Below are positions 1 through 64,000 of a stretch of DNA of 64,000 bases, piece by piece (position 1 is the first letter of the stretch; each line of letters begins with the position of its first letter). A program made the position numbers and the translations under genes. The notes beneath the pieces were generated by a model. The model ran no database searches, was not told where the DNA came from, and worked only from the letters and a program-made list of their open reading frames with translations. This stretch comes from an uncultured Pseudomonadales bacterium. Its GTDB lineage: Bacteria > Patescibacteriota > Microgenomatia > UBA1400 > MFAQ01. The stretch is from assembly GCA_964439805.1 (NCBI GenBank), contig CAYTOI010000001.1, forward strand, positions 67,573 through 131,572, read 5' to 3'.

Positions 1-79
1 TAATACATCGTAAAAACTTTTTATATTAGTTTTGAAAAATACTAAGATTGGCCCATCAACCTGGTCAATTTTCGAACAT

Positions 80-523
80 TTATGAACCAGACACCAATGC
101 TTTTTGAATTGAATCTTTGATATCAGCCCAATCGTATGCTTCAGCTATTATTTTATGGCCGCTAGTAACTTTACAGTCAGACTTAGTAATATCAAAACTC
201 TTCCAAATATTATCAACAGGGTCTTCAACCTTGACCCAAGCATGATCGGGTGAATCAGGAATTGAACCATGAATTTTTTTTACTTCGTAACCAATGTGTC
301 TAAGCATATCTGTAGCGATATTTGTCTTGGATCCACAACTATTCATTCCAACATTAAAAGCAATTTCTGAAGGAGTAAATCTAGATTCTAGAATACTTTT
401 AGCTTGGTACGATTTTCCCAAGTTATCAAAATGAGAAACTAAATACTCTCTAATCGCCAGGATAAGATCTTCTAGGTTCAAATTTTGGTTTTTCAAATTT
501 TCAGCTTTTTTAAGATAATCCAT
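80..523 (-). CDS. Transglutaminase-like cysteine peptidase domain protein
   Basis: 147 aa ORF. Cys (NSCGSK), His (DHAWVKV) and Asp (DPVDN) are spaced as in the transglutaminase-like core, with an ML-R-xIGY...K motif after the Cys. Confidence 0.5.
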   Translation of the reverse strand: MDYLKKAENLKNQNLNLEDLILAIREYLVSHFDNLGKSYQAKSILESRFTPSEIAFNVGMNSCGSKTNIATDMLRHIGYEVKKIHGSIPDSPDHAWVKVEDPVDNIWKSFDITKSDCKVTSGHKIIAEAYDWADIKDSIQKALVSGS

Positions 524-695
524 TAAATGATTCTATCAAAATTTCGATTACCGTCTGGCTCTTTGTGACAAGAATAAAACCGCGCCTAAAAATGTTACTC
601 GCTGGGTGGGACGATTTTCGAAATTATTCAGCACAGAATCATCAATTTTGCCAATAAAAAATAGGATGTCTTGAAAGACATCCTATTTATAGATG

Positions 696-1220
696 TTATT
701 TACGCATTGCCTGAGCCGCCGCTTCAGTCAATATATTACCCTGACTATTGGGAACGTCACTTATAAACACTTTTGTATCAATACCCTCAACTATATAAGA
801 GATATAACCTACAAGCTGTTGAATGTTATAGATAGGAACATGTAAGTCCTGGGAGTGAAACTCTTCTGGAACACTAGAAAAAAGGTAGCCAGAATTCTGC
901 ATCAGAGCACTACCTAAATAAGCAGGGTGTGGGTACCTACCCAAAGAGGAAGTGCTAAGCGTACCCATAAAGTGTCCAGGTTTGACGGGGTTGATGGGAT
1001 TGTCATCCAATAAAGTAATTTCACTGGGAAAAGACACAATGGTGTCACTAACCTGAGAAGTAATGGTGCTACCAGCAAAATGAATCGTGTTGATCTTGCA
1101 CAGAACCCCGTTGATACCGGGATCCTCGGTAGCCACCACGGTGGCAATTAGAATACTATCTCCTTGACCAGATACATAAAAAAAAGATTGGTGTTTCCGT
1201 ACTTTAGACAGATCATTCAT
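696..1220 (-). CDS. Hypothetical protein
   Basis: 174 aa intact ORF with no motif I can assign. The overlapping 914..1147 ORF is probably spurious. Confidence 0.4.
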   Translation of the reverse strand: MNDLSKVRKHQSFFYVSGQGDSILIATVVATEDPGINGVLCKINTIHFAGSTITSQVSDTIVSFPSEITLLDDNPINPVKPGHFMGTLSTSSLGRYPHPAYLGSALMQNSGYLFSSVPEEFHSQDLHVPIYNIQQLVGYISYIVEGIDTKVFISDVPNSQGNILTEAAAQAMRK

Positions 1221-1310
1221 ATATTACTCTCCTTATGCGCAAAATAGAATTACAATGTTCAAATCGTAATTATACCAACAAAACAGTCATTGTCAATATT
1301 ATAGGTTTGC

Positions 1311-1384
1311 TCCCCCGGCAGGGCTCGAACCTGCGACATCCTCCTTAACAGGGAGGCGCTCATACCAACTGAGCTACAGGGGAA
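1311..1384 (-). tRNA. tRNA-Asn (anticodon GUU)
   Basis: Reverse complement folds as a cloverleaf: acceptor UCCCCUG/CGGGGGA, D arm GCUC..GAGC, anticodon stem CCUCC/GGAGG with loop CUGUUAA, T arm GCAGG-UUCGAGC-CCUGC, discriminator G. Confidence 0.85.
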
Positions 1385-1461
1385 TATAAACGAACTTGTC
1401 TATTTTACCAAATTTAATCCCCAGCCTCAAGGCTAAATTAAAATCTGCACATTAGCTTCAA

Positions 1462-1746
1462 TTATCTCTTTTTCTTCTTCACTACCCTCACAGTTTTCGT
1501 TACCACCTTAGATTTTTTGGTAGAATCCTCATCTTTTGCCCAAAATAACAAATAACAGATAGGCAAAATACCCATACTATTGATCAAAAGCAAGGCCACA
1601 AACCACCAATTTTCGTTCCTCTTGGCAGCCTTCCACAAAGCCATTCCTTTCCATCCCAAATCCCAAAGAGCCATCAGCCCTATTCCCCCATAAAAGAAAG
1701 GTGAGTAATTTCCATAACCTCCCATCATTGTTTCTCTCCAGTACAT
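1462..1746 (-). CDS. Small membrane protein, hypothetical
   Basis: 94 aa with two hydrophobic segments and a Lys-rich C-terminus. Confidence 0.4.
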   Translation of the reverse strand: MYWRETMMGGYGNYSPFFYGGIGLMALWDLGWKGMALWKAAKRNENWWFVALLLINSMGILPICYLLFWAKDEDSTKKSKVVTKTVRVVKKKKR

Positions 1747-1751
1747 ATATT

Positions 1752-2078
1752 TTATTTAAATTTTGATAATACTAGGTTCACAAGTGATAAAACAACAGCA
1801 GCCAAGAGAGCAACCCCAAAACTCTTTACGCTAAACCCCTTAACCAAGTTACTCATGAGCATTATCAAAAATGCATTGATTACAAAAGTAAAAAGACCAA
1901 GAGTCATAAAATTAACTGGCAAAGTCAAAATAATCAAAATTGGTTTTAAAACAAGAGTGAGCAATCCCCACACCACCGCCACCACAGCAAGGGCTGTAAA
2001 GTTTGCAATCACTATCCCCGGGACCAAATAAGCAGTTATATAAAAAGCTATTGCGTTCACTATCAAATTGGTTAACAT
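1752..2078 (-). CDS. Four-TM membrane protein, phage holin family IV (DUF360)-like
   Basis: 108 aa, four hydrophobic helices, opening LIVNAIAFYITAYLVPGI typical of the YvlD/holin-4 family. Confidence 0.5.
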   Translation of the reverse strand: MLTNLIVNAIAFYITAYLVPGIVIANFTALAVVAVVWGLLTLVLKPILIILTLPVNFMTLGLFTFVINAFLIMLMSNLVKGFSVKSFGVALLAAVVLSLVNLVLSKFK

Positions 2079-2145
2079 GCTTTAATGATATATTTTTTCT
2101 GCACCTTGTCAAATTCCCCACAATAGATTTAAGATAGTAAACAAA

Positions 2146-2763
2146 ATGACAGAAAAACTAAAGGGTATTTCAGGTTCCATGTTTGCCGGAAAAACCGAAG
2201 AACTAATTAGTGAAATAAACAGAGCTGAAATAGCCAAAAAAAATTGTCTAGTTTTTAAACCAAAACTAGATGACAGATGGGGAAAGGTAGATAAAATTTG
2301 TTCCCATTCAGGGGCTGAGCATGAAGCCTACCCTGTAAGTATTCCAGAAGAAATTCTTCAAATCGTCTATCAGTTTTTGGAAACCAATGACAAACTAGAC
2401 CTCGTTGCTATTGATGAAGTTCAGTTTATGGACGAGTCCATCGTAGAAGTAATAATTTTTTTACTAGAACAGGACATCAAAGTAATCTTTGCAGGTTTAG
2501 CCACCGACTTCCGAGGTGAACCCTTCGGTCAAATGCCCACTCTCCTTGCACTCGCAGATGAAATAGACAAACCAACAGCTATCTGCACGTATGAAGAAAA
2601 TGGAAAATGCTGTGGAGACGACGCCACCAAAACCCAAAGACTAATAAATGGAAAACCAGCTAACTACAACGACCCAATTGTTTTAATTGGAGCAGAACAA
2701 CAATACCAAGCCCGCTGCCCCAACCACCACCAAGTCCCAGGCAAACCAAAAATAAAAATTTAA
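2146..2763 (+). CDS. tdk: Thymidine kinase
   Basis: P-loop GSMFAGKTEEL, AIDEVQF Walker-B region and a C-terminal Cys cluster (CTYEENGKCCGDDA) for the zinc ribbon. Confidence 0.85.
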   Translation: MTEKLKGISGSMFAGKTEELISEINRAEIAKKNCLVFKPKLDDRWGKVDKICSHSGAEHEAYPVSIPEEILQIVYQFLETNDKLDLVAIDEVQFMDESIVEVIIFLLEQDIKVIFAGLATDFRGEPFGQMPTLLALADEIDKPTAICTYEENGKCCGDDATKTQRLINGKPANYNDPIVLIGAEQQYQARCPNHHQVPGKPKIKI

Positions 2764-3566
2764 GCCTTTTTACTCTTACTTTTGATAAAACCAATAGGGT
2801 CCTTCTTGGCTTCATCGATTTGAGAAAAATATTCTATACTGACTAGTTTTTCACCAAGCACCGATCTAATATGTGAATCCATATGTTCCAAATACTGTAC
2901 GAGTCTCTCATTTAAACCAACAGGTATATTATCTCCAGAATTAATTAAAAAGCATAGTTGAGCCATTGGACCTGCGTCAAAAAATTGCAAACTATTCTTA
3001 TTCTCTGTTTGATCCACAATAATATTAGAATCGCTCACATCCGCCAATATTCCAGTTTCCATAAAAAAAGCAATTGAAGCATTCATTATGTCTACTCTTT
3101 GCTCATTAATAGATTTAAAGTTGTTATTAACAAGTTCCAATGACCCCTGCAATTGATGTTCTTTACCTAATTTTTCCAAAGTTTTACCATCAATATATTT
3201 CTGAAAACGAACGTTCTTTCCACCTTTTTCATCTTCAACCCTTCGAACCTCCTCCCTCAAATAATAATCGCCAAAAATTCTAGAATATGTTTCATCTGCC
3301 AGTTTTGACCAATTGTAAAAATTTTCACTATCCAAAAAAGTCTTTGCTTCTAAATCGACTGGATGTTCTATATTGTTTTCCCAATTTGTTTCTTTATACA
3401 CAAACCTCTCATTTTCCTCACCAAAAGGACCATAGACAATATTTTCATAACCATCTTTACTCAACACACAATTTTTATAGTCTGCCGGAAGCTCCATGTT
3501 TTCAAAACTCATTTCTTTTTTTATATTAACTTCACCATTGTCTAATTCACCTTTATCTTCTCCCAT
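2760..3566 (-). CDS. Hypothetical acidic protein
   Basis: 268 aa Glu/Asp/Asn-rich ORF with no TM and no recognisable motif. Convergent with tdk, with a 4-nt overlap. Confidence 0.5.
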   Translation of the reverse strand: MGEDKGELDNGEVNIKKEMSFENMELPADYKNCVLSKDGYENIVYGPFGEENERFVYKETNWENNIEHPVDLEAKTFLDSENFYNWSKLADETYSRIFGDYYLREEVRRVEDEKGGKNVRFQKYIDGKTLEKLGKEHQLQGSLELVNNNFKSINEQRVDIMNASIAFFMETGILADVSDSNIIVDQTENKNSLQFFDAGPMAQLCFLINSGDNIPVGLNERLVQYLEHMDSHIRSVLGEKLVSIEYFSQIDEAKKDPIGFIKSKSKKA

Positions 3567-3717
3567 TCCACAATTCTACATTACAAACAAAATAAAAAAA
3601 TTATTAGCGGAGAGAGTGTCCTTTGTGGCGATATTTTGCAAGGTGCGCGTAGAGCATGATCTCCTGTACTCAGTACACATAAACACAACATCTTGAGTTC
3701 TTGATTCCTTGAGTTCT

Positions 3718-4821
3718 TCACTCAAGATAATCTTGCAACTTTCTTCTTCTAGAAGGATGTCTCAATTTACGTAGAGCCTTACTCTCTATCTGTCTTATAC
3801 GCTCTCTGGTGACACCAAATACTCTTCCAACCTCTTCCAAGGTCAAAGGTTTACTTCCGTCCAAACCAAATCTCATTCTAAGAACTTTACTCTCTCTTTC
3901 AGTAAGAGAAGTAAGCGCATCTTCCAAATTCTCATGCATTAATTGACGAGATGTTGACTCGTAAGGAGTAGCTTGTCTTTCGTCAGGAATAAAGTCTCCA
4001 AGCATAGAATCTTCATCATCTCCAATTGGGGTTTCAAGAGATGTAGTTTTCTGGGCAATTTTGAGAATTTCTCTGACTTTCTCTGGAGTGGTTTCCAACT
4101 CTGCTGCCACTTCGTCATCTGTCGGTTCTCTACCAAGGTCCTGCATCAACTTTCGCTGAGTTCTAATAAGTTTGTTTATTGTCTCCACCATGTGAACCGG
4201 AATACGAATAGTTCTGGCTTGATCAGCAATTGCACGAGTTATAGCTTGGCGAATCCACCATGTAGCATAAGTAGAAAATTTAAATCCTTTAGTCCAATCA
4301 TATTTCTCAACCGCACGAATCAAACCCTTGTTACCTTCTTGAATCAAGTCCAAAAAGCTCATTCCTCTGCCCATGTATTTCTTTGCAATCGAAACCACCA
4401 AACGAAGGTTCGACTTGGTAAGCATGTCTTTGGCGTGAACATTTCCTCTTTCTACCTTCTGAGCCAAAGCAATCTCTTCATCTCGTTTAAGAAGTGGAAT
4501 GCGTCCAATTTCCTTAAGATACATTCTCACTGGGTCGTTTACCTCAGTGTCCTCCATCTTGGAAAGAGACTCTAGTTCTTTTTCTAGCTCACTTGTAGCT
4601 TCCAATATTTCGGCGTCCTGACCTGCCAAAACACTCTCAAAAACGTCAACGTCTGACTTAAAAAGCACTTCATAAAGAAAATCCAAATCATTTATTTCTT
4701 TCTCTGGATTGGGAAATTGCTCCAAAATATCATCCTGGGTCACAAAACCCTGCTCCTTACCCTGTTCTAGGATTAGATTAATTTTCTGTTGGTTGGAAAG
4801 ATTCGCTTTTTTATCAGCCAT
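3718..4821 (-). CDS. rpoD: RNA polymerase sigma-70 factor RpoD
   Basis: Region 2 ([30 protein letters not shown]), region 3 and region 4 (LTEREARVLRLRFGL-like: [15 protein letters not shown]) are present. Sits directly downstream of dnaG. Confidence 0.95.
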
Positions 4822-4848
4822 AAATAGATTCCCTAGCTTACCACATTT

Positions 4849-6615
4849 TTAAGCGAAATCAAGGGAAAAAAGCTTGTTTTCCCTGGTATCCAAATCCCTT
4901 AGCTTCAACAAAATCTCCTTTTCCTTCTCTTCTTCTCCGTTTTTCTCCGCCAGCTCCCTATCTTTGGCCAAATCTGTCCTTCTCTCTCTAATCATTTCTC
5001 TAGCAATCTTTACGGTAAGATCCAAGACGTTAGACTCGTTAGTTTCTGCCTCTTCTGAGCTCATGTAGATGTCTTTGCAGACCTCTTGCATCTCTGTGGG
5101 CATAGTTAAGAGAAAATCTTTAATTTCCACCCCAGACTCAAGATTATCAAAAACAAAAACCAATAACTTCCACAATCCTCCCGACCCTTCAATGTCTCTT
5201 AGAACTTTTTTTGTCTTTCTTATTAAATCTTGGTTAGCCAGCAAACTTCCAATTAAATTTTTCAAAAGCTTATCAATTCGTGATTCACTTACCGTCTTTT
5301 CCTCTTTCTTAGCAATCACTCCGACCGATCTCCCTGACCGACTTTTGTCAATTTCTGCCAAAACACTATTAAGACTTACCCCAATTTTCTCCGCGAGTCT
5401 TTTGGACCAAACCTCTCGAATGACAACATTTTCAATTTTTGAAAGAAAAGGAATAACTTCCACCAAAACCTTACTTATTCCTTCTGGAGTTCCATCATTG
5501 TTTTTCTTTATCGCTTTTTCCATCACAAACTCATAAACATCAACTGCAGACTCTACCATTTTCTTCCAAAGACCCGCCGAGTTTCGGGCAATTTCATCCG
5601 GATCTTTGCCTCCATCTATCTGTACAACTTTAATATTCAAACCTCTTTTTTCTGCAAGCTCCACCGATCTTTTTATCGCCGCATAACCCGCGTCATCTGC
5701 ATCAAGTGAAACATATATTTTGTTTGCAAGCCGAGCCATCAACTCCATCTGGTCTTCTGTAATCCCTGTTCCTCCAACGGCTACTGTTTCTGTAATGCCA
5801 CTAGCAAAAGAACTGATCTGATCCATCTGACCTTCTACCAAAACCACTCTTTTATTTTCTCTTATTGCTTTTTTTGCTTGGTAAAATCCATAGAGCATTT
5901 TTCCTTTATGATAAATTTCTGTTTCTGGAGAATTTAGATATTTCGGTTCTCCTTCTTTGGCAAGTTCTGGCAACACTCTCCCAGTAAAACCCACCACTCT
6001 ACCTGCCGAATCCTGCAAAGGAAACATCAGCCTTCCTCTAAATTTGTCATAGTACCCTCCTCCAGCTTTCTTAACCACAAGCCCTACTTTCTCCAATAGT
6101 TCCAAGGAATAGTTTTTCTTCTTAGTAAGGTAATTTATCAACGAATCCCAACTACTTAAAGAAAAACCCAAATTATATGTCTCAATTATTTTGCTCGATA
6201 TTTTTCTTCCCTCCAAGTATTTTCTAGCTACTTCCCCTGATTTTCCTGACACCAAAATCCAGTTGTAATATCTAGATGTAAGTTCCATAACTTCCAACAT
6301 CTCATTTTTTATCTCACTATTATTCCCGGATCTTTTCTCTAGCTTTATCCCCACTCTATCTGCCAGTCTCTCCAAAGCATCCAAAAAACTAATTCCTTCA
6401 ACCTCCATTAAAAATTTAATTGAGTCACCTCCTGCACCACATCCAAAACACTTATAAAGATTTAACTCTTCGTTAACCAGAAAACTTGGAGTTTTTTCGG
6501 AGTGAAACGGACACAGCCCCTTCTGATGTCTTCCCATTTTCTTTAAAGCCACATATTGACCTACTACATCCGCAATATTATTTTTGCTCTTTATTTCCTC
6601 AACTTGATCATTCAT
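4849..6615 (-). CDS. dnaG: DNA primase DnaG
   Basis: CHC2 zinc finger (CPFHSEKTPSF...CFGCGAGG) and Toprim region (VVLVEGQMD...DAD). Classic dnaG-rpoD operon order. Confidence 0.95.
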   Translation of the reverse strand: MNDQVEEIKSKNNIADVVGQYVALKKMGRHQKGLCPFHSEKTPSFLVNEELNLYKCFGCGAGGDSIKFLMEVEGISFLDALERLADRVGIKLEKRSGNNSEIKNEMLEVMELTSRYYNWILVSGKSGEVARKYLEGRKISSKIIETYNLGFSLSSWDSLINYLTKKKNYSLELLEKVGLVVKKAGGGYYDKFRGRLMFPLQDSAGRVVGFTGRVLPELAKEGEPKYLNSPETEIYHKGKMLYGFYQAKKAIRENKRVVLVEGQMDQISSFASGITETVAVGGTGITEDQMELMARLANKIYVSLDADDAGYAAIKRSVELAEKRGLNIKVVQIDGGKDPDEIARNSAGLWKKMVESAVDVYEFVMEKAIKKNNDGTPEGISKVLVEVIPFLSKIENVVIREVWSKRLAEKIGVSLNSVLAEIDKSRSGRSVGVIAKKEEKTVSESRIDKLLKNLIGSLLANQDLIRKTKKVLRDIEGSGGLWKLLVFVFDNLESGVEIKDFLLTMPTEMQEVCKDIYMSSEEAETNESNVLDLTVKIAREMIRERRTDLAKDRELAEKNGEEEKEKEILLKLRDLDTRENKLFSLDFA

Positions 6616-6633
6616 CTACCTGATTATAACAAG

Positions 6634-6736
6634 CTCATAATGACTTCAGTGATTATGAGCGCAGTTATAAGAGGAAGCGCAGGATGATAGTTCAATAATT
6701 ATTTATTATTGAACAGAAGACGAGCAAGCTCTTATA
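6634..6736. repeat. ~100-nt structured dispersed repeat, copy 1 (second copy at 12045-12146)
   Basis: About 92% identical to 12045-12146. Contains two perfect hairpins (gctcataat..attatgagc, and gttcaataat-tattt-attattgaac) nested in an outer stem ataagag/ctcttat. Confidence 0.7.
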
Positions 6737-6746
6737 TAAACAGTCG

Positions 6747-7571
6747 GTGAATTCGACTTCAGTGATTTATATTCTTCCCCATTTGAAATATACTCAAACC
6801 ATGCAAATTTCAGAAAAAAGTATCGGTTTGGTTTTGGGTGGTGGCGGAGCTAGAGGCTTTTTCCATATCGGTGTCCTCAAAGCCATTCAAGAACTCAACA
6901 TAAAGATAGACAAGATCTCGGGTACATCCGTAGGTGCTGTTGTTGGTGCCATATACGCCGCCAACCCTCAAACGGATTTTGACAAACTAACTTCAGAAAT
7001 TGATTTTTTAAAAATAACCAAAGCAATGGCTCTCGGCAGAAAATCCGGCACCACTTCTGGTATTGAAACATTTATTAAAAACCACTTATCAGCCAACGAC
7101 TTCTCAGATCTAAAAATTCCCCTTTCTTTTAATGCCACAGACATCAACAACAAAGAAGAGGTGGTTTTTGACAAAGGACCCCTTTTCCCGGCCCTAATTT
7201 CTTCCATCTCTATTCCAGGGGTATTTCCACCAATAAAGATTGGGGGTCGTTTTCTAGTTGACGGAGGTGTAGCCAACAATGTTCCAGCTTCACTGATTAC
7301 CGACACTACCAACCTCATAATCTCCGACATTACCGGACCTGTGAGAAAAATTGAAAGTGACACTTCCCCCCTTAAGGTTCTCTATAGCTCCATAACTTTT
7401 ATGCAGTACCGAATCAAACAGGAAGAGCTAAACAAAATTAAAAATCAAAAAGTTACTCACCTAAAACTTTTAGAAAACAACATTTTCCTCTTGGACTTCC
7501 GAAAGAAAAATTTCAAAAAACTCATTAACCTCGGCTACAAAGCCATGATGGATAGTGACTTTGCAAAATAA
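6747..7571 (+). CDS. Patatin-like phospholipase
   Basis: GGGxRG oxyanion motif (GGGARGFFHIGV), GxSxG nucleophile (GTSVGA) and DGG catalytic Asp motif (DGGVANNVP). Confidence 0.85.
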   Translation: MNSTSVIYILPHLKYTQTMQISEKSIGLVLGGGGARGFFHIGVLKAIQELNIKIDKISGTSVGAVVGAIYAANPQTDFDKLTSEIDFLKITKAMALGRKSGTTSGIETFIKNHLSANDFSDLKIPLSFNATDINNKEEVVFDKGPLFPALISSISIPGVFPPIKIGGRFLVDGGVANNVPASLITDTTNLIISDITGPVRKIESDTSPLKVLYSSITFMQYRIKQEELNKIKNQKVTHLKLLENNIFLLDFRKKNFKKLINLGYKAMMDSDFAK

Positions 7572-7573
7572 CT

Positions 7574-7715
7574 GGCGGAGGAGGTGGGATTCGCCTTCGG
7601 TCACTTTCAGTGCCTCAGGACCTGTCTCAGCAGGTTTGTTACAAAACTGCTTCCGACTGTCCGAATTCCATATAGCAATAAAAAAATTCTCACATAAAGC
7701 GAGAATTTTTAATTG
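7574..7715 (-). mobile_element. tRNA-Ser(GGA)-associated ~120-nt element ending in a 19-nt copy of the tRNA 3' end
   Basis: gcggaggaggtgggattcg at 7575-7593 repeats the tRNA 3' end at 7716-7734. The intervening sequence contains a terminator hairpin (attctc..gagaat plus T-run) and a ~80-nt segment homologous to 9893-9962 and 11886-11968. Confidence 0.5.
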
Positions 7716-7800
7716 CGGAGGAGGTGGGATTCGGACCCACGAGTGCCGGAGCACACTCGCTTTCCAAGCGAGCGGAATAGACCACTATCCGACTCCTCCG
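7716..7800 (-). tRNA. tRNA-Ser (anticodon GGA)
   Basis: Class II tRNA: acceptor GGAGGAG/CUCCUCC, anticodon stem CUCGC/GCGAG with loop UUGGAAA, long variable arm GUGCUCCGGCAC, T arm GUGGG-UCCGAAU-CCCAC, discriminator G. Confidence 0.85.
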
Positions 7801-7929
7801 AGTGAGCAAGTTTGTAAATTTACTAATTTACAAGTTTGTGAAGCGAGGAGGAGAGGATATCGTAGATATCCGTACTCCTACACAATTCTCTACTCGATTC
7901 TCAAGTTTTAAAACTCAAGCTTCTATATT

Positions 7930-8757
7930 TTACCTCAACCTCCCCAAAGCTGATAGAAGCTCATTTACGTTGTCCAGGTGAACTGTCCCCTCCGGAACCT
8001 TTCCTGCCTTATAAACAGACCAACTTGAGCCGTTGTGTAACCACATTGTTTTTGCTCCAATTTCTGCTGCTGGGATAATATCTCCCGGAAGACTGTCACC
8101 TACCACCAAACACTCCTCTGGTAACACTTCCAAACCAACCATACACTTTACCCAATCAGCTGCACTCTTGTGCTTGTTTTCGTCAGCCACATAAATTAAA
8201 TCAAAATACTCACTCATCCCCGTAGAATTTAATTTCATATTTGTCCAATCCTCGTTAGCATGAGTTACCAACCCTATCTTAATTCCACATCTTTTTACTA
8301 TTTCCAAAACAGCTTCTGCACCCGGCCTAATCCTGGGCTCTTCTGAATATATCTTCATTAATATATCCAAGTTCTCTAGTACAGTCTGTTCATTACCCTC
8401 AAATTCCAAAGCCATTTTCTTTAACACTGCTTCCCATCGTGCCGGATTAACCCCCATTCTCTTGTATTCTTCATCATTAAGTCTCCTCAAACTCTCAATT
8501 ACCAAACCCTCCTCCACTCCCATTTCCTCGGCTACCTTACTAGCATACGCTTCCATGTATTTTGCAAACTTTTCTGTAGTAAAAATCAAAGTATCATCAA
8601 AATCAAACAAGACAGCTTTAATTCCCAATCTATTAAACTTTTCTTTTACTTCTTCTAAAAATCTGTCCTGAAATTTCTCCATTGTGGACAATATATCACA
8701 ATCAAAACTCTCTGCGGAGGGTACAGGAGTCTTGAGGTAATCCGAAATCCCGAGCAT
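7930..8757 (-). CDS. HAD-superfamily hydrolase
   Basis: Motif I FDFDDTL, motif III-IV GDSLPGDI. 275 aa. Confidence 0.8.
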   Translation of the reverse strand: MLGISDYLKTPVPSAESFDCDILSTMEKFQDRFLEEVKEKFNRLGIKAVLFDFDDTLIFTTEKFAKYMEAYASKVAEEMGVEEGLVIESLRRLNDEEYKRMGVNPARWEAVLKKMALEFEGNEQTVLENLDILMKIYSEEPRIRPGAEAVLEIVKRCGIKIGLVTHANEDWTNMKLNSTGMSEYFDLIYVADENKHKSAADWVKCMVGLEVLPEECLVVGDSLPGDIIPAAEIGAKTMWLHNGSSWSVYKAGKVPEGTVHLDNVNELLSALGRLR

Positions 8758-8780
8758 GTCTCGCGGGAGAACCTGTATCC

Positions 8781-8866
8781 TGGCGGTGGGGACAGGACTC
8801 GAACCTGCATGCCCTTGCGAGCGCCAATTTTCGAAATTGGTTCCTTACCATTCGGAGCACCCCACC
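8781..8866 (-). tRNA. tRNA-Ser (anticodon CGA)
   Basis: Class II tRNA with encoded CCA: acceptor GGUGGGG/CCCCACC, anticodon stem CCAAU/AUUGG with loop UUCGAAA, long variable arm, T arm GCAGG-UUCGAGU-CCUGU, discriminator G. Confidence 0.8.
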
Positions 8867-8875
8867 AAATATATG

Positions 8876-8950
8876 TGAGACCGGTGCGATTCGAACGCAC
8901 GACCTCCTCCTTCGCAGGGAGGCGCTCTAATCCAACTGAGCTACGGCCTC
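8876..8950 (-). tRNA. tRNA-Arg (anticodon GCG)
   Basis: Acceptor GAGGCCG/CGGUCUC, D arm GCUC..GAGC, anticodon stem CCUCC/GGAGG with loop CUGCGAA, T arm GUGCG-UUCGAAU-CGCAC, discriminator A. Confidence 0.8.
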
Positions 8951-8996
8951 ATATTAAAACTAAAAGTCTCAACAGCTATATTTTACCTTAACAGCG

Positions 8997-9506
8997 TTAC
9001 TCTAAGGGAAGTTTCTCCGAAAGCCACTTGACTAACCTGTCCATACCCGTGACCTCAGGCTCAACAAAGGGTACAAACTTAGACATCTCTTCTTTTATCT
9101 TTGCCTCGTTACTCTCGCTAATAACCACAACCACATGCCAAGGAGAGTCAACCAGATTTATTCTCAACAACCTCGTTCCCCACTTTGTTTCTATCCAAAA
9201 ATTAGTCATTCTTTGAAAATCATAAAGTCTCCCAACAGAACGAATTCCCCAAGAGGTTAACGTGTTTTTTGTAATCATCGGTTCTGTTCTACTCATGGCC
9301 CACATCATAAATACCAATGCCCAAACCACAAAAACCGGCATTACCCCTTCTATGAAAAACAAAATAACACTAACCAAAAAAGCTATAACGATAACTGAGC
9401 TGTAAAACTCCTTTGTCCACACTTTGTGTGGCCTCTCATAAGACTCCCATTCAAATATGTTTTTTTCCGTTAAGTCGTTAGTTTCAGGCACATTTAATCT
9501 TAGCAT
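8997..9506 (-). CDS. Membrane protein, hypothetical
   Basis: 169 aa with two adjacent TM helices near the middle. Embedded between tRNA genes on the same strand. Confidence 0.5.
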   Translation of the reverse strand: MLRLNVPETNDLTEKNIFEWESYERPHKVWTKEFYSSVIVIAFLVSVILFFIEGVMPVFVVWALVFMMWAMSRTEPMITKNTLTSWGIRSVGRLYDFQRMTNFWIETKWGTRLLRINLVDSPWHVVVVISESNEAKIKEEMSKFVPFVEPEVTGMDRLVKWLSEKLPLE

Positions 9507-9523
9507 ATCAACCTCAAAAACCT

Positions 9524-9613
9524 TGGCGGAGGGGCAGGGATTCGAACCCTGGGTGAGTATTACCTCACGGAGGTTTAGTAAACCTCTGCACTAGACCACT
9601 ATGCGACCCCTCC
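9524..9613 (-). tRNA. Class II (Ser-type, G73) tRNA with atypical anticodon loop UUACUAA (apparent anticodon ACU)
   Basis: Encoded CCA; acceptor GGAGGGG/CCCCUCC; D stem GCA/UGC; anticodon stem GAGGU/ACCUC; long variable arm GUGAG-GUAAUA-CUCAC; T arm CAGGG-UUCGAAU-CCCUG. A34 is unusual. Confidence 0.6.
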
Positions 9614-9614
9614 T

Positions 9615-9699
9615 TGGCGGAGAGTACAGGGGTCGAACCTGTTAGGGCTTACGCCCATTAGTTTTCAAGACTAACGCATTACCGTCCTGCCCACTCTCC
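9615..9699 (-). tRNA. tRNA-Ser (anticodon UGA)
   Basis: Class II tRNA with encoded CCA: acceptor GGAGAGU/ACUCUCC, anticodon stem UUAGU/ACUAA with loop CUUGAAA, long variable arm GGGCGUAAGCCC, T arm ACAGG-UUCGACC-CCUGU. Lies 1 nt from the neighbouring tRNA. Confidence 0.8.
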
Positions 9700-9763
9700 G
9701 TGCATTGTATTTTATCATTTTAAACTTAATTTTGTGCTTGAACCTGTTAAAATAATTAAGATT

Positions 9764-9846
9764 GGAGGCGTCCGATAGTGGTTATTCGAGCGGATTGCTA
9801 ATCCGCGGCCCAAAAGGCCCCGTGGGTTCGAATCCCACCGCCTCCG
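9764..9846 (+). tRNA. tRNA-Ser (anticodon GCU)
   Basis: Acceptor GGAGGCG/CGCCUCC, anticodon stem GCGGA/UCCGC with loop UUGCUAA, long variable arm GGCCCAAAAGGCCC, T arm GUGGG-UUCGAAU-CCCAC, discriminator G. Confidence 0.85.
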
Positions 9847-9982
9847 CAATAAAATCTGTCCGCCTTGTGTGGGCAGATTTTTATTGCCAAAGTGGGAATC
9901 GAACATGCCGGAACCAGTTTCGTAACGAACCTGGTGAGGCCGGTCCTGAACAAAAGTGAGGGCGAATCCCACCGCCTCCGCA
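9847..9982 (+). mobile_element. tRNA-Ser(GCU)-associated ~120-nt element ending in a 20-nt copy of the tRNA 3' end
   Basis: Terminator hairpin at 9851-9885 (aaaatctg..gcc/ggc..cagatttt plus T-run). A ~75-nt segment follows that is homologous to the 7595-7676 segment (ggaatcgaaca..cggaacc..agtttcgtaacgaacctg..tgag..ggtcctga..aaagtga). cgaatcccaccgcctccgca at 9963-9982 repeats 9827-9846. Confidence 0.5.
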
Positions 9983-10030
9983 AATTACGATATACTTTCC
10001 CCAAAGATCTTTACAAAAAAGGAGAAACTC

Positions 10031-10633
10031 ATGACTGATTGTGTATTCTGTGACTTTTCAAAAATAAAAGAGAGAACTATTGCCACCATTGAGGGATTTA
10101 ATATTGTTGCCACTTTTGGCCAAATCACCAACGGTGGATACTTACTCTTAATCCCCTCAAGACACATCCCCTGCCTCGGTGATCTTAAGGCTGAAGAAAT
10201 TACAATATTTGAAAACATATTAAGTCAAACAATAGTCTTTTTGGAAGAAGAGTATCAAAACGGTGTTACCTTATTCGAACACGGCATCGTAGGCCAGACC
10301 GTCAAACATGCCCATCTTCATCTAATACCTTCCAAAATAAAATTCCACAAAAATATTGTTTCTGATTTCCCCCACTCAGAAATGCAGTCAATCAGCAGCT
10401 TCACTCAACTTTCAAGTCTATTTAAAAAACGACAAGAACCCTATCTCCTCTGGTCAACCTCAAACAATTACTACCAAATTTGCTGGAACCCTCCAGCCGT
10501 CCCAGAATACCTTCGCACTCTTTCAGCTCAAACTCTTGGAGTTCCAGAACGAGGCAGTTGGCGAAACATGGATCCAAAACTAGACAAAGAGCTGATTGAC
10601 CAAACAATGACAAGAATGTTTCCTTTTTTTTAA
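10031..10633 (+). CDS. HIT-family (histidine triad) hydrolase
   Basis: HAHLHLIP histidine-triad motif. ATG at 10031 is preceded by AAAGGAG; the longer ORF-track start at 9956 would overlap the tRNA-derived repeat. Confidence 0.8.
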   Translation: MTDCVFCDFSKIKERTIATIEGFNIVATFGQITNGGYLLLIPSRHIPCLGDLKAEEITIFENILSQTIVFLEEEYQNGVTLFEHGIVGQTVKHAHLHLIPSKIKFHKNIVSDFPHSEMQSISSFTQLSSLFKKRQEPYLLWSTSNNYYQICWNPPAVPEYLRTLSAQTLGVPERGSWRNMDPKLDKELIDQTMTRMFPFF

Positions 10634-10645
10634 TTCCTAACCTTC

Positions 10646-10671
10646 AGACCTGAGCAATCAGGTCTTTTTTT
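10646..10671 (+). terminator. Rho-independent terminator after the HIT gene
   Basis: agacctga-gcaa-tcaggtct hairpin followed by TTTTTTT. Confidence 0.6.
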
Positions 10672-11368
10672 AATGCCCCAAGGCAAAACCCCAAACCACT
10701 GCCACTCCAGCTTGTTTTAAAACCTTACAGCACTCTTTCATGTTCGACCCAGTTGTAAAAACATCATCTACAAGCAACACCTTCTTTCCACTCAAACTTT
10801 TATTTTCTCTATCTTGAGTTCTTGATTCCTTGGGTTCTTGAGTTCTAATTGAAAAAGCATCCCTAATATTTTCAACTCTTTCCTCCCTGCTCTTCATCAA
10901 AGCTTGCTGCTTGGTATTTTTGATCCTTTTTAAAACATTTACACAAGGTACCCCAACCTTCTCACCCAGCACTCTCCCAATTTCCTCAGCCTGATTAAAA
11001 CCTCTCCAATTTTGACGATAAAAATGCAAAGGAACAGGGACTAAACAATCAAAATTAACACCGGTCTCAATGCTCATATTCTCAAAAAGCCTAGCCACTA
11101 AATCCTTATTAAAATCATATTTGATTGTATCTACAACCGACCTCACACTAGGATCTCCATACTCAAAAAGCACTATCAACCCGTCCATACCTAAGTCCCT
11201 CTTGCACTTCTCATGAGTCCAGCCCATTATTGATTCCTGCTCACACATGGGGCATATCTGGGCTGATATACCCAACTCTTTCTCACAACCCACACACAAG
11301 TCTTCTTCCAGCTTGCCACAAACAGCACATGTCTTGGGGAAGAAAAAGTCCTTCAAAACACTCAACAT
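10670..11368 (-). CDS. ComF-family phosphoribosyltransferase-domain protein
   Basis: N-terminal double Cys-x2-Cys zinc finger (CAVCGK..CVGCEK..CPMCEQ) and C-terminal PRTase motif VLLVDDVFTTGSN. Carries an in-frame octamer-repeat insertion at 10812-10846 (RTQEPKESRTQDRENKS). Confidence 0.8.
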   Translation of the reverse strand: MLSVLKDFFFPKTCAVCGKLEEDLCVGCEKELGISAQICPMCEQESIMGWTHEKCKRDLGMDGLIVLFEYGDPSVRSVVDTIKYDFNKDLVARLFENMSIETGVNFDCLVPVPLHFYRQNWRGFNQAEEIGRVLGEKVGVPCVNVLKRIKNTKQQALMKSREERVENIRDAFSIRTQEPKESRTQDRENKSLSGKKVLLVDDVFTTGSNMKECCKVLKQAGVAVVWGFALGH

Positions 11369-11445
11369 ATCTCATTTTACTTGATTTTTGAGCTCAAATG
11401 TGTTAATATTATAGGTAGTAATATATGCAGTATATTGCAGGTATT

Positions 11446-11842
11446 GGGGACGACAGGAATCGATGGGTAAGTTCATTTACAAGATGCAAGCCTCCTTTGG
11501 TAAAAGGAGTAAAAAAGACCAAAAAACAACTGTCAACAAAGAAGACAAGTTACTTGGATCCATCGATTTCGGTGGTTTCAATTCTTCCGCTCGTGCTTTC
11601 GCTTTTGCCTAAGCATAGCTTGAAGACGTCTTAGAGAATATCGGATCCCGGGGTACCTTTAAGGCGATAAAAAACCGGATTGAATGTTTTGAGTTTGATT
11701 AAGGCTCAAAAACTAACTTTTTCTTAATCGACCACACAGTGTTCTTGTTTGCCTGAAGCTTTGTGGAAAATCGGCAATCTAAGCTTGTAGTATCTTTAAA
11801 TCAATTTATTCAGACGAGAGTTCAATTCTCTCCGTCTCCACA
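11446..11842 (+). ncRNA. ssrA: tmRNA (ssrA)
   Basis: 5' GGGGACGACAGGAAUCGAUGGG resembles the E. coli 5' end. 3' GAGAG-UUCAAUU-CUCUC T arm plus CGUCUCC-A acceptor pair with the 5' end, including the G3-U70 Ala identity pair. Internal tag frame ...GGFNSSARAFAFA ends at TAA 11610-11612. smpB is adjacent. Confidence 0.8.
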
Positions 11843-12040
11843 CATAAAAGAGTCTCCCTTGCGGAGATTTTTTTATGTGTCAAGAAAAGAGATTTGAACT
11901 AAACGGAGCCAAACCTGTAACAGTTTTGGCGAGTTGGGGTCGACGAATTTGCGAAGCAAATATCGGTGACTTCAATTCTCTCCGTCTCCACACATAAAAG
12001 AGTCTCCCTTGTGGAGGCCTTTTTGTTTAAAAATTATATC
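11843..12040 (+). mobile_element. tmRNA-associated element ending in a ~50-nt copy of the tmRNA 3' end and terminator
   Basis: Terminator at 11846-11878. A ~90-nt segment then shares the ..gaac..cggagcca..aacctg-taac-agtttt..ggcgag..gggtc.. motifs with the two tRNA-Ser-associated elements. ttcaattctctccgtctccacacataaaagagtctcccttgtggag at 11971-12020 copies 11821-11870. Confidence 0.5.
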
Positions 12041-12044
12041 AAGA

Positions 12045-12146
12045 CCATAATGACTTCTGTAATTATGGGCGTAGACATAAGAGGAAGCACAGGATGATAG
12101 TTCAATAATTATTTATTATTGAACAGAAGACGAGCAAGCTCTTATT
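12045..12146. repeat. ~100-nt structured dispersed repeat, copy 2
   Basis: Near-identical to 6634-6736 and retains the same nested hairpins. Confidence 0.7.
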
Positions 12147-12401
12147 TTCTAAGAGATCTAAAAAATGCAATTTTTTCTGTAAGCAAAAGTCCCATCATTT
12201 GGTCTTTACTAGACTGCATAACAACAGCGGCCAAAAACAGGTCAAACTCATCTTCGTTCATTTTGGCAACTTTGACAGCAATATTCTCTTCCCATTTTTT
12301 AACACTCATTTTCGCGTTAAATTCATTTCCCCAAGGAAATTGCATTACGCAAGTTGGCATAATTTTTGTCCAAAAAACATCCATATTTTTTGCCTTTCAG
12401 G

Positions 12402-12839
12402 CTAAGTATTTTTTAATCTTCTCGCCAACCCAGCGTCCACGTCCCTCTTTTTGATAGCTTCCCTTTTTTCATATTTTTTCTTACCTTTAACCAAAGCTAT
12501 CTGGACCTTTATGAGACTGCCCTTATTATACAGCTTCACAGGCACCAAAGTCAAACCCGCTGATCTCATTTTGCTCTGAATTTCGATGATTTCCTTCTTG
12601 TGTAAAAGGATCTCTTTGGACCTAGAACTATCATAAGTTTCACTAGAATCATACTTATATTTCAATATATTAAGACCTATTATTTTTGCCTTACCTTCGT
12701 CAAATATTACTCTTGCTCCCGCAAAGTTCACCCCACCATCACGCACAGCCTTGACCTCAGCTCCAGTCAGCACAATACCTGCCTCATAAGACTCAATTAT
12801 CTGATAATCAAAGGTTGCTTTTTTGTTTACGAGAGACAC
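12402..12839 (-). CDS. smpB: SsrA-binding protein SmpB
   Basis: KKATFDY..IESYEAGIVLTGAEVKAVR signature and a basic C-terminal tail. Adjacent to the tmRNA. Confidence 0.9.
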   Translation of the reverse strand: MSLVNKKATFDYQIIESYEAGIVLTGAEVKAVRDGGVNFAGARVIFDEGKAKIIGLNILKYKYDSSETYDSSRSKEILLHKKEIIEIQSKMRSAGLTLVPVKLYNKGSLIKVQIALVKGKKKYEKREAIKKRDVDAGLARRLKNT

Positions 12840-12843
12840 GTAT

Positions 12844-14760
12844 CTAGTTTAACACCCCGACAGCACCTGGAAACAATACTATTAGCCTATTTTCCCCATC
12901 AAATTCTATGTCTTTTGCCTCTTTAAGCTTGTCCGACTTGATCTGTTGACTACAAACACCATCTTTTTTGCTACAAAACACTACCGAGCCTGATTTTGAA
13001 GACAACAAGGCAATTCTGTCCCCCTCTTTCTCAACTGACATTTTTTCAAACTCCATCTCAGGAGACAGCCCGCTCACGCTAAACACCTCTTTTGAGCCTC
13101 TTCTGAACCTCTCAATCTGCCCCTTTTCCTCTAACACCCATATATCTACATCAATATCCAAATCTATCGGAGAAGAAGCAATTACTTGACCCTCCTTCAG
13201 CCATCTGGCTCTTTCTCCAAATCCAGAATCAGTTAATGGGTATTTAAATATTTCCTTGTTATTTTTCTCCAAAACATAAAGGTTTGCCCCAAACTTAGCA
13301 AATGACAATGGAGATGTTACTGCCGTGTCAAACGTCATAGAACTAGACTCTTCGCCTACAGGAAACATTCCACTCTTGCTCATTACATAATATTTGGTTC
13401 CATCCGAAACCGCATCCATCCACCCCAAGCCAGCGCCTTTACCAGCCACCACTTTTACTTCTTTTGTTTTTGTATCTACCGACATTACAATTCCCAAACC
13501 AGAACTAGTAACCACAAACTTCCCATCAATCACAAAACTCATTTTGTTGGCGTTCACCCCAGCTCTTATTAACTCTAGGTTTACTAGTTCAGTAATATTA
13601 CCTCCCTTTTCCCCCGAAACACTTACCCAAGCATCTGCGATTTTTTTGTCCAATTCTTCTGCTTTTGATTTAAATTCACCACTAGAAAACTCCAGCTTTC
13701 TCAGATCAAAAGCAAGCCTCGCGTCTTCTACTAATTTCTTTGACCCAGCAGGGTTTAGTTTGGTAAGACCTATTGCTTCGTTTACGTTTTTTTCTATTGG
13801 TTGAGAAAACGAGATCCATTTGTTACTATTTTCCTGATTTTTCTTACGAACACTCCCCAGCATTAAACTGACAACAAGCAATCCAAGGAACAAAACTCCT
13901 AGAAATAATGACAATCTCTTCTGTTTTATGGTTTTCTGATCAGTAGAGATATTTACAGTTTTTCTCTCTCCGAAGCGATTTTTTATTTTTTGCCAAATAC
14001 CAATTTTTCCAACATACTTATCACTCGCCAGAATCTCCCTCTCAAAAACTTCCACTCCACTCTTGACTCCTTCTTCTACCTTTGCAGGTTCAATTTCCTC
14101 AGTCTTATTCTCCACAACTTCTTCCAAAACAACTGTCGGATTCTCCTCTTCAACCGCCAAACCCTCTGCAACCATTTTAAAACCAGCATAGCTTCCCAAG
14201 CTTAAGTCTTCTTTTGCACTTTCCCACGTCTCAAAATCTTCGCTTAAGTTCCCCACCCAAAATCTTACAACATCCTTGTCTTTCAGTTCTCCAGTAATAA
14301 CTTTCCCATTTTCTAAATTTTTCCCTATATCTATCTGTGTTCCTTCTCTTTCAATTATCAGTTTCCCTTTCGTGTTTCCCACCATTTTTATTTTTCTTAC
14401 TCCAGACACCATCACCACCCAAACCCAAAGACAATCAAATTCAGGGTATTTCTCCAAAAAACCAGCAAACAAGCCGGTCAAATTCCCTCCAGTTTCATCA
14501 GCATTAAAAAATTCCTCTACCCAATTTGTCATCTCTACTTCAACGTCTGCCCATCCTTCTTTTTTCTCCGACTTTACCACTCCAAACAACGCCCCTTTTT
14601 GTTTTAGCTCCACCTCATCAAAAGGCAATCTAGCAAAAACCTGAGACCACGAAGAAGTGTCTTCTTCACACACAAATCTAAGAAAGTTTAATCCAAAACC
14701 ATTATTCACACTAATATAACTATAACAGTTATAGCGATACAAAGGAAACAAAATCCCCAA
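12844..14760 (-). CDS. Hypothetical membrane-anchored protein
   Basis: 638 aa: soluble N-terminal ~260 aa, one TM (LSLFLGVLFLGLLVVSLMLG), then a ~350-aa beta-rich probable extracellular domain. The start codon is uncertain. Confidence 0.5.
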   Translation of the reverse strand: MGILFPLYRYNCYSYISVNNGFGLNFLRFVCEEDTSSWSQVFARLPFDEVELKQKGALFGVVKSEKKEGWADVEVEMTNWVEEFFNADETGGNLTGLFAGFLEKYPEFDCLWVWVVMVSGVRKIKMVGNTKGKLIIEREGTQIDIGKNLENGKVITGELKDKDVVRFWVGNLSEDFETWESAKEDLSLGSYAGFKMVAEGLAVEEENPTVVLEEVVENKTEEIEPAKVEEGVKSGVEVFEREILASDKYVGKIGIWQKIKNRFGERKTVNISTDQKTIKQKRLSLFLGVLFLGLLVVSLMLGSVRKKNQENSNKWISFSQPIEKNVNEAIGLTKLNPAGSKKLVEDARLAFDLRKLEFSSGEFKSKAEELDKKIADAWVSVSGEKGGNITELVNLELIRAGVNANKMSFVIDGKFVVTSSGLGIVMSVDTKTKEVKVVAGKGAGLGWMDAVSDGTKYYVMSKSGMFPVGEESSSMTFDTAVTSPLSFAKFGANLYVLEKNNKEIFKYPLTDSGFGERARWLKEGQVIASSPIDLDIDVDIWVLEEKGQIERFRRGSKEVFSVSGLSPEMEFEKMSVEKEGDRIALLSSKSGSVVFCSKKDGVCSQQIKSDKLKEAKDIEFDGENRLIVLFPGAVGVLN

Positions 14761-14921
14761 ACCAAAACCCTCAAACTTCCCCCAATTGGATAGTTCACCA
14801 CCTTATTCATAAGACCAGATTGCCTCACCATAATAAGAGACAGAATAGAAAGAAGTATGAACCCCACATTCACCATCACATTAACTATCAGGTTAACGAT
14901 GTTATTTATAGACAGTTCCAT
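14706..14921 (-). CDS. Small membrane protein, hypothetical
   Basis: 71 aa with two hydrophobic segments. Overlaps the end of the neighbouring gene, so support is weak. Confidence 0.3.
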   Translation of the reverse strand: MELSINNIVNLIVNVMVNVGFILLSILSLIMVRQSGLMNKVVNYPIGGSLRVLVWGFCFLCIAITVIVILV

Positions 14922-14923
14922 TT

Positions 14924-15565
14924 TTATCTTCTCCTTTCTTCATCTTCATTATCAATAAGTTGTGAAATAACCTGTACCACCTTGTCGGGACTAGAAATAT
15001 TTTCAAAGGTAAAGGCTGACAGCTCTCCAGATGCGTCAGGTGTTTTTTGTTCTGAAGCAGTCTGGACGATTACGTCCCCCATATTAAACAAGCTATCCAA
15101 TAACCCATTTTGCGAATAATTGACATCTTCTAGTTTGTGTAGTTCAGCGACGTTTACAGTTTTGTTAAGCAGTCCAGTAAAATCCACATCCACCAGCCTT
15201 TCATCTGTAACGATATAAACGTTATAAAACCACAAAAGAAAATTCATAATTACAAAATAAATTATGCTCAAGTACCAAAGAATGGTAATTTTTTCAAAAA
15301 CGACTTCCGACAGCACTTCAAAAAAAGGAAATGAATGCCAAAAAACGGGAACAATTAAAGCCAACACTACCAAAGAAAGCCACTTTGTGTTTGTAATAGG
15401 ATGTCTCCTTCCCAAAAGAATCACTTCTTCACTTTCGTGCTGAGCATCAAAACAAAGTTTATGAGGATTAATTACAAACGAATCCCAAAAATTACTAGAA
15501 TAGCCAGCACCCAACATCCTCTGTATTTGTTCTGACTCCTTCTCCTTTTTGTAGACTTCTACCAT
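14924..15565 (-). CDS. Bacterial PH-domain (YdbS/YdbT-like) membrane protein
   Basis: Two TM helices followed by a VYIVTDERLVDVDF..GDVIVQT region typical of bPH_2 (DUF304). Confidence 0.6.
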   Translation of the reverse strand: MVEVYKKEKESEQIQRMLGAGYSSNFWDSFVINPHKLCFDAQHESEEVILLGRRHPITNTKWLSLVVLALIVPVFWHSFPFFEVLSEVVFEKITILWYLSIIYFVIMNFLLWFYNVYIVTDERLVDVDFTGLLNKTVNVAELHKLEDVNYSQNGLLDSLFNMGDVIVQTASEQKTPDASGELSAFTFENISSPDKVVQVISQLIDNEDEERRR

Positions 15566-15583
15566 TACCTATATTGTACCAAA

Positions 15584-17353
15584 TCACTTCTTCTCAATAT
15601 TAAACAAGCCACTGAGCAAGGCAACCCTCCCTGAAACCCTAAGATTAAAAACTGTATAAAAATCTTTACCAGAAACATCAAAACCCCCTTTATCCGTATC
15701 AAAATGCACATTAGCTGTAACTCCATTCTCTCCGTAGCTAACCGACACTCCACTTACTGAAGATATTCCCCAACCCTTGTTTTTTGATTCTGACTTCATC
15801 TGCTCCCTAGAATAAGTTTCTTTACTCTGACCAAAACAGCTTTGGTAATCTAATGGCCATATTTTAGAAGCATCTCCGTTTTTGTAAACCACTATCGCAT
15901 TTAGGATGTCTGCCATTTCTTCCGAGGTTAGCCAAGGATGGGACCTCCCGCAACTATTACCAGCTCTATTTTTGTACCAGGCTTTATAAAACCAAGGGCT
16001 GCCACCGGTCTTCTCATACGCCATAGATGTCCAGCCACCTCTTCCAGACGGAGTATCCCAAAAAGCAGGTGTGTTGTAGTGACTTCCATCTTTACGATAA
16101 TCAAGTGCGTCGTAAGATTCTTGATATCCTCCAGAAGTAGATGCATACCAAGGCTTTATCATTTTTCCATCTTTCATCAGCACCCATCCTCTAGTGGCAT
16201 TGACCGCCTCTTCCCACTTTCCGCCTTTGTTTGAATTTTTATAAACCTGACAACTTTCGGTTGTGCAAATTGAACCAGCAGTTCCCTCTTTTGTCCATGC
16301 CAGAGCATAAGTTCTTGCTGCCACAGCTTGGGCCTTGAGTGCTTCAAAACCACCATTATCTCCCCAGCTATTTGGAACTTCATAAACTCTCTTGGTATAT
16401 GTTTCTATATCCATTCGTCCATAACCTTCTACCCCAATCTGTTTTCCACTATCATAATCTTTCTTTATTTCCACTCCTCCATAATATGCTTTGAGAATAT
16501 CCTCAGCGTTCTGTCCACTTTTTGCTCTTCCATAAGCTCCATATTGACTCATGCCTTTAAAATGAGGTGCTCCAAAAGAAAAGGCGGCAAAGGCCGGAGA
16601 AAAACCAGGGTTGTAATCCGGTCTACTAGCTGCATCATCTGCGAGAGGCACATCTCCAACTGTAGTAGAAAAGGTTCCTGTTTTTTCTGCAAGCAAGCTT
16701 TGTTGTTGTGCAGACAAAGCAGCTATCTTATTTCCCAATTCACTCTGATAGGCTTTCGCTTTTTTCACTTCTCCCAAGAAGAAATTATTTTGTTTATCTA
16801 GTTCTGTTTGCAGTTTTGCCAGCTGAACCTTTTGAACTTCCAGTTTTTGCTTGTCAATCTCCAAAGAAGATATCTCTGTAACAAGCGAAACTATTATTTG
16901 TCTATCTTTATCGTTTGTATCTTGCCTGTAGGCAATTTCCCTACGAATTTCTCCCAGTGGCTTTCCAGAAACCAAATTTGCCCACAAGGGCCGAGATCTT
17001 AATCTTTTGTACATTTCCCGAAGCTTAACTGATAAGACCAAATATTGTTCCGAAACTTTTTCTCCTCTTTTTTTTATTTCTATCTCTGTTTCTTTTTGTT
17101 TTTTGGCTGCACTGTCCATTTGAGACTGAATCGATTTTATTCTGGTACTAAGCTTGCTGATCTCCGACTCCAAGGGACGAGTAGCCGCCACACTCATTTC
17201 CATCGACTTGTTTAGCTCACTTATCTGATCCCCCAAACACTTATACAGATCATCACCATTTTTTCCAGAACAATTCACCTCAGCAAAAACAAATGTTTTC
17301 AACAGAACAAACATCAAGGCAATAATCAGAAGATATCTCTTATACATCCACAT
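15584..17353 (-). CDS. Secreted coiled-coil protein with C-terminal SpoIID/LytB-like domain
   Basis: Signal peptide, ~200-aa coiled coil, then GAPHFKGMSQYGAYG...AARTYALAW...TESCQVYK, which resembles SpoIID/LytB amidase-enhancer domains. Confidence 0.6.
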   Translation of the reverse strand: MWMYKRYLLIIALMFVLLKTFVFAEVNCSGKNGDDLYKCLGDQISELNKSMEMSVAATRPLESEISKLSTRIKSIQSQMDSAAKKQKETEIEIKKRGEKVSEQYLVLSVKLREMYKRLRSRPLWANLVSGKPLGEIRREIAYRQDTNDKDRQIIVSLVTEISSLEIDKQKLEVQKVQLAKLQTELDKQNNFFLGEVKKAKAYQSELGNKIAALSAQQQSLLAEKTGTFSTTVGDVPLADDAASRPDYNPGFSPAFAAFSFGAPHFKGMSQYGAYGRAKSGQNAEDILKAYYGGVEIKKDYDSGKQIGVEGYGRMDIETYTKRVYEVPNSWGDNGGFEALKAQAVAARTYALAWTKEGTAGSICTTESCQVYKNSNKGGKWEEAVNATRGWVLMKDGKMIKPWYASTSGGYQESYDALDYRKDGSHYNTPAFWDTPSGRGGWTSMAYEKTGGSPWFYKAWYKNRAGNSCGRSHPWLTSEEMADILNAIVVYKNGDASKIWPLDYQSCFGQSKETYSREQMKSESKNKGWGISSVSGVSVSYGENGVTANVHFDTDKGGFDVSGKDFYTVFNLRVSGRVALLSGLFNIEKK

Positions 17354-17426
17354 CTAGTTTATATTATTTCTGATATCTGACATCTGAGATCTGACATCTA
17401 TATATCAATCCCATGCTAAAATTACA

Positions 17427-17822
17427 GTGGCTATGAAACGTCTTTTTACCCTATTGTCCCTTATTTTGGTTGTTTTCTTGTCACCTACTAAAACCTTTGC
17501 AGCTGATCCGTATTGCACACAGGGAGATCCTAGCTCTGGCATTCAAACTGCCATTGGCTGTATTTCCACAAGCGCCGAAGGATCAGGTGGATTTTTTGAA
17601 GCCATACTCAGAGTATTTGTGGGTATCGGTGGTGGACTCGCCCTTTGCCTTATGCTTTATGGAGTTTTTATTGTCACTACCTCAGCCGGTATCCCCGACA
17701 AGCTCAAAGAAGGCAGTGAAATAATAACTTCCACCATAGCCGGCCTTATTTTTATCCTCCTTTCCGTCTTTTTACTCAATCTTATTGGCATTAATATTTT
17801 GGGTCTTCCGGGATTAAAATAA
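17427..17822 (+). CDS. TrbC/VirB2-like T4SS pilin family protein
   Basis: Signal peptide, two TM helices and an inter-helix SAGIPDKLKEGSEIITSTIAGL segment equivalent to the GGDK-N-K motif of the downstream paralogs. Confidence 0.55.
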   Translation: MAMKRLFTLLSLILVVFLSPTKTFAADPYCTQGDPSSGIQTAIGCISTSAEGSGGFFEAILRVFVGIGGGLALCLMLYGVFIVTTSAGIPDKLKEGSEIITSTIAGLIFILLSVFLLNLIGINILGLPGLK

Positions 17823-17826
17823 ACTT

Positions 17827-18177
17827 ATGAAATTAATTCCATTATCTTTTGCAGCAGACGAGGCAGATATTTCAAGCCTTTACAATCCCGCCAAAAATTT
17901 TTCAAATTTAGGCAAAAATGGCAAAGTTTCTGATCTATTCAAGTCTGGAAACGGACTAGACGTCATTAATCTTATTTTTATCATTATTGGCATTCTGTTC
18001 TTTGCTAACCTAGTTATGGCTGGCTGGGATTACATGCTCAGTTCTGGAGATCCAAAAAAGGCAGCTGTGGCCAGCACCCGTATAACTAATGGTCTTACCG
18101 GCCTAGTTATGGCCTTTACTGCATATTTAATAGTCAAAATCATCTCCTCTTTACTCGGTTTAGGTGTTAATATCTAA
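17827..18177 (+). CDS. TrbC/VirB2-like T4SS pilin family protein
   Basis: Two TM helices flanking SGDPKKAAVASTRITNGLTGL. Paralog of the 20358-22986 array. Confidence 0.6.
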   Translation: MKLIPLSFAADEADISSLYNPAKNFSNLGKNGKVSDLFKSGNGLDVINLIFIIIGILFFANLVMAGWDYMLSSGDPKKAAVASTRITNGLTGLVMAFTAYLIVKIISSLLGLGVNI

Positions 18178-18180
18178 AAA

Positions 18181-18885
18181 ATGCAAAATCTACCTCAACA
18201 TGTAGCAATAATAATGGATGGCAACCGTCGTTGGGCCAAAGAACACGGACTGGAGCCTGTCAAAGGTCATGAGCAAGCCGCCAAAAATGCCATAGAGCCT
18301 CTCATAGAAAAGTGTGCCGAGCTAAAAATTCCTTATGTCACTTTCTGGGCTTTTTCCACCGAAAACTGGAAAAGAGACGAAGAAGAACTAAGTGGATTGT
18401 TTAACGTTTTTAGGTTTGCTCTTGGATCTCTGGCTCTTAAGTTTGTTCAAAAAGGCGCCAAACTAAGAATCCTCGGAGACCTCAACAAATTTCCCAAAGA
18501 CATTGCCCAAAAATCTCTAGAAATGATTAGTAAGTCTGCTAGTAACCACAAAATTACCGTTACTTTTGCTCTTAACTATGGAGGACGAGATGAAATTCTC
18601 AGAGCCGTCAAAAAAATAATTGCCGAAAAAGTCGACCCTAGTACTCTTACTGAAGAAAAATTCTCATCATACCTAGACACCTCTGGCATTCCAGACCCTG
18701 ACCTGGTTATTCGCACGGGAGGAGACAAAAGAACTTCAGGATACCTACCTTGGCAGTCTGTTTATGCCGAGCTCTACTTCACTGACACCCTTTTCCCAGA
18801 CTTTACCCCAGACAAGTTAGAGGACGCGCTCCAAAACTTTGCTGGTAGGGATCGCCGCTTCGGTGGCAACAGTGTTCAAAAATAA
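18181..18885 (+). CDS. uppS: Undecaprenyl-diphosphate synthase (isoprenyl transferase)
   Basis: IIMDGNRRWAK..HGL, FSTENWKR and RDRRFGG motifs. Confidence 0.9.
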   Translation: MQNLPQHVAIIMDGNRRWAKEHGLEPVKGHEQAAKNAIEPLIEKCAELKIPYVTFWAFSTENWKRDEEELSGLFNVFRFALGSLALKFVQKGAKLRILGDLNKFPKDIAQKSLEMISKSASNHKITVTFALNYGGRDEILRAVKKIIAEKVDPSTLTEEKFSSYLDTSGIPDPDLVIRTGGDKRTSGYLPWQSVYAELYFTDTLFPDFTPDKLEDALQNFAGRDRRFGGNSVQK

Positions 18886-19167
18886 ATCCACTATCTCCAC
18901 AATCTCGCTATCTCCAAAACCTTTTCTCTCTAGTCTCATCATTAAGTCCGTTGCGTTTATTGCTGGCACTTCTCCACCAGGGTATTTAAAATAAGTAAAT
19001 TTTTTCCCTGTAGTTTTTTCTTCTATTTCTTTAAACCATCCTTCAAAATGAACTCTAGTAGATTGTTCTCTCCAGTTTCTTGGTATTTCCATAACTTCAC
19101 AATATAGCTGCCCCTCTCTCCCATTTACTATCAATAAGTAGTCGTCATTGCGAACGAAGTGTGGCAA
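18817..19167 (-). CDS. Hypothetical protein
   Basis: 116 aa with a TTG start and a 69-nt convergent overlap with uppS. No recognisable motif. Confidence 0.35.
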   Translation of the reverse strand: MPHFVRNDDYLLIVNGREGQLYCEVMEIPRNWREQSTRVHFEGWFKEIEEKTTGKKFTYFKYPGGEVPAINATDLMMRLERKGFGDSEIVEIVDLFLNTVATEAAIPTSKVLERVL

Positions 19168-19218
19168 TCCAGAAGATATTCAACATCTTGAGATCTTGAG
19201 TTCTTGATTTCTTGAGTT

Positions 19219-20328
19219 TTACATCTCCCTCTCAACCATGTATCTCGCTATCCCCTCCAAGTAATCTATCGCCTCACTATTCAATTTTAACTTTCTGAGT
19301 TTCTGGATTGTTTCTATAGATTTTTCATTTAAATCTCTTGCCACTTTTACAGAATAATCATACGAACCACTTTCCTTAATTGCTTTCTTTGCCAAATCAA
19401 CATCTTTTTCATTAGCTGCTTTTTTACCCCAAACTTTCATAACAGATTCCTTCTGCTCTTCCGTCCCCAATTCCAACACTTTTACAATCAGCAGTGTCAC
19501 TTTGCCTTGCAACAAATCCGAATTTGCTGATTTTCCTGTTTTTTCTTCATCACCAAACAATCCCAAGATGTCATCTTGGAGTTGAAAAGCTACTCCACCA
19601 AACTCAGAATATTCTCTCAAAACATCTTTTACCTCTTCCGACAAGTCGGCAAGTATTGCTCCAATAATTAGAGGGTTTTCGTAAGTATAAATTCCCGTTT
19701 TTGCTCTATGCAAACTCATTACTTTTTCTTCTGTCATTTCTCCTAAGTTTGGCAAACTCACATCATAAGCCTGGCCAAAAGCAGTGTTCGCTATTCCTCG
19801 GAGCATCTGTTTCATGGCTGCTATTAAGTTCTTTTCCTCAAATCCAGAGTCCAAAATTCTCTCGTATCCCAAACACAAAACCGAGTCTCCAATATTTACC
19901 GCCATCGACTCCCCAAAGTGTTTATCTTCTTTTCCAAAAAATACTTGTGTTGTCGGCTCTCCTCTTCTGACAAGATCTTCGTCCATAAAATCATCATGCA
20001 TAAGCAAAGCCGTATGAACCAATTCAACTCCTTCCGCCACCTTCCATATATCCCCACCTTTTGTCTTAAGTTCTTGATTCCTTGAGTTTTCGAGTTCTTG
20101 TAGTTTGTATCCCCAAACCACAAACCCTGCTCTCGCCCTCTTTGCCGATCTCAAATTGTGCTCCTTGGCGTGCAAAAGCATCTCTCTAACCATTTTTTTC
20201 TGAGTCTCGTTGTAACCAAAATTTTTACCCAACTCAATATCCCAATACTTTTCCAGCCTCAAATCCATATCCTTAGCCAAAGCAACTAATTTTGTTTTGG
20301 CAGATAATCCTAGTTCATTTTTTACCAT
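19219..20328 (-). CDS. Polyprenyl diphosphate synthase (IspA/IspB family)
   Basis: First Asp-rich motif LLMHDDFMDED and second motif FQLQDDILG. Carries an in-frame octamer-repeat insertion at 20066-20102 (ELENSRNQELKTK). Confidence 0.85.
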   Translation of the reverse strand: MVKNELGLSAKTKLVALAKDMDLRLEKYWDIELGKNFGYNETQKKMVREMLLHAKEHNLRSAKRARAGFVVWGYKLQELENSRNQELKTKGGDIWKVAEGVELVHTALLMHDDFMDEDLVRRGEPTTQVFFGKEDKHFGESMAVNIGDSVLCLGYERILDSGFEEKNLIAAMKQMLRGIANTAFGQAYDVSLPNLGEMTEEKVMSLHRAKTGIYTYENPLIIGAILADLSEEVKDVLREYSEFGGVAFQLQDDILGLFGDEEKTGKSANSDLLQGKVTLLIVKVLELGTEEQKESVMKVWGKKAANEKDVDLAKKAIKESGSYDYSVKVARDLNEKSIETIQKLRKLKLNSEAIDYLEGIARYMVEREM

Positions 20329-20357
20329 TGTCTGTATTTTACTGTAAAATAGATGAT

Positions 20358-20672
20358 ATGTTTATCAAGCAAGCTTTAGCTGATTCACTCACTAGCTACT
20401 ACCCTCCATCCACAGCTTTGGGTGCTAATAAAGTAAAGCTATCATCAATTTTAAATCCACTAATCGCCAACGCCCTTATCATCTCGGGGCTTGTAGCCTT
20501 TTTTGTCATCCTTTTTGCCGGTTTTAGCTATATTTCTGGAGCTGGAGACAAAAACAAAATGGCCCAATCCACCAACATGCTTACTTACGCTATACTAGGA
20601 TTAGTTGTCGTCGCCTCCGCCTTTTTGATTACTAGGATTCTTGGCACAGTCCTCGGCTTCAAGTTTTTTTAA
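20358..20672 (+). CDS. TrbC/VirB2-like T4SS pilin family protein (array member 1)
   Basis: Two TM helices around SGAGDKNKMAQSTNMLTYAILGL. ATG 20358 is preferred over 20292, which overlaps the upstream gene. Confidence 0.6.
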   Translation: MFIKQALADSLTSYYPPSTALGANKVKLSSILNPLIANALIISGLVAFFVILFAGFSYISGAGDKNKMAQSTNMLTYAILGLVVVASAFLITRILGTVLGFKFF

Positions 20673-20674
20673 AC

Positions 20675-21043
20675 ATGAATATCTTTAATCTCATCTCAAA
20701 ACCAGTTTATGCAGCCGCTGACGTAGTAGGAACAATCACCCTCCCTGCTGGTGTACCTTCCGAAGTGGTCAAAACCGGTTCATTTTTTAGTGCTATTGTT
20801 CGCTTGATGATGGTAGTTGGAGGTATTTTTACCCTTTGGCAATTTCTTTCTGGAGGTTTTGAATACATCTCTTCAGGTGGAGACAAAACAAAAATCGCCA
20901 ATGCCACCCAAAAACTTACCATGAGTGTCACAGGTTTAGTGGTCATGACGGGAAGTTTTCTGATTATTTCCATTATCAGCAAAGTTCTCTTTGGTAGTTT
21001 TACTGCTATTCTAAATCCATCATTAACACGAGTAACTCCATGA
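20675..21043 (+). CDS. TrbC/VirB2-like T4SS pilin family protein (array member 2)
   Basis: SSGGDKTKIANATQKLTMSVTGL between two TM helices. Confidence 0.65.
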   Translation: MNIFNLISKPVYAAADVVGTITLPAGVPSEVVKTGSFFSAIVRLMMVVGGIFTLWQFLSGGFEYISSGGDKTKIANATQKLTMSVTGLVVMTGSFLIISIISKVLFGSFTAILNPSLTRVTP

Positions 21044-21456
21044 TTAACTTCATTAGCGGTTTTATTGTCAAGTCTGCTTATGCAATTACTGAGCCAGATA
21101 GTCCGTATATGACATCAGATGGCTCTACAAGTCTTGGGGCCATTACAGGAACTGGTCAATTCCAAAATATTCTAGGAGGACCAGAAACATTACTTGGCAA
21201 ATTCCTTTCCACCCTAATAACCACAATGACCATCTTTGGATCTCTCGCTTTTGTAGTTTATTTCAGTCTAGGAGCTCTTACCTGGATCACCGCTGGCGGA
21301 GACAAAGCAAAAATTGGATCAGCTCAAAGCCAAATGACTCAAGGGGCTGTTGGTTTAATTGCCATAGTCGCCTCTTATTTCATCATTGGCATAGTTGGCA
21401 ATGTCTTAGGACTAAATATTCTCAATCCTATTAAAATGTTAAATTTAATTAACTAA
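21040..21456 (+). CDS. TrbC/VirB2-like T4SS pilin family protein (array member 3)
   Basis: TAGGDKAKIGSAQSQMTQGAVGL. 4-nt overlap with the upstream gene suggests an operon. Confidence 0.65.
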   Translation: MINFISGFIVKSAYAITEPDSPYMTSDGSTSLGAITGTGQFQNILGGPETLLGKFLSTLITTMTIFGSLAFVVYFSLGALTWITAGGDKAKIGSAQSQMTQGAVGLIAIVASYFIIGIVGNVLGLNILNPIKMLNLIN

Positions 21457-21457
21457 A

Positions 21458-21778
21458 ATGGACGAAATTGTAAACAACGCGATTCCTGCAACTGCCTTAT
21501 CCAAAGGTTATGGTGGAGGTCTTGCTTTTTATATCGCCACTCTCTGGAAAACCGTAGTCACAGTTGGAGGTCTCGCTTTTATCATCTACCTCGTCTGGGG
21601 TGGCATAGAGTATCTCACTTCAGGTGGTGACAAAAATAAAATCGCCGACGCCACAACAAAAATAACCAGCTCTGTTATAGGTGTAGCTATACTCGTAGCC
21701 TCTTATGCCATCACCCTCTTCATCCAAGGTGTCTTCAAAATTAATATCCTTAACCCCATCTTTCCTAATAATCTATGA
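21458..21778 (+). CDS. TrbC/VirB2-like T4SS pilin family protein (array member 4)
   Basis: TSGGDKNKIADATTKITSSVIGV. Confidence 0.65.
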   Translation: MDEIVNNAIPATALSKGYGGGLAFYIATLWKTVVTVGGLAFIIYLVWGGIEYLTSGGDKNKIADATTKITSSVIGVAILVASYAITLFIQGVFKINILNPIFPNNL

Positions 21779-22095
21779 ACAACACTAGTGTAAACATTGG
21801 CGCAGAAACAGCTGGTTTTTTTGGCTACACTTGTATTGGTCACCTAGTCAGCAATCTCGTCGCTGCAGCCTTTATCATTGCAGGAGTTGCCTTTTTTGTT
21901 TATTTGGTTTGGGGCGGAATTCAATATCTCACCTCCGGAGGAGACAAAACTGGTACTGGAGATGCTCAAAAAAAGATTGCCGCTGCTTTTATCGGCCTCA
22001 CCATTGTTGCTTCCAGTTGGGCTGTTTATCAGCTAGTTATCTACTTCTTTGGAATCAACTTGAACAGTTTGTGCACAGCTAACCCAGTCGGTTAA
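21775..22095 (+). CDS. TrbC/VirB2-like T4SS pilin family protein (array member 5)
   Basis: TSGGDKTGTGDAQKKIAAAFIGL. Confidence 0.65.
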   Translation: MNNTSVNIGAETAGFFGYTCIGHLVSNLVAAAFIIAGVAFFVYLVWGGIQYLTSGGDKTGTGDAQKKIAAAFIGLTIVASSWAVYQLVIYFFGINLNSLCTANPVG

Positions 22096-22145
22096 AATGT
22101 AATATAATATAGATATAGCAATTATTAATTTATAAACACAAAAAT

Positions 22146-22490
22146 ATGTCCCTAATCCCCCAAGTCTACGCTGCTGCAAGTGGAACCATAGGTATTCCTC
22201 AACCATCAGGTATGAAAATCACCGATATTGGTGTCCTTATTTCTAGAACCATTTCTGTCGTCTTTATTATCGCTGGTATTATGACCTTTGGATACTTAGT
22301 TATGGGTGGTATCACCTGGCTCACCGCCGGTGGAGACAAAGCCAATACCGAAAAAGCCAGAGCTATCATCACCAATGCTGTCATCGGTCTTGCCATTATC
22401 GCCGCTTCCTGGGCTCTAATGAAACTCATCTCCTACTTCCTTGGAGTTGACGTCTTCGAAGGCAATATCAATATCCCCAAGCCTTACTAG
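22146..22490 (+). CDS. TrbC/VirB2-like T4SS pilin family protein (array member 6)
   Basis: TAGGDKANTEKARAIITNAVIGL. Confidence 0.65.
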   Translation: MSLIPQVYAAASGTIGIPQPSGMKITDIGVLISRTISVVFIIAGIMTFGYLVMGGITWLTAGGDKANTEKARAIITNAVIGLAIIAASWALMKLISYFLGVDVFEGNINIPKPY

Positions 22491-22525
22491 TCATTGCAAA
22501 CCGCCCATGGCGGTGTGGCAATCCA

Positions 22526-22557
22526 GTAAAAAATCCTCCGAATGGAGGATTTTTTAT
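22526..22557 (+). terminator. Rho-independent terminator after pilin array member 6
   Basis: aaatcctcc-gaa-tggaggatt hairpin followed by TTTTT. Confidence 0.6.
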
Positions 22558-22629
22558 ACAAACAAACTCACCATCTTGAGTTTTTGAGTTCTTGAGTTTT
22601 TGAGTTCTATATTATTGTAAAATAAAACC

Positions 22630-22986
22630 ATGTCTTTCAATTTTATTCCTCAAGCACACGCAGCCGGTTTTACAGCAGGTGATCAATGGCAAGGTGCCGG
22701 ATGTGCTCAAGATGGAGTCGCCACCATAGGCGGAATTCAGTGTCTAATTGGTAATGTTTTAGTTATCATTCCTTCAATGTTAGTATTGGCCGCTGTGGGA
22801 ATGATTATCTTTGCTGGTATAAAAATAATTAATGCTGGGGCAGACACAAAAGCTTACGCAGCAGGCTGGAATACTTTTTACTACGCCGCCATCGGTTTGG
22901 TACTTCTTTCTGTCGTTTGGTTTGTAATAGTCTTAATCCAAAACTACACCGGAACAAACATTACCGAATTTGGAATTCCAAATTAA
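22630..22986 (+). CDS. TrbC/VirB2-like T4SS pilin family protein (array member 7, divergent)
   Basis: Two TM helices with NAGADTKAYAAGWNTFYYAAIGL, a degenerate form of the motif. Confidence 0.55.
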   Translation: MSFNFIPQAHAAGFTAGDQWQGAGCAQDGVATIGGIQCLIGNVLVIIPSMLVLAAVGMIIFAGIKIINAGADTKAYAAGWNTFYYAAIGLVLLSVVWFVIVLIQNYTGTNITEFGIPN

Positions 22987-22988
22987 CC

Positions 22989-25900
22989 GTGAAAAAGTCA
23001 CTAATAATTTTCTTCTTAATTATTTTTGATTGCCTAATAATCTTTCAGCACAACAAGCTCGTCTTCGCCGCTCAAGAAGTTACAAATCCAAACCCAACCC
23101 CAACATCTTCCACGTATCAACCAACTTCAATCAATGCCCCCCAAAACCCCGCTCCACCACTAATAGGTAATACTCCATGTGGCAACACTGTGTGTCTAGA
23201 AAATGAGGTTTGTGTTATGTACCCTGCAGACAAAGACGAACACTGTGTTCCTGTAGATATTGACCCTTCCGCAATTAGCGCTGATCCAATAAAAAACAAA
23301 CTTGAGGACTGTAATAAATTAATTGGCAACAATCAGTCAGTATTTCCTCCAAACTCAAAATGTTGGAATAATACCGTCATGGTTCAAAGCGACCTTAGTA
23401 AGTTTGACAAAACCTGCATCTACCAACCAGTAATTAAATATACAGACACAAGATACTTAAAAACAAAGGGAAGTGTTCCTGGCTTTGAAGAATGTGGAAA
23501 TGGCAACAACCCTTTTGGAGGTAGCCCTCCAGGCGACAGCAAACAAGACAAGTGTTATGTGGGAGTACTTGTCTACACTGATGTTAGAGATGCCACTCTC
23601 GGAAGCTACGGACCAGATGAAAAAACCATTCAAGAAAATTCAGGAGATTATTTAGCACAAAATTATTTATACAACTCACTTTTTGGACGTCCCAACACTA
23701 CAGTTGGAGCAAATAAGGAATCATATCGCACATATTGGCGCCTTATTCCTGCAGAAAATCAAGCCAATCTTCGTTCATTTACTCTAAATATGAGCAAGCA
23801 GGGATTGATGGAAAATACCAATTTTGAGTTTGATGGCAAATCAGAAAAAACAGATTTAGTAGATCTATATGACCAATTAAGCAAACAAATTACTGTTTTT
23901 TTACACCCTCCTTTTATTAGAATTGGTTGCTTAACAGATTATCCAGTATGTCCAGAATTTGCCAAGGCTATATCTGACTTTAACACCCCAGTTTCTGACA
24001 CAATTGCTTTTGTTAACAATTTCCCCTTTCCCATTGTCCTAGAGGAAGTATTAAATTATTTTGGTTCCATTACAGATGACACAAATCAAAAACTGGCTAC
24101 AAAATACTCCTCTTTCGTTCCATTGGATTTTAGTAGCGTTAGAAGTTATATTTTTCGCAAACCAACCGAAGAAACCGAGTCAAAAATCTACAACGGCGAA
24201 CTCGATGGGCTTTCTTCCTTTAATGGCAAACTTGTAGACGGTCTTAACCAGCCCAGGTATGGAACAAACAAACCTTTGTTAAACAGTATAACTTCAGAGT
24301 CAACTCCTTACGTAGGAGCCATTTATCAAGGACTTATGTCTCCAAAATTTGGACTAATCAACTCTCTTCACCCTCAATGGCTGATAGAAACATATACAAA
24401 CCCAGAAGAAAGTGTTTTGTACGATTACAGTGCAGGCAACACACCGTCCGATTATCCAGAAGTAAAAATTGCCAAAAAAAATCTTATAGAAAGAGCAATT
24501 AGTGAAGCTAAATTGTTACTAAAAAACCCTCTCAGCTGGGCTGCAGATATTTTGTTGGGTAACAAAAATTTTAACGAATTCAATGACACTGCTTTATTAC
24601 CAAAAGGATACAACGAACCTAGAGTTGAGAATAAAAAAACTGATGTAAAAAACTATTACCAAAATATGCTAGATTGCCCCCTTCCTGTTAGTTATCATAT
24701 ATCCGCTCCATTTACCGCAAACTTAAGCAAGGATCCTTTGAAAAGTGTTTCCAAAGACGATCATCATCAGGTTATATATATTAGGGGAAACAACGTAAAG
24801 TGGGATTTTGATCCAGAAAAATGGGAAATTGTGGAGGATAAAGTAGATCCAAAAACAGGTATTACCTATCAAGTAGTCAATCGATGTCCCAAAAACGATG
24901 AACATTTTCAAAAAGATGGAGAACCAAACACCTGTTATAAAAGAAGGTGGCAATTAACAGCCATAGAAAAAGGGAACGCCTTAACCGTTTTAAACAATCC
25001 AAAACAATCTGACATCAAAAAATCAGTTGTTTCTGAGGCCAAATTTTCTTTATACAATACACTTCTCCCTTCAACCCTATCTGTAAAAAAAATCACAGAG
25101 GCAAATATTGACGCTCCAATAGCCAGAAATTTTGTATCTCAAAATGGAGGTGGAGACGCAGTAGGACCAGCCGGTGAAGCTGAGATGCTAAATCCCGCTG
25201 AACCAATAAACAGAGTTAATAATTTTGCTCAAGATTCTGTTCACCTCCTCCAAAACTGTTGGTCTGTTCCAGATAATCTCCAAAATTCACCACGCTGCAA
25301 AATTGCCCTTACAGACGCTTCAGCCAGTGCTTGTACAGGTGAAAAATTCAAAGAATTAATTGGAGACAATAATTTAAATATTAGTGAAAAAGGAAAACAA
25401 CTCTATTCTCTAGTTGAGTCAAAACTAACAGACGATCTTATCACTGCCTATGCTGAAGCCGAAAAACAAACAGGTGTACCCTGTGAAGTTCTCGCTGGTA
25501 TTCACTACCGAGAGGCTGATAACAGCCCCACTCAAGACCTGCAAAGCGGTGCTCCTCTAGGAGGAAGATCACTCACGGAATCTGCCATACAAGCTGCCAA
25601 TGAACTTTTAGGTAAAGCTGGTGGAAAAATTGGTGATATAGATACTCTCATAAAAGCTTTATCTTGGTATAACGGTGGTGGAAACGCCAACTGTCAACCC
25701 ACAACTAGTTGCTCTGCTATCAAAAACAATCGATGTGGAAGCAAGGTTGCTTGCGACAATCTCCCTTCAACAGCTACTAGCGCAGAAGTAAAATCTGCTT
25801 GTAGTTGTGGTGTAGAAGCCGGATCTTGCCGAAGTCAATGCAATTCAGGCTACCCATTCCTAATCCCCACTTCACCAGGGCTTTGTCCTCCCCCTTCAAT

Positions 25901-26102
25901 AGGCTACGACGACCCCTACGTAGTAGAACTCTGGAAAAAACAACACGAAAAAATGTATGTTCTCTATCAATACGACTGTACCCAAACTCCTCCAATAAAC
26001 CAAAACAGACTAGGAACCTTTACCTTTGCAGTTAGTTTTTATCAATCAAACGCAGATCCTTCTAGTGGACCAAGTACTGCTGTTCCAGCACAAGCCCAAT
26101 GA
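22989..26102 (+). CDS. Large secreted cysteine-rich protein (probable surface or pilus-associated protein)
   Basis: ~1037 aa from GTG 22989, which immediately follows the upstream stop. N-terminal signal/anchor LIIFFLIIFDCLIIF, many Cys, no internal TM. Directly downstream of the pilin array. Confidence 0.55.
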   Translation: MKKSLIIFFLIIFDCLIIFQHNKLVFAAQEVTNPNPTPTSSTYQPTSINAPQNPAPPLIGNTPCGNTVCLENEVCVMYPADKDEHCVPVDIDPSAISADPIKNKLEDCNKLIGNNQSVFPPNSKCWNNTVMVQSDLSKFDKTCIYQPVIKYTDTRYLKTKGSVPGFEECGNGNNPFGGSPPGDSKQDKCYVGVLVYTDVRDATLGSYGPDEKTIQENSGDYLAQNYLYNSLFGRPNTTVGANKESYRTYWRLIPAENQANLRSFTLNMSKQGLMENTNFEFDGKSEKTDLVDLYDQLSKQITVFLHPPFIRIGCLTDYPVCPEFAKAISDFNTPVSDTIAFVNNFPFPIVLEEVLNYFGSITDDTNQKLATKYSSFVPLDFSSVRSYIFRKPTEETESKIYNGELDGLSSFNGKLVDGLNQPRYGTNKPLLNSITSESTPYVGAIYQGLMSPKFGLINSLHPQWLIETYTNPEESVLYDYSAGNTPSDYPEVKIAKKNLIERAISEAKLLLKNPLSWAADILLGNKNFNEFNDTALLPKGYNEPRVENKKTDVKNYYQNMLDCPLPVSYHISAPFTANLSKDPLKSVSKDDHHQVIYIRGNNVKWDFDPEKWEIVEDKVDPKTGITYQVVNRCPKNDEHFQKDGEPNTCYKRRWQLTAIEKGNALTVLNNPKQSDIKKSVVSEAKFSLYNTLLPSTLSVKKITEANIDAPIARNFVSQNGGGDAVGPAGEAEMLNPAEPINRVNNFAQDSVHLLQNCWSVPDNLQNSPRCKIALTDASASACTGEKFKELIGDNNLNISEKGKQLYSLVESKLTDDLITAYAEAEKQTGVPCEVLAGIHYREADNSPTQDLQSGAPLGGRSLTESAIQAANELLGKAGGKIGDIDTLIKALSWYNGGGNANCQPTTSCSAIKNNRCGSKVACDNLPSTATSAEVKSACSCGVEAGSCRSQCNSGYPFLIPTSPGLCPPPSIGYDDPYVVELWKKQHEKMYVLYQYDCTQTPPINQNRLGTFTFAVSFYQSNADPSSGPSTAVPAQAQ

Positions 26103-26668
26103 AAAAATACTACAAAATAATTATTTCAATATTTTTTGTATTTATTATTATCTTTATGACTTTTTGGTTAACAAAACCAAAAGACTCAAAAAACTTTTTT
26201 ATAAACTCGGTTCCTTTTTTAAGCAATGACAGCAACAAACTCCCTACTCCTACCCCCACAGAATCATTTAATGGTAGTGGAATACCAGCTCAAACAAACT
26301 ACAAAAAAGTAGCTGACCAAATAACTAGTGAAGTTTCATCAATTGAAAAAGAAAAAATAATTGATATCCTCCCAGTCAGAATTAACAATTTCGATTCTGG
26401 AACACAAATAAAAACAACCATCAATGTTTTTACCTTAGCGTCAGACCCTCCCCAATCAGTTAGAATAGAAATTTACGGACCAAACTTCAACAACTCTAGC
26501 TTGACCAGTCAAGACGCCTTTGCCTTCAAAAATTCTTTCAATGAAATTAAAAAGGTGTTTGCAAAAAACAATGTAAATCTTAATAATCTTCAAATTATCT
26601 ACGGCAATCGCCAATATATCCAAGATACGGCCACTTTCTGGGTAAAAGAATTCAAACTTCTAGACTAA
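26099..26668 (+). CDS. Membrane-anchored hypothetical protein
   Basis: 189 aa with an N-terminal TM. 4-nt overlap with the upstream gene. Confidence 0.5.
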   Translation: MKKYYKIIISIFFVFIIIFMTFWLTKPKDSKNFFINSVPFLSNDSNKLPTPTPTESFNGSGIPAQTNYKKVADQITSEVSSIEKEKIIDILPVRINNFDSGTQIKTTINVFTLASDPPQSVRIEIYGPNFNNSSLTSQDAFAFKNSFNEIKKVFAKNNVNLNNLQIIYGNRQYIQDTATFWVKEFKLLD

Positions 26669-26693
26669 AATCTAGTATAATTTTCTCTAGTAT

Positions 26694-28421
26694 ATGCAGT
26701 ATTTCCGCAAACACCTAGCCCTCATTTTTTCTTTGTCTTTTTTCCTGTTCTCCTTCCTCACCCTCCTCCCCACCCCCTCCCATGCAGAAATTGACGCAGC
26801 AAGTATCGCAACCTGGATGACAAACTTTCCAAAAGATAATCCTTGGGCTCTAGCAAAAGAATTTTGCGACAAACGCAATGGAGATCTTATGAACCTTGAA
26901 ACTTGGTATTCGGGAAAATGTGGAAAAGATATAAATTCAAAAAGCGGTGAAGGAGTTGGCTTTGTAGATATTGTTATATTACAAGGTTATGAGTGGTTGT
27001 TTAGACCTCAAACAAAATCATTACCAGAACAAATGATAGACAATTTAAAAGACCTAGAAACAATTAGGGAAAAAATTACATATCAGAATTATAAGGAAAA
27101 ACTTGCAGAATTAGCCTTGAAACAATCAAAAAACAAGGATATTATTTCAAGCTTAGAACAGGCTACAAAAAATGTAATTACCACCCAGCCAGTTAGCAGT
27201 GTGGACTACCTTGCATATGTTGGTAACAACTTAAAGAAAAACCATGTTGTTGATTCAGCTTATGCAGCAACTCCAGGTTATGGTTTTGGCGGATTAGCAC
27301 CAATTCTCCCCATTTGGAAAGCCTTCAGAAACATTGCTTATATGCTTTTCGCAATAGCTTTTGTAATGTACGGAGTAATGATTATGTTTCGAATTCGAGT
27401 GGATGGTAAAACAGCAGCCACAATAACATTGGCAATACCAAAGTTAATTACAACCCTTTTATTAATAACTTTCTCTTATGCCATTGTGGGCTTATTGGTA
27501 GATTTATCTACTGTTGCAAGTGCATTACTTATTGATGTCTTAAGGGTTGGAAAAATAATAAAAGACCCAATAGAAGGTGTTGTAAGGGGTTCAAGCGGAC
27601 TTGGGAGCTGGGGAATGATAGGATCTTTTTTAATAAATACGCTATCTTCCATAATAATTTCTCCCTTTATTGTTTTTAATCTATTACTTGGAGGTTTTTT
27701 TAGTGCTACTTGGGCTTGGGTTGGTATAGTTTTAAGTCTAGCTACGGGTATTGGAGAAGCAATAGCAATTATACTTGTGATTGCAGTTATCTGGTCTTAT
27801 ATAAAATTAATTCTTAAACTCTTTCAGTCATACTTATCAATAATTGTAAGTTTGGTCTTTAGTCCAATAATTCTTCTTGGAAATGTAATGCCAGGATCAA
27901 AGGCGTTCTCTGGCTGGATAATGGGAATATTAGGCAACCTTTCAACTTTTCCCGCAGCAGCCTTTTTGCTCACCCTATCATATGCTCTTATGATGCAACC
28001 GGTAGTCAATGCCTTCCCCAATGCTAATTTGGGTGTTGTATCATTGGCCCCATCAGGAGGAAATGGTTGGACAACAGCTGCTGGTACTGGTACAAACATG
28101 TGGGCACCCCAAATAGTAGTACCTCAAGGAGGTGGACTGGGTGATTTAATGCTAGCCACCATAGGTATTGGCCTTCTTCTCATGTCTAGTAAATATGTTG
28201 ATATGGTACTTAAAGCGTTCAACACCCCACCATTCCCCTATGGAGCTGCAATAGGCGACGCGCTTAAATATGGATACTCTCAAGCCAGTGATCCAAACAG
28301 TTCTTACAGAACATCTAAATTTGGAAATCGTGCAAATGCTGTAACTGAGGGACTTTACAATATAGGCCCAAAAAGGCTAACTGGAAACACAATTTGGCAG
28401 GACACAAAAGGCATGTTCTAA
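26694..28421 (+). CDS. VirB6/TrbL-like polytopic membrane protein (putative)
   Basis: 575 aa: signal peptide, ~200-aa extracytoplasmic domain, then at least six TM helices and a Gly-rich C-terminus. This architecture and its position in the T4SS-like locus fit the VirB6 family. No sequence motif is diagnostic. Confidence 0.45.
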   Translation: MQYFRKHLALIFSLSFFLFSFLTLLPTPSHAEIDAASIATWMTNFPKDNPWALAKEFCDKRNGDLMNLETWYSGKCGKDINSKSGEGVGFVDIVILQGYEWLFRPQTKSLPEQMIDNLKDLETIREKITYQNYKEKLAELALKQSKNKDIISSLEQATKNVITTQPVSSVDYLAYVGNNLKKNHVVDSAYAATPGYGFGGLAPILPIWKAFRNIAYMLFAIAFVMYGVMIMFRIRVDGKTAATITLAIPKLITTLLLITFSYAIVGLLVDLSTVASALLIDVLRVGKIIKDPIEGVVRGSSGLGSWGMIGSFLINTLSSIIISPFIVFNLLLGGFFSATWAWVGIVLSLATGIGEAIAIILVIAVIWSYIKLILKLFQSYLSIIVSLVFSPIILLGNVMPGSKAFSGWIMGILGNLSTFPAAAFLLTLSYALMMQPVVNAFPNANLGVVSLAPSGGNGWTTAAGTGTNMWAPQIVVPQGGGLGDLMLATIGIGLLLMSSKYVDMVLKAFNTPPFPYGAAIGDALKYGYSQASDPNSSYRTSKFGNRANAVTEGLYNIGPKRLTGNTIWQDTKGMF

Positions 28422-28535
28422 TTCTCAAAATAACACAATTTTAGAATTCTTTTTTTGGTAAATTAAATTTATACTAAGAAAGATATTTTTCAGTCTAAAA
28501 CAACAAAAATTAGCACACGATACATCAAATACCGA

Positions 28536-30800
28536 CTATGCCCAAGGAACCCATTTATTAATCCAATCTGTTATCTTTGTTGAGTCATTTATTCTATCCA
28601 TTTTGCTAAACTTATCAGCATCCACTTTTCTATTTGTATAAAAATTACCTCTTTTCTTAGTAAAGAATTTTTTCATTTCTTTATAATTATCAAAAATTCC
28701 CTTACCATCAAACTTTCCTTCTGGACTAAAAAATGTTTTAGATATAGATGCCACGAGAGCGTCTTCTCCTTCACCATCATTCAAAAAGTATTGAACACAG
28801 TTTTCCAATCTTTGCTGATAATACCCCTTACCCTTATCAGGAGTAAAATTTAAATAAGCATAACCAGGAATTACCTTAGTTACAAAATTGTCGAAGGTTG
28901 GATTAAGGAAAAATTCACTTTCAGCCTTTTTAGCTTCTGAATACCCTTTCAGTGTTCCAAACCATCCTAAGAAATTTTCACTACCATCAGTCATTTTTCC
29001 TAAAATTAGTCTTTCTATAATACTTTCTGTTAAAGGAATCGACTCGTTAATCTCTTTGGCTTTTCTACCTCCAATATTTTCATCGTCCCTTAATTTGTTC
29101 CAAAAAGGTACCACACCTAAATTAACTCCACCAACAAGTCTTTTATCCGTATCATAACTAACCAATGCTTTATTAAAATTTAGAATTCCTCTCAAAAATA
29201 AACCTTTTGTAGTAGCTGACAAGCCACTTCTATCTTTAGGGAAAACTTCCATTGGATATCCATATTGAGCGTCAACTCCAGTAATTCTACAAACATCTCT
29301 TCCCATTTTTATAAATAAGTTAGCTTCCTCGTCAGTTACAAACTCATGACGTACTCGTCGAAATACCTCATCGTGAAGATCTTTACTGTCTATATCAATT
29401 TCTTTTTTTGTATCTCGATAGGTCTCTCTCATTACCGTGTCATATAGTTCCATTACCTTAGGAACAATCAATGTTCTTCCTTTCCTTATACTCAACATTG
29501 ACACCAACGCCCCATCTATGCTTTGTAGTAGTTCGGCCCGAGCACTTTCTGGTTTGTAAGTAGGGTTATCCATCATAACTGTGATGTCGTGGACCTTTAT
29601 CATTTGTCTTATCAAATCAGCTTTAGGTTCTTTATCAATTTTGGAATTTATATTCAACCCAATATTATCTGTACTCAAATACGGCTCTTTTAATATTTTT
29701 ACAACAACCCCATAATCACTTTTATCTTCAACTATCTCAGTTTTATTAAATTTATTGATTAAGAATTTTTCTAAATTTTCTTTCATTATTTCCCCATCGG
29801 CTCCGTACTCAAACCATCTTCTCTTTTCATCATAAAATATTTTTGCCACAAATTCTGTCAATCTACCTTCAAACTTATTTCTTGAATCTTGATTAACAAC
29901 TTTACTTATTTTTTCTTGTCGTTTAATACTTTCAGAATTACCAGCAATTTTTACGTAGTTACCATCGTTAAGAATTTCCTTCAGATAAACATCTTGGGCT
30001 ACTGAAAACATGTCCTCATATACAGTTGTGTCTCCCGCTCGGAATCTTTCCATTAAACGATCCTTGTGCATACTTTTTGACAATTCTACCAATCTAGCTA
30101 GTTTTGGCTTGTCTGGGTGTAAGGAAAGAAGAGGATCCCATTCTTGTAGTAAATATTTATTCAAAGATACTTCATTTTCTTTAACATAATCACCTACAGT
30201 TTCTCTATTCCTTCCAGCTTCAGGACTTGGTTCTTCGGGTGGTCTTGGCTCAGCAGGGTCTCTTGGTTCGGGCGGAACTTCTCTACTTCTATCAGCCTCG
30301 GCTTTTTTCTTCTTGTTTTCTTCTTGAACCTTTAAAACGTCAATGTTCATTTCGTTTAACAGTTTTTCAGCATCCTGTTTTGTCATTCTGTTTCCAATTT
30401 TTTCCTCATCTACTTCATCAAAAACAAGCCTTACAGCATCAACAACTTTCTTTTTTGATTCTCTGTCTAAGATAAGATCTACAGCAATTTCATTATCTTT
30501 CAATTTTTTTTGCGCAGACAGAATAAGGAGTCTGTCATTATTAATATCTTCCTCTGATCTTTTAACTTTATTCTCTGCTTTAGGGTCCACATAAACCTTG
30601 AGAGATCTTGTAGCTTCTCTCAAGTCTTGTCTTAAATCTGGATACCATGATTCTCCCAACAATTCCACATCCAGTATTTCAACATCTACTGTGTTTTTTG
30701 TCCCGTCGTCCACAGGCCTTAAAGGAGGCTTCACCAAAACAACACCTTTTTCAGATGATACTGGTTTGTCATTAAATACCCAATCGTTTTCTCCCGACAT
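28536..30800 (-). CDS. Large acidic hypothetical protein (no TM, no recognisable domain)
   Basis: 754 aa intact ORF, Lys/Glu/Asp-rich, with an internal Pro/Glu low-complexity linker (PPEPRDPAEPRPPEEPSPE). Second gene of a two-gene minus-strand operon. Confidence 0.6.
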   Translation of the reverse strand: MSGENDWVFNDKPVSSEKGVVLVKPPLRPVDDGTKNTVDVEILDVELLGESWYPDLRQDLREATRSLKVYVDPKAENKVKRSEEDINNDRLLILSAQKKLKDNEIAVDLILDRESKKKVVDAVRLVFDEVDEEKIGNRMTKQDAEKLLNEMNIDVLKVQEENKKKKAEADRSREVPPEPRDPAEPRPPEEPSPEAGRNRETVGDYVKENEVSLNKYLLQEWDPLLSLHPDKPKLARLVELSKSMHKDRLMERFRAGDTTVYEDMFSVAQDVYLKEILNDGNYVKIAGNSESIKRQEKISKVVNQDSRNKFEGRLTEFVAKIFYDEKRRWFEYGADGEIMKENLEKFLINKFNKTEIVEDKSDYGVVVKILKEPYLSTDNIGLNINSKIDKEPKADLIRQMIKVHDITVMMDNPTYKPESARAELLQSIDGALVSMLSIRKGRTLIVPKVMELYDTVMRETYRDTKKEIDIDSKDLHDEVFRRVRHEFVTDEEANLFIKMGRDVCRITGVDAQYGYPMEVFPKDRSGLSATTKGLFLRGILNFNKALVSYDTDKRLVGGVNLGVVPFWNKLRDDENIGGRKAKEINESIPLTESIIERLILGKMTDGSENFLGWFGTLKGYSEAKKAESEFFLNPTFDNFVTKVIPGYAYLNFTPDKGKGYYQQRLENCVQYFLNDGEGEDALVASISKTFFSPEGKFDGKGIFDNYKEMKKFFTKKRGNFYTNRKVDADKFSKMDRINDSTKITDWINKWVPWA

Positions 30801-30810
30801 ATTATTTCAA

Positions 30811-33800
30811 TTATATCATTTTTAAGCCTAGAATCTGGAAAAACTTAATGGTATTCGCCCACTGATTAGGATAATTCTTCCTGAGCTCCACATCGTCAAC
30901 AAGTCTACCGGCTAGGCACAAATCTGACAACATCTTGTCGGCTTTATCTGGACTTTCTTCATTTATTACCCTTTCTAAATATGAATACCCCGCATCAACC
31001 ATATCTCTGACTAGTCTCATTTGATCCACTCTAGAAAAGGTGTCTTTTCCTCTTAGCTTTTCAAGCCTACCTAACTCCTGAAGCTGTCTAACAACAAAAT
31101 CCCTTTTATTGTTTTCTCTTTCATTTTTTTTATCTTTAACTTCAACAAACCCAAAATAACCCATTATTTTTTGCTTTGCTAAATCAACTGTAAAATTTTC
31201 ATCCGGTTTATTACTTTTTACAACCGTAATTGCACTCAATAAACTTTTCTGAATCCCATCACTTTCAGACTTGGCTATTTTGGACAAATCAATCCCCCTC
31301 TTAATTAATTTTTCTCTAGCTTCATAGTATTCCTTGTTTCTGTTTATACCTGAAGTACCAGCTTCCAATTCATCAAACAGCTTTTGATCCCAAACCTTCT
31401 CCTCCTCCACCTTTTCTTTAATTACTACTTTGACTTTATTTTCAACAGACTCTTTATTGATTTCAACAACCTCTGGTTGATTATCCAAATTTTCTCCATG
31501 CATTATTTTCCTGGCTTTCGCCAAGTACTCAACTTTTATATTAGATTTTTCTAAAGTCGGTAAAATTTTAGACCATTTTTCAATAAAATCTTTTTCATTC
31601 ACATCTTCGTTGTTTAGCAAAAAATAATTTTCAATCCTAAATATCAACATATCTAATTCGTTTGAAGTATCCCGACGATCTCCTTTTTTCCATAATATTT
31701 TCACCCCAAAAGACTCAAGTCTGTCCAGTGCTTCTTTGTATTCAGATTTTTCATTTTCACTGTAAACAACCCGTAGATCTTTCAGCAAACCATCCTTGTA
31801 ATAATTTACTACTTCAACATTATTTTTTTCAAATTCTTTTACAACTCTCCCCTCTTTTGTATTTTTCACCACACTTTCAACCACATCACGAATCTCAAGT
31901 ATTTTTTTTATAAAATTTTCTGCATTTTCTCTCTTTTTACCCCAAGCAACAAAATTATTTTCCTTGATTGCTTTTAGTGCCAATTTATAAGATTCATAAT
32001 CAACACCATCCTTGTCAAATTTTGGCAAGTTAATTCCATGACTACTAATTCTTTCTACAGCACTTTGAACATCTTCAATATTTCCATTTTCCACCAACCA
32101 CAAATCATTATACAAACCTTCGTAACTCTCAGGCTTATCTACCATCTCAACATTTTTAGGAATATTTTTTAATTCCAAAATACCACCATGTCTATATTTT
32201 CTAGCATTTTCTATTCTAGAAAAATCACTTATGCCATTTTTTGTTAACAAATATTCCAAATCATCTATTTTTTCAAAATTACCATCAGATTTCAAATACG
32301 AATCTAGTAAATCAACCAGCTCTTTACCTAACAAGTAATCTGTTATTTTGGATTTATCATCTACGGATCTATCCTTTTCAATCTTACCTACTTTAAATTT
32401 CCCCAATCTTTCAAACGAATCTTTTTTATTTTTTTTAAGTATTTCTAAGGATGTCTCATCACCACCTACTTCCGACGGTCTTGTGTATATTGTTTTTAAG
32501 TCAGATATTAGTCCATCAATCTTGGCAAAATAAGCATATTCTTGTTCCAGTTTTTTAGGCACAAATTCTCTTATCAGTACCTCCTGAGGAAGGGAGTCGC
32601 TTTTATCTTTCTGTGAAGAATTTGAATCCAAATTTTTAATTTCTTCACTTTCCAACACAATACCTTTACTAATAAGATAATCACTCAAAGAAAAACCAAA
32701 ATTCCCGTCAAAGGGCTTACTTTCTAATCTTGACACCAATCTATCAGATACAAACATCCTAACTGCTTTCCCCTTAATAACTGTTTTATCTTTAAAAGCT
32801 TCCTCTATAGGCATTCCTTGATTTTCTTTTTTCAAAAAATCATACAAAGAGGTTGGATTTTCAGCCACAACTTCCATAAAATCAAAGACAAAACTTTTAT
32901 CAATCACAAAAAACGAACCTATTTTACCAACCTTCTTAGAGTCCGTATTATCAACTACTAAGTTCGTAATGTTTACAACTACTTTGTTAGCAAAGTCCAA
33001 ATCTTTCTCTTTTAGATACTTCTCAACATCATTACTTAATATAGAAATTCTTTCACCTTCACGAATTGGAGGCTGAATGACAAATTTTTCAAAAGTATCT
33101 ATCCTCACACAAGAATAATTCTCTTCATCCAAAAAGGATTTTTCTTTGTTTATTTTTGCCTTACTTTCATGTCGCTGATTCAGTTCTCTGATTACTTCAA
33201 AAAAAGAATTATTTTTATCAAATTCATTATTCAAATCTACATTTAAAACGCTATCGTAAACAACAACTTCAATATTTCTTTTTTCTTTTTTTTCATCCTC
33301 TTCATCAACAATTTCGACCTCCAGCATTTTTTCAACTACCAAACTTTCTTGTTCCATTTTCTTCAGGTTATCCCCCAAGAATGTTTTTAACTCATCACTC
33401 ATTGTCGACACATCAAATTTATCGGCTTGAGAATCTAGTTCATCAATCAACATTCTTACTTTTTCCACGATTAATCCACTTAAATCTTTTGAATAAATTA
33501 AATTTCCTTTCTGATCTATATACATCTTTACCCCCAAAAGGTTCAAATTAAAACCATTATTAATTAACGGATCAAGATCAAAAGATGTCGGTTCTTTTAA
33601 AAATATTTCCAAAGAATCCTTCAAATCTTCAGCTTCAAATTCCATAGGTTCAACATCTTCTGACAAAACAACCTCAAACTCATTCTCTTGCTCATTAATT
33701 TTATTGTCTTTTAAAAATTTTTCAAAACCTTCTTCAGATTGCACTTGATTCAAAACTAAAAGTTCTTTCCAGTTCGGAACCTCGTCATCCTCACCATCAG

Positions 33801-33921
33801 CGCCATTTGCAAAAGCATCAGATTCATGTAAATCTTCATCCGACGTGCTTTTACCTCGAATTGTTTTTTTTTCAGTTTTCTTTTTTTTGTAATCCCAATC
33901 TTTTTCTACTTCAACAGCCAT
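30811..33921 (-). CDS. Giant acidic hypothetical protein (no TM, no recognisable domain)
   Basis: 1036 aa intact ORF. 10-nt spacing to the downstream gene suggests an operon. Highly charged and probably cytoplasmic. Confidence 0.6.
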   Translation of the reverse strand: MAVEVEKDWDYKKKKTEKKTIRGKSTSDEDLHESDAFANGADGEDDEVPNWKELLVLNQVQSEEGFEKFLKDNKINEQENEFEVVLSEDVEPMEFEAEDLKDSLEIFLKEPTSFDLDPLINNGFNLNLLGVKMYIDQKGNLIYSKDLSGLIVEKVRMLIDELDSQADKFDVSTMSDELKTFLGDNLKKMEQESLVVEKMLEVEIVDEEDEKKEKRNIEVVVYDSVLNVDLNNEFDKNNSFFEVIRELNQRHESKAKINKEKSFLDEENYSCVRIDTFEKFVIQPPIREGERISILSNDVEKYLKEKDLDFANKVVVNITNLVVDNTDSKKVGKIGSFFVIDKSFVFDFMEVVAENPTSLYDFLKKENQGMPIEEAFKDKTVIKGKAVRMFVSDRLVSRLESKPFDGNFGFSLSDYLISKGIVLESEEIKNLDSNSSQKDKSDSLPQEVLIREFVPKKLEQEYAYFAKIDGLISDLKTIYTRPSEVGGDETSLEILKKNKKDSFERLGKFKVGKIEKDRSVDDKSKITDYLLGKELVDLLDSYLKSDGNFEKIDDLEYLLTKNGISDFSRIENARKYRHGGILELKNIPKNVEMVDKPESYEGLYNDLWLVENGNIEDVQSAVERISSHGINLPKFDKDGVDYESYKLALKAIKENNFVAWGKKRENAENFIKKILEIRDVVESVVKNTKEGRVVKEFEKNNVEVVNYYKDGLLKDLRVVYSENEKSEYKEALDRLESFGVKILWKKGDRRDTSNELDMLIFRIENYFLLNNEDVNEKDFIEKWSKILPTLEKSNIKVEYLAKARKIMHGENLDNQPEVVEINKESVENKVKVVIKEKVEEEKVWDQKLFDELEAGTSGINRNKEYYEAREKLIKRGIDLSKIAKSESDGIQKSLLSAITVVKSNKPDENFTVDLAKQKIMGYFGFVEVKDKKNERENNKRDFVVRQLQELGRLEKLRGKDTFSRVDQMRLVRDMVDAGYSYLERVINEESPDKADKMLSDLCLAGRLVDDVELRKNYPNQWANTIKFFQILGLKMI

Positions 33922-33988
33922 ACCTCCATCTTATCTCAAAAAACCAAATCTTTCCTTAAACACGATATACTAATACATAGCTAATCTT

Positions 33989-34066
33989 CGTCATTGCGAA
34001 TCACGAAGTGCTTAAGCAACCCCCGACTCGGAGATTGCCACGTCGTTTCACTCCTCGCAATGACGC
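33989..34066. promoter_or_regulatory. 78-nt palindrome in the divergent intergenic region (two inverted copies of the GTCATTGCGA..GGCAATC repeat)
   Basis: gtcattgcga at 33990-33999 and tcgcaatgac at 34056-34065 flank two inverted repeat-family-3 copies. Lies between divergent genes 30811..33921 (-) and 34077.. (+). Confidence 0.5.
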
Positions 34067-34076
34067 AATCTAAAAT

Positions 34077-35033
34077 ATGGCCATCCAACAACACCCAGTA
34101 CCCCAAGACATCAGTAACTACCGATTCCGGCTAATCGGCGACATGACTATTAAACAATTCTCCTCTTTGGGAATTTGTATAGTTCTCACGGTCATTATTT
34201 ACAGCTCCCCTCTACCTTTTTTCTTCAAATATCCTCTCTCCTTTGCCTTTTTGGCTCTTGGAGTAGGCATGGCTTTTATTCCTGTGCAAGGTAGAACTTT
34301 AGATGTTTGGATCCTTGCTTTCTTTAAATCTATCTACGCCCCCACTCAATATATTTGGAAACACGGCCAAGATGTTAATAATAACCCGATTACAACTACT
34401 ACAACACCAGTAACAGAACCAGTAAACACTCCATCCACACCTGTAGTCCCAGTTTCCACTCCTACAGCCGAACCAATTCCTGAGCAAACTCCACAACCAG
34501 AAGAGATGGCGAAATCAGCACAACAACCAGTACCCACTGTGGAACCAGTTGCAGAAACAGTAGTAGTACCAGAATCTAAAAATATAGAGATACCCGCCAC
34601 CGAAGTCACTCCAGTAGAAACAAAAACTGAAACACCTATATACACCCCAACAGACAATAACTCGACTCAATCAAGTCCAATTCCAGCTTCTGAACCAACT
34701 ATAAACAACACTCCAGTCCCCAATAATCCTATTAACAACGAAGTATCCAGTCTTCCCATTCCTTTTACCCCATCCACGCCAAACACTTTAGTGGGACTAA
34801 CCCTTACTCCAGATGAAAAAATTCTAGATGGTGTACTTATTGAAATAAAAAGCCAAAACCTCACTCTCCGAGCCACCAAAAGTAACAAGCTTGGCCAGTT
34901 CCTTTTTGCTCGCCCACTAGAAAACGGCCTCTTCCAAATTCTTGCTGAAAAAGATGGCTATAGCTTTGAAGCTTACAGTATCAATCTCACCGGAGAAATT
35001 GTTAAACCTTTAAAAATCCAAGCAATCAAATAA
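34077..35033 (+). CDS. PrgI/VirB3-like membrane protein with Thr/Pro-rich C-terminal extension (putative)
   Basis: The N-terminal ~100 aa have two TM helices (FSSLGICIVLTVIIY..LSFAFLALGVGMAFI) like PrgI/TcpE/VirB3-type proteins. The rest is Thr/Pro/Glu-rich low-complexity sequence. Confidence 0.4.
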   Translation: MAIQQHPVPQDISNYRFRLIGDMTIKQFSSLGICIVLTVIIYSSPLPFFFKYPLSFAFLALGVGMAFIPVQGRTLDVWILAFFKSIYAPTQYIWKHGQDVNNNPITTTTTPVTEPVNTPSTPVVPVSTPTAEPIPEQTPQPEEMAKSAQQPVPTVEPVAETVVVPESKNIEIPATEVTPVETKTETPIYTPTDNNSTQSSPIPASEPTINNTPVPNNPINNEVSSLPIPFTPSTPNTLVGLTLTPDEKILDGVLIEIKSQNLTLRATKSNKLGQFLFARPLENGLFQILAEKDGYSFEAYSINLTGEIVKPLKIQAIK

Positions 35034-35034
35034 T

Positions 35035-35694
35035 ATGCCAGCCGAAGTAATAAAAGCCTCCACCCAAGAACATCTCGATATTTACACTATCAAAAATCAT
35101 CTAGTCTTTCTCAAAGATGGTTCCTGCTCCCTCGTTCTCAAAACCACAGCTCTAAACTTCAACCTTCTCTCCGAAGAAGAACAAGACGCCACTATCTACA
35201 CTTATGCCGGACTTCTTAACTCTCTCTCCTTTTCTATTCAAATTCTCATTCGTTCTCAGCGTAAAAATATTTCCGACTACATCACGCTTCTCGACAACAG
35301 TATTCAAGGAACCTCTTCACAAAAAGTAAAGGAGTCTCTCCTTTCTTATCGTCAGTTTGTTAAGTCTCTCGTCAAGGAAAACAGAGTCTTAGAAAAAAAA
35401 TTCTTCGTAATTATTACTTTTTCAGCTATTGAGCTTGGTATTACCAAGTCCACTTTCAACCCCTTCAGTAAAGATCCTCAAAAACCTCCATATGACCTGG
35501 ACTACATAGAAGAAAAAGCTTCCATGGTACTCTACCCACGAAGAGATCACATTATTCGTCAATTTGCTCGTATCGGACTAAAAACCAGTCAACTTACCAC
35601 CACCGAACTTGTAACTCTTTTCTACTCTATCTACAACCAAAGCAGTTCTAGTCCTCTAATTTCCGATCAAATAACTTTCAACGAGCACCAATAA
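35035..35694 (+). CDS. Hypothetical protein, T4SS-locus associated
   Basis: 219 aa soluble ORF immediately upstream of the VirB4-like ATPase. Confidence 0.5.
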   Translation: MPAEVIKASTQEHLDIYTIKNHLVFLKDGSCSLVLKTTALNFNLLSEEEQDATIYTYAGLLNSLSFSIQILIRSQRKNISDYITLLDNSIQGTSSQKVKESLLSYRQFVKSLVKENRVLEKKFFVIITFSAIELGITKSTFNPFSKDPQKPPYDLDYIEEKASMVLYPRRDHIIRQFARIGLKTSQLTTTELVTLFYSIYNQSSSSPLISDQITFNEHQ

Positions 35695-35720
35695 AAGTTC
35701 TCTTCGGTTATACTTAATAC

Positions 35721-37631
35721 ATGGCTTTTAATTTATTTAATCTTGGCCAAAAACGCAGCACAGCAGTGCTAAGTCCCGACTCACAGTCGGGAGCCACAAC
35801 TTCTATTCCAGAGGTTTCATCTTCCATATCTGATACCTCCACTCCTCCAATCAAAACCATAGACAAAAACATTGCTCCTCAAGACAACAACATCCAAGAC
35901 ACCATTGCCCCATCTGCCATAGAAGTCGATTTTTCTTTTATAAAAATCGATGATACATATGTCCGCACTCTCTTTGTCACTGGCTATCCTCGCTACGTCA
36001 CTGCTAACTGGCTGTCTCCACTGATTAACTTCAACCACTCTCTAGATGTCTCCATGTTTATTTATCCTAGTGACTCCAAAGATACACTCGAAAGTCTCAG
36101 AAGAAGAATTGCCGAAATGGAAGCAGAAATAAATACAGATATCCAAAGAGGTCGTGTCCCCAGAGCCGCAACTGAGGCCGGTCTAGAAGATGCCAAAGCA
36201 CTTCAGTCTCAACTAGTAAAAGGTGCTGAAAGATTTTTTCAATTCTCTTTGTACCTTAGTATCTCTGCTGAAACAGAAAAAGACCTGAACACCACCACTT
36301 CACAAGTTCAATCCATGCTTGCTTCTCTCCTAATCATCAGCAAAACCGCTTCTCTCACCATGGAAGACGCATTCAAAAGTACCCTTCCCTACGCCAAAGA
36401 CAGATTAATGATTACGAGAAATATGGACACCACTTCATTGTCCACCACTTTTCCATTTACAAGTTCCGAACTCTCTGACAACAAAGGAATTCTCTATGGA
36501 CTTAACGCCCACAACGACTCTCTCGTAATTTTTGACCGCTTTTCTTTAGAAAACGCCAACATGCTTATCCTTGCTACTTCTGGTGCTGGAAAAAGTTACA
36601 CTGTAAAACTCGAAATTCTCAGATCTCTTATGTTTGACACTCGTGTCATTATTCTAGACCCAGAAAATGAGTATGAAATGGTTACCAAGTCAGTTGGCGG
36701 TAACTATATTTCCTTCTCCATCAACTCCCCTCACAAAATAAATCCTTTTCAAATAGCCAAACCCCAAGAAAGTAGTGAAGACGAAATGGGATACAAATAT
36801 CTATTTCTCATGTCTCTTCTCAAAATTATGATTGGTGAAATGAATCCAATAGAAGAAGCCACCATGAACCGTGCCCTTGTTCTCACCTATCGCCAAAAAG
36901 GAATTACCGAAGACCCTGCCACCCACGTTCTCGAAGCCCCAAGAATGGAAGACCTTTACCGTTCCCTTATAGGTATGGAAGAAGCGGTAAGCAAAACTCT
37001 ATCCGCCCGTCTTGAACGTTTCGTCATGGGTTCTATTAAAGGAATCTTTGACCAGCAAAGTAATATAGATATCGACGCTCCTATTACTGTTTTCTCGATG
37101 CGAGATATAGCCGACGAAATTCGTCCCATTGTCATGTTTAACATTTTAGATTTTGTCTGGACTCAGGTAAGAAAAGATCTTCGCAAAAGGATGTTGGTAG
37201 TTGACGAGGCTTGGTATTTGATGCGCTACGAAGATTCCGCAAAGATTCTCCAAGGTTTTGTAAAAAGAGCCCGCAAGTATTATCTTGGTGTCTCCATTAT
37301 TTCTCAAAATGTTGACGACTTCTTGGGTTCTCCGTATGGAAAGGCAATTATCACAAACTCCGCTCTCAAAATGCTACTCAAGCAGTCTCCTGCGGCTATC
37401 AATCAAATTGCCGAAGTCTTTTATCTTTCTCAAGGAGAAAAGCAACTACTTCTTTCCGCTGGTGTCGGTGAAGGAATCTTTTTTGCCGGTATGAACCACG
37501 TAGCTATACGCATAATCGCTTCTCCAGACGAACATGCCCTCGCTAGTACCAAACCAGCCGAAGTCCTCGCCCGTCAAAAAGCTGCTGCCGACCAAAAGCT
37601 CGCCGAAGAAAAAACTCAACCTAGTATCTAG
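35721..37631 (+). CDS. VirB4/TrbE/PrgJ-family conjugative type IV secretion ATPase
   Basis: Walker A LILATSGAGKSYTVK, Walker B RMLVVDEAWYLM, and an N-terminal region with the TGYPR-type motif (FVTGYPRYV) typical of VirB4-family proteins. Confidence 0.85.
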   Translation: MAFNLFNLGQKRSTAVLSPDSQSGATTSIPEVSSSISDTSTPPIKTIDKNIAPQDNNIQDTIAPSAIEVDFSFIKIDDTYVRTLFVTGYPRYVTANWLSPLINFNHSLDVSMFIYPSDSKDTLESLRRRIAEMEAEINTDIQRGRVPRAATEAGLEDAKALQSQLVKGAERFFQFSLYLSISAETEKDLNTTTSQVQSMLASLLIISKTASLTMEDAFKSTLPYAKDRLMITRNMDTTSLSTTFPFTSSELSDNKGILYGLNAHNDSLVIFDRFSLENANMLILATSGAGKSYTVKLEILRSLMFDTRVIILDPENEYEMVTKSVGGNYISFSINSPHKINPFQIAKPQESSEDEMGYKYLFLMSLLKIMIGEMNPIEEATMNRALVLTYRQKGITEDPATHVLEAPRMEDLYRSLIGMEEAVSKTLSARLERFVMGSIKGIFDQQSNIDIDAPITVFSMRDIADEIRPIVMFNILDFVWTQVRKDLRKRMLVVDEAWYLMRYEDSAKILQGFVKRARKYYLGVSIISQNVDDFLGSPYGKAIITNSALKMLLKQSPAAINQIAEVFYLSQGEKQLLLSAGVGEGIFFAGMNHVAIRIIASPDEHALASTKPAEVLARQKAAADQKLAEEKTQPSI

Positions 37632-37633
37632 AC

Positions 37634-40240
37634 ATGTCCGACCAAAGCCTAAATATATTTTCCCTGGAAACAGCAAAGAGTTTGCTGGCAGGCAAAGTAG
37701 ATCTTCAAGTTCTCAAACCAGCAGAAATATCGTTTATTTCCAAAGCCCACAACCTTTTCTTAAATTATTTTTCAGCTATCCATCCTAGTGCCACAATCGA
37801 TCCTCTTTATGAAGACTTTAATTATTTTGTAGAACATAGAGATCTCGGAGAAATACAGGCAATAATTAATTTTTTATCCAGACCTCAAGAAGGAGAAAAA
37901 CAAGAACAAACAAGAGAAGTAAAAAAAGAAGATATTTCTATTCCTGTAGAACTAGAGGCAATGGTTGCCATGTACAAGCAGCACCAAGCTGACCTTGTAG
38001 ACAACGAAAGACCAAACTCCCTAGCTGAAAATATCAAAAGGGCTCAAAAAACCATCAACGAAAGAAGAAAATACGATCTTATTTATGAAAACGCGAGCAA
38101 AGAAAGGCAAAAGGAATTAGATAGACAGAAGGAAATATCTGATCGACTCTACTCTCAAATAGTAAATCCCAAAAAATCAAGATCAGAATTAACTCAAAAT
38201 ACTCGCAACCTTGCATCCTTTCTCGTTCTTTCTCAAAGTGAAAATAAATTAAACCAATCACAATACGACGAAGCTGTTAAACAAATAGTCAATATTGCTG
38301 AGACTGGTGGTCTGGATGTAACAGATGAAAAATCACTTTATGACATTAGTTATTCCATAGTAAATAGCTTCACCAATGAAAATAAAGAATTAGAGGAATT
38401 AAATGTATTAGTCCAAAAACAACTAAAGGCAGAAGCATTAGGGTTAGACACTGATGAGTACAACAAAAAAATAGACTCTTTAGCTGAGTTTGTAGAAGAT
38501 AAAGAGAACAAAAAAGACAAAAAAGATGATAAATCAAATAGAGACATATTTTCAGAAAAATTATCAGTCAAAAAGACAAACCAAGACAAATCTATACCCG
38601 ACCCAGATGTACTCATAGGAGAATCGCAAAAAGAGATTAATAATATCACTCAAAAACTAAGTAAAAGATTCCCAAGTGCCAAAAACCCATACCAAGAAAC
38701 TGACTTTTTAGCTCAAAATGCCAAAGCAATCGAAAAGGCCATATTAGCCACTGACAGAACTGCCCTTAGCCCTATTCCTGTAGGCTTAGGTGCCAGAACA
38801 TCAGCCACGCTCAAAGAAACTGGAAGTAATGCTCTCAACCCTGTAGTTGTTGACTTGTACAGTAGAGGGTTAACTCCAGAAAAATACAAAAAACTAACAG
38901 AAGACAAAAACTCACCTTTTAATCAATTACTTAACAAACAACCTGAATTAAGAAAAAGAATCGAAAATGGGATAAGGGTTGTCAGTAATTCGCCAGACGG
39001 AAAAACTATTGCAGAACAATTAAAACCAGTTTCTAGGTTAGAGTCTTACCTCCCTACTAGTATCCAAAAGGCTCTTCACCCAGTAAAAACTATAGAGGCA
39101 GCAGTAAACAAACGTATTGGTGAATATGGAGGAAAGGTGTTGAACAAAACGTTCGGAAAAGCTCTTGGAGGAAAACTAGAGAAATACATCCTCAAAGACG
39201 GAATTCAAGTAGGTGCCAAAAAATTAATAGATAAGGCTGCTGTAAAAGTAATCACTGCTGGAGCTGAAAAAATTGGTTTAAAAGTAGTCGGAACCGCAGC
39301 CACCAAAACTGCTCTTGCCGCCGCTGCAACGGCATTGGGTATATCCACTGCAGGTTTGAGTTTAATTCTGACAGCTGCTTGGTTTGTTGTTTCAGAAGGG
39401 TTTAAAAAAATTAAATCTGTCTTTCAAGATACTTTTGGTGTCACCGATAAAGACATCAAAGATTTTGCAGTTGGCGCAGGTATAGGTTTGGTCGGAATGT
39501 ATTATGGAGCCAGAACTGGTGTAAAAGTATTTGCCGTCGCCACCAAAGCAGCTGTCATTTCCGCCGCCGGCATTATCTGGCTTTCCATAGCCACTGTTGC
39601 AGTTTTCTTAACTCTCACTTTCCTCGTTGCTCCCATTCTCTCTACCTTAGTACAGTTCGATTCTGTCGAGAAAGTCCAGTACGGAACAGTTGCAGAAGAT
39701 CAAACAGCCAGCTGCAAAGGTAAGGAATTAAAAAACGATAAGAAAAAATGTAATGGAAAGTATTGTTTTCCTGTTGGAGATACCGGTACCGTTTCATACC
39801 TCACTTACCATCATGACTACCCAGCTAATGACATTATGCGCATCGGAGACAAGCCAGGAAACAGTGATGACGTTCCACTCCCCTTACTAGCATACACAAG
39901 CGGTTACGTTTTGAATGCAACCGAAGACCCTGTGGGAGGATTAAGTATTTTAATTGCAGGTGATGATGGTAGATTTTACTATTACGCTCACAACATGTGT
40001 AACACAATAAAATCTGGAAACAGAGTAGAGGCGGGAACTATCATTGGGGGTATGGATACTTCAGGTAATGCAAATGGATACTTGGAACATCTACACTTTC
40101 ATATAAGTACAAAACCCGACATGAGAACTATCCCAGAAAACTACCCAAACTTTATTTGGCCATACGAAGATTTTTGTAACAAAGTTAATATTTGTGGATC
40201 TCTTAACCCAGAGGTTTACCCTGAACTACCATACCTATGA
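37634..40240 (+). CDS. T4SS-associated cell-wall hydrolase: coiled-coil / TM / C-terminal M23 (LytM) peptidase domain
   Basis: 868 aa. The C-terminus (YYYAHNMC..GNANGYLEHLHFHIS) matches M23 peptidase Zn-binding motifs. A central hydrophobic block has 3-4 TMs and the N-terminal half is predicted coiled coil. Confidence 0.7.
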   Translation: MSDQSLNIFSLETAKSLLAGKVDLQVLKPAEISFISKAHNLFLNYFSAIHPSATIDPLYEDFNYFVEHRDLGEIQAIINFLSRPQEGEKQEQTREVKKEDISIPVELEAMVAMYKQHQADLVDNERPNSLAENIKRAQKTINERRKYDLIYENASKERQKELDRQKEISDRLYSQIVNPKKSRSELTQNTRNLASFLVLSQSENKLNQSQYDEAVKQIVNIAETGGLDVTDEKSLYDISYSIVNSFTNENKELEELNVLVQKQLKAEALGLDTDEYNKKIDSLAEFVEDKENKKDKKDDKSNRDIFSEKLSVKKTNQDKSIPDPDVLIGESQKEINNITQKLSKRFPSAKNPYQETDFLAQNAKAIEKAILATDRTALSPIPVGLGARTSATLKETGSNALNPVVVDLYSRGLTPEKYKKLTEDKNSPFNQLLNKQPELRKRIENGIRVVSNSPDGKTIAEQLKPVSRLESYLPTSIQKALHPVKTIEAAVNKRIGEYGGKVLNKTFGKALGGKLEKYILKDGIQVGAKKLIDKAAVKVITAGAEKIGLKVVGTAATKTALAAAATALGISTAGLSLILTAAWFVVSEGFKKIKSVFQDTFGVTDKDIKDFAVGAGIGLVGMYYGARTGVKVFAVATKAAVISAAGIIWLSIATVAVFLTLTFLVAPILSTLVQFDSVEKVQYGTVAEDQTASCKGKELKNDKKKCNGKYCFPVGDTGTVSYLTYHHDYPANDIMRIGDKPGNSDDVPLPLLAYTSGYVLNATEDPVGGLSILIAGDDGRFYYYAHNMCNTIKSGNRVEAGTIIGGMDTSGNANGYLEHLHFHISTKPDMRTIPENYPNFIWPYEDFCNKVNICGSLNPEVYPELPYL

Positions 40241-41292
40241 TATTCAAAAAAATAAATAGTAAATATTTCTACATTGGTTCAACGATTCTAATGTTAATTA
40301 TCATTTTTATTTTTAGTACAAAAAATAAAATAATCACAACAAAAAACAACAATACTGAGCCTATCATCCCCACCCAATCAATAAAGAGCTCAAAAGACAT
40401 TGCTTTGTCTGATGTAATACCTGCAGCAAACACCACTCCATTTAACCTAGGAAATTACTCTATAAAAAACAAAAAGCTTATTTTTACCCTACCAGAGGGA
40501 AATGGCTACGAAGTTGATACAAACAGTGAACCTGTATCTGATTTTAAAATCAATGGCAATTCTCTAATCATTACCACTGGTGAAGTTTATTCCACACCAA
40601 GCGCATACTATATTCACGACATCACCACTGCAAATACTTACAAAATGGAAATTAATAAAGTAAAACCAATTGTTGATATAACTGCATTTTCAGATATCAA
40701 AAATGTATATCTGCTGGGAAGCTATAAAAACAAAAACTACACTATGAGTTTGTATTCCAACGACCTGACTACTGGCAAAAACAGTTTAATACTCTCGAAC
40801 ATATCAAGAAATTATTTAAAATCTTTGGATAATGACAACCTAATTCTTGGAAAAGAAATCGACAAATCAGAACCTAATTTTTATTTTGATGTTTATGATG
40901 CCAAAAACACAAAATATCTCAAAAATAATGTTTTGACAGCAAAAAAAACTATATGTTCAAATAATGACTCAGTTTTCTATTTAAATTACAAAGACAATAA
41001 AATAATCCGTTTTAACTACAAAAAGATAGAAGAAAACATCCTAGATATTAATATCGATTCAGGAACACCTCTTACACTTTGCGACGACAATAGACTTACC
41101 ATATTGCAAACAAAAGAAAACAAAATAAAAATTCAAAACGTCTTCCTAAACAAACCTGATCAATCGAATAATAATGAATTCTCCCTAAAAGATAATCAAT
41201 TGTTTATTGAAGCTTTTTTAAACAACGGAACTCTGATATTTAAGTTCTACGACAAAACAGACAGATCTTATACTCTAGTAAAAGAAAACTAA
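40237..41292 (+). CDS. Hypothetical membrane-anchored protein, very AT-rich
   Basis: 351 aa, N-terminal TM, Asn/Lys-rich beta-type repeats. Markedly lower GC than its neighbours. Confidence 0.5.
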   Translation: MIFKKINSKYFYIGSTILMLIIIFIFSTKNKIITTKNNNTEPIIPTQSIKSSKDIALSDVIPAANTTPFNLGNYSIKNKKLIFTLPEGNGYEVDTNSEPVSDFKINGNSLIITTGEVYSTPSAYYIHDITTANTYKMEINKVKPIVDITAFSDIKNVYLLGSYKNKNYTMSLYSNDLTTGKNSLILSNISRNYLKSLDNDNLILGKEIDKSEPNFYFDVYDAKNTKYLKNNVLTAKKTICSNNDSVFYLNYKDNKIIRFNYKKIEENILDINIDSGTPLTLCDDNRLTILQTKENKIKIQNVFLNKPDQSNNNEFSLKDNQLFIEAFLNNGTLIFKFYDKTDRSYTLVKEN

Positions 41293-42411
41293 TTAACTCT
41301 GAACCCGAATAGGCATAATCACCTGCAACCAGCTCATATTTTTATTATCCTTCAGTACACTGGGCTTAAGCTCTCCTTCCGTCTCCCATTCCACAAAGTC
41401 ACCCTCCACTACTGACAAGTAATCAATTAAATACTTAGCGTTAAACGCCATTAGAATTTTCTCTCCTTCCACTTCACTCTCAACTTTTGTCACATTACTC
41501 CCAATCTGACTATTCTCTGCTGAGACAGACACTGTTCCTTCTTCAATTTGAATTTTTATGACATTCGCGTTATCCCTAGCAAAAAGACTAGCTCTTTTAA
41601 CCGCCGATAACAATTCATCTTTGGGCACATTTACTTTTGTATTGTAGGTGTTCGGAATAATTTGCTGATAAGGAGGAAACTCACCTTCAAGCAATCGACT
41701 ACTAATCTCCAAACTTCCCAAAGAAAAAATAACTTGTCTTCCTTTGTCATCAAATTCAATACCAAAATCTATTGCTCCAAAATCCGAAACTGCCTTAGAA
41801 ACTTCTAACAAAGCCTTTGAAGGAATAATGTATTTTTTGTTCAACAAATTCTCCGAATTCTTCGTCTCTGGTACAACTCTCTCCATACTCAAGCGGAAGC
41901 CATCAGTGGCCACTAAGAGAGTCTCAGTCTCTTTGAATTCCCACAAAACCCCAGTAAGAATTGGTCTGGTATCTTCCTTCGCTGTCGAGACATTTACCTT
42001 TTCCATTTTCTTCTTAAAGTCAGAAGACTCAATTCTGATTACCGCCGCCTTCAATCTGGGAATTACTGGAAAGTCCTCCACACTCTGACAAACAAGTTCC
42101 GAGGTTACCCCTTTGGTCTTTACCACTAGTTTATTATCAATTGACTCCAGCTCAACCTTCTCTCCCACAAAACTTCCTACCAAATCCACAAAAAGTTTAG
42201 CTGGTACAACCAAGCTACCTTCACTCTCTACACTAGCTGGAATACTTACCCAAAAACTCATCTCCAGATCTGTCGACTCCACACTCACTTGAGAGTCTTT
42301 TACTCGAAGCAAAATTCCAGACAAAATAGGTAAGTGAGGTTTACTACTTATTCCTCTAAAAACTAAATTTAAACTACGCTTAAGATCGACCGACAACACA
42401 CTTATTTTCAT
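41293..42411 (-). CDS. dnaN: DNA polymerase III beta subunit (sliding clamp)
   Basis: 372 aa. Opening MKISVLSVDLKRSLNLVFRGISSKPHLPILSGILL matches the three-domain clamp layout. Adjacent to dnaA. Confidence 0.9.
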   Translation of the reverse strand: MKISVLSVDLKRSLNLVFRGISSKPHLPILSGILLRVKDSQVSVESTDLEMSFWVSIPASVESEGSLVVPAKLFVDLVGSFVGEKVELESIDNKLVVKTKGVTSELVCQSVEDFPVIPRLKAAVIRIESSDFKKKMEKVNVSTAKEDTRPILTGVLWEFKETETLLVATDGFRLSMERVVPETKNSENLLNKKYIIPSKALLEVSKAVSDFGAIDFGIEFDDKGRQVIFSLGSLEISSRLLEGEFPPYQQIIPNTYNTKVNVPKDELLSAVKRASLFARDNANVIKIQIEEGTVSVSAENSQIGSNVTKVESEVEGEKILMAFNAKYLIDYLSVVEGDFVEWETEGELKPSVLKDNKNMSWLQVIMPIRVQS

Positions 42412-42737
42412 TTCTCAATTCTAGCATTCTCTCTGGCTAATATATTAATAATTTATTTAAAAAAATAGTATTAGTCATTAGTAAGCGGTGTGGATATGTT
42501 AATAGCTATGCTCAGCGTGTGCCCAAAAACGTTATGGATAACTTACTTTTTAGCCGCAGATCAATACTTTTAAGTATTTTGTCTAAAAACTACGCACAAA
42601 AAGTTGTTGAAAACCTAAACAAAAAGTGACTGCTAGTGTGAAGAACTTTGTGTACTTATCAACCGAGATAATTAAAATGCGAATACTTCTCCCCCGACTC
42701 ACAAGTTATCCACCTACGGTGAACAACTTTCTGATAA
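42412..42737. promoter_or_regulatory. Candidate oriC (dnaA-dnaN intergenic region with DnaA-box-like 9-mers)
   Basis: AT-rich 326-nt intergenic region with tgtggatat (42489-42497), ttatggataa (42532-42541) and ttatccacc (42706-42714), all 8/9 matches to TTATCCACA. A perfect TTATCCACA at 44140-44148 lies upstream of dnaA. Confidence 0.45.
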
Positions 42738-44123
42738 CTATGTTAATAACGCTTGTTTTATTGCCATTACTTTGCGCCTTAGATCAACATTATTCTCATT
42801 TAATTCCATCTCAATTTTTTCCACTGCATGGATAACAGTTGTATGGTCTCTGCCTCCCATTATCTCCCCAATCTTTGCTTGTTGAAGTCCTAGTGTGTCT
42901 CTAAGAATGTACATGGCAATATGTCTTGCTGCTACTAGGTCAGCTTTTCTACTAGACCCAAGCAACTCCTTATTTTTAAAGTCAAAGTATTTTGCTACAG
43001 TAGAAATTACTTTTATTGGTCTTACTTTAATGGACTTAATAAGTTCGGCCGGTAATCCCATCTCTCTCTGAACAATTTCTTTGGACAGAGGCTTGTGGTC
43101 AGCTCCAGCCGCATTCATTAGTCGCATAAAGGTTCCCTCTAGTTCTCTTCCATTTGTTTCAAAACTATTTGCCATTAATTCAAAAGCAGTGTCTTCTACA
43201 GCCGCCCCCGTCTCCATCGCTTTTTGTTTTAAAATCGCCATTCTCATTTCGTAGTCAGGCAAACCAACGTCCACCATCATTCCTCCAAGAAATCTACTTC
43301 GAAGTCTATCCTCTAGCCCCACAATATCTTGAGGTTTTCTATCACTAGTCATCACTATCTGCGCTGACTTCCCTACTAGCTCATTAAAGGTGTGGAAAAA
43401 TTCTTCTTGAGTCGAATCTTTTCCTCCAAAGAACTGCACATCGTCAATAAGTAGTGCTCCCACGTGTCGATACTTCTTTTTGAAAGCTTCCGTCATCTTA
43501 GATCTAAAAGACGAGACCAAGTCGTTTGTGAACTGTTCACTGGTTATAAAAATTACCTTACCAACACCTTTCTTTACCAGTTCATGTCCCACACCATGCA
43601 TTAAGTGAGTTTTTCCAACCCCTACTCCCCCATATATAAATAGTGGGTTGTGTCTACTCCCAGGGAAATCTACTACTGACTTTGCGGCCGCAAAAGCCAG
43701 TCTGTTTGAACTTCCCACCATGTAAGAATCAAAGGTGTACTTGGGGTTTAAATTTGTCCCAAAGTCTCTCTCGGGGTTTGGGGTTCCAAAAAGTTCTAGT
43801 TTTGGCTCACTACTCTCATCTGTAAATTTGGGTTTTTTGTTCTCTACCACTGGAGCTTTATCGCTAACCACGAAAGCAATATCACACTTCTTGTGAGTAA
43901 TCTTCTCCGAAGCCTCTTTTATATTTAGGTAAAACCTCTCCTCTATTGTCCTCACATGATAAGCGGATGGGGTCGAAACCTCTATAAGTATTCGAGAATC
44001 ATCAATTAGGTTTACAGATTTAATGGAACAAGGTCGGATCCACGCGCTAAAATTAGGCCCATTCAGGGTCACTCCTAACTCGCCACAGATAGATTGCCAA
44101 AGTGATTCGCTGTCCATAATCAA
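42738..44123 (-). CDS. dnaA: Chromosomal replication initiator DnaA
   Basis: AAA+ Walker A GGVGVGKTHLMH, Walker B LLIDDVQF, sensor motifs and a C-terminal DNA-binding domain (HTTVIHA..). Confidence 0.95.
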   Translation of the reverse strand: MIMDSESLWQSICGELGVTLNGPNFSAWIRPCSIKSVNLIDDSRILIEVSTPSAYHVRTIEERFYLNIKEASEKITHKKCDIAFVVSDKAPVVENKKPKFTDESSEPKLELFGTPNPERDFGTNLNPKYTFDSYMVGSSNRLAFAAAKSVVDFPGSRHNPLFIYGGVGVGKTHLMHGVGHELVKKGVGKVIFITSEQFTNDLVSSFRSKMTEAFKKKYRHVGALLIDDVQFFGGKDSTQEEFFHTFNELVGKSAQIVMTSDRKPQDIVGLEDRLRSRFLGGMMVDVGLPDYEMRMAILKQKAMETGAAVEDTAFELMANSFETNGRELEGTFMRLMNAAGADHKPLSKEIVQREMGLPAELIKSIKVRPIKVISTVAKYFDFKNKELLGSSRKADLVAARHIAMYILRDTLGLQQAKIGEIMGGRDHTTVIHAVEKIEMELNENNVDLRRKVMAIKQALLT

Positions 44124-44229
44124 GTTCCATTCTCAATACTTATCCACATTATTACAACCCCCAAAATACCCAAAACCCCCATTTCTGAGATCTGATATCT
44201 GAGATCTGGGATCTAATGTATAATTACGC

Positions 44230-44371
44230 CATGCCAAAACGCGTATACCAACCAAAGAAAGTCAAAAGAATCAGAAAACATGGATTCCGTGCCAAAATGG
44301 CAACACATGCTGGTCAAAACGTTATCAAACGTCGCAGAGCCAAAGGTAGATCCAAATTAGCGGTTCAATAA
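44230..44371 (+). CDS. rpmH: Ribosomal protein L34
   Basis: 46-aa [46 protein letters not shown]. Absent from the ORF track because it is shorter than 60 aa. Canonical position upstream of rnpA. Confidence 0.85.
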
Positions 44372-44372
44372 A

Positions 44373-44702
44373 GTGGCCCTTTCCCCCCAAAATAAGATCT
44401 CTCTAAAGCAATTCAGGGAGAAATTTTTTGAATCTGGAATATCTATTTATTCCCCACTCTTACAGGTGGTAATAATCAAAGAGTCTAGTGAATTTCCCCA
44501 ATTTGCCGTCAGTATCGGTAAAAAGGTAGCCAGTAAAGCACACGACCGAAACAAACTCAGAAGACAAATTCAACAGCTGGTACAAGAGAATCTCCCCTCC
44601 TTCCCTCCTTATAAATATCTATTTCTCCCAAAAAAAACTGCCGTTGATTCCTACTCCGAACTCTTAAACTCCTTCACACTACTCCTCTCAAAGTTAAAAT
44701 AA
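44373..44702 (+). CDS. rnpA: RNase P protein component
   Basis: [26 protein letters not shown] corresponds to the RNR motif region of RnpA. Confidence 0.8.
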
Positions 44703-44704
44703 TT

Positions 44705-44935
44705 GTGTTCAACTTCTACCAAAAACACATCTCCCCTTTCTATCACTTGCTTGGAAAAGCTATCTTCGGAAATTCCTTTGGCTGTCGCTTTACTCCAACT
44801 TGCTCGGAGTTTTTCAAAGAAGCCTTGCAAAAACATGGTATTATTCTAGGTACCATTTTGGGAGTATTACGTTTCTTAAGATGTAACCCTCTGTTTAAAG
44901 GTGGTCACGACCCAGTACCTGATAAAATCATTTAA
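44705..44935 (+). CDS. yidD: Membrane protein insertion efficiency factor YidD
   Basis: [18 protein letters not shown] motif. Confidence 0.8.
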
Positions 44936-45668
44936 TATGTTGCAACCACTCATCAATGCTCTCTTTGTTGTTCTCTCCTTTTTTTATAAACTTTTTGGTG
45001 GAAATCTGGGTCTCTCAATCATCTCCGTCACCTTGCTAATAAAGCTTATTGTTCTTCCCCTCATGATCCCTTCCATGAAGTCAGCTAAGCTTATGCAACA
45101 GCTTAAGCCAGACTTGGATAAACTAAAAGACAAGCATACCGACAAAAAAGCTCTTCAAGAAGCTCAAATGGCCCTTTACAAAGAAAAAGGTGTCAACCCT
45201 ATGGCTGGTTGTCTCCCCCAGATCATCCAAATACTTATTCTTATTTCACTTTACAATGTCTTCATTAACTTCCTCAAGCAACCTTCTATTGGTGGCCTAG
45301 CCATGAATCCCTACTTCTTGTATCTCGATCTGACTAAGCCAGACAAGACCTACATTATGCCTATTCTGGCCGGTGTTACTCAGTTCATTTTCTCTCTCAT
45401 GCTCCAGGCTGGTACCGAAAGCCACGTGGAAAATCCAAAGAAAGCAGTGGAGAAGAAAAAAGAAGAGGATAACTTAGAAATGGCCCAAACAATGCAACAA
45501 CAAATGCTTTACATGATGCCTCTGATGTCTGTCGTTGTATCTTTGAACTTCCAATCTGGTCTAGTCCTCTACTGGGTAGTTTCCACTGTTTTTTCTATCG
45601 CTCAACAGTATTATTTCTCTGGTTGGGGTGGTATTACCACTTTTTATAATAAGTTAATTAAAAAATAA
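44901..45668 (+). CDS. yidC: YidC/Oxa1-family membrane protein insertase
   Basis: Five TM helices with [18 protein letters not shown] and a C-terminal GLVLYWVVS motif. Position is conserved in the rnpA cluster. Confidence 0.85.
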
Positions 45669-45675
45669 AAAACAT

Positions 45676-46134
45676 ATGGATCAATCCAAAGTAGTAGAAA
45701 TACTCACCAATATTCTCACCCAGCTATCCCTCACCGAAGACCAAATTAAGATTGTTTGTGAAGAAGGAGACAATATTAACGTTTCACTTACCCTTCCTAC
45801 TGACTCCGCTGGCATTTTTGTAGGACATCACGGTGAAGGTCTTACAGCTATTCGCATGATTTTTTCCCTTATCCTCTTCCAAAGGTTTAATCTTTGGCCA
45901 AAAATCCACCTAAACGTCAACGACTACCAAGAACGCCGCGAAGACGCTCTCCGAGAACTGGCCACTGGTGCTGCAGAAAGAGCGGTTTCTTTAGGCAAGG
46001 AAATCATTCTCCCCAATCTCAGTTCTTACGAAAGAAGAATTGTCCACATGCTACTTTCAGAAAACAACCAAGTAAAGACCGAATCACGTGGAATAGCTCC
46101 TTTCCGCCAAATGGTCATCATCCCCCTTTCGTAA
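45676..46134 (+). CDS. jag: Jag/KhpB-like KH and R3H domain RNA-binding protein
   Basis: KH-like GIFVGHHGEGLTAIRMI and R3H-like SYERRIVHMLLSENNQVKTESRG. Confidence 0.7.
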   Translation: MDQSKVVEILTNILTQLSLTEDQIKIVCEEGDNINVSLTLPTDSAGIFVGHHGEGLTAIRMIFSLILFQRFNLWPKIHLNVNDYQERREDALRELATGAAERAVSLGKEIILPNLSSYERRIVHMLLSENNQVKTESRGIAPFRQMVIIPLS

Positions 46135-46149
46135 CTGTACAATAGTCTT

Positions 46150-47280
46150 GTGATTCAGGATCTGATTCTCAAGGCTATTGTTTTTTTTATTCCTACCCAA
46201 CTAGGACTGCATTTTTGGCCAGACTTCTCTCGTGTCATGGGGATTCGCCTGGACTATTTGTCCCCCACTTTGTATTTTGTGGATTGCTTAATTATTCCTT
46301 ATATATTCCTAAACCTACCTACTCTGGTTACTAAGATCAAAAAACTTAACAAGAAAAGATCTCTAATAGTCTCAATTCTCATTTTTATCAATATATACTT
46401 CTCACTCAATCCTCTAAATAGCTTATTTCAGTACCTAAGGTTAGCTGAGTATTTTCTTTTTTATCTAGTAATTTCAAGTATTCCCAAACTCTGGTCAAAA
46501 ATTAGAATCACGTTTGTTTCATCTCTGTATTTAGTTATATTTGTCCAATTTGCTCAACTACTCACTCAGCACTCCCTCGGTGGTCTATTCTACTATGCTG
46601 GAGAAAGAAGCTTTAGCTCTAGTACTCCAAACCTTCCTCTATTAACGGCTGGCAATCTGACAGTAATTAGAGTCATGTCTTTGTTTTCTCACCCAAACTC
46701 TTTAGCTGGGTTTTTACTGCTATCTTTTGTAATCTTGAATAAGTTCAAAGAAAATAATAGATCCAAAATCCTCACTTCCCTATCTGTCATTGCCACATTT
46801 TCAAAAGCAGCCTATCTGGCTCTCCTTGGACTAATTCTAAAAAAGAATCTAGGTTCCAAACTAATGATGGTCTTTGTCATGCTCTCGCTGGCTCAGCTAT
46901 CCATCCCCACCCTGAATCTGGGGTTTTATAGTCTTGACTCCAGAATCACTATGATTAATAACTTTCGAGCACTTGTCCAACAGTATTTAGTGATAGGTGC
47001 AGGGCTTGGTAATTACGTAGTAGCTTTGTCAAAAATCCTCCCCGGTTCACAGCTTACAGTAGCCACTATACAGCCAGTCCATAATCTGTTGCTCTTGTCA
47101 TTAGTGGAGCTTGGTTTGCCACTCACCTCCTTAACGGCTTGGGTAATATATAAAAAATTCTCCAAAAAATACTACCCTATCTTGTTAGTGGTACTTATCA
47201 CCGGTCTCTTTGATCATTACTGGTTTACCTTGCCCCAAAACAAACTCATCCTTGTCCTTGCTCTCGCCCTCCTCAATTAA
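46150..47280 (+). CDS. O-antigen ligase (Wzy_C)-family polytopic membrane protein
   Basis: At least ten TM helices with a HPNSLAGFLLLS loop and a HNLLLLSLVELGLPL signature. Confidence 0.6.
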   Translation: MIQDLILKAIVFFIPTQLGLHFWPDFSRVMGIRLDYLSPTLYFVDCLIIPYIFLNLPTLVTKIKKLNKKRSLIVSILIFINIYFSLNPLNSLFQYLRLAEYFLFYLVISSIPKLWSKIRITFVSSLYLVIFVQFAQLLTQHSLGGLFYYAGERSFSSSTPNLPLLTAGNLTVIRVMSLFSHPNSLAGFLLLSFVILNKFKENNRSKILTSLSVIATFSKAAYLALLGLILKKNLGSKLMMVFVMLSLAQLSIPTLNLGFYSLDSRITMINNFRALVQQYLVIGAGLGNYVVALSKILPGSQLTVATIQPVHNLLLLSLVELGLPLTSLTAWVIYKKFSKKYYPILLVVLITGLFDHYWFTLPQNKLILVLALALLN

Positions 47281-47359
47281 TTGCAAATATACAAAAGAAT
47301 CATTATCTTGAGTTCTTGAGTTTTTGAGTTCTTGAGTTTTTATAATGTAAAATACTCTC

Positions 47360-47800
47360 ATGCAAACTTATGATTCTCTTCAGATAAATACAGACGGTGG
47401 TTCTCGCAACAATCCTGGCCCAGCAGCTATTGGTGTTTACGCTAGTTCAGAAGGAAAAGAAATCTTTACCATCTCCCATTACTTAGGGATAGCTACCAAT
47501 AACGAAGCCGAGTACCAAGGAGTTATTTACGCTTTAGAGTATCTCAAAAAAAATGAAGTATCATCCCCTTCACTAACTTTTGTCTTAGATTCAGAACTAA
47601 TAGTTAAGCAGATTACCGGAGTTTATAAAGTAAAACAAGAACATCTTCAGAAACTAAAAAACCAAGTCTTAAGTTTAATCGCCGAACTAACCCTAAGTAA
47701 ACAAATCAAAGATCTCAAGTTTGTGAATGTTCTTCGTGAAAAAAACAAAGAAGCAGACAAGCTCGTAAACCTCGCTCTCGACTCCCAATCCTCCAAATAA
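47360..47800 (+). CDS. rnhA: Ribonuclease H
   Basis: DGGSRNNPGPAAIGV and NNEAEYQGVIYAL catalytic-core motifs. Confidence 0.8.
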   Translation: MQTYDSLQINTDGGSRNNPGPAAIGVYASSEGKEIFTISHYLGIATNNEAEYQGVIYALEYLKKNEVSSPSLTFVLDSELIVKQITGVYKVKQEHLQKLKNQVLSLIAELTLSKQIKDLKFVNVLREKNKEADKLVNLALDSQSSK

Positions 47801-48095
47801 ATTTTGTCATGCCGGACTAGATCCGACATCCAGTTCCTCAAACAAGACTGTATTGTTGCATCAACGGTAGAAGATATAAAAAGAAACTCAATATCTTGAG
47901 TTCTAGAGTTCTTGATTCCTTGATTCCTAAAACAGAAAAAACAATTGTGGATATCATATATCGAGGCCATGCCTGAATTTTCATGTGTAGAAGGTTATAA
48001 CGAAAATAAAAAATATTAAGCGTGAAATAAAAAATAAATTATGGCTAAATTGTAAAAAAGAAATTGTAATAACAAAAATAAAGAAAATAAAATTA

Positions 48096-50828
48096 ATGAA
48101 AATAAATCACATGCAATATACTAAAAGCATGACTCCCGCAAAGGCCAAAGTATCAACATGGTCAAATAACGATAGAATCTCAGAGTACTTAAAGTCTTTA
48201 GAGCTTGATGAAATTACATTTTGTGATTTTAAAATTAACCACACCGCTGACTATGATTCCGTCTTTATTGATCTTTCAAAAGACTTAGTAGATACAACTC
48301 AAAAAATACTTACCACTTATCTTCACGCTCGTGAAAACAAAAGGAAAATAGTGGTAATTCTTCTATGTGATATTTTTGGCTCTGATGAAAAAATAATTCA
48401 AATTAAAAAGCTTCTCGGAGACATATCAAAAGATGAATCCATCCACAGACTTATCGTTTGCCAAGACATCTTCTTCTTAGATATCGAGACTCTTATTTCC
48501 CCCTTGGATGAAACAATTAACAAGGTCATTTCCAAGAATGAAATATTTGTTACCCAAAAAGGAAATTTTTACTACTACCCTATTCACATTTCTGACTTGC
48601 TTAATATAGTTAAAAAAACCTTATTCCTGTCCAACACCAATGGTCAAGAATTCTACCTTCAGGGTGAGAAAATTTCAGACCTAGATATTGCCTATCTCCT
48701 AAAAGAGCTAATTTTGGAAAACTATAAAAAGGAACTGGATATAAACAATAACGGTTTAAGTAATAGCCTCAAAAAAGACTATTCAAGTGAGTCAGTAAAA
48801 ACTCTTGCCTTGTTAAATATCGACATAAAAACAAATTTGTATGAATTTCTAAAACAATTTATACACACCACAAAGAGTGAAACTTCAATTGTAGATGAAC
48901 CCAAAAAGCAGGGGAAGCTGACAAAAATTATTCACAACTCCTTTGCTTACAGGCTTTTTCACAGGCTAAACAATTTTAAAAAGCCTGAATCAGTAGAGGA
49001 TATTAAAAAATATTTTTCCAAAAAAACAGCCCAAATAATTGAAAGGGGGTTGGCGATAGTTTGTTTAATATACTTGGCGGTGTCAATAATTTTTATGATT
49101 TCCTCGTATTATTCATTAAAAAATATTGAGGCTTCATTGTTTAATTTAAAGAAGGGGAATGTGGAAAAATCCGTCTCAGCCTTAAATTTATCTATCATCA
49201 ACAAAAATATTTCTGAGAGTAATTACCTTATTTTGTCACCCGTTATTCAGTTTTTCTCGGAAAACTTTGATAAAACCAATCAAAATTTCCTTAACTTTCT
49301 AGGATTCACTCAGAACTCAATTTTGGGTTTTCAACAAACCTACATGCTAGCTGATAAGGTTTATAGTACTATTGGGAACGTAGAAAGTGTTGAAAATTAC
49401 GACCAAATTGTCCTAGGCTTAAAATCTAATCTCCAGCAAAGCTTTGAATCTATAAACCAGATTGAAATATTGTTAGAAAAAGGGGATCTTCCAAAACCTT
49501 TAATCCAAAAGGTGAAACAAGCAGTTGAATATAATGATTTGCACAATTCTCAGGAGCAGATAGGTGAAATAGTAAAAATAGTCGATTTGCTACCAGAAAT
49601 ATTGGGTTTCAAATCAATTTCTAACATTTTTATTCTTGTGCAAAATGATCACGAACAGAGAGCTACAGGGGGAGCTATAGACCAAGTTGTTCAACTCAGT
49701 ATTGATAAGGGTAAAAAAATCCATTCACAGGTTTTGAGTCCTGGCGAAATTGACTCCCTTGATACTTTTACCTTACTACCTCCACCTCAGCTAGAAAAAA
49801 TTTCAGGTGAATCTATTTGGAGGCTTCGGGATATGAATTACAATCCTGATTTTCCTCAAACAGCCACAAATATCTCCTGGTACTTAGAAAAAAAACTCAA
49901 AACCAAAGCCAGTGTCATTATTAGTGTCAACACACAAAGTATTGAGAATCTATTGGCTTCAAAAACCGAATTTGCAAAATCTTTGTCAAGCTTAACCTCA
50001 GAAGAATACAAGCAAAAACTAGATCAAGGTGGGGGTCAGTCTTACAACAAAGAAATACTTGAAAAGATAATCGACGGTCTTTTTTCTCATAAAATTCCCA
50101 CTCCGGAATTAAGTAAAAATCTTTCAGACCTCTTTGTGTCTGGAAATATCTTTCTTTGGACAAGTAATATTGATATAGAAAAAAATATCCAAGGCTTACC
50201 TTTTTCTGGTGGTATACAGCTAAACAACTGTCATTCATCTATGGGATCAGCTAGGGTTTGTCTCTCCGAAACTTCTCACTTAAATTTCTCTAATTTTTCC
50301 CTTATACCTCTCAACAATTTCCTCCAAAAAGATATTGCTCACACTGTTACACCAATGGTTTTGAGTGTAGATCATGATATTAAGGTGAACTATAAGTATC
50401 TCAAAAGTGCTCCTCTGGTAAATAGGGAGCTTGTTGAGGTAGTCCAGTTGTATCTGCCAAAATCATCAGTAATCAGTGAAATACTTTTAAATGATCAAAT
50501 GATTCCTTTGACCAATGTCTCAATGATTAGCGAAGTGACACTTAACAGATTTCAATTTGTAATTTCTACACCCCTAAACAAAAACAATGTTTTAAACATT
50601 AAATACACAACACCTCTTAAGGAGAGGGTGGTATTGCCCATCGCCTATTCTTTTACAGATATTCGTCAATCTGGTCTCATAAAATCAGAAAATACCTTAG
50701 AAATCAACATTCCAGACATGGCCAGAGCCTCAGCTATAACCAGTGAGGTTCAAAGCAGTCCCAATAAAATTATCTACAAATCCGAGAAGGGGAACTTAAA
50801 TTTTGGGGTCAATTTTGTTCCCAGGTAG
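48096..50828 (+). CDS. Large membrane protein, DUF4012-like (putative cell-envelope biogenesis protein)
   Basis: 910 aa: ~310-aa cytoplasmic N-terminus, one TM (LAIVCLIYLAVSIIFMI), large external domain containing FILVQNDHEQRATGGAIDQVV, which resembles the N-x-E-x-R-x-T-G-G motif of DUF4012 proteins. Confidence 0.5.
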   Translation: MKINHMQYTKSMTPAKAKVSTWSNNDRISEYLKSLELDEITFCDFKINHTADYDSVFIDLSKDLVDTTQKILTTYLHARENKRKIVVILLCDIFGSDEKIIQIKKLLGDISKDESIHRLIVCQDIFFLDIETLISPLDETINKVISKNEIFVTQKGNFYYYPIHISDLLNIVKKTLFLSNTNGQEFYLQGEKISDLDIAYLLKELILENYKKELDINNNGLSNSLKKDYSSESVKTLALLNIDIKTNLYEFLKQFIHTTKSETSIVDEPKKQGKLTKIIHNSFAYRLFHRLNNFKKPESVEDIKKYFSKKTAQIIERGLAIVCLIYLAVSIIFMISSYYSLKNIEASLFNLKKGNVEKSVSALNLSIINKNISESNYLILSPVIQFFSENFDKTNQNFLNFLGFTQNSILGFQQTYMLADKVYSTIGNVESVENYDQIVLGLKSNLQQSFESINQIEILLEKGDLPKPLIQKVKQAVEYNDLHNSQEQIGEIVKIVDLLPEILGFKSISNIFILVQNDHEQRATGGAIDQVVQLSIDKGKKIHSQVLSPGEIDSLDTFTLLPPPQLEKISGESIWRLRDMNYNPDFPQTATNISWYLEKKLKTKASVIISVNTQSIENLLASKTEFAKSLSSLTSEEYKQKLDQGGGQSYNKEILEKIIDGLFSHKIPTPELSKNLSDLFVSGNIFLWTSNIDIEKNIQGLPFSGGIQLNNCHSSMGSARVCLSETSHLNFSNFSLIPLNNFLQKDIAHTVTPMVLSVDHDIKVNYKYLKSAPLVNRELVEVVQLYLPKSSVISEILLNDQMIPLTNVSMISEVTLNRFQFVISTPLNKNNVLNIKYTTPLKERVVLPIAYSFTDIRQSGLIKSENTLEINIPDMARASAITSEVQSSPNKIIYKSEKGNLNFGVNFVPR

Positions 50829-50860
50829 AATTTTGAGCTCTTTTAGGCTACAATACCACC

Positions 50861-51520
50861 ATGAATAAATACGTTTTAAAGGCTGAAAAAAGAGAAATTA
50901 TAGGTAGTAAGGTGCGTAAAATGCGCAAGGTTGGCTTAATTCCAGCCACGGTCTTTGGAAAAACTGTAGATAGTGCTTCAATCCAAATCTCTAGCGTTGA
51001 GTTCAATAGAGTTTACAAGCAAGCCGGAGAAACCAGTCTTATTTGGATCTCCGTTGATGGTGAGGCAAAAGAAAGACCAACCTTGGTAAAAGACCTCTCT
51101 AATAACCCCATGACCGGTAAAATTGTCCATATTGATTTTCATCAAGTTAACCTCAAGGAAAAAGTTACTGCAAACGTTCCAGTAGAAATTATTGGTGAAT
51201 CTGATCTAATTAAATCTGGGGCTGCCGTACTTGATATTCACATGGACGAGGTAGAAGTAGAAGCTTTGCCAACCGATATCCCAGAAAAACTGGTTTTTGA
51301 TATTTCTTCACTAAAAGAAGTCGGTGAACACTTGTTACTTTCTTCCGCAGTTCTACCTTCTGGAGTCACCTTAATAACTGACTCTGAAAGTATTGTAGTG
51401 GCTCTAGGCGAGCCTCAAAAGGAAGAAGAGCCTCTGGATACAGCAGTTGCTGAAACAGAAGTCGTAGGCGAAGCTGACAAAGACAAAAAAGAAGAGTCTG
51501 CATCCGAAACAAAAGAATAA
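50861..51520 (+). CDS. rplY: Ribosomal protein bL25 (general stress protein Ctc form)
   Basis: REIIGSKVRKMRKVGLIPATVFGK N-terminus plus an acidic C-terminal extension. Confidence 0.8.
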   Translation: MNKYVLKAEKREIIGSKVRKMRKVGLIPATVFGKTVDSASIQISSVEFNRVYKQAGETSLIWISVDGEAKERPTLVKDLSNNPMTGKIVHIDFHQVNLKEKVTANVPVEIIGESDLIKSGAAVLDIHMDEVEVEALPTDIPEKLVFDISSLKEVGEHLLLSSAVLPSGVTLITDSESIVVALGEPQKEEEPLDTAVAETEVVGEADKDKKEESASETKE

Positions 51521-51535
51521 TTATTGTTCAATAAC

Positions 51536-51563
51536 AAAAACTCCCCATCGGGGGAGTTTTTTT
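51536..51563. terminator. Bidirectional rho-independent terminator between convergent rplY and valS
   Basis: aaaaactcccc-atcg-ggggagttttttt: perfect 7-bp GC-rich stem flanked by A-run and T-run. Confidence 0.75.
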
Positions 51564-51625
51564 GCATCTTGTCATTCCGGACTAGCTTGTCCCGATTGTT
51601 CAGTCGGGGATCCGGAATCCAGGAC

Positions 51626-53728
51626 TCACCATCTCTCATTGATCAGCAAACCTTCCTCAGGATAAATCTCTTTCCAAACAGCTTCTGTTACAAACGGCAC
51701 GAATGGGTGTAAGAGTTTAATAAAAGTCTTATATCCGTTATTCAAAACTTCAGCTGATATCTCACCTTTTTTACAAGCTTCAATTTGTTCATCACAAAAC
51801 CAGTGCCAGAACTCGTTATAAACAGTCTCCGAAGCCAGACCAACTCTGTTCTCATTCAACAATCTCGTCATTTCAGCCACAACTTCATTTAACTTCTTCT
51901 CAAACTCCCCGTCTTTTACTTTGGTTGTCTCGAGTTCTTGATTCTTCGAGTTCTTGAGTTCTTGAGTAAATCTCCCTGCATTCCAAATCTTATTTGCAAA
52001 ATTTCTCATGCCTCTCACTTTATTCTCACCTGTATTAGAATCTATTCCTGGAGCCGTACTCATAACTAGAGCCATTCTGAGAGCATCAGTTCCATACTTT
52101 TCTGAAAGCTCCAGTGGGTTAATTACATTCCCTTTACTCTTACTCATTTTTTGACCTTTTTCGTCTCGAACTAATCCATGAAGATATACAGTTTTAAAGG
52201 GGACTTTTCCTGTCATCTCAATTCCTAGCATCAACATTCTCATTACCCAAAAAGGCAAAATATCATAAGCGGTCTCCATTACTTGGGTGGGGTAGTACTT
52301 CTCAAAATCCATCTCTTTATTAGTTTTTAGGGTTGCAAAAGGCCACTGACCGGAGCTAAACCACGTGTCAAAAGTATCCGTCTCCTGTATCCATCCCTCG
52401 CCTGGATTCTCTTTTTGTACCAAATACTCCTCATTTTCTAGAGTTCTTGATTCCTTGAGTTCTTGAATTCTTTCTCTATACCACACCGGCATCCTAATAC
52501 CCCAAACAATCTGCCTACTTACATTCCAGTCTCTAAGATTCTCAAGCCAGTGTCTCAAAATTTTATCGTGACCAGATCCCATTACTTCAAATTCATTGTT
52601 GTCCAAAGCTGATAAAACCTTTTGGGCCATAGATTTTACAGATATAAAGAACTGAGACCTTGGTAAGGGCTCTATGGTTCTTCCACACCTGTAACACACA
52701 CCCACATTGTGACCGTAGTCTTTTGTTTCAATTAGTTTTTCACCCAAATCAATAACTATTTTTTCTCTAGCTGCAGATACACTCAAACCCGCATACTCAC
52801 CTGCATTCTCGGTCATTTTGCCGTTTTCTCCTACAACTTTAAATTCTTTACAGATTTCCTGAAGATTCATTTTTGCTCTCTCAGCCATGGCCCAGTCATT
52901 TGGGTCATGCGCAGGAGTAACTTTTACAGCTCCAGTTCCAAAACTAATATCAACTAGCTCGTCAGCAATAACAGGAATTTTTCTGTTTACTAGGGGAATA
53001 GTTACCATCTTTCCAATAATTCCTTTGTATCTCTCGTCGTTTGGATTTACGGCTACAGCAACGTCGCCCAAAAGGGTTTCTGGTCTAGTAGTGGCGACTA
53101 CAACACCTTCACCATAGTCTATTGTATAAAGTTTGTCATTCTTTTCTTCGTGATTTACTTCCAGCTCAGAGTAAGCAGTGCCACACTTTGTACAAAAATT
53201 AACTAGTTTCTCAGCTTTGTAAACCAGTCCACGTTTGTTTAGTTCTACAAAAGTCTCCTGAACCAAAGAAACAATTTCTGGGTTGAGTGTAAATTTGTAT
53301 CTACTCCAGTCAGCACTAGCTCCCAACTTTTTCATTTGGTCTATTGCTACATCTGAGTTCTCTGAGACATAATCCCAAATCATCTTAAAAAGAGTCTCTC
53401 TGTCGTAGTCGAATCTGCTCTTGTCTACTTTGGCAAGTTTCTTTTCGAAAACAAACTGTGTTTCAATCCCCGCGTGATCAGTACCGGGTAGCCACAAGGT
53501 AGCGTCTCCAAGCATTCTGTGAAAGCGAACCAGAATATCTTCTACTGTTACAAACATTGCGTGCCCCACGTGCAAAGGATCGTTTGCGTTGGGTGGCGGC
53601 ATAATCACGGTAAATGTTTTCTGTTCTCCTGTCAGATCCTTGCCTGCCGGGGGAGTAAAAGCACCAGAATCCTCCCACAATTTATAAAGTGAGTCTTCGT
53701 ATTTTTTGTGATCGTAATTTTTGTCCAT
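51626..53728 (-). CDS. valS: Valyl-tRNA synthetase (compact form)
   Basis: Class I HIGH region PPPNANDPLHVGHA and KMSKS (KMSKSKGNVI). Two in-frame octamer-repeat insertions at 51931-51967 (QELKNSKNQELETTK) and 52438-52468 (ESRTLENEE). Confidence 0.8.
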   Translation of the reverse strand: MDKNYDHKKYEDSLYKLWEDSGAFTPPAGKDLTGEQKTFTVIMPPPNANDPLHVGHAMFVTVEDILVRFHRMLGDATLWLPGTDHAGIETQFVFEKKLAKVDKSRFDYDRETLFKMIWDYVSENSDVAIDQMKKLGASADWSRYKFTLNPEIVSLVQETFVELNKRGLVYKAEKLVNFCTKCGTAYSELEVNHEEKNDKLYTIDYGEGVVVATTRPETLLGDVAVAVNPNDERYKGIIGKMVTIPLVNRKIPVIADELVDISFGTGAVKVTPAHDPNDWAMAERAKMNLQEICKEFKVVGENGKMTENAGEYAGLSVSAAREKIVIDLGEKLIETKDYGHNVGVCYRCGRTIEPLPRSQFFISVKSMAQKVLSALDNNEFEVMGSGHDKILRHWLENLRDWNVSRQIVWGIRMPVWYRERIQELKESRTLENEEYLVQKENPGEGWIQETDTFDTWFSSGQWPFATLKTNKEMDFEKYYPTQVMETAYDILPFWVMRMLMLGIEMTGKVPFKTVYLHGLVRDEKGQKMSKSKGNVINPLELSEKYGTDALRMALVMSTAPGIDSNTGENKVRGMRNFANKIWNAGRFTQELKNSKNQELETTKVKDGEFEKKLNEVVAEMTRLLNENRVGLASETVYNEFWHWFCDEQIEACKKGEISAEVLNNGYKTFIKLLHPFVPFVTEAVWKEIYPEEGLLINERW

Positions 53729-54055
53729 CCACCCAATTTTACCCCAAACTTGACTCTTGTGGCTACAAAACCTATAATCCCGTCAACTGGAGGATCCGTG
53801 AACATTCAAAATCCTGAAGCGTTGACCAATTTGGCTTTTATCTTCTACCTAATAGCCTGTTTTATCTCGCTGTTTTTTAAAAAATTTAACATCAACAGCA
53901 TCATTTTGATTATTTTCTTGGATGTAATTTCAGGTTTATGTTTAGTTTTTGCAAATTCAGATTATGCCTTTTTACCCTTGCTCACAGCTGCACTGCACTC
54001 AATAATGCTAATTAGCCTAAAGAAAAACAAATTAGACCCGTCCTAGCGACGGGTT

Positions 54056-55117
54056 TTATATTATCCCCATCCCTGGGTCGGGAGATATTTCGGTACTTGC
54101 TGTGATAGGTTTGAGTAAGGCACAGGCTCCAATCATGGCTGCATTGTCCCCACAATACTTTAATTCTGGAACAAAGAACTTTAAACCTCTACTTTCGACA
54201 GTCTTTCTCATCTCTTCTCTAATTTTGGAATTTGCCGCCACTCCGCCGGCGAGAAGAACACTCTTCACAGAATACTTATCCATTGCCAAATTTAATTTCT
54301 TTATCAGAATCTCGGTCACCGCCTCAGAAAAATCCCTAACATACAAATCTCTCTCTTTCTGAGATCTGATATCTGAGAACTGAGAACTAACCCTAGTCAC
54401 CGCAGCCTTTAAACCTGAAAAACTCATCTCTAAGCTATCATCATTAATTAGTGGTCTAGGAAGTTTATCTTTCTTATTTAGTTTCGAATACTCTTCATTT
54501 GTAACACTCTTGGTTCTTTTATCGATTTCTGGCCCACCAGGATAGGGAAGTCCAAAAGCTCTTGCTGCCTTGTCAAAGGCTTCTCCTACAGCGTCATCTC
54601 TGGTGCCACCAATCCACTCCCAATCGTCTACAGACTTCATATAGACAAAATCAGTGTGACCTCCACTAGCAATCAATCCAATTGCCGGCATCTCCGGCAC
54701 CTCATCATCTTGAGTTCTTGATTCCTTGATTCCTTGATTTCTTGGATTTATTATCCAATTTCCCATCAAATGTGCGCCCACGTGATTTACCGAAAGAAGC
54801 GGCTTGTTAAAAACCCAAGCGAGAGTTTTGGCCGTTTCCACACCTATCAGTAAACTTCCCATTAATCCTGGCCCAAAACTCGCTGCAATAGCATCAATTT
54901 CCTCCATTTTAATTTCACCCAAAGCTTCTTTAATTACAGGAATAATGCTTTTTACTTGCTCACGTGCAGCCAGCTCGGGGATTATTCCTCCGTATTTCTC
55001 TTGAATCGCAATTGAACTTGCCACAACAGAGATTAATACTCTCACGCCCAAACCAATATTCTCCACTACCGCAGCCGCAGTCTCATCACACGTACTCTCA
55101 ATTGCCAATATCTTCAT
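54056..55117 (-). CDS. tsaD: tRNA N6-adenosine threonylcarbamoyltransferase TsaD (Kae1/YgjD family)
   Basis: MKILAIESTCDETAAAV N-terminus, HxxxH metal site region (NHVGAHLM) and C-terminal GGVAANSKIRE. Carries in-frame repeat insertions at 54356-54390 and 54708-54747. Confidence 0.9.
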   Translation of the reverse strand: MKILAIESTCDETAAAVVENIGLGVRVLISVVASSIAIQEKYGGIIPELAAREQVKSIIPVIKEALGEIKMEEIDAIAASFGPGLMGSLLIGVETAKTLAWVFNKPLLSVNHVGAHLMGNWIINPRNQGIKESRTQDDEVPEMPAIGLIASGGHTDFVYMKSVDDWEWIGGTRDDAVGEAFDKAARAFGLPYPGGPEIDKRTKSVTNEEYSKLNKKDKLPRPLINDDSLEMSFSGLKAAVTRVSSQFSDIRSQKERDLYVRDFSEAVTEILIKKLNLAMDKYSVKSVLLAGGVAANSKIREEMRKTVESRGLKFFVPELKYCGDNAAMIGACALLKPITASTEISPDPGMGII

Positions 55118-55158
55118 CCATATATTTTAACCTAAACAAAGAGGATGGATTTTTAGTT

Positions 55159-55797
55159 CTATAAAGCAAAGTATTTTCTTGCTTCCTCAATAGAAGTTGG
55201 AATGATTTTGTCTCTTTTTTCAACAAATTCGTTATATTCCTTACTATTGCCCAAACGGTTATTTTTATTAAATATGACTAATAGTTCAGAGGATAAATAC
55301 TTTTGCCATATTTCATTTCCACAATCGACCTTACCAATTTCATCAAGTACTATTTTTCTGTATAAATCAATTTTTTTTGAACCTATTTGCATTAAAAAAA
55401 GGTCTGGTAAAAAGGTGTTAGGTAAATTGAGAGGATCTCTGACAGATATTTCTGCAGAAAAGTATTCAATTAGAGATTTGACATCTCTTTTTATAATATC
55501 AGGGGATATTGTTTTAAAATGTATGCCAGGTGTTTCAGTGGAGTCTAAATTTTTTGAAATTTCCAGTTTTAGTTCATCAATGTCATTTGAATTAGAACCA
55601 TCATTAATAAATACCGTTGAATCCATATCACTGTTAGACTTATTAAATCCGTAAGTATGACTTCCTTGTACAACGGCGCCAGCAACACAGTCGTAGGTGT
55701 TTAATATTTTCCTAAAACAATCTAATTTATTATAAGAAACCTCACTCACTTTAAATCTATGTTTTTCTAGATAATTTGAGATTTCAATTGAATCCAT
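55159..55797 (-). CDS. Nucleotidyltransferase-fold (Pol-beta-like) domain protein
   Basis: GAVVQGSHTYGFNKSNSDMDSTVFI matches the G[SG]-x(9-13)-D-x-D minimal NTase motif. Confidence 0.5.
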   Translation of the reverse strand: MDSIEISNYLEKHRFKVSEVSYNKLDCFRKILNTYDCVAGAVVQGSHTYGFNKSNSDMDSTVFINDGSNSNDIDELKLEISKNLDSTETPGIHFKTISPDIIKRDVKSLIEYFSAEISVRDPLNLPNTFLPDLFLMQIGSKKIDLYRKIVLDEIGKVDCGNEIWQKYLSSELLVIFNKNNRLGNSKEYNEFVEKRDKIIPTSIEEARKYFAL

Positions 55798-55803
55798 ATC
55801 ATT

Positions 55804-57522
55804 TCATTCTCCCGTACCCACCAAATAAACCGCTCTCCATGGCTGGTAATTACTCACAAATCTTTTTTCAAACAAACTTTCTCCACCTCGCTCAACTTTA
55901 TAGTCAAAGGTAACTTTTGCTCCAGCAGCTGACCAGTCTATCTGTTTTGTAGTTCCTTTGGGTAAGTTGGGGTCATCAATATAAGAAGTGGCGGGAGCAG
56001 AGGACTGGTTTGTGATAACTGGTTTGGAGATCGTAGATTTTCTTCCATCACTTGTTCCGTATATTTCTACTCGCATCGTCAAATTTTTGGTGTCTACTTT
56101 AGTCTGAACTAATATATGATGCCCTGTATCATTCAAAAATTTAAAGTCAGTAGATGGGGAGTATATAGTTGCATCAAGGCCGGGAGGACTATCTTGTTCA
56201 TAATATCCCACTCTATATGCATGAGCTTTTCTCTCGGTAATAGGGAATCCAAAGTCCATAGCAGCTCTAAATACTGTTGTAGAAACTTGGCAAACTCCGC
56301 CTCCATCACCTAGCACAGTCTTTCCCTCACTAATAACATAAGCCGTCTGATATCCACTTTGTCTATTTATTTCACCCACAGCTGCGTTAAACGAAAATTC
56401 TTCTCCAGGAGCCACTACCACTCCATTTATTCTAGAAGCAGCCAAGTTCACATTAAACACTCTATTGGCAATCGAGTGACCAAAGCTAGATTTTCCAACA
56501 CCAATCAATTCTTTTATCCCCATATTGTTGATCTCACCAGCTCGAATTTTGGGATAACTTAAAATCACCGGAATATTTAAACTCTTTTCTTTACTACTAA
56601 GTAGGGAATCACCAATCAATTTTTCAAACTTAGGTTTGTCAATAACAGCTCCAACTATCTCTGGTTTAAACTCTTTTACTCTTCCATCTTCAAAAACAAA
56701 TACGGCGTCTTTTGGTTCCGTCTCTACATTCTCAATTATTTCATTCAGTAGTTTATTAAAATTACCACCATTCAAATTATTGTTATCTACACCAAACAGG
56801 GAAGCTAGATCTTCAGAGCTAATTTTCTTAACATACTCTCCATATTTTAGCTCCATCTTCTCTTCTCCAAAAGAGTTTAAATTTGCTATTACCTTGTTGG
56901 CAACTTCTTCGCTGGCGTCTGTCTTAACTTCTTCCGTTTTAACTTTAATGGTTTGTACTCCAGGGTAGCTAAGACGATCCCTTACTTCTGATTTTAGTTT
57001 GTCAGAGTTTATCTTTAGCCCACTCTTACCCTTTACTAGTTCAAAACCATTCTTATTTTTTACTATTCTTGGCCAAACAGGCTCCATTGAAGCTGTGGCA
57101 GATACCTCATCAACCAGGTCATCCAAGTCTGATTCGTTAAATTCCAATGGAACAACTAACTCTTTAGTATTAAAAAATAAATCAACTCTCTGCCTTGAGT
57201 CGCCAAAAATATCTCCTGACCTACCGATCTTAAGTGCTTGCTCTGAAGCCCAGAGAGCATTTCTCTTAATGTTTAAAGTACTTAAAAGTTTTATCTCAGT
57301 TCCATCTTCCTTACTTATTACAATCTTATTGGGATTTTCTTTAAAGGTTTTTACAATTTTTGCTTCGGCCACTTCTTTACTAAGTCCTCCTACATCAATT
57401 TTAGACACAAACACATTTGGGAGAATGATGTTTCTATAGGCGAGCGCGTACCCAGCAAAGGCCGAAAGGGCTAGAAAAAATATGAAGACCGCAAACCAAA
57501 TAGGATTTTTTATTTTATTCAT
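55804..57522 (-). CDS. VanW-family protein
   Basis: N-terminal TM and a C-terminal VanW core (GGGVCQVSTTVFRAAMDFG). Confidence 0.8.
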   Translation of the reverse strand: MNKIKNPIWFAVFIFFLALSAFAGYALAYRNIILPNVFVSKIDVGGLSKEVAEAKIVKTFKENPNKIVISKEDGTEIKLLSTLNIKRNALWASEQALKIGRSGDIFGDSRQRVDLFFNTKELVVPLEFNESDLDDLVDEVSATASMEPVWPRIVKNKNGFELVKGKSGLKINSDKLKSEVRDRLSYPGVQTIKVKTEEVKTDASEEVANKVIANLNSFGEEKMELKYGEYVKKISSEDLASLFGVDNNNLNGGNFNKLLNEIIENVETEPKDAVFVFEDGRVKEFKPEIVGAVIDKPKFEKLIGDSLLSSKEKSLNIPVILSYPKIRAGEINNMGIKELIGVGKSSFGHSIANRVFNVNLAASRINGVVVAPGEEFSFNAAVGEINRQSGYQTAYVISEGKTVLGDGGGVCQVSTTVFRAAMDFGFPITERKAHAYRVGYYEQDSPPGLDATIYSPSTDFKFLNDTGHHILVQTKVDTKNLTMRVEIYGTSDGRKSTISKPVITNQSSAPATSYIDDPNLPKGTTKQIDWSAAGAKVTFDYKVERGGESLFEKRFVSNYQPWRAVYLVGTGE

Positions 57523-57560
57523 TCTTGTTATACTTACTAATAGTACAACGATAATTTTTT

Positions 57561-59084
57561 ATGGACAACCAATTTCCACTACCAGGGCCAGTTCCACCAC
57601 CAGTTTCACAGGGAAATATCTTGACACCTCAAACTCCACCGCCATCAACTTCTTTCAGTATTCCACCACCTCCTTTGTCATCGGGGCCAACCATCATCCC
57701 CGCAGGAAAGTCTCCCGTAATTAAACCAAGTATTCCCAAAATGGCTATTTTTGGAGCAGTTGGATTGTTAATTGTAATTCTTTTGGTTTTTGTAGTTTCA
57801 AAAATAGTTGGTTCAAAAAACACAGATACAACTTCTGGTTCCACAAAAACAGCCGCGGTCAGTTCCAAAACAGTCACCTTAAACTATTTTGGACTATGGG
57901 AATCGAGCCAGGTAATGAAACCTGTAATTGAAGCGTTTGAAAAACAAAATCCTACAATAAAAATTAATTATCAGCCACAATCTTCTCAGGACTACCAAGA
58001 TAGACTTAAGACAAACTTGGAAGGGGACTCTCCTCCTGACATCATAAGGTTGCATAGTACTTGGTTGCCAATTTTTGCCAAATATATTCTCCCTGCGCCA
58101 GCCAATACCATTTCTTCTACAGAAATGAGTACAAACTTCTACCCAATTGTTTCTAAGCTTTTAGTTTCCAACAATCAAGTGTATGGAGTGCCTATGACAG
58201 TTGAAGGGCTTGGTCTTTTTGTAAACACCGCCATGCTTCAACAAAAACAAATTAAAACTCCAAAGACCTGGGAAGATCTGGTGACAGCCGCCAAAGCTCT
58301 TAAGGAAGAAGATCCACTAACTGGGAAACTAACTAGAGCCGGTGTAGCACTGGGTAACTCATCAAACGTAGAACACTGGCCTGACATAGTCTCTTTGATG
58401 CTACTTCAGGCAGGTGCAAAGCTTACAAACATGAAGAGCCCAGAAGTCCAAAGTACTCTCGATTACTACACCAAGTTTGCAACCAAACTTCATGTTTGGG
58501 ATGATACCCTGCCTCCTTCAACTGTAGCTTTTGCTAACGAAAAGGTTGCTATGATCTTTGCCCCAAGCTGGAGAGCTAGAGAAATAAAAGCCATGAATCC
58601 TGCCTTATCTTGGGAAGTTGTACCCGTTCCTCAGTTGCCAGACGTAGAACCTCTAAACTGGGCCTCTATCTGGTTTGAAACTGTAAGTAAGTCAAGTAAA
58701 CATCCTCAAGAAGCATGGAAGTTCGTCAGTTTCTTAGCTTCAGCCAATGCTCAACAGATTCTTTTTGACTCTGCTACAGCTGATCGATCATTCCCTCAGG
58801 CGCCAGCCAACAAAGCAGCCGGAAACACAGCTCTAAAAAATCCGGTTATTGCACCATTTGTAACTAGCATGGAAACTGCAAGCTCTTTTTACACTGCTTC
58901 CATGACTAGAGACTCGAAAACAGCTCTAAATTCTCGTCTCATAAAATATCTAGAGGACGCAATTAATTCATTTGTTCTCGGTCAAGATGGCAACAAAACT
59001 GTTGAAACTTTAGATTCTGGCTTTACTCAAGTACTCTCTGAATATGGTTTGGTCGCCAAACCCACCGCTGTCCCAGCTCAGTAA
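57561..59084 (+). CDS. ABC-transporter extracellular solute-binding protein (family 1, sugar-type) with Pro-rich N-terminus and TM anchor
   Basis: Anchor MAIFGAVGLLIVILLVFVV, then VTLNYFGLWESSQVMKPVIEAFEKQNPTIKINYQ typical of SBP_bac_1 proteins. Confidence 0.75.
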   Translation: MDNQFPLPGPVPPPVSQGNILTPQTPPPSTSFSIPPPPLSSGPTIIPAGKSPVIKPSIPKMAIFGAVGLLIVILLVFVVSKIVGSKNTDTTSGSTKTAAVSSKTVTLNYFGLWESSQVMKPVIEAFEKQNPTIKINYQPQSSQDYQDRLKTNLEGDSPPDIIRLHSTWLPIFAKYILPAPANTISSTEMSTNFYPIVSKLLVSNNQVYGVPMTVEGLGLFVNTAMLQQKQIKTPKTWEDLVTAAKALKEEDPLTGKLTRAGVALGNSSNVEHWPDIVSLMLLQAGAKLTNMKSPEVQSTLDYYTKFATKLHVWDDTLPPSTVAFANEKVAMIFAPSWRAREIKAMNPALSWEVVPVPQLPDVEPLNWASIWFETVSKSSKHPQEAWKFVSFLASANAQQILFDSATADRSFPQAPANKAAGNTALKNPVIAPFVTSMETASSFYTASMTRDSKTALNSRLIKYLEDAINSFVLGQDGNKTVETLDSGFTQVLSEYGLVAKPTAVPAQ

Positions 59085-59085
59085 G

Positions 59086-59931
59086 ATGACCATCAAAGAC
59101 TCGGTTTTGAGAACATATAAATATAGTTCTTTTTTTGATTTCCCTTTGTATCCTAAAGAACTCCTTTTATGGCTAGTATCATCAAAAAGAACCAATTTCT
59201 CAAAAATTCCACCACAACTGATAAAAAAACTAAGTAAGGAAGAAATCCAAAAAAGAAAGTTGCTTCTAAAAATTTCACAAAACAAAAAACTTTACGCCAA
59301 ATCAAAGCTAGAATTTCTAAAGTTTTTCCCGTTTATCCAATTCGTAGGTATTTCTGGCTCAGTATCTGTAGATAACGCAACAGAGAAAGACGATGTTGAT
59401 CTTTTTGTTGTTACTGCCCCTAACACTCTCTGGTTAGTAAGACCATTTGTTCTAGTTGCTTTAGAAATACTAGGTATTAGAAGGAGAAAGGGTACTAAGC
59501 CTGCCTTGGCTCAAAATCTCATCTGTCCAAATTTATGGCTTGACACAAACAATTTATTACTTGATAGAGAAAGAAGAAATCTGTTCACAGCTCACGAAGT
59601 TCTTCAAGTTTTTCCCCTTATTAACAAAAATGATACTTACGAAAAATTTATTGCCAAAAACAGCTGGGTAAAAAAATATCTTGCCAATGCCTACAGCTCG
59701 TCAATTCATAGGCCCACCTCTGGCTCGTCATTGCGAGTCTCGTACTCGAGCCGTGGCAATCTCATAATCAACAACTCAATCTATTTCCTCTTTGTTCCCA
59801 TCAACCTCATTTTTTTCATTCTTCAATATTTATTCATGCTGCCTCAACGAAGAGGAGAAGAGCTGGGTTTGGGAAGGGCCTTCTTCCACAATCCAAGCTT
59901 TCAAAAGAAAGTCTTATTAAGTATTAAGTAA
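59086..59931 (+). CDS. Nucleotidyltransferase-fold domain membrane-associated protein
   Basis: GISGSVSVDNATEKDDVDLFVV NTase motif and a C-terminal hydrophobic helix. Carries an in-frame repeat-family-3 insertion at 59726-59764 (SSLRVSYSSRGNL). Start taken at ATG 59086, after the upstream stop. Confidence 0.45.
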   Translation: MTIKDSVLRTYKYSSFFDFPLYPKELLLWLVSSKRTNFSKIPPQLIKKLSKEEIQKRKLLLKISQNKKLYAKSKLEFLKFFPFIQFVGISGSVSVDNATEKDDVDLFVVTAPNTLWLVRPFVLVALEILGIRRRKGTKPALAQNLICPNLWLDTNNLLLDRERRNLFTAHEVLQVFPLINKNDTYEKFIAKNSWVKKYLANAYSSSIHRPTSGSSLRVSYSSRGNLIINNSIYFLFVPINLIFFILQYLFMLPQRRGEELGLGRAFFHNPSFQKKVLLSIK

Positions 59932-59949
59932 CTGTCTATAATAGAGTCA

Positions 59950-60705
59950 ATGGATTTCTTTACCTTATACATATATCAACCATTTTTTAATATCTTAGTT
60001 GGCTTGTATTACATCACTGGGCAAATAATGTCAGAACCAGACATGGGGATAGCTGTTATTTTTTTTGCTGTCGCTGTTCGGTTGATTCTATTGCCTATAG
60101 ACTTAGTTTCAGAAAGGTCTGACGAAGACAAGTTCAAAATATCAGAAAAAATTAAACTTCTCAAAAAAGAACATTCGGACAATCCAATGAGATTGAAAGA
60201 GGAGATAAGAAAAACCATGCGCCAAAGTCCTGGTGCAATTATTTCCGAAGTTTTTAGTGTCATTGTTCAACTCACAATTATAGTTGTTCTCTATAGAATC
60301 TTTACTACTGGTCTAGAAGGGGCGGACATGCACCTTCTTTATTCTTTTATGCCCTACATCAAAGAACCAATCAATTTAATGTTCCTTGGCCAGTATGACC
60401 TTTCGCACACAAACTCAACTCTTAATATTATTCAGTCTCTTATGATAGCTTTAAGTGAGTATGTTCACTTAAGCCTATCGCCAGTAAAGTCCAGTCGCAA
60501 AGAGTTCTACTCTTTAGTCGTTATCTTTCCTGTGGTTTGTTTCTTGGTCTTTATGTTTCTTCCGGCAGGAAAAAAGGTCTTCATCATATCTTCCTTGGCT
60601 TTTACAATCCTAATCCGCCTATATAAACACCTTTCTTATCTTTATTTTGCTTCAAGGCAAGTAGAGGAGGTAGTCAATACCCCAGTGGAGGAAAAGAAGG
60701 TATAA
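59950..60705 (+). CDS. YidC/Oxa1-like membrane protein (second paralog)
   Basis: Five TM helices. GIAVIFFAVAVRLILLPIDLVSERSDEDKFKI parallels the first TM and amphipathic helix of the 44901..45668 YidC. Confidence 0.5.
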   Translation: MDFFTLYIYQPFFNILVGLYYITGQIMSEPDMGIAVIFFAVAVRLILLPIDLVSERSDEDKFKISEKIKLLKKEHSDNPMRLKEEIRKTMRQSPGAIISEVFSVIVQLTIIVVLYRIFTTGLEGADMHLLYSFMPYIKEPINLMFLGQYDLSHTNSTLNIIQSLMIALSEYVHLSLSPVKSSRKEFYSLVVIFPVVCFLVFMFLPAGKKVFIISSLAFTILIRLYKHLSYLYFASRQVEEVVNTPVEEKKV

Positions 60706-60712
60706 TAAATTC

Positions 60713-61294
60713 ATGGCCGATTTCGACAAATTAGTAGTATCTTTCCTCGTAGATGAGGTTGTAGGAGGTTTTTTTATCTCAGTTCCTCCAGGGCACGTAG
60801 CCTGCGTTTACGATCGTGGCATGGGTGTTCTTAAACGCGTTTGGGGACCAGGGCTCCACCTAAAGCTTCCTTTTTGGCAAATAGCCAAACTCTTTAATGC
60901 CCAGGTTCTAGAATATACCATCAGGCATGGATTTGACATAAACCTCAAAGAATCTCTAGGTGACGAGCCAATTTCAGCTGTAACCAAAGACGGCCACAGG
61001 ATTATCGTCGAAGGATCCATTCTTTTTAAGTTAGACAAAGCCAATGCTCCAGAACTGTGGGAAAGTATAGGCGACAATTTTGTTTCCAAGGTTATTAGAC
61101 CATACTCTAGAAGCCGCATTGCTTCAGCTTTTGGGCAATACAACTTGGACGAGATAGGGGCTCAAAGATCAGAAATGGAGCAAACTCTTAAAAAAGAGCT
61201 AAATGATCTTTTCCACGACAAAGCTCTCATTATTGAGAACGTTCTTTTTTCGAATGTTTCCACAACTCCAGTCCCCAGCGCTCCTCAGTCTTGA
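60713..61294 (+). CDS. SPFH/band-7 domain protein
   Basis: Prohibitin-like core (VACVYDRGMGVLKRVWGPGLHLKLPFWQ..). Confidence 0.7.
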   Translation: MADFDKLVVSFLVDEVVGGFFISVPPGHVACVYDRGMGVLKRVWGPGLHLKLPFWQIAKLFNAQVLEYTIRHGFDINLKESLGDEPISAVTKDGHRIIVEGSILFKLDKANAPELWESIGDNFVSKVIRPYSRSRIASAFGQYNLDEIGAQRSEMEQTLKKELNDLFHDKALIIENVLFSNVSTTPVPSAPQS

Positions 61295-61306
61295 TATACT
61301 GAATCT

Positions 61307-64000
61307 ATGGCTCTGCCCAAGTACTCCGTTCTGCAAATTCGACCTGCAAAAGACTCCCTCGCCGGGCAAACTGTTTTTATTGAATTTTTAGCTTCTCTCA
61401 GATCCTCATTAAGGGACGGTTTTTGGGAAAGATTCCTAGGCACTTTTGAGACAATCTCTTTGGAAATCGTCAATCTCAATCAAACAACATTTTTTATCAT
61501 CTCATGCCCCGAAAGAATGGAACCTCTAATAAAGGCTCAGGTGGCTGCCCAATATCCAACCGCCTTAATAACTCCCATGAAAGATTACTTGCCAGACTGG
61601 CTTAATCACGGGAAAGTCGCAGTTGCCCAGCTTGCTCTTTCTGGACCTGCACACTTGTCTTTAAATAGTACTTTGGATGATAAGGTTGACCAAATGGCCT
61701 CTATCCTTGGTAGTCTTGCTAGAATTCCAGAGGGTCAGGCTGTCATTATTCAAATTTGTCTCTTTGCTCCACCGGCTAATTGGCAGAAAAATATACGCGG
61801 CGTTTTGGAAAAGGGAATACCTAGCAAAGATCCACTAAAGCCGTCTTCTCCTCATCCTCAAAAAGCAATTATTGAGAAAAAATTAGCTTATCAGGCGTAT
61901 TCTTGTGATATTCGATTGGCTGCGATAACTGCTGATAGTAAATTGTCGAGTCAATTACTTTCGCAAATAGCTGCTGCTTTTGGAACCTATTCTCTTTCGG
62001 AAGGAAACAGCTTATCCCTAAGGTCGCCAAAAAACCCAAGCTCTGTAGAAAAACTTAAGCAAATGATCTTGGACAGGTCAGCCAAGTACTCAAATCAATT
62101 TCAGTTTTTAAATTATGGTGAAATAACTTCTCTCTACCATCTTCCAGGAGCCCTTCTGGCACCCATCAAAGGTATAGCTTGGGGAAAAACTCTCAAAGGC
62201 GAAGCTCCTATAAATCTCGTTGTTGATGAAGGTATTCCGGATTCAGAAAAAAATAAATACAATTTTTTTGCCAAAACAGAATTTAAAAGTCACATGGCTG
62301 TATTTGGTATGAAGAAGGGTATTGATCGCCTACGCCACACTTACATACTTGGAAAATCTGGTACAGGAAAATCAACTCTCATTGGCAGAATGGCCATTAA
62401 TGATATTCAACATGGAGAGGGTGTTGCCTTTGTCGATCCTCACGGAGACGCTGCCGAAACCTTGCTGGATTTTGTCCCAGAAAGTCGAATTAATGATGTT
62501 GCTTATCTGGATCCTTCAGTCAAGGGTAAGTCTTTTTGGATGAACCCTTTGTATGTCAAAAATCCAGAGCAAGGGGAGATGGTTGCTTCTAGTATTGTTT
62601 CTATCTTTAGTAAGCTTTACGGCAATTCATGGGGACCAAGGTTGGAATACATTTTAAGAAACACTCTGCTTACACTAGTTTACAAACCAGAAACTACACT
62701 TGCTGACGTTCCTAGAATCCTGACCAACAAAGACTTCCGCGAAAAAGAGTGTCTAGTTCACGTAACCGACCCTGTTCTTGTTAATTTTTGGAGAGATGAA
62801 TATGACAAATACTCCGAAAAATTCCAAACCGAAGCCATTGCTCCTATTCTCAATAAAATTGGTCAATTTGTAACTTCACCAACAATTCGTGACATCATTA
62901 ATCACCCTAAGAGTACTGTCGACTTCGAAGATATGATGAATACGGGGAAAATTATTATTCTCAATTTGCCTCAAGGAAAAATAGGAGAGGACAACGCTGC
63001 TCTTCTAGGAGCCATGTTTATCTCTCAGATTCAAATCGCGGCCATGAACAGGGCTAATATGGCCGAAGAAAAACGCAAGGACTTTTTTCTCTACGTTGAC
63101 GAGTTCCAAAATTTTGCCACTTCTTCATTTGTAAAAATTCTCTCAGAAGCTCGTAAATATAGACTTGGATTGATTTTGGCGAATCAATACATTGCTCAGC
63201 TTCCTGAAGAAATTCAAAATGCCATTTTTGGTAACGTTGGTACTGTCATGAGTTATGTTGTCGGTGCCTCTGATGCAGACAGAATTATGAAGGAACTAAA
63301 TAATCTGTATACTGCGGATGACTTGGTGGGTCTGGGAAAATATCAGTTAGCAATGAAGATGTCAGTTGAGTCTCAAATGACACAGCCTTTTTCATCGTAT
63401 GCTTTACCTCTACCAGACACCTTTACTCATCAAAAAGAAAAGGTCCTAGCCGCTACTTATGAGAGGTACTATAGAAAGATAGAGCCCATGGACATGTCTC
63501 AGGTAACATCTGCAATGACTCCTGCTGCTAAAAGGTTTACCGAAGCCCCATATGTACCCAAGGTCGCCGGCAAAATAGACTTCCGACCTCAAAATAATAA
63601 TTCTCCTCGCGCCGACAGCTATACTCCGAAACCTCAATATGTTCCCCAGCTAGGCCCGCAGTACCAAGGTAAGCCACCTCTCACTAGCCCTGGCCCTGTC
63701 GCTCCGGCACTTGTGGGCAACTCAGCCTCAGTATCTGAAAAAATAGACAAACCATATTTTGTCCCAATTCCGGTACAGCAACCCAACAATTCCAACACCC
63801 CCGTCATTGCGAGTCTCGTACCCGAGCCGAAGCAATCTCCGTCTCCAAGAGCTGAAATAACTCCACCCAAAGACCCCACCAAAGAAGACCTTGATACTCT
63901 ACGCAAACAAGGTATGCGCCCAAGTGTAGTAGGTTGTTTTCTAAACGATAAAAAAATTCTTCTGGTGTATCAAAAAACTTTTAATCTTTGGCAACTTCCA
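61307..64000 (+). CDS. VirD4/TraD/TrwB-like type IV coupling ATPase (partial; 3' end beyond window)
   Basis: Open frame from ATG 61307 to the window edge, over 897 aa; absent from the ORF track because no stop lies within the window. Walker A ILGKSGTGKST, FVDPHGD (as in TrwB-type VVLDPKGD) and Walker B FFLYVDEFQNF. Contains an in-frame repeat-family-3 insertion at 63802-63840. Confidence 0.7.
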   Translation, partial: MALPKYSVLQIRPAKDSLAGQTVFIEFLASLRSSLRDGFWERFLGTFETISLEIVNLNQTTFFIISCPERMEPLIKAQVAAQYPTALITPMKDYLPDWLNHGKVAVAQLALSGPAHLSLNSTLDDKVDQMASILGSLARIPEGQAVIIQICLFAPPANWQKNIRGVLEKGIPSKDPLKPSSPHPQKAIIEKKLAYQAYSCDIRLAAITADSKLSSQLLSQIAAAFGTYSLSEGNSLSLRSPKNPSSVEKLKQMILDRSAKYSNQFQFLNYGEITSLYHLPGALLAPIKGIAWGKTLKGEAPINLVVDEGIPDSEKNKYNFFAKTEFKSHMAVFGMKKGIDRLRHTYILGKSGTGKSTLIGRMAINDIQHGEGVAFVDPHGDAAETLLDFVPESRINDVAYLDPSVKGKSFWMNPLYVKNPEQGEMVASSIVSIFSKLYGNSWGPRLEYILRNTLLTLVYKPETTLADVPRILTNKDFREKECLVHVTDPVLVNFWRDEYDKYSEKFQTEAIAPILNKIGQFVTSPTIRDIINHPKSTVDFEDMMNTGKIIILNLPQGKIGEDNAALLGAMFISQIQIAAMNRANMAEEKRKDFFLYVDEFQNFATSSFVKILSEARKYRLGLILANQYIAQLPEEIQNAIFGNVGTVMSYVVGASDADRIMKELNNLYTADDLVGLGKYQLAMKMSVESQMTQPFSSYALPLPDTFTHQKEKVLAATYERYYRKIEPMDMSQVTSAMTPAAKRFTEAPYVPKVAGKIDFRPQNNNSPRADSYTPKPQYVPQLGPQYQGKPPLTSPGPVAPALVGNSASVSEKIDKPYFVPIPVQQPNNSNTPVIASLVPEPKQSPSPRAEITPPKDPTKEDLDTLRKQGMRPSVVGCFLNDKKILLVYQKTFNLWQLP

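Follow-up and report, generated by a model that had tools for sequence, protein, structure and literature searches.

Do the conjugation-type genes that lie among housekeeping genes beside dnaA and dnaN in this genome belong to a mobile element, or to a fixed apparatus of the cell? The window, a stretch of 64 kb analysed as a whole, carries a chromosomally fixed, relaxase-less T4SS gene set of Candidatus Collierbacteria (Patescibacteria/CPR, Microgenomatia). HMM searches confirmed the T4SS recognised in an earlier note, with its components (nine TrbC/VirB2-like pilins, a PrgI/VirB3-like protein, a VirB4 ATPase, an M23-peptidase hydrolase with TM segments and a VirD4/TraD-like ATPase at the window edge) where that note had placed them. 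Its view of the system as Gram-positive-type machinery is supported by a VirB4 of the Firmicute CD1110/4AG5 type, and its preference for a fixed chromosomal organelle over a mobile element by conserved gene order and by the absence of integrase, relaxase and att repeat in the 64 kb. The system and its layout are already known, since the locus matches those described in 2023 and 2025 (PMC10633639, PMC12102498). Quiñonero-Coronel et al. 2025 (PMC12102498) reported Patescibacteria T4SS with pilin arrays, TrsD, a missing relaxase, a distal T4CP and proximity to dnaA, and Wang et al. 2023 (PMC10633639) found that Southlakia epibionticum cannot grow as an epibiont without a homologous cluster and its pilins. 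This species belongs to Saccharimonadia, a class other than Microgenomatia, and the Microgenomatia system is known here from its genes. The locus was compared with 80 loci from Collierbacteria and other Microgenomatia, for each of which 10 kb around virB4 was fetched.

Nine small plus-strand ORFs match Pfam PF18895 (T4SS_pilin) with E values of 1.2e-8 to 0.019, six of them above the gathering score, and an HMM made from the nine recovers exactly those nine from all window ORFs of at least 50 aa. Each has two hydrophobic helices separated by an SGGDK-type loop, which is conserved in the alignment of the seven-gene array; pairwise identity averages 25% (range 15-42%). Two of these VirB2-like pilin genes (17427..18177) lie at 17427-17822 and 17827-18177 (PF18895 E 1.7e-4 and 5.3e-7; 101 and 110 bits with the pilin HMM). 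The other seven are in tandem (20292..22986), at 20292-20672, 20675-21043, 21040-21456, 21458-21778, 21775-22095, 22146-22490 and 22630-22986, and are separated from the first two by uppS and an ispB-like gene. Relatives have orthologous pilin arrays upstream of the same genes.

The pilins are followed on the plus strand by a large Cys-rich protein of about 1037-1061 aa (22989..26102, the start taken from the gene call in L081), secreted or anchored by an N-terminal TM/signal segment. It has no Pfam, NCBIfam or PHROG match, and tblastn found orthologs in 11 of the 80 loci; in the remaining listed Microgenomatia loci this slot is taken by an ORF of 580-1050 aa that has a single TM segment, at its N-terminus. 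An invariant Glu in the motif GV.C..LA.IH..E ... YNGGGN, together with sub-threshold matches (E ~1) to g-type lysozyme, MltC and a GlcNAcase, suggests that its C-terminal module may be lysozyme/SLT-like. Next comes a small bitopic membrane protein of 170-189 aa with an N-terminal TM segment (26099..26668, +), which matches no Pfam, NCBIfam or PHROG family and has orthologs in the same slot of seven Collierbacteria loci.

The protein that the earlier note called VirB6-like (26694..28421, +; 575 aa) is polytopic, as described, with a signal segment and about six or more TM helices, but Pfam, NCBIfam and PDB-profile searches gave it no match. Orthologs occupy the same slot in 33 of the 80 loci, and its 296 database relatives are all annotated as hypothetical and are without Pfam domains. 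When its AF2 model (mean pLDDT 71) was searched with Foldseek against 350,542 PDB chains, the top three matches were R388 TrwI/VirB6 in 7o3v; the match is weak (E 0.07, probability 0.92, TM-score 0.19/about 0.32-0.33) and is suggestive only of a VirB6 analogue. One of the conserved unannotated membrane partners is probably the VirB6 channel subunit. Between this gene and prgI lie two large, highly charged, TM-less minus-strand ORFs of 754 and 1036 aa (28536..33921; GC 0.32-0.34), neither of which matches Pfam, NCBIfam, PHROG or PDB entries. The 754-aa protein is a member of a fast-evolving 13-protein family that Collierbacteria loci encode at this position, and nearly all Microgenomatia loci have a large minus-strand ORF there. 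An AF2 model of an antisense ORF was unusable (pLDDT 44).

The PrgI/VirB3-like membrane protein (34077..35033, +) matches PF12666 at residues 7-90 (28.0 bits, cutoff 27), and has two TM segments, a Pro/Thr-rich linker and a C-terminal extension. The VirB4 ATPase (35721..37631, +) is of the MPF_FATA/CD1110 type. It scores 366.5 bits against NCBIfam NF045971 (conju_CD1110; cutoff 325), 97.5 bits against P-loop_TraG and 22.6 bits against CagE_TrbE_VirB; its top PDB match is the Firmicute VirB4 4AG5 (E 2.5e-48; TrwK, 1.4e-6), and the translation shows Walker A (SGAGKS) and Walker B (VVDEAW) motifs. Assignment of the ATPases to HerA/FtsK had been named as a finding that would overturn the T4SS reading, but VirB4 matches HerA only at E 0.026. 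Between the two genes lies a 219-aa ORF (35035..35694, +), overlooked in the earlier list, that is TrsD-like and resembles a stand-alone VirB4 N-terminal domain (NCBIfam VirB4_plasma positions 126-234, E 3.8e-7; TrsD NF041427, E 4.9e-4). Because the ATPase ORF aligns only to positions 178-733 of the 752 in the CD1110 model and the ORF upstream matches the VirB4 N-terminal region, VirB4 is split, with the TrsD-like protein supplying the domain absent from the ATPase. The TrsD-like ORF is present in 78 of the 80 loci (41-93% identity), and PrgI adjoins TrsD-VirB4 in 75.

Downstream of virB4, most loci encode a protein of 700-1200 aa with TM segments in mid-chain. Here it is a membrane-anchored M23 peptidase (37634..40240, +) consisting of a charged 550-aa N-terminus, TM segments at about residues 560-676 and a C-terminal hydrolase (PF01551, 42.5 bits, residues 750-826). 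It is positioned and built like PrgK/TraG, and by analogy would fill the role of VirB1. The next gene encodes a bitopic membrane protein of 351 aa with an N-terminal TM segment (40237..41292, +; GC 0.29), which has only two database relatives and no PDB match. About 40 loci have an N-terminal-TM protein in this slot; 38 of these belong to a sequence family of their own, to which the 351-aa protein aligns only in the TM region. We take it to hold the position of PrgL in the pCF10 gene order, the series PrgI (VirB3), VirB4, wall hydrolase and bitopic protein presumably corresponding to prgI-J-K-L.

In most of the 80 loci the order is pilins, large secreted protein, VirB6-like protein, PrgI, TrsD, VirB4, hydrolase, bitopic protein, dnaN and dnaA. 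VirB4 identity (53-91%) follows taxonomy, dnaN/dnaA fall within the fetched 10 kb in 58-61 of the 80 loci, and 39 of the 40 loci listed have them downstream in convergent orientation. This recurrence argues for vertical inheritance and against an ICE. That the region is nevertheless an integrated conjugative element, or a decayed remnant with housekeeping genes inserted later, is very improbable, and recent mobility is already effectively refuted. Such an origin would suit a component set derived from conjugation machinery and the lower GC of the two antisense ORFs and the 351-aa ORF (0.29-0.34), but the core genes have the GC of their flanks (0.38-0.46), and none of the window ORFs scanned has an integrase or relaxase domain or belongs to a replication module. 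It might also be read into three att-scar-like duplications of tRNA-Ser and tmRNA 3' ends at 7.5-12 kb; these copies are separated by only 134-150 nt, lack a partner on the far side of the cluster, and were rejected as an element boundary. No flanking att-type or long direct repeats were found in the window, where the region is bracketed by a single repeat (17366-17400 and 44181-44215), an array of low-complexity heptamers with a third copy at 54357 that, as an att site, would enclose dnaA and dnaN.

The coupling-type ATPase at the window edge (61307..64000, +, cut by the window end) is TrwB/VirD4-like (TrwB_AAD_bind 26.4 bits, cutoff 20.5; TraG-D_C 21.7 bits; conju_CD1115 E 3.5e-7; TrwB 1e9r E 1.8e-4), with intact Walker motifs and no TM segment in the part inside the window. 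Its gene is 20 kb from the cluster, beside yidC2 and an SPFH gene, and in Patescibacteria only 148 of 5,713 T4CP homologues are near virB4 (PMC12102498). The distance, and the interruption of the cluster by uppS, the ispB-like gene and the two antisense ORFs, would fit a reading in which the pilins and secreted protein, PrgI-TrsD-VirB4 and the distal ATPase are chance neighbours, the ATPase serving another process. We think this improbable, as even distant Microgenomatia have the pilins, VirB6-like protein and PrgI-TrsD-VirB4 in an unchanged order. VirB2-type pilins moreover need VirB4 for their extraction. In seven of the 80 loci the minus-strand ORF between the VirB6-like gene and prgI is an ortholog of the ATPase (44-48% identity), immediately upstream of prgI and transcribed away from it, and from this we infer its link to the T4SS.

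Nothing essential differs from the Patescibacteria T4SS described before (PMC12102498; S. epibionticum SEML1_0006-0019, PMC10633639), which share a VirB4 nested in MPF_FATA, TrsD and PrgI beside virB4, an M23-type hydrolase downstream, a distant T4CP, no relaxase and, in Microgenomatia, proximity to dnaN, dnaA and rnpA. The divergent PF18895 array is also shared, our nine genes (mean identity 25%) falling within the published 2-11 (~25%; PMC12102498). Local features are the split of the array by uppS and the ispB-like gene, the two charged antisense ORFs and a Pfam-negative VirB6 candidate, where VirB6 was reported as scarce in Microgenomatia (PMC12102498). The VirB4 also passes the CD1110 equivalog cutoff of the Firmicutes MPF_FATA systems (pCF10 Prg/Pcf, CTn2 CD1110 family, pGO1 Trs, pIP501 Tra), and TrsD is common to pGO1. 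TraJ of pIP501 is likewise reported to be a TM-less T4CP. Those systems are carried on plasmids or ICEs and lack VirB2-type pilins, whereas ours is chromosomal and vertically inherited, has such pilins and, in the 64-kb window, no relaxase, oriT or PrgB-type adhesin. With MPF_T VirB/VirD4 systems (Agrobacterium, R388 Trw) it shares two-helix VirB2-type pilins, a TrwB-like ATPase and VirB3, VirB4 and VirB6-like inner-membrane parts, but its VirB4 reaches no better than E 1e-6 against TrwK, the outer-membrane core (VirB7, VirB9, VirB10) is absent, and VirB5, VirB8 (or any VirB8-like component) and VirB11 were not detected. The Rickettsiales rvh and Bartonella/Anaplasma VirB2 arrays are similar as chromosomal non-conjugative T4SS of reduced-genome, host-dependent bacteria, with multiple divergent VirB2 paralogs and components scattered among housekeeping genes; they differ in being MPF_T systems of diderms whose eukaryotic hosts and effectors are known, while the present one is monoderm-type.

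The locus is probably a vertically inherited Patescibacteria T4SS, derived from monoderm (MPF_FATA) conjugation machinery, which would serve relaxase-free transport through a pilus or conduit to the host; such a pilus conduit is discussed in PMC12857230. The hydrolase(s) would open the wall, PrgI and the VirB6-like protein would provide the membrane docking site for a VirB4 hexamer, and VirB4 would extract pilins from the membrane for polymerisation into a pilus or conduit touching the host bacterium. What might then pass is not DNA piloted by a relaxase but some other cargo, such as proteins, signals or molecules derived from the host, the distal TrwB-like ATPase possibly acting as substrate receptor. 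A relaxase-free machine for DNA import or export, like Helicobacter ComB or archaeal Ced, in which the TrwB-like ATPase would drive the scavenging of DNA or its exchange with the host, seems unlikely. The intact Walker motifs of that ATPase, a VirB4 match to CedB (E 1.4e-15), a ComFC-like gene in the window (10670-11368) and the co-localisation of class ABY1 T4SS loci with comF, recG and radA (PMC12102498) are in its favour, but VirB4 scores far higher against the conjugative VirB4 models (366 and 255 bits) than against CedB, and Pfam, NCBIfam and PDB searches found no DNA-processing domain in or beside the cluster. In S. epibionticum, moreover, the T4CP homologue is reported as non-essential (PMC12102498), and comEC (competence) is dispensable while the T4SS is essential. 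If the apparatus is the proposed pilus or conduit, nine divergent pilins could vary its exposed surface and thereby the host range.

The dnaN and dnaA genes (41293..44123, -; Bac_DnaA 205 bits) are context and not part of the apparatus. The earlier note had placed the system around oriC, and the genes and DnaA boxes expected there are present, but GC skew keeps the same sign across dnaA, both in this window and in other Collierbacteria, a further local detail relative to the published systems. The placement is therefore left to rest on dnaA/dnaN synteny and on the DnaA boxes, which occur in both spacers, three with one mismatch at 42489-42714 and one perfect at 44140.

The window, with a GC content of ~38-40% and small housekeeping genes of the kind usual in reduced genomes, encodes a T4SS gene cluster whose composition the earlier note had listed largely correctly, and whose reading as a fixed chromosomal apparatus is supported by our analysis. 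After the pilin genes, the plus strand encodes a Cys-rich protein of ~1040-1061 aa with an N-terminal TM segment or signal (22917/22989-26102), a small bitopic protein (26099-26668) and a polytopic protein of 575 aa (26694-28421). Two TM-less, highly charged ORFs lie on the minus strand (28536-30800 and 30811-33921). The plus strand then continues with prgI (34077-35033), a 219-aa TrsD-like ORF (35035-35694), virB4 (35721-37631), a gene for an 868-aa protein with a charged N-terminus, TM segments and a C-terminal M23 peptidase domain (37634-40240), and a gene for a 351-aa bitopic protein (40237-41292). The dnaN (41293-42411) and dnaA (42738-44123) genes are on the minus strand, convergent with the T4SS genes, and rnpA, yidC and jag come after dnaA, on the plus strand. 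An Rfam scan of the window detected tRNAs and tmRNA only.

The VirB4 protein matches the NCBIfam model NF045971 (conju_CD1110) with 366.5 bits, above the equivalog cutoff of 325. CD1110 is the Clostridioides family of VirB4-like conjugal ATPases. The match spans only positions 178-733 of the 752 in the model, while the 219-aa ORF 5' of virB4 matches positions 126-234 of VirB4_plasma (E 3.8e-7) as well as TrsD (E 4.9e-4). Because this ORF matches the N-terminal region missing from the VirB4 ORF, VirB4 is split in the TrsD manner, a feature overlooked in the earlier component list, which omitted the 219-aa ORF. The closest solved structure is the C-terminal domain of Thermoanaerobacter VirB4 (4AG5, E 2.5e-48) and TrwK of R388 is distant (E 1.4e-6); such sequence matches point to MPF_FATA ancestry. 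Assignment of the ATPase to the HerA/FtsK families instead is contradicted by the scores (HerA E 0.026 vs VirB4 E 2.7e-109). The PrgI/VirB3-like protein, also correctly called, matches PF12666 with 28.0 bits. Its gene and the TrsD-like gene are directly upstream of virB4, and the PrgI-TrsD-VirB4 order is intact in 75-78 of 80 Microgenomatia loci collected around virB4 matches, one genome per GTDB species.

All nine small ORFs proposed as TrbC/VirB2-like pilins match the Pfam family PF18895 (T4SS_pilin), six of them above the gathering score, and an HMM built from the nine retrieves exactly those nine from all window ORFs of at least 50 aa. They are arranged in two blocks, at 17427-18177 and 20292-22986; between the blocks are uppS, an unannotated 116-aa minus-strand ORF and an ispB-like gene for a polyprenyl synthase. 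All nine have the same two-helix topology with an SGGDK-type loop, at a mean pairwise identity of 25% and a maximum of 42%. Seven have a short N-terminal leader ending in a [YFHL]A-[AD] type motif (for example MSLIPQVYA/AA, MKLIPLSFA/AD and MSFNFIPQAHA/AG), and the pilins at 21458 and 21775 are without any leader. The common motif suggests a processing site shared by the pilins that carry it.

Whether the cluster is an integrative conjugative element (ICE) or a fixed chromosomal system was judged from mobility genes, repeats and gene order. Pfam and NCBIfam scans of plausible ORFs of at least 94 aa found no integrase, recombinase, relaxase or replication module in the 64 kb, in agreement with the first reading. 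One repeat does bracket the region, a 35-nt sequence at 17366-17400 and 44181-44215 which is 89% identical and consists of a tandem array of ATCTGAN heptamers. It was rejected as an att pair, having a third copy at 54357, being absent from relatives and requiring an element that would enclose dnaA and dnaN. The 80 loci belong by their record titles to Collierbacteria, Woesebacteria, Beckwithbacteria, Shapirobacteria, Gottesmanbacteria and other Microgenomatia, with VirB4 identities of 53-91%. The order that recurs across the class is pilin array, large protein with an N-terminal TM segment, VirB6-like protein, antisense large ORF, PrgI, TrsD, VirB4, TM-containing hydrolase, bitopic protein and dnaN. 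Both dnaN and dnaA fall in the 10-kb span fetched around virB4 in 58-61 of the 80, and among the 40 loci listed they are, with a single exception, downstream of virB4 and convergent with it. An ICE would be recognised by an integrase or relaxase, flanking att repeats and patchy presence; none of these was found here, and the cluster occupies the same site in relatives. Since mobility genes and att sites are lacking and gene order is conserved, the cluster is best described as a vertically inherited chromosomal organelle and not an ICE.

Functional conjugation takes a membrane-anchored T4CP and a relaxase together with the mating-pair genes. The T4CP-like gene of the window (61307 to the window end) is 20 kb from the mating-pair genes, its product contains no TM segment, and no relaxase was found in the window. 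The ORF is cut by the window edge, its orthologs being ~725 aa, and both Walker motifs (A and B) are present. Its score passes the cutoff for TrwB_AAD_bind and narrowly misses that for TraG-D_C, with further matches to the CD1115 VirD4-like family (E 3.5e-7), TrwB (1e9r, E 1.8e-4) and DotL; TrwB and DotL are its only PDB matches. The match to the DUF87/HerA central domain is weaker than that to TrwB_AAD_bind, so a HerA/FtsK identity fails for this ATPase also. In seven of the 80 loci, of Gottesmanbacteria type, an ortholog of the TrwB-like ATPase (44-48% identity) is encoded antisense, immediately upstream of prgI; of the results obtained here, this one argues most strongly that the distal ATPase belongs to the system. 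A relaxase or effector hidden in the antisense slot of the window itself was also considered. The 754-aa protein encoded there is one of a 13-member family occupying the same slot in Collierbacteria, and it was rejected for this role as a 12-sequence Collierbacteria alignment gave no Pfam or PDB match; no Walker A motif was found in the protein. Only two relatives could be retrieved, and the AF2 model (pLDDT 44) was unusable.

The earlier VirB6-like call for the 575-aa protein stands on topology, position and a weak structural match, and drew no family support from Pfam, NCBIfam or PDB profiles. Pfam scans of the protein and 24 orthologs, NCBIfam searches and a PDB search with a profile built from these 25 sequences gave no match except a single one to TrbL (E 0.16), and all 296 relatives found in the database bear the annotation hypothetical and lack Pfam domains. 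An AlphaFold2 model from a 46-sequence alignment had a mean pLDDT of 71, rising to 80-96 in the membrane helices. When this model was compared by Foldseek with 350,542 PDB chains, TrwI/VirB6 from the R388 stalk complex (7o3v) occupied ranks 1-3 and 10, at weak scores (E 0.07-0.55, probability 0.63-0.92; TM-score 0.19/0.32, up to 0.33). Because of these top matches, its topology and its fixed position, the 575-aa protein is the best VirB6 candidate, and not a demonstrated family member.

Other slots also evolve fast. The 1061-aa protein has no Pfam, NCBIfam, PHROG or PDB match, and its C-terminal module is conserved with an invariant Glu (GV.C..LA.IH..E ... YNGGGN). This sequence resembles, below threshold, lytic-transglycosylase/lysozyme motifs; the lysozyme-like reading is kept as a hypothesis because the module profile, which has no Pfam match, matches lysozyme-type enzymes at E ~1 only. 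The bitopic proteins at 26099-26668 and 40237-41292 are the candidates for a VirB8/PrgL/TcpC-type component, which would combine a bitopic topology with an NTF2-like extracytoplasmic domain; neither has a sequence match to any PDB chain, and their alignments are too shallow for structure prediction. A bitopic protein is encoded 3' of the hydrolase in ~40 loci, 38 of which form one family. The 351-aa protein of the window falls in a separate four-member cluster and aligns with the 38-member family over the TM segment only. Its reading as a VirB8/TcpC analogue gained no support, as it has just two database relatives, positional orthologs from another family and no PDB match. We think it improbable that the Microgenomatia system has core parts missed by current HMM sets, namely a Pfam-negative VirB6 analogue (the 575-aa family), the large secreted Cys-rich protein encoded after the pilins, whose C-terminal module would be cryptically lysozyme-like, and one or more fast-evolving, highly charged cytoplasmic proteins from the antisense slot that separates the VirB6-like gene from prgI. 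On this improbable reading the charged proteins could serve the machine as lineage-specific substrates or effectors, or could recruit its substrates.

In this lineage, synteny and DnaA boxes speak for the location "around oriC", whereas GC skew, with no sign change at dnaA, gives it no support. The 326-bp dnaN-dnaA spacer has three DnaA boxes with one mismatch and a perfect box lies upstream of dnaA, the density across the window being ~0.25 per kb over the two strands together. Plus-strand GC skew is negative (about −0.1 to −0.4) over the whole 64 kb and stays negative on each side of dnaA when genes are separated by strand. Other Collierbacteria loci (L001-L020, L051) have skews of −0.17 to −0.30 on either side of dnaA, whereas in most other Microgenomatia loci (L022-L079) the skew changes sign precisely at dnaA, from about −0.08 to +0.07. 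Either the origin of replication in Collierbacteria is not beside dnaA, or something else causes their strand bias. Were the origin at dnaA, as it is in the sister lineages, transcription of the PrgI-VirB4 operon would run head-on to replication. Proximity to dnaA in Collierbacteria is not proximity to a skew-defined origin, and this makes the published argument from gene dosage weaker for Collierbacteria.

The finding of the T4SS is correct but already described. A survey of 3,035 patescibacterial genomes (Quiñonero-Coronel et al. 2025, PMC12102498) found that the VirB4 proteins form a monophyletic clade within MPF_FATA, and reported TrsD and PrgI adjoining virB4, PF18895 pilin arrays of 2-11 genes at ~25% identity that are abundant in Microgenomatia, M23-domain hydrolases, near absence of relaxases, T4CP genes far from virB4, few detectable VirB6 and VirB8 proteins in Microgenomatia, and proximity to dnaA, dnaN and rnpA. 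The window is alike in having an MPF_FATA-type VirB4 with TrsD and PrgI upstream and a divergent PF18895 pilin array, in showing no relaxase domain in the ORFs scanned across the 64 kb, and in being chromosomal, vertically inherited and near dnaA/dnaN. Tn-seq showed that Southlakia epibionticum cannot grow epibiotically without the homologous cluster and its pilins (Wang et al. 2023, PMC10633639); this requirement is known for S. epibionticum only. A 2025 FEMS review (PMC12857230) treats the system as a T4SS of a new type that may act as a pilus conduit for host exchange. Our literature search found no newer functional work. The patescibacterial T4SS is the first reported to be essential to its bearer and may be a conduit by which ultra-small epibionts exploit host bacteria. 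By analogy with established T4SS biology, the components observed and conserved here would form a VirB4 hexamer with a TrsD domain, anchored by PrgI and the VirB6-like protein, which would drive extraction and polymerisation of VirB2-type pilins; the M23 protein would remodel the cell wall, and the system would work at the host interface in a role other than conjugation. A minority alternative is that it imports or exports DNA. As one more Collierbacteria example, the window does not make the question of substrate and mechanism newly testable. Its modest additions are a candidate for the VirB6 rarely found by HMM surveys in Microgenomatia, and a slot architecture conserved class-wide, including the antisense slot that can hold a T4CP ortholog; with the caution on dnaA and skew, these could be of use in later annotation and experimental work.

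Left of the pilin array are a ComFC-like gene (phosphoribosyltransferase and double zinc ribbon; 10670-11368, minus strand) and a 169-aa ORF with a weak VirB3 match (8997-9506, minus strand; E 0.007). A SpoIID-domain protein with a coiled-coil N-terminus (15584-17353, minus strand) is directly divergent from the first pilin gene. The tRNA/tmRNA region has five tRNA-Ser genes in 2.2 kb, and the anticodon of one of them, ACT, is unusual. Here the 3' ends of tRNA-Ser(gga) (7573-7593/7713-7733), tRNA-Ser(gct) (9829-9849/9963-9983) and tmRNA with its terminator (11818-11874/11968-12024) are duplicated 134-150 nt downstream of the originals, and resemble att scars of tiny or lost integrated elements. 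They were rejected as att sites of the cluster, as they are local only and have no partner on its far side.

The ATCTGAN arrays (4-5 units; 17366-17400, 44181-44215 and 54357-54383) are all on the plus strand, with 10 matches against 0.5 expected, and two are in divergent-promoter spacers (SpoIID/first pilin and dnaA/rnpA); none was found at equivalent sites in relatives. A REP-like short element (GTCATTGCGA, hairpin, GCAATC) with no Rfam match occurs at 19144, 22490, 33990-34064, 59727 and 63803. The inverted pair upstream of prgI can fold with an 11-bp stem (−26.2 kcal/mol, z −3.2), and two copies fall within predicted coding sequence, one of them in the Pro-rich tail encoded by the T4CP-like ORF. 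Tandem octamer arrays (TCTTGAGT, 2-5 units), not found in 82 related loci, gave 24 matches in the window against 0.24 expected, at 3691-3713, 10812-10842, 19186-19216, 20064-20086, 22574-22604, 47306-47336, 47894-47916, 51928-51966, 52437-52467 and 54708-54722. All are on the plus strand except one weaker match; several are intergenic, one of these separating pilin genes 8 and 9, and some are located within minus-strand genes.

Follow-up and report, generated by a model that had tools for sequence, protein, structure and literature searches.

A lineage-specific, hypervariable gene pair within the conjugation-derived type IV secretion locus of a narrow Patescibacteria-type clade

Two adjacent genes, here called A and B, make up a hypervariable, lineage-specific cassette that belongs to a chromosomal type IV secretion system (T4SS) of conjugative origin in a narrow Patescibacteria-type clade. 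The genes were studied in a 64-kb stretch of DNA (the window) and in related loci, where the pair occupies one fixed slot and evolves faster than every neighboring gene. We tentatively read the two products as protein cargo of the T4SS, a polymorphic effector pair, and assign this reading a probability of about 0.4. Thus, A and B are candidates, and we infer that they would be recognized and exported by the secretion apparatus and would act on a host cell.

The secretion locus and the gene pair

The locus encodes PrgI/VirB3-like, TrsD-like and VirB4 proteins in one operon (34077..37631, + strand) that runs divergent from A. Also present are at least nine VirB2-like pilins (PF18895) and a downstream M23 hydrolase, and the locus adjoins dnaN/dnaA (Table 1). 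A polytopic protein encoded convergently with B is referred to as VirB6-like by topology and position only; Pfam gives no match. A search of the 64-kb window revealed neither a relaxase nor a coupling protein (T4CP). The T4SS of Patescibacteria are derived from monoderm conjugation machinery (PMC12102498). As published, their virB4 genes have neither a relaxase nor a coupling protein as neighbor, and their substrates are an open question (PMC12102498, PMC10633639, PMC12857230). In Southlakia, the sole genetically tractable species, the T4SS is essential for epibiotic growth (PMC10633639).

The pair lies between the VirB6-like gene on one side and the PrgI-TrsD-VirB4 operon on the other, as the preliminary description had placed it, and its coordinates and lengths are exactly those given there. 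Both ORFs are intact and are antisense to their neighbors. Because only 10 nt separate the stop codon of A from the start codon of B (TAA-TTGAAATAAT-ATG), a two-gene operon is structurally plausible. Their length, their conservation and a confidently predicted fold rule out an ORF artefact. We saw no immunity-like gene beside the pair, an observation that counts against cargo.

Protein A has a pI of 4.95 and a net charge of -44 (K 12.4%, E 11.9%, D 8.8%), and the pI of B is 5.60. The content of charged residues (KRDE) is 37.1% in A and 34.7% in B, compared with 24.3 ± 5.9% for the 42 ORFs of the window, among which they rank as the two most highly charged; the Lys/Glu/Asp-rich composition noted earlier is thus borne out. 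Kyte-Doolittle hydropathy reveals no transmembrane (TM) segment or signal peptide in either protein (19-residue maxima of 1.33 for A and 0.94 for B), as had been claimed, and both N-termini are acidic. Throughout the 24 A and B family proteins, maximum hydropathy stays under the TM threshold and the N-termini are acidic, pointing to proteins without Sec or Tat signals. A and B were also considered as VirB6 or "extended" VirB6 proteins; this was rejected given the lack of a TM segment and the adjacent 575-aa protein that fills the VirB6-like role.

Table 1. Features of the gene pair and of the flanking T4SS genes (positions in the window; residue numbers refer to A or B).
Feature	Position	Strand	Description	Basis
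VirB6-like gene	26694..28421	(+)	575 aa, polytopic, convergent with B	six or seven hydrophobic segments
Convergent intergenic region, VirB6-like gene and B	28422..28535	.		coordinates
Gene B	28536..30800	(-)	754 aa, ATG start	ORF and translation
B C-terminal tail	28539..28646	(-)	residues 719-754, basic/aromatic	pLDDT <50
B all-alpha domain	28647..30215	(-)	residues 196-718 (~520 aa), conserved	alignments, AF2
B Pro/Glu-rich linker	30216..30284	(-)	residues ~173-195 (...EVPPEPRDPAEPRPPEEPSPEAG...)	sequence, family alignment
B N-terminal helical module	30285..30662	(-)	residues ~47-172	HMM and hhalign
Gene A	30811..33921	(-)	1036 aa, ATG start	ORF and translation
A C-terminal domain	30814..31095	(-)	residues ~943-1036, ~93 aa	HMM 65-99 bits
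A repeat module, copy 3	31141..31395	(-)	residues 843-927	HMM 65-92 bits
A repeat module, copy 2	31564..31800	(-)	residues 708-786	HMM 48-74 bits
A repeat module, copy 1	31888..32124	(-)	residues 600-678	HMM 68-77 bits
A orphan region	32125..33921	(-)	residues 1-599, acidic N-terminus	lineage-specific
Divergent intergenic region, A and PrgI-like gene	33922..34076	.	dispersed hairpin element, two copies in inverted orientation	
PrgI/VirB3-like gene	34077-35033	(+)		Pfam/NCBIfam
TrsD-like gene	35035-35694	(+)		Pfam/NCBIfam
VirB4 gene	35721-37631	(+)	CD1110 family	Pfam/NCBIfam

The stretch that separates A from the PrgI-like gene had been said to hold a divergent promoter palindrome. A palindrome does exist: its 11-nt arms (33989-33999 and 34055-34065) are 100% complementary, and the predicted RNA fold of the region has a dG of -26.2 kcal/mol (z -3.2). 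However, the hairpin element recurs at 19143, 59726 and 63802 (five matches, where 0.27 are expected). Because it is dispersed through the window, the palindrome is not specific to the A/B locus, and a locus-specific operator was rejected; a promoter or operator role is putative. Where the VirB6-like gene and B converge, no canonical intrinsic terminator was found.

Domain organization of A

The proteins had been called domain-less. This holds for databases only, as conserved domains and repeats are present in both. In A, three copies of a module of ~82 aa follow the orphan region. The consensus of the first copy is W(Y/D)xxhxxDLxxxT ... AxxRLxxxG(I/V)xh ... A ... G ... AxxxI/LK, and for this copy the maximum HMM score of shuffled sequences is 7.8-10 bits. 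The protein closes with a domain that ends ...W...LG(L/V)xx(V/I) and is the sole part of A common to all A-position proteins: its HMM matched exactly one ORF per locus, at the C-terminus every time (12/12 A-position proteins). Relatives of A are recognizable only via the repeat modules and this C-terminal domain. Residues 1-599 have no similarity even to other A-position proteins (BLASTP; HMM/hhalign probability <1%; tblastn), and in a word search of 5.8 billion proteins A matched only itself among the matches listed. No further carriers of the module or of the C-terminal domain were found in the ~259 kb scanned (window plus loci), which speaks against cargo.

Domain organization and predicted fold of B

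The N-terminal module of B, with the motif WYPxLxxDLxxAT ... A..KL...I.V ... MTxxxAxxxLxxMxIDV, is kin to the first half of the A module (hhalign probability 87%, E 4e-6). Its HMM scores 138-186 bits in the window and in four related loci (L005, L006, L007 and L010). The linker that follows is variable and gapped in the family alignment, and its pLDDT is <50 (AF2, 3-sequence alignment).

The large all-alpha domain is the conserved part of the protein. Nine of its residues are invariant (Y374, D429, D502, T507, L555, W613, E627, P634 and R664), and conserved motifs include RRWFEYG, MGRDxCRxTGxDAQYG, VPFWNK and FDGKGIF. The polar ones among the invariant residues (Y374, D429, D502, T507, E627 and R664) would fit an active or binding site. 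An AF2 model of B based on a 13-sequence alignment has a pLDDT of 84.2 and a pTM of 0.64; an earlier model based on three sequences (pLDDT 47.5) was unusable. Foldseek comparison of the model to the PDB (best E 0.73, TM 0.15) and to the viral folds of BFVD (best E 0.42) returned alpha-solenoid noise only. On this modeling, the domain apparently represents a new fold. Profile and structure-based searches thus match no known family or fold, in agreement with the preliminary description, but a domain that folds confidently is at odds with "domain-less".

The last 25 residues of B are net positive in all 12 B-position proteins. The amphipathicity of this tail is modest (median p 0.13), and it scores weakly as a membrane-targeting helix. 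Taking A and B together, 23 of the 24 proteins carry a net positive charge in their last 25 residues, despite an acidic character overall (mean charge per residue window -0.6); with per-protein percentiles of 0.13-0.28, this signal is weak. Two further observations count against cargo here: the C-terminal charge signal is weak, and the tail of B could equally be a membrane-targeting helix.

Database and motif searches

Neither A nor B has a match in Pfam or NCBIfam. Among A, B, six relatives and the module copies, Pfam gave no consistent match, and scattered single-member matches were treated as noise. The same applies to one weak match in PHROGs, to a family without assigned function (phrog_35094, E 0.007). 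Sequence searches of the PDB, run both with individual proteins and with profiles built for B, for the module and for the C-terminal domain of A, returned coiled-coil and designed-helix noise only (ClpC M-domain, E 0.0036; design constructs, E 0.011).

The earlier statement that no catalytic or binding motif can be recognized stands. A Walker A motif is not conserved (1/12 proteins per family, absent from the window proteins), the H-hydrophobic-H (HUH) motif occurs in 0/24 A and B proteins, and no conserved His, HExxH or Toprim-like motif and no nuclease, ATPase or protease motif was identified in them. A type IV coupling protein (VirD4/TcpA) was rejected as an identity for A or B because there is no conserved Walker A, TM segment or NCBIfam/Pfam match. 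A conjugative relaxase (MOB) was rejected for want of HUH and of any Pfam, NCBIfam or PDB sequence match.

We consider it very unlikely that the two proteins are the DNA-processing pair of a cryptic conjugation system, in which a divergent relaxase, primase or DNA-binding protein would replace the missing relaxosome. The conjugation ancestry of a T4SS with no recognizable relaxase is compatible with such a role, and "very different relaxases yet to be found" have been left open (PMC12102498); B also has an invariant Tyr and invariant acidic residues. Against this, HUH, conserved His, Walker A and Toprim-like motifs are lacking, the proteins range from acidic to neutral and are not basic, and the all-alpha fold of B matches no relaxase, primase or recombinase in the PDB. 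Moreover, there is no locus-specific oriT-like feature, as the palindrome is a dispersed repeat, and hypervariability is atypical for relaxases.

Distribution of the pair

The pair is rare. The B family comprises 16 representatives among 1.84 billion proteins, and the pair is present in 2 of 185,579 species genomes (scan of GTDB species representatives). A word search with B found two relatives, and a repeat with the 13-sequence profile found the same two, among the matches listed. Each of the 12 related loci carries, in the slot described above, an A-like gene of 275-1036 aa together with a gene in the position of B; the two run convergent with the gene for the VirB6-like protein and, wherever the contig extends far enough, divergent from PrgI-TrsD-VirB4. 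The slot is kept even where B is only 13-25% identical. Homologues in any other context were found neither among GTDB species representatives and JGI metagenome contigs nor by tblastn against plasmids and phages, and none with an assigned function was encountered in an unrelated setting. Absence or pseudogenization of the pair was not seen in the T4SS-bearing relatives examined. The functional tie of the pair to the T4SS, which was the core of the preliminary description, is strongly supported by this synteny next to VirB4.

Also relevant is what else enters this gap. In relatives it contains BrnT/CopG (L002), AbiEii (L011) or AAA_14-DUF4143 ATPases (L005, L017), and in L017 HepT/MNT pairs are inserted nearby. 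A and B could accordingly be an unrelated conflict system (anti-phage, toxin/antitoxin-like or selfish) that settled in a permissive T4SS hot spot and was co-inherited. The low GC3 of both genes (0.26 vs 0.35 ± 0.05) and their hypervariability, often seen in defence genes, would suit such an origin. However, we regard it as improbable: PADLOC-DB v2 gave no family for six family members (A, B, P0017 and three A-like relatives; E <= 0.1), nuclease, ATPase and protease motifs are lacking, and the pair is absent from plasmids and phages. The toxin-antitoxin and ATPase insertions are sporadic, whereas the pair is constant, and defence cassettes change context, whereas the pair is found in this slot only. 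The single slot, kept despite B identities down to 13-25%, indicates long vertical co-inheritance with the T4SS.

Divergence and mosaic architecture

Across loci, identity is 80-91% for VirB4 and 82-92% for TrsD, 53-75% for the housekeeping flanks, 44-67% for the VirB6-like protein (44-88% for pilins, PrgI, the VirB6-like protein and a 1061-aa protein as a group), and 13-58% for B. A is nearly unalignable, with 29-36% identity over only 8-21% of its length, and is the fastest-evolving gene of the locus. The divergence of B tracks that of the adjacent VirB6-like gene weakly (rho 0.31); L005 and L012, for example, share 67% identity in the VirB6-like protein and 20% in B. Low-complexity, highly charged helical proteins can diverge fast from low constraint alone, a consideration that weighs against cargo.

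Both proteins are mosaics. A-position proteins combine a constant C-terminal domain with zero to four module copies and unrelated N-terminal regions. In one locus, L007, the B-position protein keeps the N-terminal module and has an unrelated body. P0017 retains the N-terminal module, and its differing body is not a diverged version of the B domain.

These patterns bear on a structural role, in which A and/or B would be a cytoplasmic adaptor, substrate receptor or assembly/regulatory scaffold at the VirB4/TrsD/PrgI/VirB6 base. They might take the place of the absent coupling protein, or correspond to the large hydrophilic alpha-helical domains of an "extended" VirB6 in detached form, with the basic/aromatic C-terminal helix of B anchored to the inner membrane face. 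Such a role is possible, if rather doubtful. Strict co-location with T4SS genes, soluble all-helical proteins, the lack of a T4CP encoded nearby, and docking-like conserved elements (the module and the A C-terminal domain) that could bind the highly conserved ATPases are all consistent with it, and the tails of B resemble amphipathic membrane-targeting helices. In Southlakia, the two VirB6-like proteins are ~1000 aa long with ARM-like hydrophilic domains, compared with 575 aa here (PMC12857230). However, conservation is expected of a protein that partners ATPases with 80-92% identity, and no genes of the locus are less conserved than A and B; the body of B can be replaced by an unrelated one, and the length of A varies four-fold. 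They also form a separate operon on the opposite strand, have no Walker A or other NTPase motif, resemble no T4SS component profile of Pfam or NCBIfam, and the tail amphipathicity is not statistically distinctive.

A polymorphic cargo pair

Hypervariability and mosaic architecture lead us to favor cargo or effectors over a scaffold. The preliminary description had named a secreted substrate, a scaffold and an inserted unrelated system; its link to the T4SS is strongly supported.

Under the cargo reading, A and B would be synthesized as cytoplasmic proteins lacking Sec signals. The cytoplasmic face of VirB4/TrsD/PrgI would recognize them via a few conserved elements, namely the ~82-aa helical module, the ~93-aa C-terminal domain of A with its LG(L/V)xxV end, and the basic C-terminal tails. 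Export would proceed through the VirB6-like/pilin apparatus towards a host cell, where the variable parts, i.e., the orphan N-terminal 600 aa of A and the all-alpha domain of B (which may be enzymatic), would act. Several features support this reading. The proteins are soluble, signal-less and encoded inside a secretion locus, in a fixed slot at the far end of a rate gradient in which VirB4/TrsD are slowest and A/B fastest. Known T4SS substrates, among them the X-Tfes with their XVIPCD and the Beps with their BID domains, likewise combine a conserved element for delivery with a payload that varies. The C-terminal ends are net positive in 23/24 proteins (weak per protein), the invariant polar residues of B cluster in conserved motifs, and this type of T4SS is without a nearby relaxase or coupling protein and without known substrates.

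The coupling protein is the usual substrate receptor of a T4SS. As none is encoded next to the pair, the route of recognition would itself be new, a point against cargo. The pair is not a universal cargo, since the essential T4SS of Southlakia does without it; being confined to a narrow uncultivated clade, it cannot be a general answer for all Patescibacteria.

The pair supplies concrete candidates for T4SS cargo or for the missing substrate-recognition layer, and its defined conserved elements (the module and C-terminal domain of A, the N-terminal module of B) are open to tests of VirB4/TrsD binding. With A and B come two protein families that are new, and the all-alpha fold of B is apparently new as well. 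Conceivably, though we hold this with some doubt, A and B are the first identifiable Patescibacteria T4SS substrates, the module and C-terminal domain constitute a new signal that VirB4/TrsD read directly, and the B domain is a new enzymatic or host-binding payload with a bearing on host range. If this is true, the payload of B would help to determine the host range of these epibiotic ultra-small bacteria.

Comparison with known systems

The surrounding locus matches the T4SS of Patescibacteria/CPR (MPF_FATA-like; Quinonero-Coronel et al. 2025, PMC12102498; Southlakia SEML1_0006-0019, Wang et al. 2023, PMC10633639). A divergently transcribed pair of genes for large soluble proteins in the interval from PrgI to VirB6 is described in neither paper. 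The A/B pair, confined to a narrow clade, is missing from the Southlakia cluster.

The X-Tfes of Xanthomonadales are soluble, T4SS-linked proteins without a Sec signal that consist of a variable N-terminal region and a C-terminal recognition domain, XVIPCD, which binds the VirD4 coupling protein. A resembles them in having a variable N-terminal region and a ~100-aa C-terminal domain throughout the family. An XVIPCD-type X-Tfe was nevertheless rejected as an identity for A or B: there is no sequence kinship (Pfam), no T4CP in the 64-kb window and hence no VirD4 gene nearby, and no adjacent small immunity-like gene. X-Tfes are also many dispersed effectors, whereas here there is one pair per locus.

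The Bartonella Beps combine BID domains and a positively charged tail with variable other domains. A and B share with them a helical module of ~80-140 aa, in one to several copies, and a net-positive C-terminal tail. They differ in the N-terminal placement of the module in B, in a weak charge signal and in having no detectable homology, and their translocation is putative. A and B also differ from the "extended" VirB6 proteins of Rickettsiales and Southlakia (SEML1_0011/0013), being separate genes on the opposite strand without TM segments; by description, the likeness lies in large, variable, alpha-helical soluble regions at the VirB6 position.

Locus organization

The 64-kb window is chromosomal (tmRNA, tRNAs, dnaG, rpoD, tsaD, leuS, yidC, dnaN and dnaA are present), and the cluster around the neighboring genes A and B carries the genes of a type IV secretion system (T4SS) of the type described for Patescibacteria (PMC12102498). 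The gene order is pilins, a 1061-aa and a 189-aa protein, a VirB6-like protein, B, A, PrgI/VirB3, TrsD, VirB4, M23 peptidase, a 351-aa protein, dnaN and dnaA. Neither a coupling protein nor a relaxase was found within the window, which agrees with published descriptions of this system (PMC12102498, PMC10633639, PMC12857230). The pilin array is split, as uppS and a polyprenyl synthase gene part two of the PF18895 genes from the other seven or so.

Coordinates and properties of features in the window and of insertions in related loci
Feature	Position	Remarks
tRNA cluster	7715-9847	five tRNA-Ser and one tRNA-Arg genes
638-aa protein	12844-14760	no match
VirB2-like pilin paralogs (PF18895), at least nine	17427-18177 and 20292-22986	
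138-aa ORF	21040-21456	within pilin array; no Pfam match
1061-aa protein; 189-aa protein	between pilin array and VirB6-like gene	1061-aa protein has one TM segment
VirB6-like protein, 575 aa	adjoins B	polytopic
B, 754 aa	28536-30800 (-)	opposite strand, between VirB6-like gene and PrgI/VirB3, with A
B N-terminal module	residues about 47-172	helical
B linker	between N-terminal module and conserved domain	Pro/Glu-rich
B conserved domain	residues 196-718	motifs RRWFEYG, MGRDxCRxTGxDAQYG, VPFWNK, FDGKGIF
B tail	after conserved domain	basic/aromatic
A, 1036 aa	30811-33921 (-)	opposite strand, as B
A orphan N-terminal region		about 600 aa
A module, three copies	residues 600-678, 708-786, 843-927	about 82 aa
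A C-terminal domain		about 93 aa; ends ...W...LG(L/V)xx(V/I)
PrgI/VirB3, TrsD, CD1110-family VirB4	beyond A	followed by M23 peptidase and 351-aa protein
351-aa protein	40237-41292	last gene of VirB4 operon; no match; GC 0.29 (very low); no detectable homologue in related loci
910-aa protein	48096-50828	DUF4012 only
Hairpin element, about 38 nt, CGTCATTGCGA ... GCAATC(TC)	19143-19180, 33989-34026, 34028-34065 (-), 59726-59763, 63802-63839	
CTTGAGTT / CTTGATTC arrays	3676, 10797, 19179, 20057, 22567, 47299, 47879, 51913, 52422, 54693	8-nt tandem units, 3-5 copies, each array about 40-60 nt
TCTGAGAT / TCTGACAT, second octamer family	17367, 44182, 54356	
Direct repeat, 113 nt	6623-6735 and 12033-12145	91% identical, 5.4 kb apart; flanks tRNA/tmRNA region
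Repeat, 57 nt	11818-11874 and 11968-12024	first copy includes tmRNA gene 3' end; second 150 nt downstream
Insertions in relatives	L002 567-1137; L011 553-1227; L005 6059-7219; L017 1254-2396 and 9338-10735	L017 set includes HepT/MNT

Repeats in the window

The preliminary description mentioned a divergent promoter palindrome. The palindrome itself, which lies between A and PrgI, is real, with two 11-nt arms that are 100% complementary. It is made up, however, of a dispersed hairpin element in two inverted copies; the 11-mer core of this element occurs five times in the window (0.27 expected), and the palindrome is thus not specific to this locus. The element could be REP/MITE-like or a shared regulatory site. 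Also dispersed over the window are the CTTGAGTT / CTTGATTC arrays, most of which adjoin gene starts or ends; some apparently lie within the called ORFs of leuS (51626-53728) and tsaD (54056-55117). The 113-nt and 57-nt repeats near the tmRNA gene may be an integration scar. In the nearby tRNA cluster, ARAGORN assigns the tRNA-Ser gene at 9524-9613 the anticodon ACT, which is unusual for bacteria; a tRNA at this site is supported by Rfam.

Composition and domain structure of the A and B proteins

The ORFs were placed exactly in the preliminary description. Only 10 nt lie between the A stop codon and the B ATG. The reported lack of membrane segments and signal peptides holds: the highest 19-residue Kyte-Doolittle values are 1.33 (A) and 0.94 (B), and both N-termini are acidic and not signal-like. 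Extreme charge was likewise borne out, with K+R+D+E contents of 37.1% (A) and 34.7% (B) that are the top two among the 42 ORFs of the window (mean 24.3 ± 5.9%). A has a net charge of -44 and a pI of 4.95; the pI of B is 5.60. Overall acidity notwithstanding, 23 of 24 A and B proteins carry a net positive charge over their last 25 residues.

The proteins had also been considered domain-less. In fact, alignments, HMM scores and, for B, an AlphaFold2 model resolve both into conserved domains and modules. The strongly conserved B domain is a confident all-alpha model (13-sequence alignment; pLDDT 84.2, pTM 0.64) with nine residues invariant in 13 members (Y374, D429, D502, T507, L555, W613, E627, P634 and R664). 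D510, the Asp of the TGxDA motif, is nearly invariant. Foldseek returned no significant relative in the PDB (best E 0.73, TM 0.15) or BFVD (best E 0.42). The module copies of A score 48-92 bits, compared with a shuffled maximum of 8-10 bits. The N-terminal module of B matches the first half of the A module in profile-profile comparison (probability 87%, E 4e-6), so the two proteins have a building block in common. The N-terminal ~600 aa of A have no detectable relative, other A-position proteins included.

Nothing in Pfam, NCBIfam, PADLOC, PDB sequences, PDB folds or BFVD matches the module, the C-terminal domain of A or the B domain, and PHROG yielded only two weak matches, both to families of unknown function. 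As previously noted, there is no recognizable catalytic motif: neither family conserves a classic catalytic or NTP-binding motif. That the pair constitutes a cryptic relaxosome is very improbable; no motif supports it.

Occurrence and synteny

When 1.84 billion proteins were searched exhaustively by HMMER with the B profile, just 16 representatives emerged. Scans found two loci in 185,579 species-representative genomes and one in JGI metagenome contigs; no homologues were found in plasmids or phages. The two representative MAGs with the cassette (L004 and L005) are titled "uncultured Pseudomonadales bacterium", which clashes with a T4SS locus of Patescibacteria type and probably reflects a labelling artefact of submission.

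In all 12 independent related loci an A-like gene directly precedes the B-position gene, and a convergent VirB6-like gene follows. Several of the loci come from the SRR2238xxxx sample series. Where contigs are long enough for comparison farther out, PrgI-TrsD-VirB4 are divergent upstream; downstream come a gene of ~186 aa, one of ~1000 aa and the pilin array. L015/L016 depart from this order: a VirB4-family gene sits past the pilin array, and the A-like gene has a cut-off, unassigned gene upstream. Locus L007 repeats the entire layout of the window, from dnaN through polyprenyl synthase.

Relatives have an insertion hot spot in the gap that parts the PrgI operon from the A-like gene; BrnT/CopG, AbiEii and AAA_14-DUF4143 ATPase genes occur there. 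The VirB6-like gene of L017 is separated from the remaining cluster by HepT/MNT toxin-antitoxin pairs. A and B could be imagined as a conflict or defence cassette lodged in this hot spot, given the toxin-antitoxin insertions nearby and the low GC3 of both genes (0.26 vs. 0.35 ± 0.05). This is improbable, however, because their position is constant over deep divergence, homologues are absent from every other context searched, and there is no defence-type domain or match to known defence-system profiles.

Divergence of the cassette

Measured against the window or between pairs of loci, identity is 80-91% for VirB4 and 82-92% for TrsD, compared with 53-75% for housekeeping proteins of the flanks (53% for DnaN, 66-71% for polyprenyl synthase and 75% for UppS). 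This comparison (window 35035-37631 against L004, L005, L007, L010, L014 and L015) thus indicates unusually strong constraint on the ATPases or recent exchange there. PrgI, the VirB6-like protein and the 1061-aa protein share 44-71% identity, and pilins 26-88% (best matches). B shares 13-58% (global alignments; 21-71% in its conserved domain), and A 29-36%, aligned over only 8-21% of its length. Divergence of B is only weakly correlated with divergence of the VirB6-like gene beside it (Spearman rho 0.31); between L005 and L012, VirB6-like proteins are 67% identical and B proteins 20%.

Proteins at the A position are 275-1036 aa long, with 0-4 module copies and unrelated N-terminal regions; all contain the C-terminal domain, and scanning of local sequence found exactly one per locus. 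The B-position protein of L007 (P0017, 10001-12850) retains the N-terminal module and has a body of 750 aa that shows no relation to the B domain, as do its counterparts in L008 and L009. This body has no Pfam match and could represent a second type of payload for the B slot. A and B form a mosaic, hypervariable two-gene cassette that is locked to the T4SS and whose soluble products belong to new families.

As the main alternative to the cargo role favored below, the pair could be a cytoplasmic adaptor or scaffold that perhaps stands in for the coupling protein or corresponds to detached hydrophilic domains of extended VirB6 proteins. This would account for co-location with the T4SS and for conserved docking-like elements. 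We consider it somewhat less likely than cargo: a partner of 80-92%-identical ATPases would be the most variable gene of the locus, and the body swap in L007 fits poorly.

Predicted role and comparison with known systems

We favor the prediction that A and B are a candidate cargo or effector pair of the T4SS (probability about 0.4). Soluble, signal-less proteins are obvious export candidates when their genes lie inside a secretion locus, and these are less conserved than all machine components and housekeeping neighbors. The system also lacks a known substrate, with no coupling protein or relaxase near virB4. The net positive C-termini point weakly in the same direction. XVIPCD and BID/Bep effectors combine conserved small elements with exchangeable large bodies. 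The similar architecture of A and B may, by analogy with these T4SS substrates, reflect a cargo role; no homology to either effector group was found.

The pair has no description in the literature searched. Its family is narrow, and therefore does not explain T4SS function across all Patescibacteria; the essential T4SS cluster of Southlakia, a cultivated Saccharibacterium, differs in having no A/B-type pair. The T4SS context is already known, and in kind A and B would belong with the accessory or effector genes of such systems.
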